64,000 nt of DNA, from the NCBI GenBank assembly GCA_004431415.1, contig QPMI01000671.1:62001-126000 (forward strand), in the 5' to 3' direction. Made by a program: the position numbers and the translations under genes. The notes beneath the pieces were generated by a model. That model did not search any database, was not told where the DNA came from, and worked only from the letters and a program-made list of their open reading frames with translations. The stretch is from Cyanophora paradoxa CCMP329. Taxonomy: Eukaryota; Plantae; Glaucophyta. Positions 1-64,000 of this stretch are shown here, piece by piece (position 1 is the stretch's first letter; every line of letters begins with the position of its first letter).

Positions 1-978
1 CTCTCGGGGAGGTGCCGCACGAGGAGCACCAGCGCGAGCCCGGGGGCCGCCCCTGGCCCCCGCCCCGCCTCAGAGGCCGGAGCAACCGCGAGAGAAGGCG
101 GGCTGGAAGCGGACCGAGGGCGAAGATGCCGCGCCAGCGCCAGGAGTCGCCCTCGGGCTCGCCCGAGGCGTTGAAGGCGTAGGCGCTGACGTAGGCGGCG
201 AGGGTGCCCACGCAGATGCCGATCTGGAAGACCGTCCCCATGCGCCCCCGCGCCTCCGCCTCCGCCACCTCCGACACGTACAGCGGGATCGACCTGCCGT
301 GGCGGCGGCGTCAGCGGGGCGGGGGGCGGTGCGGGCGGGCGGGGGCGGGCGCGCGTGATGGCGATGCCGGCGCCGACGCCGCCGAGGAGGCGGAAGGCGA
401 TGATGGACCAGAAGTCCCACGCGAGCGCGCTCCCCGCAGCGCCCAGCGCCGCCAGCGCCCCTGCCGCCAGCACCGTCATCCGCCGCCCGAACCGGTCCGC
501 GATCGCCCCGCCCTTCGGGCTCCCCACCTGCACCCCGCAGGCGCGCTCGAAACGCGGGGAAGAAGGGGAAGAGGGCGAAGAGGGGGCGCTCGCACCGCCA
601 TGCCGACGAGCGCGGAGGCGACGAGGATGCCGAGGCGCCAGTGGCCGAGGCCGAACTGGTGGGCAATCAGCACGGAGGCCCCCGCGATGTTCGCCGAGCC
701 GTAGCCGTAGGTCACGCCCCCGAGGATGGCGAGGAGCAGCGTCTTTCGTAGCAGGACCTCCGGCGACACCGCGTAGACGTACGTCGGCTGCGGCGCCCGC
801 GTCGGCACCGCGGGCGCTGCGCGACCGCGCGCGCGGGGCGGCGCACCGTCGGCGTCCGCTTAATCACTGTCCCGTAGGCGGGTAGGACCACCGCGGCGCG
901 TTCCCGCACGGCGTCGCGTTTCTCATCCTCATACGTGTACAGGTTGATCCCGGGCGCCTCGACCGACGCGGGCGCCAT
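1..978 (-). CDS. MFS sugar porter family transporter (multi-exon; 3' end runs off the window)
   Basis: Spliced exons read LLLAILGGVTYGYGSANIAGA, GGAIADRFGRRMTVL, FRLLGGVGAG, PLYVSEVAEAEARGRMGTVFQIGICVGTLAAY and SWRWRGIFALG. These are sugar-porter signature motifs (DRxGRR, YxSE..RG). Confidence 0.9.
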
Positions 979-1366
979 CGCCGGACTCGCCGCTACGGCT
1001 GGCGCCGCGCGTACGACCGGCCGCGGCGAGGGTTTTTACCGAGCACGCCTAGAGTCCTGTGCTGAGTCGTGTGCGCCTCGGCCGGGCTGGCGTTGGGAGG
1101 GCTGATGAAAGGTGCGGCGGGGGTATCGCCGAATCGGCTGCAAACGGGGTACGGTCTGAACGTCGTCTGGACGTCGTCGAGCAACTAGAGCGCTCTCACA
1201 CTGTTAGACAGCTCTGGAATAGCTCAGCGACGCCGTTCACCCTCAGCTGTCTCCGAGCCGGAGCAACTGGAGCTGTCTCCAGACAGACTGCGTGCTTGCG
1301 CCCGGTGGTTCCACGATGCCTAGGTAACAGAACGACCAGGCGTAAGCCGCATATTGGAGGGGCGCC

Positions 1367-4300
1367 ATGCGTCCCCTGCCTGGTCTTGCAGTCCTCTGCC
1401 TGTTGACGCTTCTGTGCGGGCGAGCACTGGCAAGCTTCCGGCCGGACCGAATATACAACGGCGGAGAGCATGTACCAGGCTCCGGGACCAGCGCTGGGCG
1501 CGGTCTCAAGGAGGACAGCGCAGCGGACCCCCACGAATTGGCGGACCCGGACAAGCACGGGCACAAGGCGAGCATGCAGGGCCGCAGCGCCTCGCCGTGG
1601 CGGGGCGCTGAGGGCGGGCGGCGCCTCGCAGATCTTGCTGCACGAGGAGGTGCTCGACACGCGGTGGTCGGGCGAGCAGGGGGCCGGCGAGGACGCGGCC
1701 GGCGCGGCGGCGGCGGCGATGCGGCGGCTGCTGGAGGCCGCGGAGGAGGCGGGGGACGAGCGGCACCAGACCCTCCTGGTCCGCAGCACGCCCCCGCCCG
1801 CCCCCGCCCGCCCCCGCCCCCACGCCGACGCTGGCCCGCGACGTGGCCCGCGGTCCGCAGGTGCACGTGAGCGGGCCGGTGACGTCGGAAGTGCGGGCGG
1901 AGATAGAGGCGGCGGCGGGCCTGCAGCTCGGCTCCTACGTGCCGCACAACGCCTTCCTCGCCAGCGCCCTCCCCTCGCAGCTGCAGGCGCTCCGGTGCGG
2001 CTCGCCGGCGCGCCCCTCCTCCGCGCGGGCGGTGCCAACGGAGCGGGCAGGGCGGCGCCGCACGTGGCGTGGGTGGGGCGGCTGGAGGCGCGGCACAAGC
2101 GGCACCCGGCGCACGGCGCCTCGCGGGCCCTCGAATGGCACGCGCACCTCTCCACGCACTGGGCCGCCCCCGCCGCCACCGCCGTCTCGCCGGCGGAGCT
2201 GGCGGCGCTGTGGGCGCACGAGCTGGCGGCGCTGTGCGCCGGGGGCGTCTCGCTGGAGGCCGCGCACGAGGGCCCCGCGGGCCCCACCGTCGTCGCCCGC
2301 CTCGGCCGCCCCGAGGACGCCCCGGCCCTCGCCGAGTTCCTCGCCGACCAGGTGCCCCCGCCCCGCCCCTCCCGGGGCCGGCGGGGTGGCCGGCTGAGGC
2401 GGCGGGCAGCCGGAGGTCTACTGGGTGCAGCCGCGCACCCGCATCGAGCTCAAGAACTACTACGCGGGGCGGTGCGCGCCGGCGGCGGGAGCTCGCGCCG
2501 GCGCGCCGGGCCGGGGCGACGGGCGGGGCGCAGGCTGGTGCAGGCGGGGGACTTTACGCTCCTCACGGGCGCCGCCGACATCCCCACCCCCGTCTACGCC
2601 CGCTGTCCGCCCCGCCCGCGCCCCCGCGCCCCGGCGCCCCCGCGCCGCGCTCACGGACCGGCGGCCGGGCGCAGCGCTCAAGGGGGCGGGGGAGGTGATC
2701 GGCTTCATCGACGACGGCCTAGACTACGGTGCCCCGCCCCGCCCTGCCCCCGGCGCCCGCCGGCCGGGGCGCTGAGCGCCGCCCCGCCCCGCCCTGCCCC
2801 GGCCATCGCGGCGCGCAGACAGCTGCTTCTTCGCGAACGGGGCGCAGCAGTCGCCGTCGGACGGCTCGAGCGCCGGCAAGCCCGACGTGACGAACCGGAA
2901 GGCGGGCCGGGCGCGCGCGAGGCGGCGGGGCGGCCCCCTGACGCCCCCGCAGGTCATCGCCTTCCGGTACAACGCCAAGTACGGCAGCGCCGAGGTCCCG
3001 CCCCGGCCCGGGCCCCCGCGCCCTCGGGGGAGCGGCGCTGATGTCGGGGGCAGGGGAACACGCAGCACGGGACGCACACGGCGGCGACGGCGGTGGGGCA
3101 GGCCTACTCCGGGGCGGGCACGGAGCAGATCCAGCAGCACGCCGGCGTCGCCAGCGACGCCAAGCTCACCTTCATCAGGCCCGCCCCCGCCCCGCCGCCC
3201 CGCCCCGCCCCGCCCCGCGCCCCACCTCCTCTGACGTCTCTGCGACCCGCCAGCATCAAGAACAAGACGGACCCGACCCGCGTGCGCCCCGCCGCACTCC
3301 CCGCATCCCTCCTCCCCTCGCCCCCGTCGACCGACGCCTCGGCGCAGCTGCTGACTCTGCAGTGGGACAAGGCCTTCGCCATCCACTACGCCGACGGGTG
3401 CGAGCGCACCCCGTCCGAGCTGCGCCGAGCGGGGCCGAGTTGCGGGGTGCAGGGCGCGGACGCACTCGAACTCGTGGGGGTGCGCCCCGTCGACGGACAA
3501 CCTCGCGGAGTGCAACGTCTACGACCAGGTGCCCCCCCCGCAGCGCCCCGGCGGCGGGGGCGGGGGCGGGGGGAGCTCATGCGGGGCGGGGCGGCAGGAC
3601 GCGCTGGTGTCGGACATGTACATGTGGAACTACACGGACGCCCTCCTCGTCTTCGCCGGCGGCAACGACGGCTCCGCCGGCGCGCCCCCCCGCAGCCGGC
3701 GCCGCCCTCCCCTGCGCAGCGGGGGCGCTGAGGGGGCGGGCAGGGGTGGCGACGGGGAAGCGGGGCTACATCTCGAGCCCGGCGACAGCCAAGAACGGCA
3801 TCTCCGTGGGGGCCACCATGACCGCACCCCAGGCGCCCCCCGCCCCGCCCCCGGCCCCCGCCGCCCCCCGCCTGACGGGGGCGCGGGGGCGGCAGGGCTG
3901 GCTCGACAATGCCGCCTTCGTCGCCTCGGACTACGGCTGCTCGGCCTACCCCGACTGGTGCGCCACGGAGAAGGTGACGAAGACGCCCGGGTACTACTCG
4001 CCGGAGAACCTGGCCGGCTTCTCCTCCTCGGGGCCGACGTGGGACGGGCGCGCCAAGCCGGACGTCGTGGCGCCGGGCTTCTTCATCGTCTCCGCCAAGT
4101 CGGACAACAACCCGCGCTCCTTCAACTGCGCCCTCCGCTCCGAGGCGGGCACCTCGATGGCGGCCCCCGTCGTCTCGGGCGCCGCGGCGCTGGTGCGGCA
4201 GTACCTGCGCGAGGGCTGGTGGCCCTCGGGCGTCCGCACCGCCAAGGACGGCATCGAGGCGCCGCAGGGGGCCCTCGTCAAGGCGCTCATCATCAACGGC

Positions 4301-6885
4301 GCCCGCCCCGCCAACGGCACCGTCGTCCACGACTTCCGCCGCATCGCCACCGTCTCCTCGTCGAACCCCGCCGTCCCCATCCTCTCCTCCCGCCTCCCCA
4401 TCCCCAACGCCTACCAGGGCTTCGGCCGCGTCCGCCTCGACACCGTCCTCCAGTTTCCCGAGTCGGCCTTCAAGATGACCTTCTGCGACGGCTACGCCCC
4501 CGCCGTCGGCGCCGCCGCCGTCGTCCTCACCGTCGCCCTCGGGCCCGAGGCCCGCTCGACCGTCCCCTTCCGCGCCACCCTCGCCTGGACCGACTACCCC
4601 GCCACCCCCAACGCCGCGGTGGTGCGAGCCGGCGCGCGGCCCGCAGACCCGGCGACCGCCCTGACGCGCCCTCCCCGCAGGCGCTGGTGAACAACCTCGA
4701 CCTCTCGCTCGTGTACAACGGCCGCACCTACTACCCCAACGGCCTCTCCGTGCGCCCCCGCCCCCCCGAGCCCGCTCCGCCGAACCCGACGCGCCCCCGC
4801 CGCAGAGCGCGGACAACGTGAACAACGTCGAGCAGATCGAGCTCCCCGTCGGCTCCCCGGCGGCCACGGTGACGCTGCGCCTCTCCACCCGCTCGCTGCC
4901 CAAGGGCCCCCAGCCGTACTCGCTCGTGCTCACGGGCCGGTGGACGGCCGTCTCGGGCTGCGCCCGCGTCCTCTCCGTCCCCGCCTCCTCCCTCCCGACG
5001 GGCTCCCTCACGGCGCCGCTCCCGAGCCCGCTCCCGAGCGCCGACTCGGAGCTCGTCGTGATGGCCACGCTCACCCTCACCCTCGACTTGGCGCGCTGGC
5101 CGGCCCACGTCGACGAGTTCCGCCGCGCCGTCGCCCAGCAGCTGCGCGTCGCCTACGCGCGCGTCGTCGTCGAGGCGGTGGCGGCGGGCAGCACGCGGGT
5201 CACCTTCTACGTCTCGAACCCGGAGTACCCGACGGAGGCGGCGACGCTGCAGGCGCTCTCGCTGCTGGCGTCGCTCAACACGGGGATCAACCTGGGGCCG
5301 AACCTTGTGGCCACCGCCCTCTCCTTCGCCGTCGCCAAGCCGACCGTCTTCCCCGACCCCTACGTCGTCGCCGGCAGCGCCGCCGTCACCCCCACGCCCC
5401 TCCCGGCCACGGGCGGCGGCGGCGGCTTCGGGGAGATGGAGATCGTCGCGGTCTCGGCGGCCTCGGCGGGGGCCGTCGTGCTCGCCTCGGCCGTCCTCAT
5501 CGTGTGGATGGCCGTCCGCTGGAGCCGCCACGCCATCCGCCGCGCCGTCGTCCCCGCCGGCTCCGCCTCCCCCGCCGCCGTCTCCCCGGCCCCCGGGGAG
5601 GCCCCCGCGGGGAGCGTGCCCCCGGCCGGCTTCCAGCTGCCCTCCCGCGCCGCACTCTCCCGCGTCGCCTCCTCGACCTCCCTCGCCCCGCCCCGCCCCG
5701 AGCGCGACGCCGACGCCCCCCGCTCCTCCCTCCCCCTCCCGGGCGCCCCGCGGCCCCCCGAGCGGGTCCCGGAGGAGAAGGCGGGGGAGGAGGGCGGGGA
5801 GACGGAGCCGCCGCCGCCGCCGCCGGTGGGGCTGGTGGAGGCGGTGAAGACGTCGGCCGGCTCGGAGCTCTCCAACGGCCTCCTCGTCAAGCCCGAGGCC
5901 GGCGCCCCCGAGGCCGAGGCCGCCAGCGACTCCTCCGCCTCCCCGGCCCCGGAGGCCGCCTCGCCCCCGACTCCGACCGCCCCGCCCGCGCGAGGCGGCG
6001 GCCGCGCGGCGCAAGCCCCCGCCGCTGGCGTCGATCGCGCGGCAGGGGAGCGGGCAGGAGGGCGAGGCGGGCCCCTCGGGCCTCCTCTCGAGCGCCTCGT
6101 CGCTGCAGAACGCGAGCAGGCGCAGCCTCGACAGGCACGCGCCCATGTCCGACAACGGCAACCTCATCCTCCGCTCCGGCGCCCAGGAGGTGCCGCCCCC
6201 GCCCCGCCCCGCCCGCCCCGCCCCGCCCCCGGCCCTCGCAGGGACCGGGAGCTGAGGCGGGGGGCGCGCAGGCGAGCTCCCCGCGGGCGGCCGGCCTCGG
6301 CAGCATGCGGGGCGGCGCGGTCGCCCCTGAGGCCGGCGAGGAGCGCGCCGCCGCCCCCGCCGCGCCCCCGGCGAGGTCCCCGCCGCGGCCGGCCCCTCGG
6401 AGGCGGCGCCTGCGCGGGCGGGGAGGCTCGCTGCGCGCGGCGCCGGCGTCCTCTCGACGCTCTCGCGCACGTTCAAGGCGGCGCTGGCCGGCTCGCGGCC
6501 CGAGATCCTGCCCCGCATCCTCTCCCTCCACTCCGAGCAGGCCGCCCTCAAGGCCCTCGAGCGCGCCATCGACTCCTTCGGCGGCGCCGACGACGACGAC
6601 GAGGCCGACGCGGCGCGGGCCGCCCCCGCCCCCGCCGCCCCGGCAGGCCCTCCGCCCCCTCCGCCCGCGCCGTCCCTGAGCTCCCGCCCTCTCCCCCGCC
6701 GGTGACGGAGGGGGCGCCCGGCGCCGCCGGGCCGCTCGGCGTCGCTGCCGGGCCGCTCCCCGCGGCAGCTCCCGGGGGCAGCGCCGGGGGCGCCGGCCTC
6801 GCGCTCGGGCTCCGTCTCCTCCCTCGACATGGAGACCCGCCGCAGCGCCGCGCAGGACGACACCGCCTCCCGCACCGCCTGGTAG
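1367..6885 (+). CDS. Subtilisin-like S8 peptidase, Kp43/TagC-like, type I membrane protein (paralog 1)
   Basis: Signal peptide MRPLPGLAVLCLLTLLCGRALA and prodomain YVPHNAFL. Catalytic motifs FIDDGLD, HGTHTAAT, HSNSWG, FAGGNDG, SPATAKN, FSSSGPTWDGRAKPDVVAPG, GTSMAAP, QGFGRVRL. C-terminal beta domain LAWTDYP..LVNNLDL..NNVEQI, then SEA-like AAGSTRVTF, a TM helix at about 5442-5516 and a low-complexity tail. About 20 introns; tail splicing and the stop are less certain. Confidence 0.9.
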
Positions 6886-7139
6886 CCCCCCGCTTCCCCC
6901 CGACCCCTCGCCCCACACCTCCTTAGCTCCCTTTCTATCCCATGGCCAGCATAGCATATCCATTGCTTCTGGTCGCGCTCGCGCCTCTAGATTTGCATGT
7001 ATGATTCGAACTCTATTCTATGACCGCATTTGCAGCACGCGTTTGCAGCAGTCCCTGTGCACGCGTACCCCGCAAATTCGGAAAAAAGTCGACCACCTTC
7101 GAAGTTTCCAGCTCGACGCAGAGAAGCCATCTCGCAGCC

Positions 7140-8735
7140 ATGAACAACGCTTTCGTTTCTCCGGTACCCATTGCAGCGATCTCCGGCGCGCCTGGCACGC
7201 TCCCGGCCGCCGCGCATCTCTGCGCCTTCGCGGCGCGCCCCTCAGCGGTCGCCAGCGTGCGCCCCGCTGCACGACTGCGGCGAAACTTCGGGTCGCGCCT
7301 CAATCTTCGCGCTGCGCGGCTTTTCCGCTGCCAAGCAACGCCGCAAGCGCTGCCCATCGTCTCGCAGCGCGAGAACCCGGCCCCAGGCTCTCGCGAGCGC
7401 CCCGAGGACGACGAGGAGAAGCAGAAGACGTCGACGCGCGAGCCTGTCGAGGAGCCGCGCACCTTCGCGGAGCAGGACGTGCTTGATGCGTGGAGCGATT
7501 TTGACCAAGAGGAGCCCGCCGAAGAGCGCACGTCCGACACGCAGGGAGGACGCGAAGAGGAGTATGAGCGCGGCGATCTCGATTTCATGTCCTTCGCCCC
7601 GCTCTTCCTGTTCTCTGACCTGGCCGCCTCCCTGCGCGTACGTGGGCGTTCATTCGTCTAAATCGAGAGCCTTGCGAAATCTAACCGCACTTCCAGATCG
7701 ACGTCCCGATGCCGCAGCGCCTGCTCGACTTCTTCCGCGTGAGGCCGACCCCGCGCCATTCTTTTCGCTGCGACTTAATTTCGCAGGCGTTGACCCTCTT
7801 CGACCCCGTCCCCTCGACGAGCCTGATTGCGTACGCTTGGCTGGGGTGCCCAAGTTTCCTCCTTTGCACGCATTTTTGATCCGCGAGTTCATGACCTCGC
7901 GGCAGCTCCATGCTCGGCGTGGGGGCTATCCAGCTCCGCGAGAAGCAGCGCGCGGCGCGCGCCCCCGGTCACAACGCGCGCGCCATGGCCGCCTCGGTCT
8001 CCCGCCGGGTCCGTCCCGCACCTGCCCTCCCGCTTCTTCCCCCTCCTCACGAAGCCGGGCAACAGGTGAAGAACGCGTACGAGAGCGCGCAGACGGCGCT
8101 TGCGCTCGTCCTCTCCGGCCTCGTCGTCTGGGGATCAGTGTTCCACGAGGTCCCCAAGGCGCTCGAGCAGGTCCCCGGTGCGCCCGTCCTCGGCGCGCCG
8201 CGCGGCGAGGGTCATTTGCCTCGGGCGCGCCGCTCATTCCAGCGCAGGCGGCGAACTCGTCAACGCGGGGTCCCCAGTGACTGGCGCCGCTTTTCTGGCG
8301 GCTCTGATCGCTGGGTCTCTCTTCGTTCAGATGCAGATGGCGCGGCCGCGCGCCCCGCCGGCGCGCCCGGCTGCTCTGACGCCGCGCGCGCAGCTCTCGC
8401 CCCTGCTCTCATATGAGGAGCGCGAGATCGAGTCCGGCCGCAAGCAGAAGCTCGGGGAGGCCCCGCGGTGCGCCCCGCCCCGGCCGCACGCCGCGCCGCC
8501 TCCCGGTCGTGAGCGCGGGGCGGGGGCAGGCCGCGGCTGTGGGGCGTCGACGCCTCCCTCATGTACACGGCCCTCGAGCTCGCCAAGGCCCGCCCCGCCC
8601 CGCCCCGCCCCGCGTTCCGCCCTGTTCGCGAGGCGCGCTCGCCGGCAGCTGGGGAGCCTGGTGGGCATCATCTACATCCTCTCGCAGGCCGGGGGGCCCC
8701 TCCCCAGCCTGCCCAACACCCTCGGCCTCCTGTGA
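7140..8735 (+). CDS. Putative plastid-targeted membrane protein of unknown function (weak DUF4149-like resemblance)
   Basis: Starts MNNAFVSPVPIAA, followed by an Ala/Arg/Ser-rich, acid-free stretch ending RCQA (transit-peptide-like). Hydrophobic exons ALALVLSGLVVWGSVF, AAFLAALIAGSLFVQMQM and YTALELAKLGSLVGIIYIL; stop TGA 8733-8735. Confidence 0.6.
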
Positions 8736-9000
8736 GGCCCGGGCGCCCCCGAATTCGAAGAGCCTCCCAACAATGCCTCAAAGCGCGCGTGGAGCCGGCG
8801 CTGGCGTCGCATGCAGCGGCCCAGCGGGGCGGCCTGCCACCTTTCTGTACAGTCCAACACAGCCGTAAATGTCAGCTAGGGCTCTCTGGATCAAATTCTA
8901 TTCGCTTTTCTCATCGACAGACCAAAAAATAGGGGCACGTGACAAATACCTGTAGCTATAGTCAAGCTAATCTTAATGGAGACACCACTATTCAGATCAT

Positions 9001-12000
9001 TCAAAGGTCGGCCTGGCCGAAGTAGGCGCCGGCGTCGAATTCGTCGCAATCGTAGGAGAACTCGGCGTCCGCCTCGAGGTCCTGGGCGAGAGGGGCGGTC
9101 AGGGCTGCTGGGAAGGGAGGAGGGGCGCGGGGCGGGGCGGCGGACATCGAAGGCGGCGGTGTAGGTGACGGCGCAGTAGCCGTCCTCCGCCGAGGCCGCC
9201 GCCGCCGCCGCCGCCCGCTCCAACGCCGCCACACCCTCCCCGCCCTCCTCTCCTTCCTCGCCCTCCTCGTCGTCCTCGTCGTCCTCGTCGTCGTCCTGCC
9301 CGCCGTCACCCTCCTCCTCCTCCTCGCCCTCGTCACCCTCGTCATCCTCCTCCTCCTCCCCCTCCTGCTGGGGGGCCTCCTCGTCGCCCCCGCTGGCGGG
9401 GTGGCGGGCGGCCTCGGCGGCCGCCCGCTGCGCCCGGTCGGCCTCCAGCACGCCCAGCACCAGCGCCGTCAGCGCCCCGTCCGCCTCCTTCACCACCGGC
9501 GTCCCCGAGGCGCCCTCGCCCGCCGCCGCCTCCTCCCCGGGGGCCGGCTCCTCGGCGGCCCCCCCGAGGAGGGTCATGTGGCCGGAGGGGGCGGCGGGGA
9601 AGGGGTTGGGGGCCCCCGAGGCGGCGCAGACGTCGGCCTTGACGGGGATGGCGCCCGTGCCGGCCGCGCAGCTCCGCACCAGCGCCCCCGACGAGAGCTG
9701 CTCGCACTTCACCGGGCCCGCCCCCGTCTCCGGCAGCGGCACGGGGCCCGCCCCCTCCGCCTCCAGCTCCGCGACGGCGGCCGCGACGGCGGGGTCGCTC
9801 CGCGCCGCGCTGCTGATCGCGCACTTCTTCGCCTTGGCGAGCTCCTCCTTCTCGTGCTCGACCTGTGCGCGCGCCGTGAGGCCTCTGGGCGCGGGGCGGG
9901 GCCCCGCCGGCCGGCACCTGCTCGAGCTCCTCCTCGACGACTAGCGCCGCGCTCAGCGCCTCCGCCGCCGCCGGGTCCACCACCGCCGCCTCCGCCGCCG
10001 GCGCCGGCGTCGGCAGCTCCCCCGCCTTCTCGGCTCCTGCCCCCGCGGTCGGCGCATCGCCGGCGCCCTCGCCCTCGCCCGCCGTCGCTTCGGCGGGCGG
10101 CAGCGGCCCCGGGGCCTCCTCCTCGGGGGCCTCCTCGGGGAGCTCGTTGGCCTCGGCGTCGAGGCGGAACACGACATCGATGGAGGCGGGGCCGCCCGCC
10201 CCCGCCTCGTACGCGCTGTACGGCACGAATCTGCACCCCCCGCCGTCAGATCCGCATGCACCGCGCGGCTCGGATGCGGGCGCCGCGCGGGGCGGGCGCA
10301 CTCGTCCTCGTCGACGTGGTCCTTCACGGCGGCCCCGGCGGGGGCGGCGCCCCCGGCGGCCGCCTCGAGCAGCGAGGCCGGCAGGCGCTCCGACCCGTGC
10401 GCGGCCGGCACCGAGAAGCTCTTCTCCTGGGTCGCCATGAGCGAGGCGAGGAAGGCGGCGGCCGCCGACGTCGGGCCGGCCGCGGGGAGCCCGCTGAAGG
10501 CCGTCTGGGAGGACTCCGAGTAGGGCGAGGGCACGGGGGGCGCCTCGTACACCCGCGAGGCCGACGACGACGAGGAGGGGGCCGCCTCGTGGGGCGCGGC
10601 GGCCGGCGCGCTGCCGGGCGTCTCGACGGTCATGCTGTAGTGGCCCTCCTCCTCCTCCTCCTCCTCCGCCGCCGCCTTCTCCGCCAGCTCCTTCTCGATC
10701 GACTTGATCAGCGCCTGCTCCCGCTCCTCCGCCTCCTCCCGCGCCCGCGCCTCCCTCTCCTCCGCCGCCCGCCGCTCCACGTCCTGCCGCTCCGCGTCCC
10801 GCCGCTCCGCATCCTCGCGCTCCCTCTGCTCCTTCTCTTCCGCCGCGCGCCGCTCGGCCTCCTCGCGCTCCCGCTGCTCCCTCTCCTCTGCGGCCCGCCG
10901 CTCGGCCTCGCGCTTCTCGGCCCGCTCCCGTTCCTCCGCCTCGCGCCGCTCGGCCTCCTCGCGCTCCCGCTGCTCCCTCTCCTCTGCGGCCCGCCGCTCG
11001 GCCTCGCGCTTCTCGGCCCGCTCCCGTTCCTCCGCCTCGCGCCGCTCGGCCTCCTCGTGCTCCCGCTGCTCGCGCGCCTCCGTCGCCCGCCGCTCGGCCT
11101 CTGCTCGCCGCTCGGCCACCTCGCGCTCGTACTGCTCGCGGTCCTCCGCGGCGCGCCGCAGCACCTCCTCCCGCTCCCGCTGCTCCCGCTCCTGGGCCTC
11201 CCGCCGCTTCGCCTCCTCCCGCTCCCGCAGCTCGCGCTCCTCGGCGGCCCGCCGCTCCGCCTCCTCCCGCTCGAACCGCTGCCGCTCCTCCTCTGCCTGC
11301 CGCCGCGCTTCTTCCCGCTCCTGCCGCTCCCGCTCCGCCGCCTCCCTCCGCTCCGCCTCCCGCCGCTCGGCCTCCTCGCGCTCGCGCATCTCGCGCTCTT
11401 CGGCCGCGCGCCGCTCCGCCTCCCGCCTCTCCGCCTCCTCGCGCTCGCGCATCTCCCGCTCCTCGGCGGCGCGGCGGCGGGCCTCGCGCTGCTCGGCCTC
11501 CTCGCGCTCCCGCTGCTCGCGCGCCTCCGCGGCCCGCTGCTCGGCTTCCATCCGCTCGGCCTCTTCGCGCGCGGCGAGCTCCCGTGCCAGCTGCTCCCGC
11601 CGCGCCGCCTCCTCGAGCGCCGCCGCCCGCCGCGCCTCCTCCTGCGCAATCGCGTACTGCACGCAGGGCGCCGCCGTCAGTTCGCGTCGTGCCGGCTAGG
11701 CGTGGGCCGGGCCTCCGGCACACGCACCTGCCGGGCCGCTTCCTGCACCGCAGCGTCTCGGGTAGCGACGCCGAGCTCGTTCGCCTGCGCGGCCGCCGCC
11801 TCCGACGCCGCGAACCGGCCCTCAATTTCCTTTTCCGCGAGGAGCCGAGCGACCTCCGTGTCCTCCGCGTAGCGGTCCGCTCGCTCCTCCGCGGCGGCGG
11901 CCCGCTCCTCCGCGCGCCGCAGATCCTTCTCCGAGGGCTTCATCGTGATGTGCGACGCGAAGCCCGAGTCCCGCGCGTCGCCGAACACATCCGCCGCGGC

Positions 12001-12647
12001 CGATGCCCGCTGCATCCGCGCCTCGTCGTACGTTGCCGGCTTGTGCTTGTGCGCCTGCGGCTTGTGCTTGTAGGCGGGCCCTCGACCGCCAGGCCTGGGC
12101 GCGAGAGAGCTCATATCCAGAATCTCCAGGACCGGCGTCAGGCGGTGTGGAGTGCCTGCGGTCACACTCAGGGCGGAAGCGCCGCAGCGGCGGCAAGGAG
12201 CGCACGGTCTTCAACGTCCTGATGATGTTCGCGTGCTGCTCTCTGCGGCATGAGAATCTCCTTGGAGATCTGCGGCCGGCAGCGGCTCGTAAGCGCCCGG
12301 CAACGGAACCAATTTCAAGCACTGGAGCGCACGACAGGGGCTTCCTCGACGTAACTATCTGCAGGCGCTTCCGGTATGAATTCGTCCGTCTCTGCAAGCT
12401 CAGCGTCCACTCCCGGCGCAGCCATGCCGGCCGACTTTTGGGCCTCATAGACCGAGAGCGATTCTTGAAAGAGCGCCGCTTTCTTTGAGAGCGCCTGCCG
12501 GGCGAACCAGCCGGGGCAGTTAGCACGGCGGGCGCCGGGGCAGTTAGACAATGCGACTCGGCTAGCCCAGCGGCGCCGATCGTTTCCGCGCACCGAAGGG
12601 TGGGGATGGAACTCCACCGGCGCCACGACGGGCTCGTCGCGCCCCAT
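9001..12647 (-). CDS. Large uncharacterised protein with a long E/R/A charged helix and an acidic C-terminus
   Basis: Exons join via canonical introns from MGRDEPVVAP through about 300 aa of EAERRAAEERE-type repeats to an acidic tract and DEFDAGAYFGQADL*. The start codon is inferred. Confidence 0.65.
10851..11057 (-). repeat. Exact 96-bp coding tandem duplication (32-aa unit)
   Basis: cgctcggcctcctcg recurs at 10851, 10947 and 11043 with identical intervening sequence; unit EAERREAEERERAEKREAERRAAEEREQRERE. Confidence 0.9.
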
Positions 12648-12813
12648 TGAGCCCCAAAGCCTTGAGGCTCGAGCCTCCTTCTCTCCGGGGGGTATGCGAG
12701 CGTTTGAGTGGGAGGCCGGCGAGATGCCCCGCAGTTCGGCAGCAAGCACGGCGGGCAGCGGGTGAGCAATCGGCGGGGTCTGTGCCCCCGCGCGCATCAC
12801 GGCGCCAGTCAAC

Positions 12814-14535
12814 ATGCGTGCCGGGCCCCTTGTAGCGCTGCTGGCGCTGGCCCTGCTGTCCACATGCGGGGCATCGCACAGAGCCAGCTCCCGACTCGCC
12901 GGTCTTCGCAGCTCCAGCGCGCACGAGCTCGCGGATCACTTGCTCCACAGCCGTAAGGTCCGCAAGCCTCGACGCGTGCAACCAGTCCTTCCAAGCGCAT
13001 TATCTCTGATGCGCGCATTAGATCCTGCTCCTGGGCGAGGTCATCGACACAGAGGCCGCCCCGGACGCGAGGGACCTGCGCGGTACCGGCCGGTACGCGC
13101 TGGCGGACGCTGACGACGCTCAACATCACATCTACTTCGTGCGCTCTAGCTACTGCACATCTCTTGTCGCCCGGGATCCCTGCTAGTAACGCTGCCTCCT
13201 TGCACCCAGGTACAGCTCGAGGCGCCAGTTACGGCGGCGGCGCAGAGGGCGGTGGAAGCGGCGGGCGGCGTTCGTCTGGGACCTTACATACCGCACAATG
13301 CGTACCTCGTCTCCGCGACGGTGGAGCAGCTGGCCCGGATCAGGCGCGTCGCGCCCTTGGCCCCAGCGCCCTGAGGCTCCCGCTGAGGCTGGCGCAGGGC
13401 GGTGCCGCACGTGGTGTGGGCAGGCCGACTGAAGAGGGAGCACAAGGCGCATCCGATGCTGGCGGGACCGGCGGCGCGGGCCTACTCGACGTGGACAGCG
13501 CACGTGGCGGCAGAGTGGGCGGCGGGGCAGGGGGTCCCGACGGCGCACCGGCTTGCAGGCGCGCCTCGCGGGGAGCGGGCGGCGCGCTGACGCGGCTGAC
13601 GGGCGGGGCAGGGGTGTGGCGGCGGCAGCTCTCGGCGTCGCTGCGGGGCAACTTCTCGATCGAGGCGCTGGACGAGGGGCGCGTGCGGGTGACCCTCCGC
13701 AACCCCCACGACGGGCCCCTCGCCCTCGAGTTCCTCACTTCAAAGGTGCTTGCCTTCCTTTTCGTTCCTCTCCGCGGGACCCGCTCCCTTTTCCCGCTGC
13801 CCCGTCGGCCCCTCGCCCGGGCGATGCCGACCTCTGGGGCAGCCGTCGGTGCACTGGGTGGAGCCGCGGCGGCCGCTGGCCTTCAAGAACGTCTTCGCGA
13901 GCCGCCTCTTCCAGGGCGACTTCGCCTCCTCCGCCGCCGAGATGGCCGACCCCGTCGCCCGCCCCGACGCCCTCCCCACCCCCGTCTACGACAAGGGTGC
14001 CCTGCCCCGCCTGCCGCCGCCCCGGCGCCCCGATCGGCGCTCCCCGCTGAAGAAGGAAGCAGGCATCACGGGCTCTGGGGAGATCATAGGCCTCATCGAC
14101 GACGGCATCGACTTCGGTGCACCTCTTCACGCCTGACGCCCTGCAGCGGGCGCCTGACGCGGCGGCAGACCACTGCTACTTCGCGGAGAGCAAGGGCGTG
14201 ACGGCGGTGGCGGCGCCGGCGGTCTCTTCGGTTGCCGCCGACCTCACGAAGCGGAAGGTGGTCGCGGCGCGCTACGACCCCGTCTGGGGGGACCCGACCG
14301 TGCGCCCCCCGTGGGCGCCGATGTAGGCTCCGTGCGCGCCAACTCACGCGGCGCAGGCGTCGACGGCGCACGGCTCGCACACGGCGGGGACGCTGGTGGG
14401 GCGCCCCTGCGAGGGGTGCGTGCCGGAGGACCCGGGGGCCCCGACGACGGCCGCCGGCGCCGCCGCCCACCGGGGCATCGCCTACGACGCCAAGGTGCCC
14501 CAGGGACGCCTCCCTGTGCCCCCCGAAGCCAACGC

Positions 14536-14575
<40 letters not shown>

Positions 14576-17500
14576 CCTCCCCAGGTGACGCTCTACAACG
14601 TGGTGAACAAGTCGAGCAGCGCGGTGCCGCCACCCCGCCCCGCCGCCCCTCTCAAGCGGCGGGGGCCTGAAGGGGCGGCGCGCGGGCGCAGCTGCTGAGC
14701 GCGGACTGGTACAGCGTCTTCGCCCTCCACTACGCCGACGGGTGCGCGCGCCCCGGCGCTGCCCCCGCCCCGCCCCGCCGATACGCCGGGCCGAGTTGCG
14801 GGGTGCAGGGCGCGGATCCACTCGAACTCGTGGGGGTGCGCCCCGCTCCTGACCGACGTCTCCTCCTGCAACCTCTACGACGCGGTGCCGCCGCCCCTCC
14901 CGCCCGCCGCTCTCGTCCTCACCCCGCCTGGCCCGCCGGCCGGGCCCCGGGGCAGGACTCGGTGATGGCGGACCGGTACATGTGGAACCACACCGACGCC
15001 CTCCTCGTCTGGGCCGCCGGCAACGACGGCATCGACCGTGCCCGCCCCGCACCCGCCCCGCCCCCTCCCCGGCAGGAGCCGACGGGGGCGGGGGCAGAGG
15101 TGACGCGGGAGAGCGGGGACGTGGTGGGCGCCGTGTCGGCCCCCTCGACGCACAAGAACGGGCTCGCCGTGGGCGCCTCCTTCAGCTCCACCGCCGGCTT
15201 CCTCTGGGTCACGCAGCCCGTCGCCGGCGGGCCCAGCCTCGCCGCCGCCAACGGCAAGTGCGCCTCGGGCGGCGAGGTCTCGGGCGCCGAGGAGTGGTGC
15301 GACCGCTCCCAGGTGCGCCCCCTGCCCCCGCCCCGCGCCTCCTCTGCGCGAGGGCGGCAGCCCGAGGGGGCGGGGGCAGATGTCGGCGGGGAGCGGGGCG
15401 TTCAACTCGCGCAACCTCGCCTCCTTCTCCTCGTCGGGCCCGGCGTGGGACGGGCGGGTGAAGCCCGAGCTCGTCGCCCCGGGCTTCCTCACCATCTCCG
15501 CCGCCGCCGACTCCAAGCCCGCCTCCTTCAACTGCGGCCTCCGCACCGAGGAGGGCACCTCGATGTCCACCCCGGCCGCCGCCGGCGCCGCCGCCCTCGT
15601 GCGGCAGTACTTCCGGGAGGGCTGGTGGCCCTCGGGGGCCCGCTCCGGGGCGGACGCCATCCCCCGGCCCCTCGCCTCGCTCGTCAAGGCCGCCCTCGTC
15701 AACGGCGCCCGCCCCCTCACCGGCACCGTCACCACCGTTAAGGCCTACCCCGGCGCCGCCTGCACCTCCGACAAGTCCTGTCCGCCCCCCGCACCCTTCC
15801 CCTTCTCTCGTTTTGGGGCGACCCACGCACCGCGCAGGCCGGCGGCTCGCAGTGGGCCCCCCCTCGGCTCCCGTACCCAACAAGTTCCAGGGGTATGGCC
15901 TGGTCCGCCTCGACACCGTCCTCTAGTGCGCCGTACCCCCGCTGGCCGCCATCCCCCCGCCCCCTCTGAACCCACACCCCCCTCAGCTTCCAGAACTCGC
16001 CCTTCAAGATGGGCTTCTGCGACGGAGCCTTCGGCCCGTCGGGCGCGGTCGCCGCACCGGCCGTCTCCTTCTCCCTCAGCGTCGTCGGCACCCTTCGCGC
16101 CACGCTGGTCCGCCCGCCTTGGAGTGTAGGTAGGATCGAAAGAGGGGGCCTGGAGCGGGGCGGGGCGCAGGCGTGGACGGACCCGCCGAACGACCCGCGG
16201 GCGGGGAAGGCCCTCGTGAACGACCTCGACCTCGCCCTCGTCGTCCCCGGCGGCACCGTCTACCCCAACGCCCTCACCGTGCGTGCTTGCAGCCGGCGGC
16301 CCTGCTCCTCGCCCCGCCCCGCCCCGCCGGCGGCCGAGCGAGGGCGGCGCAGGGACCCGACCGCATCAACAACCTCGAGCACGTGCGCCGGGGCGCCCCC
16401 GCGGGGCCGCCGCCCCCTCCCCCCGACGACGCCCCCAGGTCGAGTGGACGACGCCCTCGAACACGACCAACGTCACCGTCATCATCCGCGTCTCCCCCTA
16501 CAGCGTCCTCCCCAGTGCGCCGGCCCGCCGCCCCCGATCGTGCCGCCCCTCACTCGGCGGCCCGGCAGAGTGGGGGGCCCAGCAGTGGTCCCTCGTGCTG
16601 CACGGCAACTGGCAGGGCCCCGCCGCTCTCTCCTGCCCCCGCTCCCTCTCCGTCCCCGCTTCCGCCCGCGCCGCCGGTGCGCGCGTGCACGCGCCCCCAT
16701 TCGATGCGGCTCGAGTGGCGCGCAGGGCCCAGCAACCCGTACGGCTCTGAGGAGGTCCCGGTCCCCCAGGCCGGCGGTGCGCGGCCCGGGCCCAGGCGCC
16801 CCGGCCGAAGCGCTGACGCCGCGTGCCGGCCAGGCCCGGCGCTGCTGGCGGACGTGACGCTGGACCTGGAGTACGAGGCGTGGCTCGCCAACGGGGCGCA
16901 CCGGGAGCAGTTCGCGCGGGGCCTCGCCGCCCAGCTCGGCGTCGGCCTGGCGCGCGTCGTCGTGCACGGGGCGGCCCGCGGCAGCACCGTCGTCACCGTC
17001 TCCATCGCGGAGGCGGCGGCGTCCGGGGCGCAGGAGGCGAGCCTCGCGGAGGCCTACCGGACCCTGGCGCGCCTCAACACGAACCTCGACCTCGGCCCGG
17101 GCCTCGTCGTCCTCGCCCTCTCCCGCTTCCGCCCCGCCGGCACCGCCGCCCCCACGCCCACCCCCGGCGGCACGACGACGACGGGCGGGGGCGGGGGCGG
17201 GGGCAGCAACACGGGGGCGATCATCGGGGGCGTGGTGGGGGCCGTGCTGGGCGTCGCCCTCCTCGCCGCCGTCGTCTTCATCGCCCTCCGGCTCACCAAG
17301 CGCAAGCCCAAGGCCCCCAAGGCCCCCCCGGGGGCCCGCCCGGGGGAGAGCCCGCCGGCGTCGGGGCGCAGCTACGCGCTGCCCCACGCGCAGACGCACC
17401 GGCCGGAGCACCCGGACGCGCCGTACGTGCAGAAGGACGACTGGGACCTGCCGCACGCCTCCTCGGGCCACTCCTCGCTCCCCTACGCCGGCTCGGGGCC

Positions 17501-18371
17501 CGGCGCCCTGCCCCTCTCCAGCGCCTCCAGCGCCGTCCACGTCGCCCTCTCCGGCGACCCGTACGCCTCCCCCGCCCCCTCCGCCGGCTCGGGGCACCTG
17601 CGCGTGCCTGGGGCGCCCCTCTCGCCGGCCCCCTCGGGCGGCGGCCTCGCGCGCGCGGCGAGCGGCCTCGCGCGCTCGGGCTCGGGGATCCTGTACCCGC
17701 AGCGCCCGCAGCCGGCGCCCGGGCGGTCGCGGGACTTCCTCGACTGGTCCCTGGGGCACGGGGAGGGGGCCGAGGAGCCGCGCCTCGCCGCCGCCCCCTC
17801 CGCCAAGCACCGCCTCGACGCCCTCTTCGGCGCCGGCGGCCCCGCCCCGCCCTCACTGTCTCCCGGCCCGACTCCGGCGGCCCCGACCCCGCGTACCCTT
17901 CCCCGCCCCCGCCGGCCCTCGCCGCCGCCCTCTCCGCCCCCCGCCGGGGTACGGCGGCGGGGGCGACCCGCGGGACGGGCTCGCGGGGCCTTCTCGGCGC
18001 CTTCCGGGCCGGAGCGGCGGGGAGCCTCGCGGGGGCCGCCTCCACCCCCGCCCCCTCCGCCCCGGCCCCGGCGGGCTGGGCGGCCTCGGCGGCGGCTACG
18101 ACGGGGGCGGGGGCGTGCTCGCCCCGGCCCGAGCGGCGCCGCCCAGGAGGTCGGGCGCCGCGGCACCCTCGCCGCCGCCCCCTCGGGCCCCGGCGGCGCG
18201 CGGCGGCCGACCCTGGCGCCCGCCCTCTCTGCCGGTCCCGCCTTCGCGGCCGGCAGCGGGGACGAGTACAGCGGCGGGGACGGCGACGGGTACGGCGACT
18301 TGCAGCGCGCTGCATCCGCGAATGTACGTCCGCCCGGTCCGGGGCGGCGAGGCACTCCATTCCCCCGGTAA
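12814..18371 (+). CDS. Subtilisin-like S8 peptidase, Kp43/TagC-like, type I membrane protein (paralog 2)
   Basis: Signal MRAGPLVALLALALLSTCGA. Motifs IGLIDDGID, HGSHTAGT, HSNSWG, WAAGNDG, FSSSGPAWDGRVKPELVAPG, GTSMSTP, LAWTDPP..LVNDLDL. SEA-like ARGSTVVTV, then TM AIIGGVVGAVLGVALLAAVVFIAL followed by RLTKRKPK. The tail end is approximate. Confidence 0.9.
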
Positions 18372-18634
18372 TAGCACACACTGATCTAGATCTGGCGAGC
18401 AAAGCCACAAGCGCATGCTTCCCTTGATCGTCGTTTAGCGCCTTTATCTAGCGTACGTATTCGGATTCAGTGATTCTTTATGTTTAGAGGGACAGAAGGT
18501 AGTCACACGATTCAGGTAGTTCATTATCCAGCGTTAGGCCGAGGTATGCATGTTCGAATTCGAATTCGATATCAGTCGCGCCTTGATCGGGGGCGGGCGC
18601 CGCAGCGGGCGCGGCGCCGGATGTAGAGTCGGCG

Positions 18635-20041
18635 CTAGGCGGAGGCGGGGCGGCACTCGGGGGCGGCCGGCGCCGCCGCCACGCGCCGCTGGACCTCCCC
18701 GAGGGCCCCCGCGCCGCCGCCAGCGCCCGCGCCTCGTCGGGCCCCAGCGCCGGGCCCCCGCTGCGCCCCGCCTCCCCGCCGGCGGCTTGCCGAGCTTGCC
18801 CAGGGCCGGCGCGGCCCCGAGGCAGCGCAGCCGCCGCGCCGCCGCCTCTGCGCGGGGGCGAGGGCGGGGTGAATCGAGGCAGCGGGGCGGGCGGGGCGCG
18901 GGGCGGGCGGGGCGCGGGGCGGGGCGCGGGGGCGGGCCGTCGCGGCAGAGGAGCTCGAGGACGTGGGCGACGGGCACCAGCGGCGAGGCCCCCGCCGCCT
19001 CCGACGCCGGCGCCGGCGCCCCCTCCAGCACCCCCGCCAGCGCCTTCAGAGCCTCCCCCGTGCGCGCCTCCTCCGCGCTCTTCTCGTCCATGCACGCGTT
19101 CAGCAGCGCCCACGCGGCCGCCGTCTGCGCCTTCAGGGCCGGGAGCTCAAGAGCCGCCGTGAGCGCGCGAATCCCCTGAGCCTCTCGAACGGCGCCCCTG
19201 CAGGCCGCTGGGGAGCGCGTACAGGGTCACGAGACGGGCGCGGGGGAGGGGCGGGCCGGGGGGCGCACCGGAGCGCGAGCAGAGGTTCCTCACGGCGATG
19301 CAGGCGACCTCGGCCGCCTCGAGCGACGCCGGCCTGTGCACAGACGCGCACGCGCGCTCCAGCATCTCGATGACGACGGGAACGAGGCCCTCCGCGAGCA
19401 TGTGCTCCGGCGCCGCGTCTGCACGAAAACATGCGTGTCGTGACCATGCGTGTTGGCCATGGATCACGGCACGAAGTCGATGCGCACCGACCAGGCACAG
19501 ATTAGAGATGAGGCCCTCCAGCTGCGCGATCTGCACGGCGCCGTGCCCCGTCGCCAAACTTGAGCACCTGTACTTCAAGCCGAGAATCTGCAGCCCGCCG
19601 GCCTCGATGATCGCGTGCGCGTACGCGTCTGCGACCGCGGCTAACAAATTAGCCGCCATTACAGCGACTTTGCAAAACAACCGCGCGCGTACCATCACGT
19701 GAGAGCACACGGAGGCATGCAATTGCAGTCGTGGTGGACGATTCGTGGGGGCCTGCCACCAGCGCCAACAGGCTCTGTGCTGGGAATCGACACGAAATTC
19801 ACGGGAACGGCGCGCGCGGCAGCGCGTGCACGTGAACGCGAGCGGCGCGCGTGAGATCGTCGTTGAGCATTGCAGCATCGTCGTTCTCCTTCTCCGGGAG
19901 CGGTGCGGCTGCGTCACTGTCGCTTTCGTCCTCGGCGGCATCATCCGGCTCCTGTCCCGAGATCTCTAGGTCGAGCTTGACGCGCACGTCGAGCGCAGAC
20001 TCCAGATCTTCCGCGGTGAGTCGCGCGAGCGCTGAAAGCAT
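18635..20041 (-). CDS. Armadillo/HEAT-like repeat protein, uncharacterised
   Basis: Exons AHAIIEAGGLQIL, HMLAEGLVPVVIEML..ACIAVRNLC and TAAAWALLNAC resemble ARM repeats. The last-exon frame is ambiguous at a G run near 18700; the alternative stop is 18484. Confidence 0.55.
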
Positions 20042-20256
20042 TGAACTGCTGAACTGTCTGAACAGCGGTCGCGGGTACAACAAATCAGAGGGTTCGCAGT
20101 GAGCGAAGCGGCGACAGGCAGCATTGGGCGTTCATGGTGGCAGCGCGACTGCAGAGTTCTTTCTGACCACCGCGACCCTCTTGACTGCAAAGTTGTTGGT
20201 TCGAGCTCCGGTTGACGACGCGCTCCGGCCGCGAAAAGCGGCTACGCGCCCCAGCA

Positions 20257-23200
20257 ATGAGCGGCAAAGATGCGGAGGTGCGTTCTGGATGTCCGCATGG
20301 AGCGCGCGCCAACAATGCGACGCGCCGTTGAAGCAATGTCGCGCCGGGCGCTGCAGGTGAAGGTGACGAACCTGGATGAGAAGCATGCAAAGCCGACCGA
20401 TGGCAGCGCGCCGCCGCCGAAGAACCTCGGCTCTCTGCTTCGGCTCTTCAAGTCCCAGTTCTTCGATGTGCGCGTGTTTTGCTTCGCCTCCCTCTATCCC
20501 TGACTCTTCCCGCTAGGCCTTTATCGCTATAACGTATCTTCACAAGTACGACCATCAAGGAGTGCAGGACTATCTCTGCAACGAGCTTTACAAGTATCCA
20601 GACGAGGTTATCGAGCAGTACCTTCCGCAGCTATGGTGCGCGAATGGCTCTCACATTCCTTCGCATTCCTTCCTCTGCGCGTTCCTTCGACTAGCTCTGC
20701 GCTCTCAGCGCCGTCTTCGCGCGACTGACGCCGCTTCCAGCCACTTGCTTCTTCACCGGGAATCCCCGGCGCTGGAGCGCTTCATTCTGGACCGCTGCGC
20801 GAAGAGCATGCATCTCGCATTCCAAACATTCTGGTTCTTCCACGCTTGTGCGGACGACTTTCAGAAGGGTGTCACAGGCGAGAACCGCTCGACGCTCCTG
20901 CGGGGGCGCTGCGAGACGGGCGCGGTCAACGGCTACTGGTCCACGCAGCCGAGCGCCAACCCCAAGAAAGAGGAGGGCGACGGAAACACCTTCGGGAAGA
21001 ACAAGTTCAAGTCTGTGCCGGCCGAGCTGAATTCAATCCTGCTGGAGGACACGCGCGATCGAGACGACGCGGACGAGAAGGACCCGACGAACCAGCCTGC
21101 TCAGACCGGCGCAGACGGCCAGGCCAGCGCCAGCGGGGAAGCCGCGCCGGCTCCCGAGTACACTGGCGAGGAGCTGCTCGCGGATAACCGGACCATCGGC
21201 GTGCCAAACACGCCGAACCCCTCGGGCCGCTCGGCGTCGACCAGCCCGCCGCCCCTTCCCACCGTGACCGCCTCCTCTTCCTCCTCCCACACCCGCGTGA
21301 CCTTCGCCAACGGCGACGGGCCCGCCGACGCGCCCCTCCCCGCCCTCACCGTCTCCAACACCGACACCGGCACCAGCGAGGCCGCCGCCATCCCTACCTC
21401 GCCCACTGTCCGCCCCGCCCCTGCGCCTCGCGTGTCTCGCCGCGCGCCGAGCCGTGACCGGCCCTGCAGAAGGAGGAAGACGAGGATTACCAGGTTAAGT
21501 GGCTCATGAGCAAGCAGAAGCGCTTCGAGTACTTCACGGCGGAGGTGCGGATTCCCGCCTCGCCCCCTCTCTCAGCACGGCGCTCCGCCCCCCTATGCCT
21601 CACCGTCTCTTTTCTGCGCAGATCAACTTTTTCCGCCAGCTCGCGAACATTGGCTTCAGGCTCACCAAAGTCTTCCCCGTAGAGAACAGGAGTGAGTGGT
21701 TGTTCTGGGCGGCCCGCGGCCCGCTCGTGGATGCTCAGCCTCCCCCCCCTTCTCCGCGCGCAGATCCCACCCTCCGTGCAGAGCTGGATCATCTAAACTC
21801 TCAGGTGCGTCCCTCTGCGATGCGGTGACCGCCGCTGCCGGCGGGGGGGGGCCGGGCCTGACGGGCTGTGCGCAGCTGCCGAGCGGGGTGTACCTGCCGG
21901 TGTGCAAGGCGACGGACAAGTACGCGCGCATCTGCCGCATCCCCGTCGAGGAGGCCGTCTGCCTCAACTCGCGCGAGAAGGCGCGGCCGCCGCCCGCGCC
22001 GGCGCGCCTGCGCGCCGGCCGGCCGCCTTACCCGCCGCGCCAGGTCCCGTACCTCGTCTACCTCGAGGTGCTCGACACGGAGCTCACGCCGGCCTCCACG
22101 AACATCTACGAGACCGTGCGGCCCCCCCCGCGTGCCGCTCGGGCCCAGCGGCGCCGGCGCCGACGCGCGGCGCGCAGGCGATGACGCTGAGCGCGGCGGA
22201 GGAGGAGGCAAGGGACCGCGCGAGGCGGGCGCGCTCGCTGTACCTGGCGCCCCCGCCGCCCCCGCCCAAGGAGAAGCCCCGCTCCAAGTCGCCCTTCCGG
22301 AGGAGAGAGGGCCCGAAGGAGGAGGAGGGGGAGGCGCCGGGGCGGAGCAGGACGCCGCAGCGGGGGGCGGCCGCCTCGCCGCCGCCGCTTGCGCCGGGCG
22401 GGATGTCGCCGACCTCGCCGGGGCCGTCGGAGGAGAAGAAGGCGCCCGGGGAGCGTCCCGAGGATCTGATGATCCTGAAGGCGATCGAGCGGGCGAACAA
22501 GGCGACGCCGAAGCAGCTGCAGGAGCAGCAGCGCGAGAAGACCATGGCCGGCTTCCGCTTCGAGCACCAGGACAAGGTCCGCCCCGCGCCCCGCCCCCGC
22601 CCCAGCGCGCCGGGCCGAGGCGCGCGGCAGGTCTTCTCGGAGACGTGGGGGGACAAGATGGGGCGCATCCGGAAGCAGAGCCCGTACGGGCACCTCCCCG
22701 GCTGGCGCATCACCTCCGTCATCGTCAAGAGCGGGGACGACTGCCGCCAGGAGCAGCTCGCCTCGCAGCTCATCGAGGTCCGCCCCTCCGCGCCCCGCCA
22801 CCCGTCCACGCGCGCGCCACCGAGCTTGGGTCCGGGCGGCAGGTCTTCTACAACATCTTCCGGGAGGCGAAGCTGCCGCTCTGGCTGCGGCCCTACTCCG
22901 TCCTCGTCATCTCCTCCCACGCCGCCCTCGTCGAGACCGTCCCCAACGCCCCCTCCGTCGCCACCCTCAAGAAGCAGGCCCGCCCGCGCCCAGAGCGACG
23001 CCTGCCCCCTGCCCGCCTTGACCGCGGGGCGGGCAGACGCCGAACTTCACGACGCTGAAGGACTACTTCAAGGACAAGTTCGGCGGGGGCGACGTCAACT
23101 CGGACGGCTTCCGCCTGGCGCAGCGCAACTTCGTGGAGAGCATGGCCGGCTACTCGCTCCTCACGTACCTCCTCCAGATCAAGGACCGGCACAACGGGAA

Positions 23201-23759
23201 CATCCTCCTCGACGCCGAGGGCCACATCGTGCACATCGACTACGGCTTCATGCTCTCGAACTCGCCCGGGGGCGTGAACTTCGAGACGGCGCCGTTCAAG
23301 CTGACGGCGGAGTTCGTGGAGGTGATGGGCGGGGAGGGGACTGACGCCTTCAACTACTTCAAGTTCCTCTGCGTGCGCGGCTTCCTCGAGCTCCGCAAGC
23401 ACCACGAGAAGCTCGTCCTCCTCGTCGAGATGATGCGCAGGGGTGCGCCCCGCTCCCCCGCCGCCCCCGCCCCGCCCCCCCGCCCCCCCACTGAGCCCCT
23501 CGGCGCGCCGGCAGGCTCGAAGCTGCCGTGCTTCCTCGGGGGCAAGGCGGCCGTCGATGCCTTCCGGGACCGGTTCAACATCACCCTCACGGAGCAGGCG
23601 GTGTGGCCCGCCCGCCCGCCACCCGGCCGGCCGCGCCGGCGGGCCTGACCCCCGGGGCAGGGTGTGGAGTTCATGATGCGGCTCATCGACGAGTCGGCGA
23701 ACAACTGGCGCACCCGTCAGTACGACAACTTCCAGCGCATCACCAACGGCATCCTCTAG
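20257..23759 (+). CDS. PI4KB: Phosphatidylinositol 4-kinase type III beta (PIK1-like)
   Basis: N-terminal LLRLFKSQFFD..ITYLHKYDHQGVQDYLCNELY..YLPQL; LNSREKVPY; IVKSGDDCRQEQLA; SMAGYSLLTYLLQIKDRHNGNILLD..HIDYGF..FETAPFKLT; ends NWRTRQYDNFQRITNGIL*. Confidence 0.95.
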
Positions 23760-24388
23760 CGCCCCCGGCCCCCCGTACCCGAACCCCACCCCAGCTATCC
23801 CGTCTTTCACCCGCCCGCCTTCCCCAGCCCCACAACCGCCTCAGATCTCTACCGCCTCCCTTCCTCCACAGCGCCCCCCCGCCTCCCTCGGCCCCCCGAC
23901 CACAGCAGACTCCGCAGACTCCGCAGGCTCCGTATTTTCCCCGGAACACCACCGCAGCTAGTCGCTCGAGTGATCGTTATTCCACAATCGATATCATTGC
24001 GTCGTGCGTCTCCAAGGGCTCTGCGCCGCATGCGCACGCGCTAGAGCCACGCGCCACTGGGCCAAGCACGCATACGAGGCTGAGCAAGGTGCAGCTTGCG
24101 CCGCTTGCGCAGCTTGCGCAGCTGCAGCTGCAGCTGCAGCCTGCAATTAATATTGCAATTTGATCAACGTCAACGTCGACGTCGATCGATCGATCGATTC
24201 GGCGAATTTTCAGCGCACCGTACCCCGCCAGCCTCTGAGCCGCCGACGTTACAGCCGCAGCTCCCCGCGGTCCCTAGCTCGCCGGTCAGCTCGATTCTCC
24301 GACAACAACAGAAAGCTCGACCAGCTGCTGGACCCCGCTCCGCAGTGCTCGGGGGGCGGCGGTGGGGGGCCAGGTGGAGGCCCGCGCG

Positions 24389-27300
24389 ATGCGTTGCGGC
24401 GTGGTCGTTCTGCTGCTGGCTGCGTTAGCAGCCTGCACTGTAGCTGTCGAGCACCGGCGAACGCACGGCTCCAACGACCTCGCTAATCACGCGGCACACC
24501 CCAGGAAGGTCTGCGAACACCGGCCTGCATACGCCACGCATTCGCCAGCGCTGCTGACAACCGCTTTTCGTGGAGGTTCTTTTGCTTGGCGAGGTGATAG
24601 ACACTACTCGCGCGGAGTCAGAGGCTGATGCAGGTCCGGAAGCGACCTCGAGTCGCGGTTTGCGTGCGGTGCGCCACCGAGCGGCGAGTACAAAGGCCCA
24701 GCGGATATACATCGTAAGAGCTTCCGGTTGCATTCGGTTCTCCCCCCTGGCGATGCCTGACAACGTCGGCCGTTCGTGCCGCGAGCAGGTGCAGCTTGAG
24801 TCGCCAGTTACGGCGGCGGCGCAGCGGGCGGTGGAAGCGGCGGGCGGCGTTCGTCTGGGACCTTACATACCGCACAATGCGTACCTCGTCTCCGCGACAG
24901 CGGAGCAGCTGGCCCGGATCAGGCGCGTCGCGCCCTTGGCCCCAGCGCCCTGAGGCTCCCGCTGAGGCCGGCGCAGGGCGGTGCCGCACGTGGTGTGGGC
25001 GGGGCGGCTGAAGAGGGAGCACAAGGCGCATCCGATGCTGGCGGGACCGGCGGCGCGGGCCTACTCGACGTGGACAGCGCACGTGGCGGCGGAGTGGGCG
25101 GCGGGGCAGGGGGTCCCGACGGCGCACCGGCTTGCAGGCGCGCCTCGCGGGGAGCGGGCGGCGCGCTGACGCGGCTGACGGGCGGGGCAGGGGTGTGGCG
25201 GCGGCAGCTCTCGGCGTCGCTGCGGGGCAACTTCTCGATCGAGGCGCTGGACGAGGGGCGCGTGCGGGTGACCCTCCGCAACCCCCACGACGGGCCCCTC
25301 GCCCTCGAGTTCCTGTCGAACCAGGTGGGCCCTGCCCGCCAGCCAGCACCCCGCGCCCCCTCAGGCCCGGCCGCCGGCGCAGGGGCTGGTGCACTGGGTG
25401 GAACCGCGGCGGCCCATCGTACTCAAAAACCTGTACGCCAGCCGCGTGATCCAGGCCGACGTCACGTGCGCCCCGCCCCCCCCCTCCCCGCCCCCCCCCC
25501 CCCCCCCCCCCCCCCTCCCCCTCCCCCTCCCCCTCGCCGCTCCGCGCCGCTCAGCGGGGCGCAGGAGCACGGCGGAGCAGCTTGCGGACCTGGTGGCCAA
25601 CCAGCGCGCCATTGCGACGCCCATCTACGACCGGGGTGCGCCGCAGTTCGCTCCAGCGTCTCCCTCGCCCCCTGACGCGCGGCAGGGATCGCGGGGGCGG
25701 GCGAGGTCGTCGGCGTCATGGACGACGGCCTCGACTACGGTGCCCCGCCCGCCCCGCCCCGCCCCGCCCCGCCGGACGCCTGACGCGGCGGCAGACCACT
25801 GCTACTTCGCGGAGAGCAGCGGCGTCTCGCCCATCCCGGACCCCCTCGTCTCGGACAGGCCCGCCCCCGGGCCCGACCCCCCGGCCTTGGGCTGGCGGGG
25901 CAGGGGAGCGGGGCGTGACTGCTTTGGGGCTGCGCAGCAAGGCTCAGCCGCAGCGGCGGAAGGTGATCGCTTCGCGCTTCAACACGCAGTACGGGAACCC
26001 CATGGTGTGCTGCAGCAGGGACGGAGGGGGCCCGCCGCTGTGTGACGGGGCGCGCAGATTTCGAAGGCGCACGGGACGCACACGGCGGCGACGGCGGTGG
26101 GGAACCCGTGCAGCGGCTGCGTGCCGTCGGCGGCGACGCCGGGGGCCACGCAGGCGAGCACCCTCGCCCACCGCGGCATCGCCTACGACGCCCAGGTCCC
26201 CGCCCCCGCCCGCCACGCATCCTCCCCCCGTCCTCCACTGCACCCTCGCCCTCACCGGCGCCCCCGGACCTCCCCAGCTCTCCTTCATCAGCATGGCCGA
26301 CCGCTCCGGAAACGCGCGCCCCCGCGCCGCGACCCGGCGGCCCCGCCCCGCCCCGCCTTGCTGACGCCCCCGCAGCTTCTCACGTACGAGTGGGACAAGG
26401 CCTTCGTCGTCCACTACAATGACGGGTCCGCCTTGGTTCCTCGCCCCGCCCCCCGACCCTCTGGATGTAGACGCGCCGGCCGGCAGCGTGCGCGTGCACT
26501 CGAACTCGTGGGGCTGCGCCCCCGCCGCCGAGCGGCCCTTCGAGTGCAACGTCTACGACGAGGTATCCCGGCCGTCCCCGACGTGTGTCCCCTCGCCCGC
26601 CCCGCCCCGCTGACACCCGCCGGGCGGCAGGACGCCGTGCGGGTCGACTCGTACGCGTGGTACTTCCCGGTACGCGGGGTCCCGCCGGACGCTGGCGATG
26701 CGCCCCGCCCGACGCCTCCCGGCCGGGGGCCCCCGCAGGACGCGCTGCTGATCTTCGCGGGGGGCAACGACGGCGCCACGCCGCGGCCGGCCAACAGCGG
26801 CAAGGGCGTCATCTCGACCCCTGCCACCGCCAAGAACGGCATCAGGTCCGCCCCGCGCGCACTGCCCGCGCGGCGCGCCGGTGAGCCCCGCCGGCAGCGT
26901 CGGGTCGGTCTTGTCGACGACGGCCGGCTTCCTCGCCGGCACGGAGACCGTAGCCGGCTCGACGCCCGTCGACAACCGCCCGTGCGCCGGCGCGCGAGAG
27001 GGCTCGCGGGCGGGGCGCGAGGGGGCGGGGCGCAGGGGGATGAAGGCGTGCGCGGCGTACCCGAACTGGTGCAACCGGGAGGCCGTGCGCGCGGCCACCG
27101 ACGTCGTCTCCTCCAACAACCTCGCCACCTTCTCCTCCTACGGGCCCACCTTCGACGGCCGCGTCAAGCCCGAGGCGCGCCCCGCCCCGCCCCACCCGCC
27201 CGCCTCCTGCTCGCCGGCCCCCGAGCGGCCCGGCAGGTGGTGGCGACGGGCTTCTTCGTCATTTCCGCCAACGCCGACTCCGCCTCCGACTCCTTCAACT

Positions 27301-28190
27301 GCGGCCTCCGCGCCGAGATCGGTCCGCGGCGCTCGTGCTCCGTGCGAGGCGCCCCCGCCATCGGGCCTCTCACGGGGCGCCCCAGGGACCTCGATGTCGG
27401 CCCCCGTCGTGGCCGGCGCCGCGGCACTGGTGCGGCAGTACTTCCGCGAGGGCTGGTGGCCTTCTGGCACCAAGGTGCCCCCGCCCCCGCCCCCCCTCCG
27501 GGCCCCGCTGAGCCCCCGCCCTCTGCAGCGGGCGGCGGACGCCATCCCGGCGCCCCAGGCCTCCCTCCTCCGCGTGCGCCGCCTCCCGCCCCGCCGTCGA
27601 CCCGGAGCTGCTGCCGACGGGCCGGCGACAGGCGGCGATGGTGAACGGGGCGCGGCCGGTGACGGGCACCGTCGCGTCGGACCTGGCGCACCCCGGCAGC
27701 ACCTGCACCGCCGCCGTCGGCTGTGCGCGCCCCTGCCCCGCCCTCGCGCTCCCAGCCGCTTCCGGCTCGACGCCGGCGCCCCGCGCGCAGGCAAGCGGAC
27801 CTCGGTGGGCCCGCCCAGCGAGCCGGCCCCGAACGCCTTCCAGGGCTACGGCCGCGTCCGCCTCGACACCGTCCTCTAGTGCGGCACAGCCTTCTGACCG
27901 CCCAGGAGTCCGCCCCGCTCACGGGCGCCGGCCGCAGCTTCTCGGACTCGCCCTTCCAGATGGCGTTCTGCGACGGATACTTCGCGCCCGGGGACAACAC
28001 GCCGGTGCGGGTGAACATGACGGTGACGGGGACGCTGCGGGCGACGCTGGCGTGGACGGACCCGCCGGGCAAGGCGAACGCCCAGGTGCCCCTCGTCAAC
28101 AACATCGACCTGACCCTCACCGCCCCCAACTCCACCGCCTTCACCTTCGTCCACCCCAACGGCGGCGACGTGCGCTCCGCTCGACAATCT

Positions 28191-28228
<38 letters not shown>

Positions 28229-29910
28229 TGCCGGGCGTCCGCCCCTAACCGCCCCCGCCCCCAGCTCCCCGACAACGTCAACAACGTCGAGCACGTGCGC
28301 CCCGGCCGCCCCAGCGGGCGCCATCCCAGCCAGCTGCCTCACGCCACCCGCCGCCCTGCAGATCGAGTACTCGCCGCCAGGCGGCGGCCCCACCGTCGTC
28401 GTCCTCACCGTCGCCCCGACCCGCATCGACCCCTGTGCGCCCGCCCGATCGCCCCACGCCGCCTCATGGCGCCGGTGCTGAGGGGCGGCGTCGGTGTGGC
28501 GCAGTGTGGGGCCCGCAGCCGTGGTCGCTCGTGCTGCACGGCCGCTGGCTCGGCTCCATTCCCGGCGGCTGCACTCGCTCCGTCTCCATCCCCGTCCCCG
28601 CCGACGGTCCCTGCCGCCTCGCCCCGCCTCTCCCCGCCCCCCGCCGAACGCGGCGCGCGCGCAGGCCCGAGCAATCCGCACGTGACAGACGAGATTCCCG
28701 CTGTCCCCGAGCTTACGAGCGGTTCGCCGGCCCCGCTCCCGGCTGCCCGCCCGCCGGACCCGGTCCTCACGGGGCTCCGGCAGGCTTCGTGCTGATGGCG
28801 AACGTGACCGTGGCGCTGCCCATCGCCGAGTGGAGCGAGGCGTACGCCGGGCACTTCGCGCGGGCGCTGGGGCGGCAGATCGGGGTGAGCGGGAACCGGG
28901 TCGTGGTGGACGGCGTGCACAACGGGAGCACGGTGGTGTCGATGTACCTGCGGCCCGTCGAGTACGGCAACGCGGCGCTCGAGGCGAGCAGCGCGCAGGC
29001 GTACCGCAACCTCGCCCGCATCAATACCAACCTCGCCCTCGGGCCCGGCCTCGCCGTCCTCGCCCTCTCCCAGTTCCGCGTCATGCGGCCCCGCACCCCC
29101 GCCGGCGCCTCCCCCGACCCGGGCGGCAAGGCCGTGCTGCCCCCGAGCCCGTCGCCGACGCCGGCGCCGGCGGCGGACGAGAGCACGAAGGTGATCGCGG
29201 GGGTGGTGGCCGGGGCCTCGGCGCTGGTCGTCATCCTCGCCGGCATCGCCCTGCTGCTTATGCGGCGCGCCATCCGCGAGAAGCGCGCCATCATCACCCG
29301 CATGGAGGAGGCCCAGCGGCAGGCACGGCCCCGCGCCGCGCGCCCCCTCGCCCCGCCCTGAAGGGGGGGCCGGCAGGTGCAGGTGGTGCGGGTGGACCTG
29401 GACGCCGACCACCCGCAGCCGCTCTTCCTCGCCCCGGGCCGCGACCCGCTGGGGGCCTCGGCCCGCGAGGGCCCCTCCCTGGCGGCCACCTCTGACCCCG
29501 GCACCCACATCCTCCCCATCCCCGCCCTCCCGCCCCTCGTCCACGAGCCCCTCCCCCCTCGCTCCGCCTCCCTGGGGGGCGCCCTCCCCCGCGCCCCCTC
29601 CGTGCGGGCCCCGCCCCGCGAGCCCCCGCGCTCGGGCGGCTCCCTTTCCCCCGAGGACGTCCCCGTCGTCCTGCTCCCGCGCCCGAGCGCCCTCGCCGCC
29701 CCCGCGGCCGCCGCCGGCCGCGACGACGACAGCGACGACGAGACGACGAGCGGCGGGCCGCTCTCGTCGGCGGCCGTGCGAAGCGCGGCCCCGGGGCGAC
29801 CGAACGTCTTCGACGCCGACGCGCACGCCGTGCACCTCGACGTGCCGCGCGTGGCCCCGGGCGGGCCCCTCCCCGCGGCCACCATCAAGGCCACCGACGT
29901 CTTCCTCTAG
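24389..29910 (+). CDS. Subtilisin-like S8 peptidase, Kp43/TagC-like, type I membrane protein (paralog 3)
   Basis: Signal MRCGVVVLLLAALAACTVA. Motifs VGVMDDGLD, HGTHTAAT, HSNSWG, FAGGNDG, FSSYGPTFDGRVKPE, GTSMSAP, LAWTDPP..LVNNIDL. SEA-like HNGSTVVSM, then TM VIAGVVAGASALVVILAGIALLLM followed by RRAIREKR; stop TAG at 29908-29910. Confidence 0.9.
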
Positions 29911-30511
29911 GAGCAGCTGAGCAGTCAGCAGCCCGGACCCAGCCGACGCAGCCGCCGGCCCTGCGCGGCGCCAGCCCGACGTCGACGTCCGACGCTGCCG
30001 CGCCCCCCCGCCCGGGCCGCCCCCAGCGGCCGGGCCCCGCGGCCGATCGCGAATTTTAAGGAAAACCGAATATATACTCGCCGTGTAACCGGTTGGCCCG
30101 TGTTGGGTCGACCGGTAAAAAAAACGAGCTGTGACGTGACGTCAAGACTTTTCAACGGTTGCAATTGGGCGCTTCCGACCGGCGATCGCTTGCACAGGAG
30201 CTGCTTCAAGTTCGTCGCACCAGCCAACGCCAACGCCTGCAGTGCGTGCCCGCCTCCCGTAGCGCTGCGAGCTTGCTCGCATAGAGATTCCCTATTCAAT
30301 TGGATCGCTAGATCTGCCCCGCGCATAAATTTAGAAACATGTACTTTCATGAAGTACAGTTTAGTCGAAAAGACGGTACACGGTACCGTTCAAGTCGATT
30401 AATATTAATATTTCTAGATAAGAATGTTTTTTCGAAGGTTAAAAGTGTGCACGTGTACCCTCGATCGAGTTTGCGGATCCGCGAGCGGCGCCGGCGCCGG
30501 CGGCGCGCGCG

Positions 30512-31043
30512 TAGGGTTGCCGGCCCGAAGTTTCGGGTCAGAGAAACTTCGTGCAAAGTGCGAAGTTTCGGTTTCTGTTTCGGGTGGGGAGCGAAACTTC
30601 GTGCGAAGCGGGAGGCTCCCATATGCATACAAAACCTTCGGTTCGAGCCCTGCAGCGCCAGTCTTCGCAGCCGAGAAGCTTGCAACTAAAGAGATGGCAC
30701 TGCGGCAAGGCTACAGCTGGCGGCACGGACAGGTGGCCGCGGGCCGGGCGTCACGGCGTGGCCTTGGAAGGGGCTGGGTGGGGGGGGGGTACGTGTATTT
30801 GGAGGATCCGGAGGAGAAGAAGGAGGAGGAGAATGATGAGAATGACGAGGAGGACGATGAGTAGGACGTAGCTGAGCCCTTCGGAGCCCTACTACGTGCA
30901 GGTTGGCGCCTCCTTTCTGTCATTCTCTTCGGGTTCTCTAGGACATGCGAAACCTCGTGCGAAACATGCGAAACTTTGCGTCAGTTTCGCTTTCGGGGGG
31001 GCCTGTGCGAAACTTCGTGCGAACTTCGGAAGCGGCAACCCTA
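30512..31043. mobile_element. Non-autonomous hAT-like DNA transposon / MITE (532 bp)
   Basis: Terminal inverted repeats TAGGGTTGCCG (30512) and CGGCAACCCTA (ends 31043). Clustered subterminal CGAAACTTCG/CGAAGTTTCG motifs at both ends. Flanks cgcgcgcg and cgcggcgcg fit an imperfect 8-bp TSD. Confidence 0.8.
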
Positions 31044-31542
31044 CGCGGCGCGCGCGCTGCAGCTGCATGCAGTACTAGTGATCATGAGTCATCGATATCA
31101 GCTGCTGCTGCATGCAGTGATCATGAGTGCCAGTGACTTCTTGGCCTCTGCAAGCTGCATCATGGCATGCGAAATCGTCGATTATCATCGGATAGCTAGC
31201 TAGCAGATTGCTAGCCGCTGAGCGCGCGCCGCCGCCGATGTCGACGCGCCCGCCCGCACCGTACGCGCAGGGGACTCGGAGCACGATCGACTTGTCGCAG
31301 TATAGCTACTGAGTTACTAAGTTAGAGCGCTCCAGCGTTGGCCGCGGCCGGCAGGGCGACCGATGTCACGGGATCCGTTGCAATTGATCATGAAGTGGGC
31401 CGCCGCCGGGACGGGTCGCATCATGGCCGCGCCCAGCCCACGGTCGCGGGCCGCGTAGCTGAGCTATCCGAGGCTATTATCTGCGTAGAATCGGCCGTCT
31501 CCATCGCTTTCCATCCAGTGTTCGAGCGCGCCATTACTAGCC

Positions 31543-34500
31543 ATGGCGATGGCGCTGCCAGCGACGACGACCTTTTTGATCTTACATCGGCGCCGCAAGC
31601 ACGCATTTACGCCATGCGATGCCGAGGAGGTGCGAATCATGCACCGGTACCGGTGCAGAGCGAGGCGGCCGACGCTTGCGGCCAACGCCCCGGCCCTAGT
31701 ACTTAGCAACGTTAACCTGCGAGCTCACGCGCTCACGCTGCAGGCGGGCGACCTCCTGACGACCCATATGATCACAACGCGGCAATTTAAGCTTGGTCTG
31801 CGAGACACAAGCCCGGACAACATCAAAGCCTGGCGCGTGCTGCCTCTGCGTACATCCCCCGTGTGCTGACGGCATCGCCGCTGCATCCCTTAGGAGTGGA
31901 AAGCGCATCCAGCTTAGCTTGCACTATGCGGAGGACGGCGCCATGGTATACTCCATACTCTCGTCTAAATTGTGTTAGCGATGAGCATAATATGATATGC
32001 GTTTCTCATGATCATGATCAGGTCCCCTTCTCGGTGCACCCGCTGCCGAGCGCCGAGAGCGGCGCGGCGCACTCGTTCCTGCAGGAGGCGGAACACGAGG
32101 AGGTCGGCGCGACCGCCCCCGGCGCCCAATTACCCTCATGCCCCGACGGCAGGACGGGCCTTTTCTGCGCTTCCCAGCCCCCCGGCGTGCGTTCCGCTCG
32201 CGGCGTCCGATCCTGACGCTGGACGAGACGGGGAGGACCGAGGGGGCGTTCAGCATCCTCGCCTCATCGCACCGGCACGGGAACCGACCTTTCGAGATCC
32301 GCGTGACGCCCGTCGGCCCGGCGCCGACGCCCGTCGTCGGGCGCCTCGTCTGCTTCACCCGCAGCCACGAGAAGAACAAGCGAGGTCCGCCCCCGCGCAC
32401 GCGCACGCGCCATGAACATTGCCCCCCTGCCCACGTGGACGCCGTCGCAGGGCACCACTTCCCGAAGCGGATCGGGGTGGGGGTGAAGGGGCGGGGGCCC
32501 TCGCGGGCGGAGAGCGAGGCCTCGTCGGTGGCGGGGTCGGACCGGGAGGGCAGCGTCTCGGGGCTCCCCTTCGACGACGACGACGACGACGACTTCGAGT
32601 CGCCGGCGACGAGCCCGCCCACCGCCGCCCCCGTCCCCGCCGTCGAGGTCCTCGGCGTCAAGCGCCAGCGCTCCTCCCCGACCGTCTCGCCCCCCGCGGC
32701 GCTGCCGCCCGCCGCCCGCTCCTCGCATTCGCCGCCCGCCCCGCCGCCGGCCACCGCCGCCCGCTCCCCGCCCGGCCCCTCCTCCGTCCGGGGCGCCGCC
32801 CCCGCCCCCGCCCGCGCCCCCGCGGCGGCGGCGGCGCCGCTCTCCCCGCCGAACCCCTTCACCTCCCCGACGTCGCCCATCCTCGCCATGCCCGCCCCCG
32901 CCGTCTCCTACGACCCCGTCCAGCCGATGGCGGCCCCGCCCGAGCGGCCGCCGGCCGTGGAGGCGCGGGCGCCCTTCCTGCAGCAGGGGCCGGAGGAGGA
33001 GCTGGGGCGCGCCGACTCGAACCAGAGCGTGGTGGCGCGGCTGCGGGGCCTGGAGGAGAACCTACAGGAGTTCGCCGGCCTCAAGATCGAGGAGAAGGCG
33101 GTGCGGAAGGCGGCGGGCGAGGAGGGCCCGTGGCCGCGCCCCGTCGAGGCGAGGGACGGGGGCCTCGTGGGCGCCTCCATCCGCCTCCTCGGGCGCACCT
33201 TCTCGCGCCTCCCCGCCCCCAGCCCGGGCTTCCCCGTCGCCTCCCTCTCCACCGAGTGCGCCGGCCCCGCCCCAGCGCCCCCCGTTCCCCGCCGGCCCCT
33301 TGCGGGTCTGACGGGGGGCGGGGCGGCAGGGAGGTCTGGGCGCTGCTGGCGGGGGAGCCGTACGGGGCGCCGCTGGCGTTCCCCGGGGACGCGCAGCTGG
33401 CGGAGGCCCTCTGGGCGGCCTTCCTCGCCTCGACGGCCCCCGACGCGCCCAAGACGCGCCCCGCCGTCTGCCGCCTCGTGCAGCTCCTCGCCGACCCCCG
33501 CACCCTCTGGACGCCCCTCTACCGCACCATGAGCGGGCGGCACCGCCTGCGCTGCGCGCTGCACGCGCTGCGCGGCGCGGGGGCGTACGCGGCGGTGCCG
33601 GTGGTGATGCAGACGGTCTCCCTGGCGCTGCTCGCGGTGCCGCCGGCGGTGGAGGAGTACCGCGAGGCGGCCGTGGAGCTCGCTGGGCACATCTTCGACC
33701 TCGCTGCGGCCTCGGCGGGGGAGGTCGCGACCTGCTCCCCCGACCTCGTCTACCTCCCCTGGCCCCGCGTCCTCGAGCTCCTCAACCGCGCCCGCCTCGT
33801 CTGCGCGCGCTGGCGGGAGAAGGAGCCGCTGCTGCACTGCCGGTACCTGCACGCGCGGGCGCTCGCGAGCTTCCAGCACGGCTTCCACGACGAGGGTCTC
33901 GAGCTCGCCTTCGAGTGCTGGTCCGAGCTCATACGCTGCCAGGTCCGCTCCTCCGAGGCCCGGGGCCAGGCCGAGGGCGCGCTGGGTGCCCCGCGCGCGG
34001 GGACTGACGGGGCGCGGGACGGCAGCACACCCCGTCGCGCCTGGAGGCCGGCTGCCTCGCCGCCCTCGTCGAGATGTGCCTCCGCATGGGCAAGGCGCGC
34101 CCCCGGGCCCCCGCCGTCGGGGCGGCCGGCTCTTTCGTGGGGTGACGGGGCGGGGGGCGGGTGCGGGCAGACGGAGATGGCGGTGCACCTCTCGGGGCGC
34201 CTCTACTACCACCAGACCGACGACGCCGAGGACGCCTTCCAGGTCCGCCCCGCCCCGCCCCGCCCCCGAGCTCGCCCGGATCGATATCACGTCCAGCCCT
34301 CTTTGGTTTAGTTTTCTTTTTGTTTTGATTTGTGGCGGCGGGGGGGCCAGGCGGCGGCGGTGCACGGGTTCGTGGGCCTGTGCGAGGGGATCCGGAAGCA
34401 GAAGAAGGCGGCGGTGCACGCCACGACGCGCGCCATCGAGGCCCTTGAGCGCTTCCATGACCCCGTGCGCCCCCCGCCCCCCCGCCCCGCCCCTCTCCTT

Positions 34501-35820
34501 GTCTTCCGACGGGCCGCGCGGCGCGGCGCAGGCCTTCCGCTCGCACGCCGCCCGCCTCCGCCTCCTCCGCGCCATCCACTACCTCCAGCTCAGTGCGCAT
34601 GCGCCGCCCTCTTCGCCCGCCCCCGCCGCCCGCGCGGTGGCGAGCCGCGCCGCAGACCGGCTGGTGGCCGCCTCGGGGGACCTCCGCGCCGGCATCCAGC
34701 TCCTCTCCCAGGTGCCCCGCAGCCCGGCATGCGCCATGCGGGGGCTAACGGGGCCCGGCGGGGGCGCGCAGGATCACGAGTTCTGGAGCTCGGCGTGGGA
34801 CCTCTTCTTCGTGACGCGCTTCCGCTGGGCCCCCGCCACGGGCCGGGGCGCCCTGCCCCCCGCCGACCTCGCCCGCGCCCTCCGCCTCTTCACCTTCGTC
34901 TCCAAGGCGCGCCCGCCTCGCGATCGGGCCCCGCCCCCGCCCCCGCTGAGGGGGCGCAGGTGGTGGACCGGGGCTCGGGGACGCCGCTGCGGGCGCACGC
35001 GCTCTACCAGCTCGGGCTCCTCTACTGCGGGATGGAGGACTGGCGGGGGGCGGAGGCGGCCCTCGAGGAGGCCCTCGCCCTCCTCGAGGAGCGCCTCCCC
35101 CTCCACTTCCCCCCGCACTCCCCCCGCTTCCTCGCCGTCGCCGCTGCCCTCGCCGCCGCCCGCGCCCACGCCCAGCCCCACGCCCCCGCCCCGCCGCCCC
35201 TCCCCGCCCTCCCCGCCCCCGCCGCGGCGGGCGGCGGTGGCGCGTCGGCGGTGCTGGGGACGGCGCGGTCGGCGGGGAGCGCGCTGTCGCCGCTGACGGC
35301 GGAGGGGGAGCACGCGCTGCTGGCGACGAGCCTGGAGCACGCGCGCTCCAACACCACCGAGGGCTTCCTCGAGCGCGACTACCTCCTCAGCCCCGCCCGC
35401 AGCAACATGAGCGGCCTCAGCGGCCTCGCCCAGGCCCGCAGCAACGCCTCGGCCAACGCCGGCCGCCTCGCCCCGGCCTTCAGCGCCGGCTCGGGCGGCG
35501 GGCTCCCGACGGCGCTCAGCACGGGCTCGCGCTTGTCGGGGATGGAGGTGGAGGAGGGGCGGGGCGCCCCCGGGCTGGTGCAGCTGCAGGTGGCGCTGAA
35601 GCAGGAGCCGGTGCCCGAGGAGGAGCCCGGCGAGCTCGTCGACTTCGACGTAGATGCGTTCATCGTCGACGCCCACCCGGGCGACGAGGGCGGCTACGAG
35701 CACGCCGTCGGCCCCCTCGCCCCCTCCGCCGACCCCGAGCCCTCCAGCTCCTCCCTCCGCGTCACCTCCGCCACCGCCTCCGCCTCCCGCGACTCGGACT
35801 GGGGCTCCCCGCGCCGGTAG
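31543..35820 (+). CDS. Uncharacterised protein: putative Ig-fold DNA-binding domain, Pro/Ala linker, TPR-like helical region
   Basis: Spliced exons IQLSLHYAEDGAMVP and ILTLDETGRTEGAFSILASSHRHGNRPFEIRVTP; KRQR NLS-like motif; TPR-like AHALYQLGLLYCGMEDWRGAEAALEEALALLE; stop 35818-35820. The start is uncertain. Confidence 0.6.
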
Positions 35821-36241
35821 GCCCCGCCCCTCCGCCGCCCGAGGCCGTCTTCGATGTTTCATCGTCCTAGTTATAGCTTAAGCTTCGAATTCGATTGCAG
35901 TCTCGGCGAAACCCGACCTCGAGCTCGATATCGATTTTCGTATACATTAATATTTATTACAGAATTCATAGTGTTCTTTTTATATATTTATCGACTTGCA
36001 TGACTGTAACTAACGTTAACGTTGTCTCATAATCGACATTTCCCTTTGTGCTAACTTAGTTAAGCTAGTTCCGTGCACTCTTTATCAATATCACAGATTA
36101 GTTACATCGTAGCTCGCTAGATTGATCGAGCTTATTTTCGAATGATTTCGCGCCATTCGTCGGAACAAGCCGCTGAGCGAGTGTAACATATATGGGGAAG
36201 GGGGGAGCCTGCCGGGCAAGGGACGTGGCGAGCTCGAGTCC

Positions 36242-36274
<33 letters not shown>

Positions 36275-36290
36275 CGGGAGGCGGAGGCGC

Positions 36291-37012
36291 TTAGAAGCGC
36301 TGAAAATGCGAGTTCCGCACTAGGGCATCCTGCACCACCGATTAATAGATTCACCAATCCATACATGATCAGCGAGCAAACAAACCGCGAATTTGGTCAC
36401 GCTGCAGGGCGCGGGTCAGGCGAGGCGGAGCGCTCCCGGGGGGCGGGTGGCGCGGGGCGTCCGCACTCGGTCGAGGGCATCGAGTAGGCTTCGTTGGGTC
36501 GCTTGGGGTATGGCTCGCGCCAGCCGTACTTCTGTGCCTCGGCTATGGGCTGCGAGAAGCACTCGTTCGGCGCAGCCTTCCTCCGCTTCTGCTGCTCGTG
36601 GAACTCGCGCAGGAGCTGCCCCGATGAAAACTGTGCGACGTTGAACGTTTAATCAGCGCTGGCTGAAGTGAACCTCAAAGCTGACACGTGCGGCGGACCT
36701 CCTTGGCTTGCGCGGTCTTCACTGTCACCGTCATCGAGTGCATTGTTCCCGTTTCGTCGAGCTTCGTGGTTGTGATAGGAGGCTCAAGAGGCGCGTACGG
36801 GTCGGCCTGCGATCGAATTCGTTCTAAATTCGCGGGCGGGGCGTGTCGCGGCGGCGCGGGGCGTGACAGCAAGAGGTGAGGCATACCAAGTACGTGAGTC
36901 CTATCCGAAAAAAAAAGAGGAATCAGCTTAGCTGTGTGAGGCCTTTTGCAGGAGGGCGAGGGGCGGGGACCCAGCGGGCGGGCCGGTACGGCCACGGGGC
37001 GCCTAGAAGCAT
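36291..37012 (-). CDS. TEX49/SPMIP11-like small axonemal microtubule inner protein (116 aa, 6 exons)
   Basis: Exons 37012-37003, 36900-36887, 36806-36699, 36630-36467, 36401-36386 and 36329-36291 total 351 nt and join in frame: MLLGLTYLADPY...PNECFSQPIAEAQKYGW...STDVTKFADALVRNSHFQRF*. Confidence 0.75.
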
Positions 37013-37658
37013 ACTAATCAGGCGAATCAGCCGGACGGGCAGGCAAGCGCGCGGCAAAGATACGATCATAAAGATATGTCGAGCCTCGTCGGGCCGCCCG
37101 TCTGAACCGGCGCGAGGAGGGGACCCGACGGCCGACACGGGGCGCACGGGCGCGGCGCGGCGCCATATATCGATATCCTAGCTTAACTTCAGTGCTGCAG
37201 CCAGTTTATCCTATCGCCGCGGCGGCGGGGCCAGGTAGCAACGGACGAAAGCCGGCCCCGAAAATAGAGCATCTCGTGGCTGGGGGCGCGCTGGCTCACC
37301 AAAGAACCCAGCCATAGGATACTAAGCCGCTCCTCTCTTGCGCCGCGCCGCAAGTAGTCAGTTGTGTCCTGCCTTGAGAGTGGCGAGGTAGCGAGGCCCG
37401 AGATTATAGGATCGGTTCCGAGCAACCTTGGCCACGCTAATCTACGGGTGCGCTTCTTCCGGAGGTGGTTTGCTGAGCTTTGCTGTTTGCTGAGAACTTT
37501 TGCTGAGAAATTTGCTCGGAGACCGGGGTACGTGAAATTGGACGTCGGCTGCTGGTCTTGTAGCGCGGCGGATAGTGCATCTTCTATCTTGCGGCTGACA
37601 GAGCGTGAGGCGGGGTCCGCCCGGATCTGCGGAGCGCGAGGCCCGCCTTCCAACCACT

Positions 37659-40600
37659 ATGGACGGGGAGTTCGGAGAGTTCCCGGACAGCTTCGAGGGC
37701 GATAATCTAGGTGGGTTCTGTAGTATGCACTCCCCTCTCCGCACTCGCCCGTCGCGGAACTGCTTCCCGCCCAAGCGGCCGCTCCAGTCGTACACGCTCG
37801 TTGATCCCCTGCCAGTCTCCGCTGATTCGAGTGCATGCGCAGTCGATTCTGATGGCCCTGGGCTCGAAGACCTCACGCAGGACGAGAGCCTAACAGAAAT
37901 GCAGCGCCTGGAGCGGTACCTCACTTCCTCCGTCGCCCTACAAAGGTCAGCGGCTTTAAAAGAGATCCTGCTTTCGTTTTTGGCCTTGCCCTGAAACGCT
38001 CGCGGCGCCCGCCCGTCCTGTGCAGGCTCAGCCACATCAAAGATATAGGCATCCACGTGAGGGCAGGAGGCTTCAGCGAGAGCCGAGCGGCACTATTTCC
38101 ACTGCTGCAAAAACTTTCGGAGGACGAGCAGGATATTCGCGCGTCGTTTGCCCGCCAGCTCTCCGAGATAGCGGCGCTGTTCGTCGAGGTAAGGGGCACT
38201 TCTGCGATCGCGGTCATATCTTAGCTAACGGTGCTTGGAACAACGCTCAGCATGACGCTTACTCCGATGTCGAAAACGTGCTTCTTCCGCTTTCCGTGCG
38301 CCTCCTCAACGACGATCTGCCGCAAGTGCGCCCGCTCGTTCAAATCGCGCGCAATTCCCCGCCAAGCGCGCCGCGCAGGTGCGGGAGGCAGCATGCGACG
38401 GTCTCATTCAAATGGCCCCGCTCCTGCGCTCGGCCGAAGTGGAAGGCCTTGTTCTGCCCCTCTTTGTGAAGCTGGCCGCAGCGGAATGCGAGGACACCCG
38501 ATGCCTCGCCGCCAAGGTCTCTCTCTTTCTTCCTTTCTTATCTCAACGCGGTGCTGCCTCCCCTAACGGATCCATAGGCACTGAATGAGGTTGCCGAGTG
38601 GGCGCCGCGCGAAGTGATCGAGCGCGTTGTGCTTCCGGAGATCGAAAAGTTGTGCGAGGACTCCGTGTTTCGTGTCCGCAAGGTGCGACCGACGTTTGCG
38701 CGCGGCGCTCGAAGCCCCGCAAACCGCTGCCCTCTAGGTCCAGGCCCTCAATCTGGACCGCGTGGCGCACACAGTCGGCGCTGAGACGACGACGGCCCGT
38801 ATCGTGCGTGCAGCTGCCGCACCGTCCCGAGTAGCGGCAACCTCGCCCCGCTCATTCCGCGCCCGTCCGGGAACAGGTGCCGCTGTTCGCGAAGCTCGCG
38901 GAGGACGAGGTGTGGGGCGTGCGGAAGGCATGCGCGGAGGCGGTGGTGGCGCTGAGCAACGCGCTCGCTCCAGAGGCGCGCGTCTCGACGCTGCTGCCCA
39001 TCGTGGAGAAGTACACGCAGGACGTGTGCCGCGCTTGCCCAAGCGCCCGCCCGCACCGCGCGCTCAGCTGCAACGATGCCGTGCAGGCGTCCCGCTGGGT
39101 GCGCACGGCGGTCTTGCAACAGCTCGGCCCGTTCCTGGCGACGCTGCGCGGGGGCGACATCCCCGCGAGCGCCCTCTCGAGCTACACAGCGATGGCGACG
39201 CAGACGCAGGACCCGGAGCTCTGCCGCTTCTGCGCCTTCAACTTCCCGGCTGTAGCGCTCACGCTGGGGCGGGAGCGCTGGGGCGAGCTCAAGGGTACGT
39301 ACGAGACGCTGGCGGCGGACCAGCAGTGGAAGGTGCGGCGGACGCTTGCGTTCAGCGTGCACGAGATGGCGCGCATCCTCGGGCCGGAGGTGACGGCGGG
39401 GACGCTGCTGCCGATCTTCGACGGGTTCCTGAAGGACCTGGACGAGGTCAAGGTGGGCGTCGTGCGCCACCTCGCCGCCTTCCTGCGGCTCCTGGAGCCC
39501 GAGGCGCGCGCCCGCTACCTGCCGGCCGTGGAGGCGGTGGCGCGGGAGGAGAACTGGCGCTTCCGCAAGCTCCTCGCCAAGCAGCTCGAGGACCTCGCCG
39601 CCATCTTCGACGCCCCCGCCCTGCCCCGCGTCCTCCTCCCCGTCGCCCTCCGCCTCTGCCGCGACCCCGTCCACCGCGTCCGCCACCGCGCCCACACCGC
39701 CGTGCGCCCGGCCCCCCCTGCCCTGCCTCTCCCCGTCGCGCCGCTCACTCCCGGCACGCCAGGCCGCGGCGCTCTTCTGCGTGACCGCGAGGGACCCCAT
39801 GCCGGCCGCCGTGGTCCCGGGGGAGGAGCCGGCCCCGCACATCGCCCTCCTCGGCGAGATTCAGAAGTTCGCCGGCGACCGCAGCTTCGTCCACCGCCAA
39901 ACGTGCGCCCGCCCCGCCCCGCTCCGCCCCGCCCGCCCCGCTGCGTACCGCCGGCCGGCCGGCTCATGACGCTGCCCCGTGCCCCGCTCAGCTACGTGCG
40001 CATCTGCGAGGAGGTATGCGTGCGGATGCTCCCGCCCGCGCCGCCCTCGCGGGTCGCGCCTTCCTCGGGCTCCTCGCCCGCCCGCGGGACGCCGCGGGGC
40101 ACGCCGCGGGACGCCACGCCCCGTACGGCGGGACCCTCCTTGGAGCCGAGGGAACGGGAGCAGGAGAGCGCGGCGCGGGCGGCGGAGCGGGAGATCCTGC
40201 CGCGGGCGGTCGAGCGCGAGCTGCTGCCGCTGCTGGGCCCGCTGGCGCACGACCGCGTGCCGAACGTGCGGATCGCGCTGGCGCGGCTGCTCTCGGGCCC
40301 GCTGCGCTCGCACCCGTTCTTCGTGGAGCACGGGGAGACGGTGGCGCTGCTGGACCTGCTCGGGCAGGACCGCGACCGCGACGTCCGCCACTTCGCCTCG
40401 CTGCCGCCGGCGCGGGCCCCCTCGCCCAGCCCCTCCATGGCCGCCACCGTCGACGACAGCGTCCACGACATCGACGCCGTCAGCGTCGCCTCCGCCGGCA
40501 GCTCCGGCAGCGTCGGCAGCGCCGGCGCCCCCCTCTCCCCCGCCCGCTCCGCCTCCCCGGCCCGTCCCGCCCCGGACGCCCTCCGCTCCTCCCTCTCCCC

Positions 40601-41588
40601 ATCTCCTTCCTCCCCGCAGCCAGGCGCGGCTGTCTCCCCGGTCCCTGTTTCCAGCGGAGGCAGCGGCGGCAGCGGCGGCAGCGGCGCCGGCGGCAGCAGC
40701 AACAACGCGCCGGTGGAGTCCACGGCAGCGAGCCCTGTGCAGCTCTCCAGCCAGAGCACGAAGCACGGGAGCAGCGAGTCGCGCCGCAACTCGGAGGACG
40801 GCGCCGAGGCGGAGGCGCCGGCGGCGGGCGGTGCGGCGCAGGAGGCCGGGCACGGGCACGGGCACGGGCACGGGGCGGCGCACCCACACGCGCCGCACCA
40901 CCACGGCCACGGCCACAACCACGCGCTCGCGCTGCCCGAGCCCGAGGGCGAGGAGCTGCGGCACCGCGTTGGGCGCGCCTCCCCCGAGGGCGAGTTCGCG
41001 CGCTTCCCCGCCTCGCCCCCGCCCCGCAATGGCGGCACCCCCGGCTCGAGCCCCATCAAAAAGCTCTCCCCCTCCATCGCCCTCGCCCACGCCGCCCCGG
41101 CCCCCGACGCCTCCCCCGTCTTCTTCCCCGCCCTTCCGCCGCCCGTCCCCGACGCCGCCGTCGCCCCGGAGAACGTCCTCTCGGCGGCGGAGGCCGCCCT
41201 TGAAAGCAACGGGGTGCGGAGCACGTTCGCGCGGCGGCGGCCGCCGCGGGAGCGCGCGCACGAGAAGAGCCACGTGCGGCACCGACGGGACAGCCAACCG
41301 CGATCTTCGTCCGGCGGCGAGGGCGACGGCGGATCCGTCTCTCCCGTCGACAGGCCGCGCTCCCCCGCCGACAGCCCGATGAGTCCGGCGTCCGGCGCGG
41401 CGTACCCCCCGACGCTCTCCCTGCTGGCCGAGACGGAGGCAGCGAGGCGGGACGGGGTGGATGCGCCGGAGTCGCCGACTCTGTGCCATTGCGGTGACTG
41501 TGGGGCACACAAGTCATCCCACCACGCCCGGCAGCTCAACGGCTGGCACCACCAGCCCGAGCTCCTCGCCGACTCGCCCGGCCACTGA
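37659..41588 (+). CDS. PPP4R1: Protein phosphatase 4 regulatory subunit 1 (HEAT repeats)
   Basis: LCEDSVFRVRK, LAEDEVWGVRKACAE, SRWVR, CAFNFPAVALTLGRERWGEL..YETLAADQQWKVRRTLAFSVHEMARILG, FLKDLDEVKVGV, NWRFR, DRVPNVR. Confidence 0.9.
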
Positions 41589-41990
41589 TCGCCCAGCTCT
41601 CGGACCCTTTCCTCTTTATATTCGTTCTTTAGTTTGAGGGACAGGGGATTGAAGTGAGGGTAGGGGGTGCCGTGCCGTGTAGGTGGCCCATGCTTAGCTA
41701 AGAGTCGCACGTTCTTGCCTAGCGTTTACCTTTCGATTCTTTATAATCGTCTTTCCGCTTTTTTAAAATGTTAGCTTTTATGTGGTTACGTCTACTAGGC
41801 TAGTTTCCTTGAAGGAATGCGAGGTTTAAATGCATGTGAAACGCAAGCCTCAGAGTTCGAGTCTCGGATGTATGTACTAGTGTACGAATTCGAAGGGCAT
41901 CGATATCGTGAAATTCAATGATTAAAGGGGGGCTGCACAGTGCAGGCTCCGCCGGGCCGGACTGACTGGAGGGAGTCTGATTTGCCCGCA

Positions 41991-43041
41991 TCAGGTGCCA
42001 GCCCCTTCGAGGCCCATGAGCCCCACCCTCCGGGAAACCTCGTCCTCGAGCTCTTTTAGCCGGGCGCGCGCTTGCGCCACCTTCAACCTCGCGAGGGACA
42101 GGTCCTGCGGGCAGCAAATGAACGTCGACCAGCGCTACTCGGCGAGTCGGAAGGATGGCTCGCACCGGAGGGAGGTCCAGGTACGACCTCAGCTTCGAGA
42201 GCAGCGGCTGGGTGACCGTCTTGATCTCCTCCACCTCGGCCGCCTGCCGTGCCGCCCTCGGGAAAGAGCGCGCGAATTGCAGCGTGGAACTCACTATCTT
42301 CACTAGCATTCCGTGCTCAACCTCATCCTTGTTGTATCCGGCGCACTGCAGCATTCGCTGTGCGACAGGATGAGAGCTCGAGCGCGGCATGCATCGCTTG
42401 CTCGCGGCAGACCTGCTGCTTCTCGATCTCTCTTGTGTACTCTTCCCGCTTCGCCATCAACGCCTCCAGCTCTGCTTGCCGCGTGTCGTACGACGCTTGC
42501 GCCTCCGCCTCCTTCCGCACAGCGGCATCGTACGCCCTGCACGCGGCAGTCAGCGCGCATCGCCAGCACGCGAACACACGAATTCTTACTTCTTAACGCT
42601 CCGATGCAGCTCCTCTGCCTTGTCCGCGGCCTCCTTCTCTGTCTTCAACTCCTCCTGCTCCTCCTCGGCCTTCTCTGCCAACTCAAAGAGTTCTCGCTGC
42701 AGGTTGTCGATGGCGATGTACATGCTGTGTCGCTTCAATTCCAAGGGCGAGTGCGCGGCGGCGTCGGGACCTGTTGAGAGTTGGCTCTCGCAGCTCTAGC
42801 TCGCTCGCTGCCTCGGCGAGGGCGCGAAGCATGGACTGCGCGTCTGCAGGTAAGTTCTTTGAGCTCATGCCGAGCCTCTGCAGCATTGCCTCGAGCTGCT
42901 GCGCTGCGGTGTACGGTCAACGGCGCGACAAACCGTGGCGGCGGGACGTGGCGTACCTCGCTGCTCGTATGTGCGCGCTCGTCTTCGCGAAGCCGCCAGC
43001 TCTATATCGATCGTCTCCTCGGCCGGCGCTGGCGAGGCCAT
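41991..43041 (-). CDS. HAUS1: Augmin/HAUS complex subunit 1
   Basis: RARTYEQRAQQLEAMLQRLG, LRALAEAASELEL, GYNKDEVEHGMLV and the C-terminal signature PLLSKLRSYLDLPPDLSLARLKVAQARARL. The N-terminus is shorter than typical. Confidence 0.8.
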
Positions 43042-43077
43042 CGCGTGGGTACTGCAAACGCATCAGTTAGCTGGCGG

Positions 43078-45365
43078 ATGTCCGAGAGCAGCGAGGAGCA
43101 GCCGGCGAAGCGCGTACGCATTGAAATGGCGGTCTCGCTCACACCTGCAGAAGGCAAACTATTCGATCTGCTCCTGTCGGTCGTACGCGACCGCAAACTC
43201 GACACTACTCTGCGCGTTGCCGGGGGCTGGGTGCGCGACAAGGTGCGTCTCAGCTCGTGCGCTTGAGCGCGCGGCGCGCTCCCTCGGATCGGAAGGGAGA
43301 GCACAGAGGTCGAGGTGACGATTGTGCGCAGGTGCTGGGTCGCGAGAGCCATGACCTGGACATTGCGCTGGACAATATGCTTGGGCGCGAGTTCGCAGAG
43401 CACATCGACAGGTCGCGGCCGCAGCGTCTGCGACCGACGCCCGATTTGATCGTACGCAGGTACATGAAAGAGAAGCTGGGCAAGGGCTGTGGCGTCGCGG
43501 TCATTCAGTCGAACCCAGACCAGAGCAAGCACCTTGAAACCGCCCGCGTGAAAATCGATGGCGCCTGGATCGACTTCGTCAACCTGAGGTCTGAGACGTA
43601 CACCGCTGACAGCCGGATCCCGGAGATGGTGCGCACACGCATTGCACCGCAAAACCGTTTTCGCACTTGCTCTGAATGCTTGGAAGGCATTCGGAACCCC
43701 GGAGCAGGATGCCCTTAGGCGCGATCTCACCATAAATGCCCTCTTCTACAACGTCAACAGAGGAGAGGTAGAGGACTTCACGGGCCGGGTGCTCTTTGAT
43801 CATACTCCTGTCTGGCATCGTGCAAACTGGTTCCGCAGGGGATCGCTGATCTTCGGGAAGGTGTCATCCGGACTCCGCTGCCTCCCCTGACCACGTTCCT
43901 CGATGACCCTCTCCGTGTTTTGAGGGCGGCGCGGTTTGCGAGCCGCTTCGGGTTCACCGTAGACAGCGAGTTGTCTGCGGCAGCTGGCAACCCGGACGTC
44001 AAGGTGTGCTTTGCTTGAAATTTTAATTGCTGCTCTTTTGCTGCTGCTGCTGACAACATGCAGAATGCATTGATGCACAAGATCAGCCGAGAGCGTGTTG
44101 GTGTAGAGGTTGACGGGATGCTCGCTGGGCCTCGGCCAGCAATGGCACTTGGATTGCTTCACCGAATGGGCCTCTTTGCGGTGGTCTTTTCATCTCCTCC
44201 TGGCTCACGTGTGCTCGCTGGACTTTGGTAACATTGGTCAAACCCTGACGGCTTTCTTTGTGTAGCGGAGCTCATCGGAGACTTCGATAAAGAGTCCATG
44301 GGGTTTGTCCTCAAGGCAGCAAGGTGTCCTTTAATTTCGCCGCTGAGGTGGCATGGCCTTATCTGATCGTTTTTAGAGCTCTCCAGTATCGGACCAAACA
44401 TGAAGATGCCATGGAGGCCGAGGATCGGAAGATGCTATTTTTGGCTGCTCTTGTTTGGAACCTTAGGACGTTCTCCTGCCTGGATGCTCGCAAAAAGCCC
44501 CTTCCCCTCGTCAAGCACATCATCCGTGAATCACTGAAGGTGGGTGCAGCCGCCCACTCAGTCTCTGTTTCTGTTCTTTTTACACTGTTTACAGCTGAAG
44601 GCGAAAGATGCGGACAATGTCCATCTCGCACTAGAGTGCTATCCGGACTTTCAGGAGCTCTGTCGCCTTCATGCCAAACAGGTCAGATTTTGTAGTGCAT
44701 TGATCCTGTTCAATCCTCTCACTCCCATTTGCTTAGGCACCGCTGGCCGACCGGAAGAAAGCAGGTTTGAAATCGCGCTCTGCATTTTTGGCTCTATTGG
44801 AAACTAACCTACCAGAACCAGGGCTGGCAATGCGCACAGCAGGACCCCTGTGGAGTGTTTCGCTTGATCTTGGAGCTGTGGTGGACTTGCAGGGCTCTTA
44901 TAGCTTGGATGCCCCTCTGAACACTCTGGATACATCATTGCGTGAGTTGGAGTCGGATAGCTTTCTCCACTCTTTGCTAACTATCTGTCAGCTGATAATG
45001 GAGACGAGGCGGTTTGTGCAAGATACACATCTTTGCGGAACCGCCTCCACGACATGGGCCTCGTGGGCGCATGGGACTTCAAGCATATCTTGAATGTAAG
45101 TGTGTGGCTTGTACTCCTCGCTTCCATCTAGATTGCTGATGCAATGACAGGGACAGGAGGTCATGGCCGCTCTGAACATGAAGGGCGGTGGCCCAAAGCT
45201 TGGTATTCTCATGCAGGTTTGCAGTTCTTGTTTTGTGCTCTTTGTGCATGGTTGATACATACTTGGCTGCAGCGCATCATGGAGTGGCAGCTCGAGCATC
45301 CCGCTGGCACCAAGGAGGAGTGCCGAGAGTGGCTGATTGCCGCGGAAGAAGCAGCAGGCAAGTGA
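43078..45365 (+). CDS. CCA1: CCA tRNA nucleotidyltransferase (class II, CCA1-like)
   Basis: LRVAGGWVRDKVLGRESHDLDIALD, NPDQSKHLETA, DFVNLRSETY..SRIP, FGTPEQDALRRDLTINALFYN, TFLDDPLRVLRAARFASRF, KISRERVGVEV, EWQLEHP. Confidence 0.93.
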
Positions 45366-45385
45366 TTCAGGCAAGATTGTAAACA

Positions 45386-46974
45386 TCAGTCAGAAAACCG
45401 ACGTCGAACTGCTTCTGGGTCGGACTCCCAGTACCAGGGAGGATGCAAATGCGCTAGTGCTGGATTGAACCTATACTGCATGAATAGTTCTTCCTGCACA
45501 GTGGGTGAGAGCGTGATTGGCAGGTCAGCTGATCAGGTCACACACCCCAGCCTTGACATGTGTCTTTGCAACAATCGCGAAAGCCCGGTAGTCTGGCTGG
45601 GAGTTCGTGAACATGCCTCCTTCGAGGTAATACCTGTTCGGGATCCTGGAGAATATACCAGTCAAATAAGCAGGATTGATCAGTCAAATGAGCTAAAGAG
45701 TAAGGCTGGATGTTGGACTCTTTGCAAGACGCGCACCAGGGAAGCAGTTTTCCCCACGAGCTGTCATCCCTTGGCCACTGTGAAGGGGCCTTGATGACGT
45801 TTGCTGCACCACCCTTGGGTGGATGATTCACAAGATGGCCGAGGGCAAGCGGATTCCTGCGGTCTGGTCCAATCTTCACTCCACGTGCTTTATGGTCAGC
45901 AACGGGCCCAATAGGAGAGCGCCACGGTTCGATAGGTTCTGCTGCCGCTGCATGTTCTTCCTGCTTTTCCTCCTCGCGCTCCGCTCTCTCATCTCTTTGC
46001 TCTGGTCTGAGTCGCATATCAACCAACTTGGGCTTCTTTGCTGGGACCTGCGGTTTCTCTGACGGTTCAGGTAATGTCTGCCCTTCTCCCATAGCCTTCA
46101 CCCTCCGCAAAGCTTCAACCGCTTTCTACTGAACTGATGAGCGCGGATACGGTTCGCAGTGTCATTCAGCAAACGTGTTCGCTGACCTCGGGAGGGTTGA
46201 TGTCCCACCACCGTGCATCAAGCATCACGCCATCGTAATGTACGTGAAGCTGATCATTGTCCTTCGCAATCTGCATAATTTGTTAGGTCTGTATCAGCTG
46301 GCAAAAAAGGCGGAGGCACACGTTGGGGTAGTTCGGCATTTCCCTGCCAAACAGAGGAAGCCAGATGAGGCCCGGCACGAATGCGACCAGCTGTCCCGGT
46401 CGCAGAGATCCACTCTGCGAGAACTGTAGCAATTGTATTGTGCTAGTCAACCGAATAAGGCGTACCGCGAGGAAAAGCCCGTCGCCAGCTCCAGGAATGG
46501 AGCTCGGGCGCCGCTGCAGCGAGTATCCAATTTTTGCAGCAAGCCTGCGCAACGCGAGTGAATGATGCATTTGAAGAACCTGTAGCTGCGTCAGGGACTG
46601 TGCACCGCGTTTGGACCGGGACGTCCGATGACTCGCCGAAGACCTCCTCCAGACTTTCGAGAAGCGGCCGTGCCTGCTTACAGAGCGCCCTGGTGACCTC
46701 AAGCTCTTTCCGCCAAGTCGCGACGTGCGCCTGCTTCATGGCCGCCTCCGCAGCAGCATCGCCGCCCTCGTAGTAGCTAAGCAGGAGCTGCAGCTCGTGC
46801 AGGTCCGCCGATTCCTGCAGCTTGCGATCCGAGCCGCCTAGAAAGTTCTTTGCAGCCTGCGCGCATGTAGTCAGGGGCGCGCAAGCTGGTGAGGCGCGAG
46901 ATCTAGAGGCGCACGGCGGATACGCGCGAGAAGAGCCCCGCCGCCGGGCGGGTGACGCGCATCGCGCCGGACAT
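45386..46974 (-). CDS. SET domain protein, SETD9/C5orf35-like
   Basis: GYSLQRRPSSIPGAGDGLFL, GQLVAFVPGLIW, YDGVMLDA, RRNPLALGHLVNHPPKG..NV, EELFMQYRFNP..PPWY..RRRFSD*. Confidence 0.8.
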
Positions 46975-47834
46975 CCGATTACGAGATCGAAAGTGGCTGA
47001 GGTTGTCGATTGCAATTGCTGCAGCTCGCACAGCGACGGTCCGGCTTTCGTCCGCTCGCGGCCGGCGCTCGCGCAGCGCTCGTGCTTCTCGCAACTGCAA
47101 GCTGCGATGCGGGGAGCCGTACGTATACGTGCGTGCGCCGGCGCCGATATCGGTCGAGCGGCGAGCGCGCCGAGCGGCCAGCGTGGCCCAGCGACCAGGC
47201 CGGGGTACGTATACAGGCCGGGGTACGTAGGTATACGTAAGTAGCCATAGCTAGCGCAGCTATCATAGTATACGTATAGATCTAGCTAGATGCGTTTATA
47301 CCGGTACGCGTGCATGTGCGCATGCGAGACGTCGACGTCGACGCGCGCCCGCGGCCGCCGGGCCGGGCCCGGCCGCGCCGCGGGCCGGCGCCGGCCAGCT
47401 GCAGGCCACGCGGCGTCGACCGCGACGTCCAACGTTAACGGTCGACTCCGAGGCTCGGCGACTCGGCGATGCGCGTGGGCCGCGCCGGGCCGCTGGGCCG
47501 GGATATCGATATCGATGTCGACGTCGATGCGCGTGGCCCGCACAGTGCCACGGTGCACGCGTACGTGGTACGTATACCAGTGCCATAATTATAATTCATC
47601 GGAGCTCGATATGCCTGCACGTGCCCGTCCTACAGCGCTAGCTGCGTAATTCGCGCACTAGCGCTAGCTGCCGCATGCGCAGTGCCGGACTTTCCAAATG
47701 CGGAATGAAACTGTCCTTAACAAAGCTAGCAGACGTATGGGGGGCCGAGGCGGGAGAGCGGAGGGGTCTCTCTCGGAGGGGGTCTCTCAGGGGGTACCGT
47801 GGGGCGGGGGCGGAGAAGGACGAGACGACGGGGG

Positions 47835-50511
<2,677 letters not shown>

Positions 50512-50635
50512 CTTGTGGGCACCGCGCTGCAGGAGTCTGCAGCACGATAGCGGCTGCCAAACTGTTCGCTCTGCCGCTTGGTCTCGCTTTTTCGGCGCTG
50601 TACCCCAGAAGAAGCTAGTTCTTCCGTGCGGCGAG

Positions 50636-52128
50636 ATGGCTACTCCTCGGCATGCTCTGGCGCTCCGCCGCGGTCTCGCCAGCGCGGCGGAAGCACGTGC
50701 TGCCGTGTTCCGCAGCCACGGGGCGCCCGCGTCGGTCCTGAAGTCCGCACCTCGCATTGCGCGACCGGGCCGGGCCGACAGCTCACGCGCTTTGCAGGGT
50801 TGAGAAGCAGAGCATTCCGGCGTCGATCGGCAGCAATCAAGTGCTTGTTCGTATGCTCGCCGCACCCCTCAACCCCGCCGACTTCAACGTGGTGGAGGGC
50901 GTCTATGGCATCTCGGCGTCTCTCCCCGCCGTCGGTGGCAATGAGGGTGTGGCTGTGGTCGAGAAGGTTGGCGCTGGTGTCAAGGACTTCAAGGCTGGCG
51001 ATTGGGTCATCCCTGCTAAGCCGCTGCTTGGTGCGCCTCACCACGACGCCCCGATCCGCGCACCGCCTCTCCTCCTCCCGTAAAGCCTGGAATTCGATTC
51101 GCTGTTACCGCAGGGACCTGGCGGACGCATGCAGTCGTGGGCGAGCTTGATGTCGCTAAGATCGCCTCGGACATCCCGAAGGAGTATGCGGCCACTCTTT
51201 CTGTGAACCCTTCCACCGCCCTCCGTCTCATTGAGGACTTCGCGAAGCTCAAGGCGGGTGCGCGGCGTGCTGCACCTCACTGCGTGCCTTTCCGCGGCTG
51301 CTTCGGCGCAGCTAACTGTGTCGTTCCGCCATGTCCGTAGGCGACGTGATTGTCCAGAACGGTGCCAACAGTGTTGTCGGCCAGTGCGTCATCCAGCTCG
51401 CTAAGGCGCGGGGCGTGAAGACCATCAACATCATCCGCGACCGGTGCGCCACAGAGCTGTGGCTGGGTTGCGAGTGTCTTCGGCGCATTGCGCTGCTTTT
51501 GTCGCTTTTGCTCAACGTGCATGATTCAGCGCTGATTACGCGGAGACGGCGGAGACGCTGAAGTCTATGGGCGCGGATGTCGTTGTCTCGGAGGACTACG
51601 CTAAGCGTCAGGCAATGGCTGACATCATTGCCGACTTCCCGGCGGCGAAGTTGGGGCTCAACTGCGTTGGGGGCCCGTCGGCTACCGAGGTTGTCCGGCT
51701 TCTCGGGTTCGTCGTCAGCGCGGTAATGCTGTGTCGCGCCCTCTCACACTGTCGCTTCCAGCAAGGGCGGCGTTATGGTCACGTACGGTGGCATGAGCCG
51801 CAAGCCCGTCACGATCCCCACTAGCGCGTTGATTTTCAAAGACATCACCGTGCGCGGCTTCTGGCTGTCGCGGTGGGCGGACTCCGTCTCCCCGGTTCGT
51901 ACTTTGCCTGTGTTTCAGGCATTCCACGTCGCTTGCGCACGCGCGCTCTGAAGTTTTCGGCCGCAACTGCAGGGCGTGCGCCTTGCGGCCATCAACCAGC
52001 TGGCGGACATGGTTCGGTCGAAGAAGCTGCAGTACATGATGGAGCGCAAGTCATTCGATGAGTTCGACGTCGCCGTCCTTCGCGCCCTCCAGCCTAGGAA
52101 GGACCGCAAGATCGTGCTGGACTTCTAA
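50636..52128 (+). CDS. MECR: Mitochondrial trans-2-enoyl-ACP/CoA reductase (ETR1/MECR)
   Basis: Mito-type presequence; [88 protein letters not shown]. Confidence 0.93.
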
Positions 52129-52532
52129 AGCAACAAGAGGTCCCCCAGCTCCTACTTTTCCCAAACAGCACGTGGTAGTGGTACTTTACCTCGGTACCGA
52201 TTTCAAGCGTTGAAGGCTAGGAGTGCCCAGCGCGCCCGTAGCGTAGAAAGAGCAACAAGAGGTCCCCCAGGCCATCTTTTCTCCCGATTCCTTTTCCTTT
52301 TTCACAGTATAATACTCCGCCCATTCATCCGCGATCTTTTGATGCCCTGTTCTCTTCTTTAGAGGGCTGCATACACAGAGCAGCGGCGGGGAGGAGCTGC
52401 ATGCTGCAGCTAGGACTACATGCCGTGTGCAGTGTCTGTAGCAAACTCACGGGCTCAAACAGAATGATCAAACTTGCGCGACGTTGTACAGCACACGTAT
52501 GCAATTTCGGGGTTTTGATCGCTCGCAGAAAA

Positions 52533-54062
52533 ATGTACCCGACGCCGCATGCGCAGGGAACGCCCGGAGCGGGCGCGCCGCAGCCGGGCTACCCGCCTGC
52601 AGCTAGCTATCCTGCGACAGCTGGCTATCCGCCTCCGGGCTATCCACCAGCTGGAGCATACCCGCCGCCCGGCGCGCCAGGCGCTGGCTACCCGCCGCCG
52701 CCCGGCGCGCCAGGAGCTGGCTACCCACCTCCGCCCGGCGCGCCAGGAGCTGGCTATCCACCGCCCGGCGTTCCTGGCTATCCCCCGGGGGCTGCTGCCT
52801 ACCCTCCGCCAAGCGCTCCGCCAGCCGCCTACGCTCCGCCCGGCGCAGCGCATGGACCCGGCGCTCCGCCACCTGCGTACGCGCCCGGGGTCGCGCCAGC
52901 TCTGCCCCCGCCCCCGCAATACGTACGTCACGGCGAGTTGCCTTTCGCCGCCTCTCCTTTAGCTTTCGCTCATTTTCGCATGTCAGGCGCCCGCCCTGCT
53001 TCCCGTCGTTGCCGATGGACCGGTGCTCTCCCCATCATGGGTCTTCAATTACCCCTTCAGGTGGACTCATAGATGGCTCATATCCCGATGGGGCTGTGAG
53101 GGCTGATGGGTAACGTAGGTGGGTGCTGAAGGACAAGTTTTGGCAGTGGACTTCGGGGGATCAGAAGATCCTCGATGCGTACGGACGTGAGGCAAGTGAA
53201 TTATGCTTCCAGTCAGCGTGGTTGGCAGAAGCTGACACAGTCTGCAGGTCCTGAAGGGCGACGGCAAGTTTGCGAGCTTTCATGATGACACCACTTTTTA
53301 CGATCTTGCTGGAAACAAAGTCCTGAGAATTATGAATAGAGTATTCTCCCTTGGAAGTACTTACAAGATATACAACAGTCAGGACCAGCCGGTGGCCACG
53401 CAGCGACGCGGTATGTTTCTTTTGTGGAAACGTCACACAAATGAGCTCGAGCCCCGTCTCTACATGTCGCAGACGTGTTTAATTGGCCAGGAACGTCCAT
53501 CAGCAGAGTTTACCGAGGCAATGCGCACTTTAAGATGAATGGTGATCCGGAAAATCCTACGGTAAACCCCCTGATTTATGTTGTTGAAGGTTTGCTGCAC
53601 TCCCGCTTTGGTTCGTGCTCTGTTTTCTACTATGCACGCCCCATTGGTTTCTGAACATCTGCTGAATCAGAGATCAAGAATGCAGCCACAGGTTTGACCG
53701 TCGCAACTGTGAGTTCACCGTGTACTCGTGGCCAGGCGGATTCTGCTACAGGGGCTGCAGGGGTAGCTGATCTTTGGGGGCAGGTCCAAAGGGATGCTTT
53801 TAACTTCAAGCAACTGCTAAACAAGAACGTACGCATTCACCCCATATGCATCCCAGTCCTGAAGCCAGAAGTGGCTTAGAGCGGAAGTTCAAGCGGTGAC
53901 TCACTTTTCACCCCAGACTTTCATCCTCGAGTGCGCCCCTGGTGTCGACGCCCTCCTCATGCTTGCCATGACGGTCAGCGCTAACACAGGGTTAGAGTTT
54001 TCTGGCTAATTTTTCGATAGGTTATCGTGGAGCACGAAGCCACGAAGGCCCAGAAAGACTGA
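52533..54062 (+). CDS. LURP-one-related / Tubby-C2 (scramblase-like) protein with an N-terminal GYPP-rich region
   Basis: (GAPGAGYPPPP)n N-terminus; FYDLAGNKVLRI..SLGSTYKIY; EIKNAATGLTVAT; TFILECAPGVDALLMLAMTVIVEHE. Confidence 0.75.
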
Positions 54063-54150
54063 AGGCCTTCATCAGAGATCAAGAATGCAGCCACAGGTTT
54101 GACCGTCGCAACTGGGAGTTTACCGTGTACTCGTGGCCAGGCGGATTCTG
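53666..54150 (+). repeat. 80-bp direct repeat (53666-53745 and 54071-54150)
   Basis: atcagagatcaagaatgcagcc...gcggattctg occurs twice with 2 mismatches. Confidence 0.95.
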
Positions 54151-54355
54151 GCCAAGGGTCATCTCCCAGGTTCAACATTAGATAAGCTCAGGGAGCTAAG
54201 CTAAAATAGGGCTCTGGCGCCGGCCTGCGAAAAACCGGGCAAAAAAATCCCGTAAAGCGCTGTGCCGGGGCCGACCTTTCTCCCACTTTGCCCCCATGAT
54301 CATCGGATGGAAGCTAGCCTTTGATTTGTACAGTACAAAATACAGATCAGCCTGA

Positions 54356-55994
54356 TCACCGTTTCATCATGTTCTGCTGCTGCATGGCCTGCAGCTGCGC
54401 AAAAACCGCGTGCTGTTGCTGCTGCTGCTGTGGCTGGTGCTGCTGCTGCGAACCAAAACTCATAGCACCAGCCTGTGCACCCATGCCATTCATCCCCATG
54501 CCCATTGCTGGCTGCATCGGAGCAGGGGGCATTCCCATCGCCATGCCTCCAGCAGCGCCCATCCGCTGCTGCTGCATCTGCTGCTGGTGCAGCTGCTGCT
54601 GTAGCATGGCCGCTTGCATCATCTGCTGCTGGTGCATCATCATCTGCTGCTGCTGAGCAGCGGGCTGCATCATAGGCTGCGCCATTCCCATGGGACGCGC
54701 GCCGATCTGCATCTGCATCTGTTGCGGCATCATCCCCATGTTCTGCAGATTATAAGCGCGAAGGCGAGGAATGTATGGAGGGAGCCAGCGCACCATTCCT
54801 TGTGCAGGCTGCATCATACCAATGCCTGGCATCATAGCGCCCTGCATCGGCATGGCCGACATCGCAGGGGTCTGGTTGAAGAGAGACAAAATCGAGTCCT
54901 TCGTGGCTGCCTGTTGCTGCTGGGCCTGGGCGTGGGCCTGCGCCTGCGCCTGCGCCTGCGCCTGGGCTTGTGCCTGCGCCTGGGCTTGTGCCTGAGCTGG
55001 TAAAGGCGCTGCCTGGAACGCGCCGAAAAGAGAGTTGGAGGCTGCCGTTTGCGGGGCCGCGCTCGGGGCCGGTGCTGGCGCTGGCGCCGCATCCAGCAGG
55101 TCCAGAAGATTGACTTCCGCTTGCTTAGGAGCTGCTGTGGGCTTGCTAGATGTATTAGAGGACGCAACAGAACGCCTGTCGTCACTGTCCCGCGATGATG
55201 GCCGCGGCGACGGGGACGACGTCTCCTCCCGCTTGGTGATCTGCCGGAAAGGAAATAAGAACGAATGTCGCGCCGAATCGTCCCCGAGCGAACCGACGGC
55301 ATTGCGGCCCCCTTCTTCATGAACTCTTTGCGCTCGTACTTCGAGCGGATGAAACGCTCTAGACTGCGCACGCATTAGAGCGCCCGAAATCGCGGACGCG
55401 GAGCGGACAGACGCACTCGACATCGCTTTCAAGCCGGTCCTTGCGAAATGTGGATGAGAGATTGGCTTCGAAGAGTTCGTTCGCTTTCGCGTTGCCCATC
55501 GACTGCATGAACTGCAGAATGTCAGGTGTGGCACACATGCGACACAACGCACTGCACACCTCCACCTGCTCCGTTGCCCACGAATCAAGCGTAACAGACT
55601 TTACTTTGGAGATGTGAACGCCGAGGCTGCGGTGAATGCCAGAGCAACGAATGCAGACGAAGACGCCGAGGTTGACCGATGCCCACCGGGGACCTGCGCG
55701 AGGTGGACGCTTCAGCAAGATATTGGCCAATGTAGCCCGCGCCTCTGCTGCCGTCAAGCAAGCGGTTCGTCGCGCTATCCAGCGGATTAGATCTCAATTG
55801 CAAGCGCGAGGGCTCACCGCGAGCGCCGCAGTCTGCGCCATTACCGAAGCCGATTAGAAGAAAGAACTGAATGCTGCGGGCGGCGACATACCCGCGCATT
55901 CCCTGTTCTCCGGCTTCTTCAGGAGGTCGTCAAGAGCTTTCAGGTTACGGGTGAGCTCATCCTGCGACTTGGCCTTCGCCGCGTGCGAAGCCAT
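54356..55994 (-). CDS. ArfGAP (SMAP/AGD5-like) with Gln/Met-rich C-terminus
   Basis: [72 protein letters not shown], clathrin-box-like NLLDLLD, and (QA)n and Q/M tracts. Confidence 0.93.
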
Positions 55995-56195
55995 CTCCAA
56001 GCCCGGATATCGCGCACTGCCGCGCTCTGCTACGGCTGCGCGGTGAGCGCGCTGCCGGCGAACAGTACGGGTACGCGACACAGACTTTTCGCGGGAGTTG
56101 ACCGCCAACCCCGGTAACTTGGAGCGCCGAGAAGTGCGGCGGCGCGATCACATCCTCCCGGAGACGTCGATCCTCGCCCAGCGGCCACGCGCGAG

Positions 56196-59100
56196 ATGCC
56201 GGGCGATGCGCGGGCCGGCGTTCAGCCGGCGCGGCAGCCCACGGCGGCCTGGCTCTCGGAGCAGGAACGAGAACGCTACGTGAAGCTCGAAGAGCAGCGC
56301 CTCCGCCAGCTGCGGCTCAAGCAGGTCAGAGCGGGTGCAAATTCCACTGCGCATGCGTCCGCTGATCGTGCCACCTGCAGGTCCGCGAGCAGGACAGATT
56401 GTTCGCAGCATCCAAGAGAGAGAAGTACCAGCAGCTCAAGCGCCAGCAGGAGAACATGGTGCAGGCCAACGTGCTCGTGCGTTCGGCGGTTGTCCCCCCT
56501 CCCTCCCTGCCATCACCGACCCTTCCGCAGCACGTGTGGGAGGCCCGGCAAATTGAGGAGACGAATCGGGCCAGGGAGGAGCTGGAGGAGGCCATCAGAC
56601 GGGTTGGCGCGAGCCACATGCAGGCGGCTGAGTTCCAGGCGTCCGAGGTACGCCGAGGCGGACGACAGCGCGGCCGAACGCCTCTAATCTTTTGGTACTA
56701 GCTGGCCGCGGCCCACGAGCAGCAGTGGAGGTGGGCAGAGAGCCGCGCAGCCGCCCAGGAGCGCTACCGCAACGCGATGACCAAGGTGCCCGGTTTAAAT
56801 TCTCTGGCGCCTACGGCACCAGGCTGAACACCTCACAGGTGGAAGCGGAGCGGGTGTCGGCCCGGCAGGTTGCGGAGCAGACGAGCGTGCGGCGCGCGGT
56901 CGTTCACGACGTCGAGGCCGAGCGCAGCGCCATCGTGGTGCCCTCCCGCGAGTCGCCCCAGCGCCCTCGCTCTGCCTGTTCCCGACCGGCTCCTGCGCAG
57001 GTGTCATCGAAGCGGGCGCGCTCGCTCTCTGCAAACCCGACCCCCGGGGCCCCCGGGGCCCCCGGAGCCCCCAGCCCGCCGCCGGCGAGCACCTTGGGCC
57101 TCATAACCCGCGGCGCGGGCGCGCTGACGGCCAGCCGCGCGGGCGCGTCCGTAGTCGCGGTGCGCCGGCACGAGCGGTCCGCGTCGCCTGTCAGGGCGGC
57201 CACGGCGGCGGCGCCCGGCGGCGACGAGGCGCCCCAGCCCGGCGGATGGGCCAACCTCTCAGCGACGGTGCGGGGACGCGGGTCGGGCGAACGGGACCCG
57301 CCGGAAGGCGCAGCTGAGTGGCCGCGGGGCGGACAGATGGCGGCCCAGGCGGAAGAGGAGGTGGCCGTCTACGGGCAGGCGGAGCGCGAGCGGCAGGCCA
57401 GCGAGCATCGCACCCGCGCCGTCGGCCGCGCCCGCGAGGCCGCGCAGCAGCTCGCCCTTCGCAAGGCGCGCCGCTGCCCCCGCCCGGCGCCGTCGCCGGT
57501 GCTGAGGGCCGCCCCGCAGGAGCGGGAGGGGCTGGAAGCGCACCTGGCGGCGCAGGAACGGGCGGAACGGGCGCGGCGTCGGGAGGAGGTGGCGGCGGCG
57601 ACGCGGACGCCGGTGACGGGCGTGCCGGGCCGCTCGCGGTCGCCGGCGCGAGCGCGGCTGCGGGCCTTCGAGGAGGAGTTCGTCCGCATGGTCACGGAGG
57701 AGGCCCTGGGGCGCGCGGGACCACCCGAGCCCATCCCGCTGGACGCCACCGAGATCGGGGCGCCGGCCTCCATCGGGGCGGCCCCGGGGCCCTCCGACGG
57801 GACCGTCGCCCACGTCCTGCGCGTCGCCCGCGCCGCCGCACGCGCCGCCGTGGAGACGGAGGCGCGCCATGCGGAGGCCGCCGCCGCAAGGGGACGGCTG
57901 GGGGCGGCGGCGGGCCCCGAGGCGCTGGCGGCGCTCGAGGAGGAGGTGGAGGGGCGCCAGGCGGAGAAGGCCCTGGCGCTCCGCGAGCTGGGCCGCCGCG
58001 CCGAGCTGGCGGCGCGCGAGGGCGACGCCGCGGCGCGGCTCGCCCGCGAGGCGGCGCTCCTGCGCGGGGCCGGCCCCGCGGAGCGCGAGGAGCGCGCGCG
58101 GGCCGTGGAGCTGCTGCGCACGGCGGCGGCGGCGGCGCTCGCGGCGGAGGAGGCGAGCGACCGCCTCGGGGAGGAGCGCCTGGGCGACGCCCTCGGGCTC
58201 GCCGGCGCCGCGGGGGCCGCCGAGCTCGCCGCCGCCCGCGCAGCGGCCTCCGCCGCCGCCCGCCGCGAGGCAGGTGCGTCCGCGTCCGAGGCCGTCGCCG
58301 CGAAGCACGAGGCGCCCCCGGGGCGACCGCCCGTCGCCCGGCGCGCAGCGGAGCAGCAGCTGCGGGAGGCGCCGCCCTCGCCGCCCTCGCCGGGGGCCCG
58401 TGCGGGGCGGCAGCTCCCGCCCGTGCGCCTCCCGAGCGTGCCGGCGGCGGCCCTGGACGCCTCCGTCTCCTCCCTGGCGAGCGCCCCCGGGGCCGCCTCC
58501 ACGGCGACCACCACGGAGTCGCCCTCGGGGAGCAGCCCCTCGGGGGGGGCCGGCCGGACGACGTCGACCCCGTCCGCCTCGGACCGCCCCTCCAGCGTCC
58601 CCTCGGACCGCGACCGGGGCCGCACCGCCGCCGCGGGCTCCACCGCGTCGCCCTCGACCAACACAACCGCGGGGACGGCCACCGGCTCCCCCTCCTCGCA
58701 GGGGGAGACGCCGGCGAGCGGCGCCTCCCTGAGCCCGGGCACTGGCTCGGGCGGGAGCTGCGGCCCCGCCGCCTCGCCCTCCGCCTCGCTCTCTCTCTCG
58801 ACGGGCACGGGGTCGCGCCCTTCGGAGATCCCCTCCTCGGCGCCGTCGAGCGGCCCCTCGCCCGGCCCCGGCGCCGGCGCCGGCCCGCTGTACACGGGAG
58901 CGGCGGCACTCGCGTCCGCCCCGTCGCCCTCCATCTCACTTACGACGACCGTCTGCTCCTCGGGGGCCTCCCGCGAGGCAACGGGGTACCCGGACGAGGA
59001 GCCGCCGCCTGACCCGGCCTCGCTGCGGGACGAGATCCTGCGCCGCCTCTCCGCCGCCAACGCCTGGCTTGCCCGCTACAACGGGGCGCCGCCCTCCCCG

Positions 59101-62100
59101 GCCCGCGCCGCCCCGGCGGCCTCGCACGGCTCCACGCCCTCGCGGGCCACGGCTACGGGCACCGCCACGGCGGACCGCAGCGGGGGCAGCCCGGGGACGA
59201 GCCTCTCCTCGCCCGGCGCCTCCACGCCCCTCACCTCCCTTTCCGCCTCCACCGCCTCCGCCGGGGGCCTCCCCTCCGCCGCCGCCGGCGCCTCGCCCCG
59301 CCGCCGGCGCCGGGGCCGGCGGCGGGGCCTGGGGCGGGGACTCGTCGGCGGACCTCGAGGAGGGCGACGACGTGCGCCTCGTCTCCGCCACCGCCTCCCC
59401 CGCCCGGCCGGCCCCCGCTGCCGCCCGCCCCGCCGCCCCGCACACCGCCCCCTCCACTCCCTCCACGGGGCCCCGGCCCTCGGCCTCCCGCGAGATCGAG
59501 TTCACCCCCGGCGGCGGCCGTGCGGCTGGCAGCCCGTCCTCGGACGCCCCGGGCCCCGCCCTCCCGTACGCCTCGCCCGCCCCGGAGGCCGTCTCGCCCG
59601 CCGCGCGGCCTCCCGCGCCCACCACCGCCTCGCCGCCGCCGCCTGGGCTGGCCCCCGCCGCCTCCCCGCCCCAGCGACCCGTGGTCGCTCCCATCCCCGC
59701 AGGCCTCCGTCGGCCGCGGGACCCGAACGTCCCCTCGCCCCCGCCGTCGCCGTACCCCTCGACGGCGCCGCCCTCGGCCCCCTCGACGCCCTCGACGGTG
59801 GCCTCGCCCCACTCCTCCGCCCCGTCCTCCGCCACGGCCCGCGCCGCCTCGCGGCCCTCGTCCCTCCCGACACCGCCCCCCTCGGGGCCCCGCGTGCTCC
59901 TCTCCATCTCCGCCCAGCGCGGCGGCGCGCAGCGGTACGCCCCTCTGGAGGAGCCCGAGGAGGCCGCAGCCGCAGGCACCGAGGACGAGGACGGAGACGC
60001 GGCGGCGGGGCGCGCGGGGCCGGAGCACCCGTCCCCGCCCCAGCTCTCGGGAGAGGCCCCCCGGGGCCGCTCCCAGTCGGACTCGTCCCTCTCCTCCCTC
60101 TCCTCCCTCGGGGCCCGCGTCTCGCGGCCCTCCGCCGGCCGCCCGCCCCGCTCCCCGGCCCTCTCCTCCCCCGCTTCCTCCTCCCCCTCTCTCCCCTCCG
60201 CCGGCCCCGCCTCCGCGCCCTCTCCCCCGGCGACGCCGCCCGCCGCCCCGCAGCCGGCCTCGGGCCCGAGGGCGTCGCCGCCCGGGGCGTGGCGCGTCGG
60301 CGGCTCGGCGGCATCATCTCCGGAGGCCGCCATCGCGCGGGCGCGGCAGCTGCTGGCCGCCCTCGAGGCGCAGGAGGCCCTCGGCCCGCCCCACGCCGAC
60401 GAGGCCGGCGCATCCCCGTCCCGCTCCGCCGCCCCGGGTCCCGCCTCCCGCTCGTCCCTGGCCTCTTCCCTCCGCAGCTCTGTTTCCACCGCCGCCTCAG
60501 CGCCGGCCTCGGCCCTGCCGGCGGCCGAGCCGGTGTCGCCTCAGGCGGCCATTGACCACTTCCGGCGCGAGTTGGTCCGCCCATGCGGCCGCCCCGTCCT
60601 CTTCCCGCCCACTCATTCTGCCGCGCAGCAGGGGGAGTCGCCAGTCAGCAGACCTGGATCCGAGGCACCCATCGCGAGGGCGCGGCAGCTGCTGGCGGCT
60701 CTTGAGACGCACGACGCGCTGGGCTCTCCGCCGCCCGCCGAGGCCTTCGCCTCTCCCCCCCGCTCCGCCGCCCCGGGCCCCGCGTCCCGCTCGTCCCGCT
60801 CGTCCCTGGCCTCCTCGTCCGTTCGCAGCTCCGTCTCCACTGCCGCCTCCGCAACGGCCCATGCCCTCCCGGCGGCCACTCCAGACTCGCCTGAAGCCGC
60901 CATCGCCCGCCTCCGCCAGGAGCTGGTCCGCCCGCGCCGTGCCCCCGCCCCCTCCCTGCCCCCCCTAATGACCCCGCCGCCCTCGCAGCAGGCCGAGTCG
61001 CCCATCTCTCCCATCTCAGGGGCCAGCCCTCGGGCCGGGTCGGACGCCGGGCCCCCGCTCGGCTCGCCGCCGGCGCCGCCCCAGGGCGCCCGCGGCGGAC
61101 CCGTCTCCCCCGCCGCCCCCTTCTCCCCGGCCGTCCCCTCGGTAACCTCCGCGGCCTCGACGCCGCACGCTGCGGGCCGAGGGGAGCAGGCGGGCGGCCG
61201 CGGCGCCTCTCTCTCGCCGGCCGCCCCCTCCGCCCCCTCCGCTGCCTCTGCCGCGTCGACGCCGCATGGCGCTCGCGGGGGTCCCCTGTCGCCGGCCGCC
61301 GCCGCTGCTGCATCCGCCGCTTCGACGCCGCACACAGCGGGCCGAGGAGCGCAGAGCGCTCGCAGCGGACCCCTCTCCCCGGCAGACCCCCCGGCCTCCT
61401 CTTCTGCGTCTTTGGCGTCGACGCCGCGAACGGCGGGCCGCGGGGCGCCGGCTCACGAGGTGGCGGAGGCAGCGCCGGGCTCGGCGGGCGAGGGAGGGGC
61501 CGTTGCCCGCCACGACTCGCCGCCCCTCTCGCCCCTCACCGAGGAGCAGTGGGCCATGGTCGAGGCTGCTCTCCAGCACCAGGCCCGTTCCCGCCACACG
61601 CTGCTCGTGGTTGAGGCTGCTCTGACGCCCACGCAGCTCGTGACGCCGCCCATCTCCGCCGTGGCCTCCCCCGCCAAGCCGCGGGCGACCGGCGGCGCAC
61701 GCGGGCCGCGGTCCGCCTCTGCGTCGTCCTCCTCTCCGTCCTCGTCCTCCTCCTTCTCGCCCCCCGCGGGGCCGGCGCGCGCCCCCGCCTCGGACCGCTC
61801 CTACCTCTCCGGCGCCTCCTTCGAGGCCGCTGAGCGGGCCGCCTTCGCCGGCGTCGCGGCGCCCGAGGCGCCGGGGTCGCCCCCGCCGGCCTCCCCCGCG
61901 ACGCGGGCCACCGAGATCCGCCGCCTCGAGGAGGAGACCCGCTCCCTCGCCTCGGACCTCGTGCGACGCCTTTGCTCCGCCCCGGCCTCGCTCCTGTCGC
62001 GCCGCTGAAGCTGCCCGCAGGCCCGCGTGTACGCAGGAGCCGGAGCCGGGGCGGGGGCCGGGGCCGCCGCCGTCTCGCCGCCGCCGCCGCTGCCCTCGCC

Positions 62101-63417
62101 CGAGTCGCCCTCGCGGCCCCCGCGGCGGGGCCCCAGCGCCTCGGCGGCCTCGACGCCGGCGCAGGCGGCCAGCGCGGCGGCGCCGGCGGCCTCGCCGCCG
62201 CTGCCGCAGCCGGCGGCGGACCTGCTGGCGGTCTCGAGCGAGGACGGCTCCGACCGCTGGCTCCACGACTGGTCCGCGGGCGGCAGCTCCGCGAGCCCGC
62301 CCCGCGCCGCCTCCGACGCCTCCTCGGCCCGGCGCGCCCTCTCGCCCCACTTCCTCCCCGCCCCGCGGGCCGGCTCCCCCTCGGCCTCGGACTCGGCCAG
62401 CGGGGCCGCCTCCTCCTCCGCCGAGTCGCAGCCGCTCTCGCAACACCTCCTCCCGCTCCTCGGGGGCGAGGCAGCGGGGAGGGCGGCGGCGGCGGGGCTG
62501 GACCCCGCGGAGGTGCGGCGGGCGGAGGCGGCCCCCGACCTGGCCGCGTACCTCGAGGCGGACGAGAGCGGGGAGGGCGGGGCCGGGGACGCCGCGGGGC
62601 GCTTCCTGCGCCTCAGCCGGGAGGTGGAGGCGCTGGACGAGCTGCTGGAGGCGGCGGCGGCGCGGCTGCGGGAGGGCGGCGGGCGCGAGCTCGAGGAGGG
62701 CCTCGAGGACGAGCTCCGCGACTTCACCGAGGAGCTCGTCGGCCTGCAGCCGGCCCTCCCCTCGCCGCCCCCGCCGGGCTCCGCCGCCCCCGCCCTCGAC
62801 CTCCGCGCCGCCTTCGAGCAGCGCCAGGCCAGCTTCATCGAGCGCTCCCGCCAGCGCGTCGCCCAGGCCCGCCCCGCGCCCCCGCCCCCGCCCGCGGCGC
62901 CCTGACCCCGCCCCGACCAGATCCGCCGGCGCGCAGACGGCTCCGAGGCGCGCCGGGCCCCGCGGCCCTCGCAGGCAGCGCCCCCCGCGCGGAGCCGCGG
63001 CGCAGATGGGGGCGCGTCGGAGTCCCCACCTCATGCGGAGGGCGGCGAGGGGCGGCAGGGGGGCCCGAGCTGGCGGCCCTCCCCACCGTCGGGCAGCATC
63101 GACATGCGCGCGGCCCGCGAGCGTACCGCCCGCCACTACCAGAACCTCCCCGAAGTCAAAAAGGTCCGTTAAATCGTTGGCCCGTCTCACTTGCTCCCTC
63201 TAAATTGAGCCGCACACCGTGATGGGCAGATGCGGGAGGAGCGGGAGCGGCGAGAGCGACTGCTGGCCCTGCGCGCCAAGGTCAAGGCCCTCGACGAGGT
63301 GCGTCCAAAAACACCCCCCCCCCTCCCCCCCCCCCCCCCCCCCCTCCTTCCCCGGGACGACGTCTCTGACACCCGCTGCGGCAGAAGCTGAAGTCGCGCG
63401 GGGCGAAAAGACTTTGA
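56196..63417 (+). CDS. CEP295: CEP295/Ana1-like centriolar protein (N-terminal DDC8-like region, C-terminal ALMS motif)
   Basis: N-terminus LSEQERERYVKLEEQRLRQLRLKQVREQDRLFA..WEARQ..VGASHMQA. C-terminus LRAAFEQRQASFIERSRQRV and MRAARERTARHYQNLPEVKKMREERERR. The long middle is S/P/A-rich and disordered. There is an apparent 1-nt frameshift near 59300. Confidence 0.75.
60318..60930 (+). repeat. Duplicated exon (about 85 aa) within the CEP295-like gene
   Basis: EAAIARARQLLAALE...SPQAAIDHFRREL|gtccgc (about 60318-60580) is repeated as EAPIARARQLLAALE...SPEAAIARLRQEL|gtccgc (about 60660-60930). Confidence 0.85.
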
Positions 63418-64000
63418 CAAAAGTCATGATCTGCATTGACGTGACATGTGATGTTCGCTAGCTGTCAACTAGGGGCACATCTCATGATCAGTGATATCTG
63501 TGATACGCTGGGCAACAATATTAATGAGTTGGCTATAGCTATTAACGAAGATCGAGTTCGCTCTATCAGTCGAGTGTGGCCCTTTCCCAAGGGCTCGGCC
63601 ATTCGAATTCCACCGGCCATATACCATGAGGCCCAAAGATGAAGCAATTCGACTCCCCGAACCCGAAGGCATGGCGATTAGTTGGCCTGACCATCATGGA
63701 CCTGACAACCGTTGAACTATGATCATGACAGACTCGGGATCAAGAATCACTGAGTCATTCATTGAATAATATATTGAATTCGTCTCTAGCTCTGCGCATC
63801 ACATGTACAGTGTCTCTGCGCATGAGCATGCGCAGCACCGTAGTATAGCCTGCTGGCGTGCGCAGTGTCACGCTGTGACAGTCTCACTGAGTCAAGCCTT
63901 GATCATGAAGCTTGAAGCTTGACGTCGACTCCAACTTTAAATTTGGCCAAACTTGAAATGTGGGAAAGGTGCCCGCGGCCCCATGGCCAGCTCGCCGCGC

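Follow-up and report, generated by a model that had tools for sequence, protein, structure and literature searches.

Three genes for subtilisin-like proteases lie within 29 kb of a contig of the glaucophyte alga Cyanophora paradoxa, and each places a module of about 100 residues between the protease and a membrane-spanning helix. The question raised by this locus is what the module is, and whether it could hold an active enzyme at the cell surface while cutting its own chain, as SEA domains of animal mucins do. The window analysed here is a stretch of 64,000 nucleotides, to whose forward strand all coordinates below refer. The spliced proteins are the public C. paradoxa models P0001, P0002 and P0003 (EukProt EP00741 naming), which map exactly onto the window; all other searches with the window's DNA took single exons or ORFs as queries.

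Three membrane-anchored KP-43-type subtilases

Gene 1 (tig00021612_g22866, 1367–6705) encodes the 1342-residue P0003 in 21 exons, with an exact exon map of 1367–6702; its exons track the reading frame with near-100% GC3. Gene 2 (tig00021612_g22869, 12814–18371) encodes P0002, of 1316 residues, in 24 exons mapping exactly to 12814–18368, and gene 3 (tig00021612_g22872, 24389–29910) encodes P0001, of 1219 residues, in 30 exons mapping to 24389–29907. The products of genes 2 and 3 are 51% identical over residues 240–1040. An initial annotation of this DNA had described a cluster of three paralogs in 29 kb. The three forward-strand genes stand where it placed them, but the sequence between them is unrelated and they do not make up a simple tandem array. 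Segmental triplication of a unit of ~11.5 kb is ruled out because the intergenic stretches are mutually dissimilar, and Pfam searches with eight intergenic ORFs between the genes returned nothing usable.

Gene 3 is expressed. RNA-like contigs from runs X1–X3, belonging to two studies, show it transcribed and spliced as modelled: the predicted introns of 52–82 nt, with GT/GC..AG ends, are absent from them. A contig from run X12, unlike those from X1–X3, is collinear with the DNA at this gene. Over the module and transmembrane region, an RNA contig piece spans 28783–29316 and is joined to 29371. Splicing of the intron at 29323–29376 takes out an in-frame stop at 29359, and the joint is present in contigs from X1, X2 and X3. 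In the literature searched, we found no mention of the three gene identifiers; four ACC-induced subtilases have been described in Cyanophora (PMC11603287).

All three proteins have the same order of parts: a signal peptide, a pro-region, the S8 protease domain, a predicted beta domain, the module, a Pro/Thr/Gly linker, a transmembrane helix and a tail. The exact mapping of the public models, together with a Pfam S8 match, a module and a hydrophobic helix in each protein, bears out the shared architecture first read from the DNA. Peptidase_S8 (PF00082) is the sole Pfam family found on the whole proteins, with E-values of 1e-40 to 3e-42 (1.1e-40 for gene 1); SEA is absent from these matches. The exon translations give an intact catalytic set in all three genes, as had been proposed. 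The Asp, His, oxyanion Asn and Ser codons start at 2710, 3066, 3664 and 4154 in gene 1, at 14098, 14369, 15022 and 15560 in gene 2, and at 25721, 26070, 26766 and 27391 in gene 3, where the catalytic exons span 25688–27474. The best PDB matches of the catalytic region are KP-43 (1wmd) and 5fax, whose E-values are 1.4e-29 and 3.2e-29; the match after these has E 1e-9. With the S8 profile, the triad and oxyanion Asn, and KP-43 as the closest solved relative, the proteins belong to the KP-43-like S8 subgroup to which they had been assigned. Each begins with a hydrophobic, signal-like segment. The region between this segment and the protease had been called a prodomain; its position fits, but it has no Pfam match in any of the three proteins and its identity therefore comes from position only.

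Hydropathy places a single strong helix in each protein, 31–38 residues past the module and with a basic stretch behind it, in agreement with the single transmembrane segment and stop-transfer sequence proposed earlier. The helix lies at 5442–5516 in gene 1 (peak at P0003 993–1011, with a basic stop-transfer stretch next), at 17217–17288 in gene 2 (P0002 1004–1022, score 2.94, then a Lys/Arg-rich stretch) and at 29191–29262 in gene 3 (P0001 1003–1021, score 2.75, then an Arg-rich stretch). The tails that follow, in which Ala, Pro, Ser, Gly and Arg are abundant, comprise 331 low-complexity residues in gene 1 (5517–6702, translated from the exons across three introns), 294 residues in gene 2 (17289–18368, one intron) and 198 residues in gene 3 (29263–29907, interrupted by the intron at 29323–29376). 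They had been called mutually unrelated, and BLASTP among them indeed gave a best E-value of 10, with nothing significant; Pfam found no domain in any of the three. A word-based homolog search with the C-terminal ORF of gene 1 also returned nothing, probably owing to low-complexity words swamping the signal. The product of each gene is thus a catalytically intact subtilase of KP-43 type, anchored in the membrane with type I topology, the protease and beta domain facing outward and a long disordered tail lying in the cytosol.

Predicted fold and relatives of the juxtamembrane module

The module occupies residues 861–960 of P0003 (5046–5345; profile match 862–959), 874–973 of P0002 (16842–17141) and 864–965 of P0001 (28786–29091). 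In gene 2 an exon starts at 16836, two codons upstream of the module, and in gene 3 the exon start coincides with the module start. The paralogous modules are 43–48% identical, and a module profile run against the six-frame translation of the window found exactly three copies. Each carries a Gly-Ser pair, with Gly codons at 5187–5189, 16980–16982 and 28924–28926, exactly where the initial annotation had them, and Ser codons at 5190–5192, 16983–16985 and 28927–28929. The motif reads G-S-T-V-V or G-S-T-R-V, with Thr instead of Val after the Ser, and in gene 3 a preceding Asn creates an N-G-S glycosylation sequon. Invariant columns make up 31% of the three paralogous modules, so the conservation of Gly-Ser among them is unremarkable.

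An AlphaFold model of the gene 3 module, built with an alignment of 18 module sequences, reached a pLDDT of 80.9 and a pTM of 0.71. The modelled fold runs β1-α1-β2-[G-S]-β3-α2-β4, with G53 and S54 in the turn of its only hairpin. A single-sequence model of the gene 1 module had the same topology but was set aside as too weak, with a pLDDT of 61 and Foldseek matches to generic ferredoxin-like folds only. We aligned the gene 3 model exhaustively with 48,161 PDB representatives. The top rank went to an SEA domain, that of MUC16 (1ivz; 98 residues aligned, rmsd 3.4), at a Z-score of 7.8, which like all scores obtained is below 8, the range flagged by the tool as possibly just a common arrangement. 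Ranks 2–11 were almost all SEA or SEA-like juxtamembrane domains, among them Trop2, SorCS2, Nup54, dystroglycan 596–728, MUC16 SEA5, CARD1, TMPRSS6 and Gpr126. Among the SEA domains, 7sa9 scored 6.8, that of TMPRSS6 (9nrc) 6.7 and the HAT-like SEA of a transmembrane protease (2e7v) 6.1. RRM, ACT, Cas6 and ribosomal ferredoxin-like folds ranked below the SEA group, and TRADD-N scored 5.8. Further structural comparisons agreed with this ranking, although the Foldseek E-values of the model were only 0.01–0.05.

At the sequence level, the one pointer to SEA was a language-model lead (0.82–0.83). The Pfam SEA profile (PF01390) matched none of the 18 module sequences up to an E-value of 10, and the three Cyanophora modules matched no Pfam family. 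A profile of the module family, run against the PDB sequences, yielded no SEA chain and only chance-level matches, such as MIF and eS24. The claim that the module is an SEA domain therefore stands in part: the model gave the ferredoxin-like, SEA-type sandwich that had been expected, with SEA and SEA-like domains as nearest structures and an extracellular, membrane-proximal position, but the SEA profile is silent and every Z-score is below 8. We regard the predicted SEA-like fold and the juxtamembrane placement as supported.

The placement recurs among distant protist relatives, in which the module stands a short way ahead of a transmembrane helix and mostly carries G-S-V-V-V. In every full-length relative it lies 24–150 residues ahead of a single transmembrane helix, and P0005, P0006, P0007, P0012 and P0015 share the extracellular position. 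Some relatives carry the module without any protease. Across the 18 sequences, the Gly and the Ser are the only invariant columns, with Gly-Ser in the hairpin of all 18, and the hairpin is free of insertions and deletions, which fits a length-constrained turn. The invariance is partly a search artefact, since Gly-Ser contributes 6–7 of the 36–46 bits by which relatives were detected and relatives lacking it would mostly be missed. A profile search limited to short proteins added three more fragments only. P0025, a fourth transmembrane subtilase of the genome, has a look-alike region before its helix, of weak likeness, with an Arg-rich insertion and no Gly-Ser.

The combination of S8 protease, SEA-like module and transmembrane helix had been put forward as one not known to be described in algae. 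Among the S8 proteins retrieved from about 5.8 billion proteins, none besides these three carried the module, nor did any of the algal relatives retrieved. The pairing of an S8 protease with this SEA-like module is a new domain combination.

Proposed self-cleavage at the Gly-Ser turn and its alternatives

Our preferred reading, to which we give a probability of roughly 45%, is that these are subtilases tethered by an SEA-like module that cleaves itself between Gly and Ser. As MUC1 and matriptase do, the folding module would break its chain at Gly|Ser through an N-to-O acyl shift in the strained β2–β3 hairpin, after which only the shared β-sheet would link the protease portion to the part in the membrane. 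The enzyme would be kept at the cell surface, but dissociation or a mechanical pull could shed it, and a short stub bearing the cytosolic tail would stay behind. The MUC1 cleavage motif is G-S-V-V-V (PMC4456727), and strain drives cleavage in both SEA and SEAL domains (PMC10556640). By analogy with these systems, cleavage at Gly|Ser and force-dependent release may be inferred for the Cyanophora proteins; that the tails signal is speculative. Self-cleavage and signalling stay conditional because the Z-scores lie below 8, the Gly-Ser invariance is partly an artefact of the search, and a similar Gly-Ser turn occurs without cleavage in the intracellular TRADD-N domains.

This last point bears on the strongest competing explanation, a serious possibility in our estimate, in which the SEA-like module does not cut itself and serves as a stalk or in interactions, as in IA-2, EpCAM/Trop2, TMPRSS6 and the majority of the SEA domains of MUC16. 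The turn with Gly-Ser would then be structural or used in binding, and any shedding would fall to another protease, or to the enzyme itself cutting the linker or module, in the manner of the regulated proteolysis of Notch or dystroglycan. Several of the top structural matches are such non-cleaving domains, and the first Val of G-S-V-V-V is Thr in all three paralogs; the search bias and the P0025 look-alike point the same way, the latter weakly. Against this, the hairpin has a constant length across the family, and G-S-hydrophobic-hydrophobic-V is the hallmark of animal SEA domains that do cleave. The motif by itself is not diagnostic of autoproteolysis, as TRADD-N conserves a turn of Gly or another small residue followed by Ser at the same place; there the strongly conserved motif in the β2–β3 turn serves in partner binding (PMC8195603).

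TRADD-N also features in an improbable explanation, that the module is unrelated to SEA and is a generic ferredoxin- or RRM-like domain, or one of TRADD-N or FAZ1_cons type, recruited to the surface, its resemblance to SEA reflecting a common fold. The only Pfam signals in the wider family are weak matches to FAZ1_cons, in 8 of the 18 members (best E 5e-6, below the cut-off), and to TRADD-like_N, in 6 of the 18, with the distant relative P0005 passing the cut-off. The low Z-scores and the generic matches of the low-confidence gene 1 model agree with such an origin. However, SEA and SEA-like domains fill nearly all of the top 11 places among 48,161, with other ferredoxin-like folds below them, and TRADD-N scored 5.8 against 7.8 for SEA. 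The module is moreover extracellular and membrane-adjacent, like SEA, whereas TRADD-N is cytosolic.

It is extremely improbable that the module, instead of tethering the subtilase, chaperones it intramolecularly or inhibits it as an additional, C-terminal I9-like propeptide: subtilase propeptides share the β-α-β-β-α-β topology and the module directly follows the protease, but none occurs among the 50 best structural matches, the module is also found in relatives without a protease, and profile–profile alignment (hhalign) with the proteins' own pro-region gave a probability of 1%, on which a duplicated propeptide was rejected.

Comparison with known systems and significance

Among the nearest parallels are mucin SEA domains (MUC1; 1ivz and 7sa9). 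They share with the module the predicted fold and strand order, a place in type I proteins immediately outside the one transmembrane helix, with a big N-terminal ectodomain ahead and a cytosolic tail behind, and a Gly-Ser in the β2–β3 hairpin where MUC1 cleaves (G|SVVV). Unlike them, the Cyanophora modules have no Pfam SEA match and carry Thr after the Ser, and the ectodomain is an active-type protease rather than mucin repeats. SEA-bearing type II transmembrane serine proteases (matriptase, enteropeptidase, HAT and TMPRSS6) likewise place an SEA-type domain between the membrane and a serine protease. These metazoan enzymes have an N-terminal signal-anchor and a C-terminal S1 protease of chymotrypsin fold, neither of which is found in the Cyanophora proteins, with their signal peptide, C-terminal transmembrane helix and S8 fold. 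Any likeness is a convergent domain combination and not orthology, making the Cyanophora proteins analogues of that family and not members.

KP-43 and SubHal (1wmd, 5fax) resemble the Cyanophora enzymes in the catalytic region, the intact D/H/N/S set and the beta domain that follows it, but are secreted bacterial enzymes of ~430 residues without module, transmembrane helix or tail. TRADD-N (PF09034/PF20694; 1f2h) shares the RRM-like β-α-β-β-α-β fold; it is part of an intracellular adaptor linked to Death-like domains, and no cleavage is known for it. Neither of its profiles matches the Cyanophora modules, and beyond the fold the small-residue-Ser turn is the only feature in common. In bacteria, the SEAL domains of the anti-sigma factor RsgI are also juxtamembrane and SEA-like, and cleave themselves in a strained β-hairpin, the parts being then held by the sheet (PMC10556640); they differ in the residues at the cleavage site and in the proteins that carry them. 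Among algae, the green algal subtilases VLE1 (sporangin), Cre03.g190250 and Cre14.g628800 of Chlamydomonas are S8 enzymes with a predicted transmembrane segment. VLE1, which is freed from the membrane by proteolysis (PMC6313938), is of type II and kexin-like, and an SEA-like module has been reported for none of the three.

Self-cleavage of SEA type is a well-studied route to surface proteins that separate under force, known from mucins, receptors and membrane proteases of animals and more recently from the SEAL domains of bacteria. Even if there is no cleavage, the Cyanophora module is part of a clean new domain combination and merits a profile of its own. Should it cleave, the mechanism would reach an early-branching alga and a family invisible to present SEA profiles; these would be the first subtilases tethered in this way, and the module would offer a small (~100 residues), readily expressed domain for probing how far the chemistry of the G|S hairpin is conserved. 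A broader proposal, which we hold to be rather doubtful, is that protists (glaucophytes, Picozoa and marine eukaryotes in metagenomes) own an autoproteolytic SEA-type family missed by SEA profiles, of which Cyanophora would hold three active subtilases as non-covalent surface heterodimers, with force or dissociation freeing the protease and the tail of the stub reporting the event. Were this so, the SEA-bearing membrane proteases of animals and the MUC1-type sensors would have in the three proteins a counterpart built on subtilisin and of mirrored topology.

Three membrane subtilases

The window's own full-length proteins recovered in the module profile search of 1.84 billion representative proteins are P0003, P0002 and P0001 (EukProt tig00021612_g22866, g22869 and g22872; the naming is that of EP00741, the glaucophyte alga Cyanophora paradoxa), and all three were placed on the plus strand without mismatch. 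Mapped exactly, the public models give gene 1 (P0003) at 1367–6702 with 21 exons, gene 2 (P0002) at 12814–18368 with 24 exons and gene 3 (P0001) at 24389–29907 with 30 exons. With S8 motifs intact and a juxtamembrane module and transmembrane (TM) helix in each, the three paralogous subtilases described in the initial annotation are confirmed. The spliced proteins are those of the public gene models; the window DNA was otherwise searched in pieces. G+C content is ~75% across the region of the finding, and short introns are abundant in the window.

On gene 3, the contigs of three RNA-like runs, which come from two studies and bear just the label 'RNA?', lack the predicted 52–82-nt introns, whose ends are GT..AG or GC..AG; as contigs they are uninformative on expression level. 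A fourth run is collinear with the DNA, as expected of genomic sequence. One contig splices the module exon, 28783–29316, to 29371 onward; since this joint removes an in-frame stop at 29359, the gene 3 tail is part of the same message. The spliced contigs of 24300–29950 carry GC..AG introns among GT..AG ones, at 26313–26376 and other joints, in agreement with a separate early remark on unusual splice signals in the window, and all introns there measure 50–100 nt. Between the subtilase genes, the stretches 6900–12800 and 18400–24380 hold other gene models, two each as implied by the numbering; the stretches show no mutual similarity, and eight long ORFs from them gave no usable Pfam match.

Peptidase_S8 is the sole Pfam family on the three proteins (E 1e-40 to 3e-42), and every gene retains intact motifs for the catalytic Asp, His and Ser and for the oxyanion Asn. 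The nearest solved structures to the protease are KP-43 (1wmd, E 1.4e-29) and SubHal, the next match being twenty orders of magnitude weaker, which backs the earlier assignment to the KP-43 group. Each protein opens with a hydrophobic signal-like segment; around residue 1000 comes a single strongly hydrophobic helix and, after it, a basic stretch. Type I topology is therefore predicted, with the protease outside. The tails, of 198, 294 and 331 aa, are enriched in Ala, Pro, Ser, Gly and Arg and contain no Pfam domain. In line with the earlier proposal that they are mutually unrelated, no similarity was detected between any two (best E = 10). Genes 2 and 3 have pro-regions (13207–13506 and 24786–25085) whose DNA, introns and all, is 97% identical across 300 nt or more, and residues ~90–210 of the proteins are 97–100% identical, against ~50% for the remainder of both genes. 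The pattern resembles that of a recent gene conversion restricted to the pro-region.

The juxtamembrane module and its predicted fold

A module profile found exactly three copies in the window, on the plus strand at 5046–5345, 16842–17141 and 28786–29091, sharing 43–48% identity. The positions that the initial annotation gave for the G-S-T Gly, 5187, 16980 and 28924, are correct. Pfam assigned no family to the module, not even SEA at E 10. The exon encoding the module, the TM helix and the start of the tail opens, in genes 2 and 3, at most two codons from the module's first residue (16836 and 28786); gene 1 lacks the intron that precedes this exon. Acquisition or retention of the module as an exon-delimited unit fits this structure.

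The exhaustive module profile search of the 1.84 billion representatives yielded only nine other proteins at E < 0.001. Two were repeat proteins and were discounted; the others are uncharacterised eukaryotic proteins. Among the relatives, P0010 (EP00741 Cyanophora paradoxa tig00021178_g19195) has an unrelated N-terminal region and then a G-S-bearing module; its model is probably truncated, because it has 170 aa and ends inside the module. P0012/P0064 is a Picozoa protein. Metagenomic relatives of the P0005 type combine a mucin-like Thr-rich region with four modules, and P0007 a Cys-rich ectodomain with two. P0006 (metagenomic, 2108 aa) is receptor-like, with teneurin-type EGF repeats, two G-S modules (1398–1660), a TM helix at ~1696 and four cytosolic EF-hands. 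In all full-length relatives the last module lies shortly N-terminal to a single TM helix.

Modelling from one sequence alone gave a poor result (pLDDT 61) that resembled generic ferredoxin-like folds only. A model built from an alignment of 18 sequences scored pLDDT 80.9 and pTM 0.71, with element order β1-α1-β2-β3-α2-β4 and G53-S54 within the β2–β3 turn. By full alignment, the best of 48,161 PDB representatives was the SEA domain 1ivz (Z 7.8, rmsd 3.4, 98 residues), all Z-scores being below 8, a range that the tool warns may reflect a common arrangement. Trop2, the SorCS2 membrane-proximal domain, the Nup54 ferredoxin-like domain and dystroglycan 596–728 followed, then MUC16 SEA5, the CARD1 SEA-like domain, TMPRSS6 83–289 and Gpr126. 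At lower ranks were the transmembrane-protease SEA domain 2e7v (Z 6.1) and IA-2, together with membrane-adjacent domains from protocadherin-15 and cadherin-23. Foldseek and a second-look alignment concur, with Trop2/EpCAM, IA-2/phogrin and dystroglycan at the top. Pei and Grishin reportedly grouped largely these same proteins as divergent SEA domains. The make-up of the top ranks argues against a chance resemblance: very few of the ferredoxin-like folds in the library are SEA-like domains, yet these hold almost every one of the first eleven positions.

In the ESM Atlas, our model and, independently, the Atlas model of the relative P0009 both lie nearest to membrane-proximal domains again: those of KIAA0319, PTPRR, plant ALE2-type kinases and a cluster of plant aspartic proteases. 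According to the CARD1 paper, the usual position of a SEA domain is directly before the TM helix. The SEA-like reading of the module is supported for predicted fold and placement, and we put the probability that it is SEA-like in fold and role at about three in four.

The Gly-Ser turn and possible self-cleavage

MUC1 is cut at G|SVVV in the β2–β3 hairpin (PMC4456727), where strain in a short turn drives the reaction, as in bacterial SEAL domains (PMC10556640). The Cyanophora modules carry G-S in this hairpin; Gly and Ser are the sole invariant columns of the 18-sequence alignment, throughout which the hairpin has no indels, and most relatives carry the exact MUC1 motif, G-S-V-V-V. By this analogy the module may cleave itself, which we judge somewhat less likely than not.

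The cleavage reading is tempered by TRADD-N domains: they have the same fold and a strongly conserved small-residue-Ser motif in the β2–β3 turn, where the Ser contacts a partner, and they are cytosolic with no known cleavage (PMC8195603). P0005 clears the Pfam cut-off for TRADD-like_N, and eight sequences give weak matches to FAZ1_cons. Replacing G-S with Ala-Ala in silico lowered each relative's score by 6–7 bits, which takes most of them under the library threshold; the apparent invariance therefore stems in part from the way in which the relatives were found. The three paralogs also have Thr, not Val, after the Ser, and in gene 3 (28921–28929) a preceding Asn creates an N-G-S glycosylation sequon, absent from genes 1 and 2, exactly at the putative cleavage site. 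By analogy with SEA domains, self-cleavage, force-dependent release and signalling are plausible.

A protease with a predicted SEA-like tether

The module is absent from all S8 proteins outside the window among 50 retrieved with the gene 3 protease-to-TM region. A C-terminal TM helix does occur in several algal and protist S8 proteins, but there it follows other domains or no domain at all. P0025 (tig00000403_g262), a fourth Cyanophora subtilase with a C-terminal TM helix, on another contig of the same genome, has before its helix (residues ~1040–1190) a stretch with a similar predicted β-α-β...β-α-β pattern, with no G-S and an Arg-rich insertion at the would-be hairpin; in a profile comparison it does not significantly resemble the module (probability 6.5%). 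Membrane subtilases are annotated in Chlamydomonas, VLE1/sporangin among them, and no SEA-like domain is reported in them (PMC6313938). A full-text literature search found no description of a SEA domain combined with a subtilisin-like protease; because the searches were restricted by length windows and word filters, absence elsewhere is not proven.

An S8 protease with a predicted SEA-like juxtamembrane tether is probably a new combination of known kinds. In a land-plant ESM Atlas cluster that groups 215 aspartic (A1) proteases of ~631 aa, and in ALE2_N receptor kinases, a domain superposes on the module (TM 0.69–0.76 over ~100 residues), which hints that combinations of a protease with a SEA-like domain may exist in plants too.
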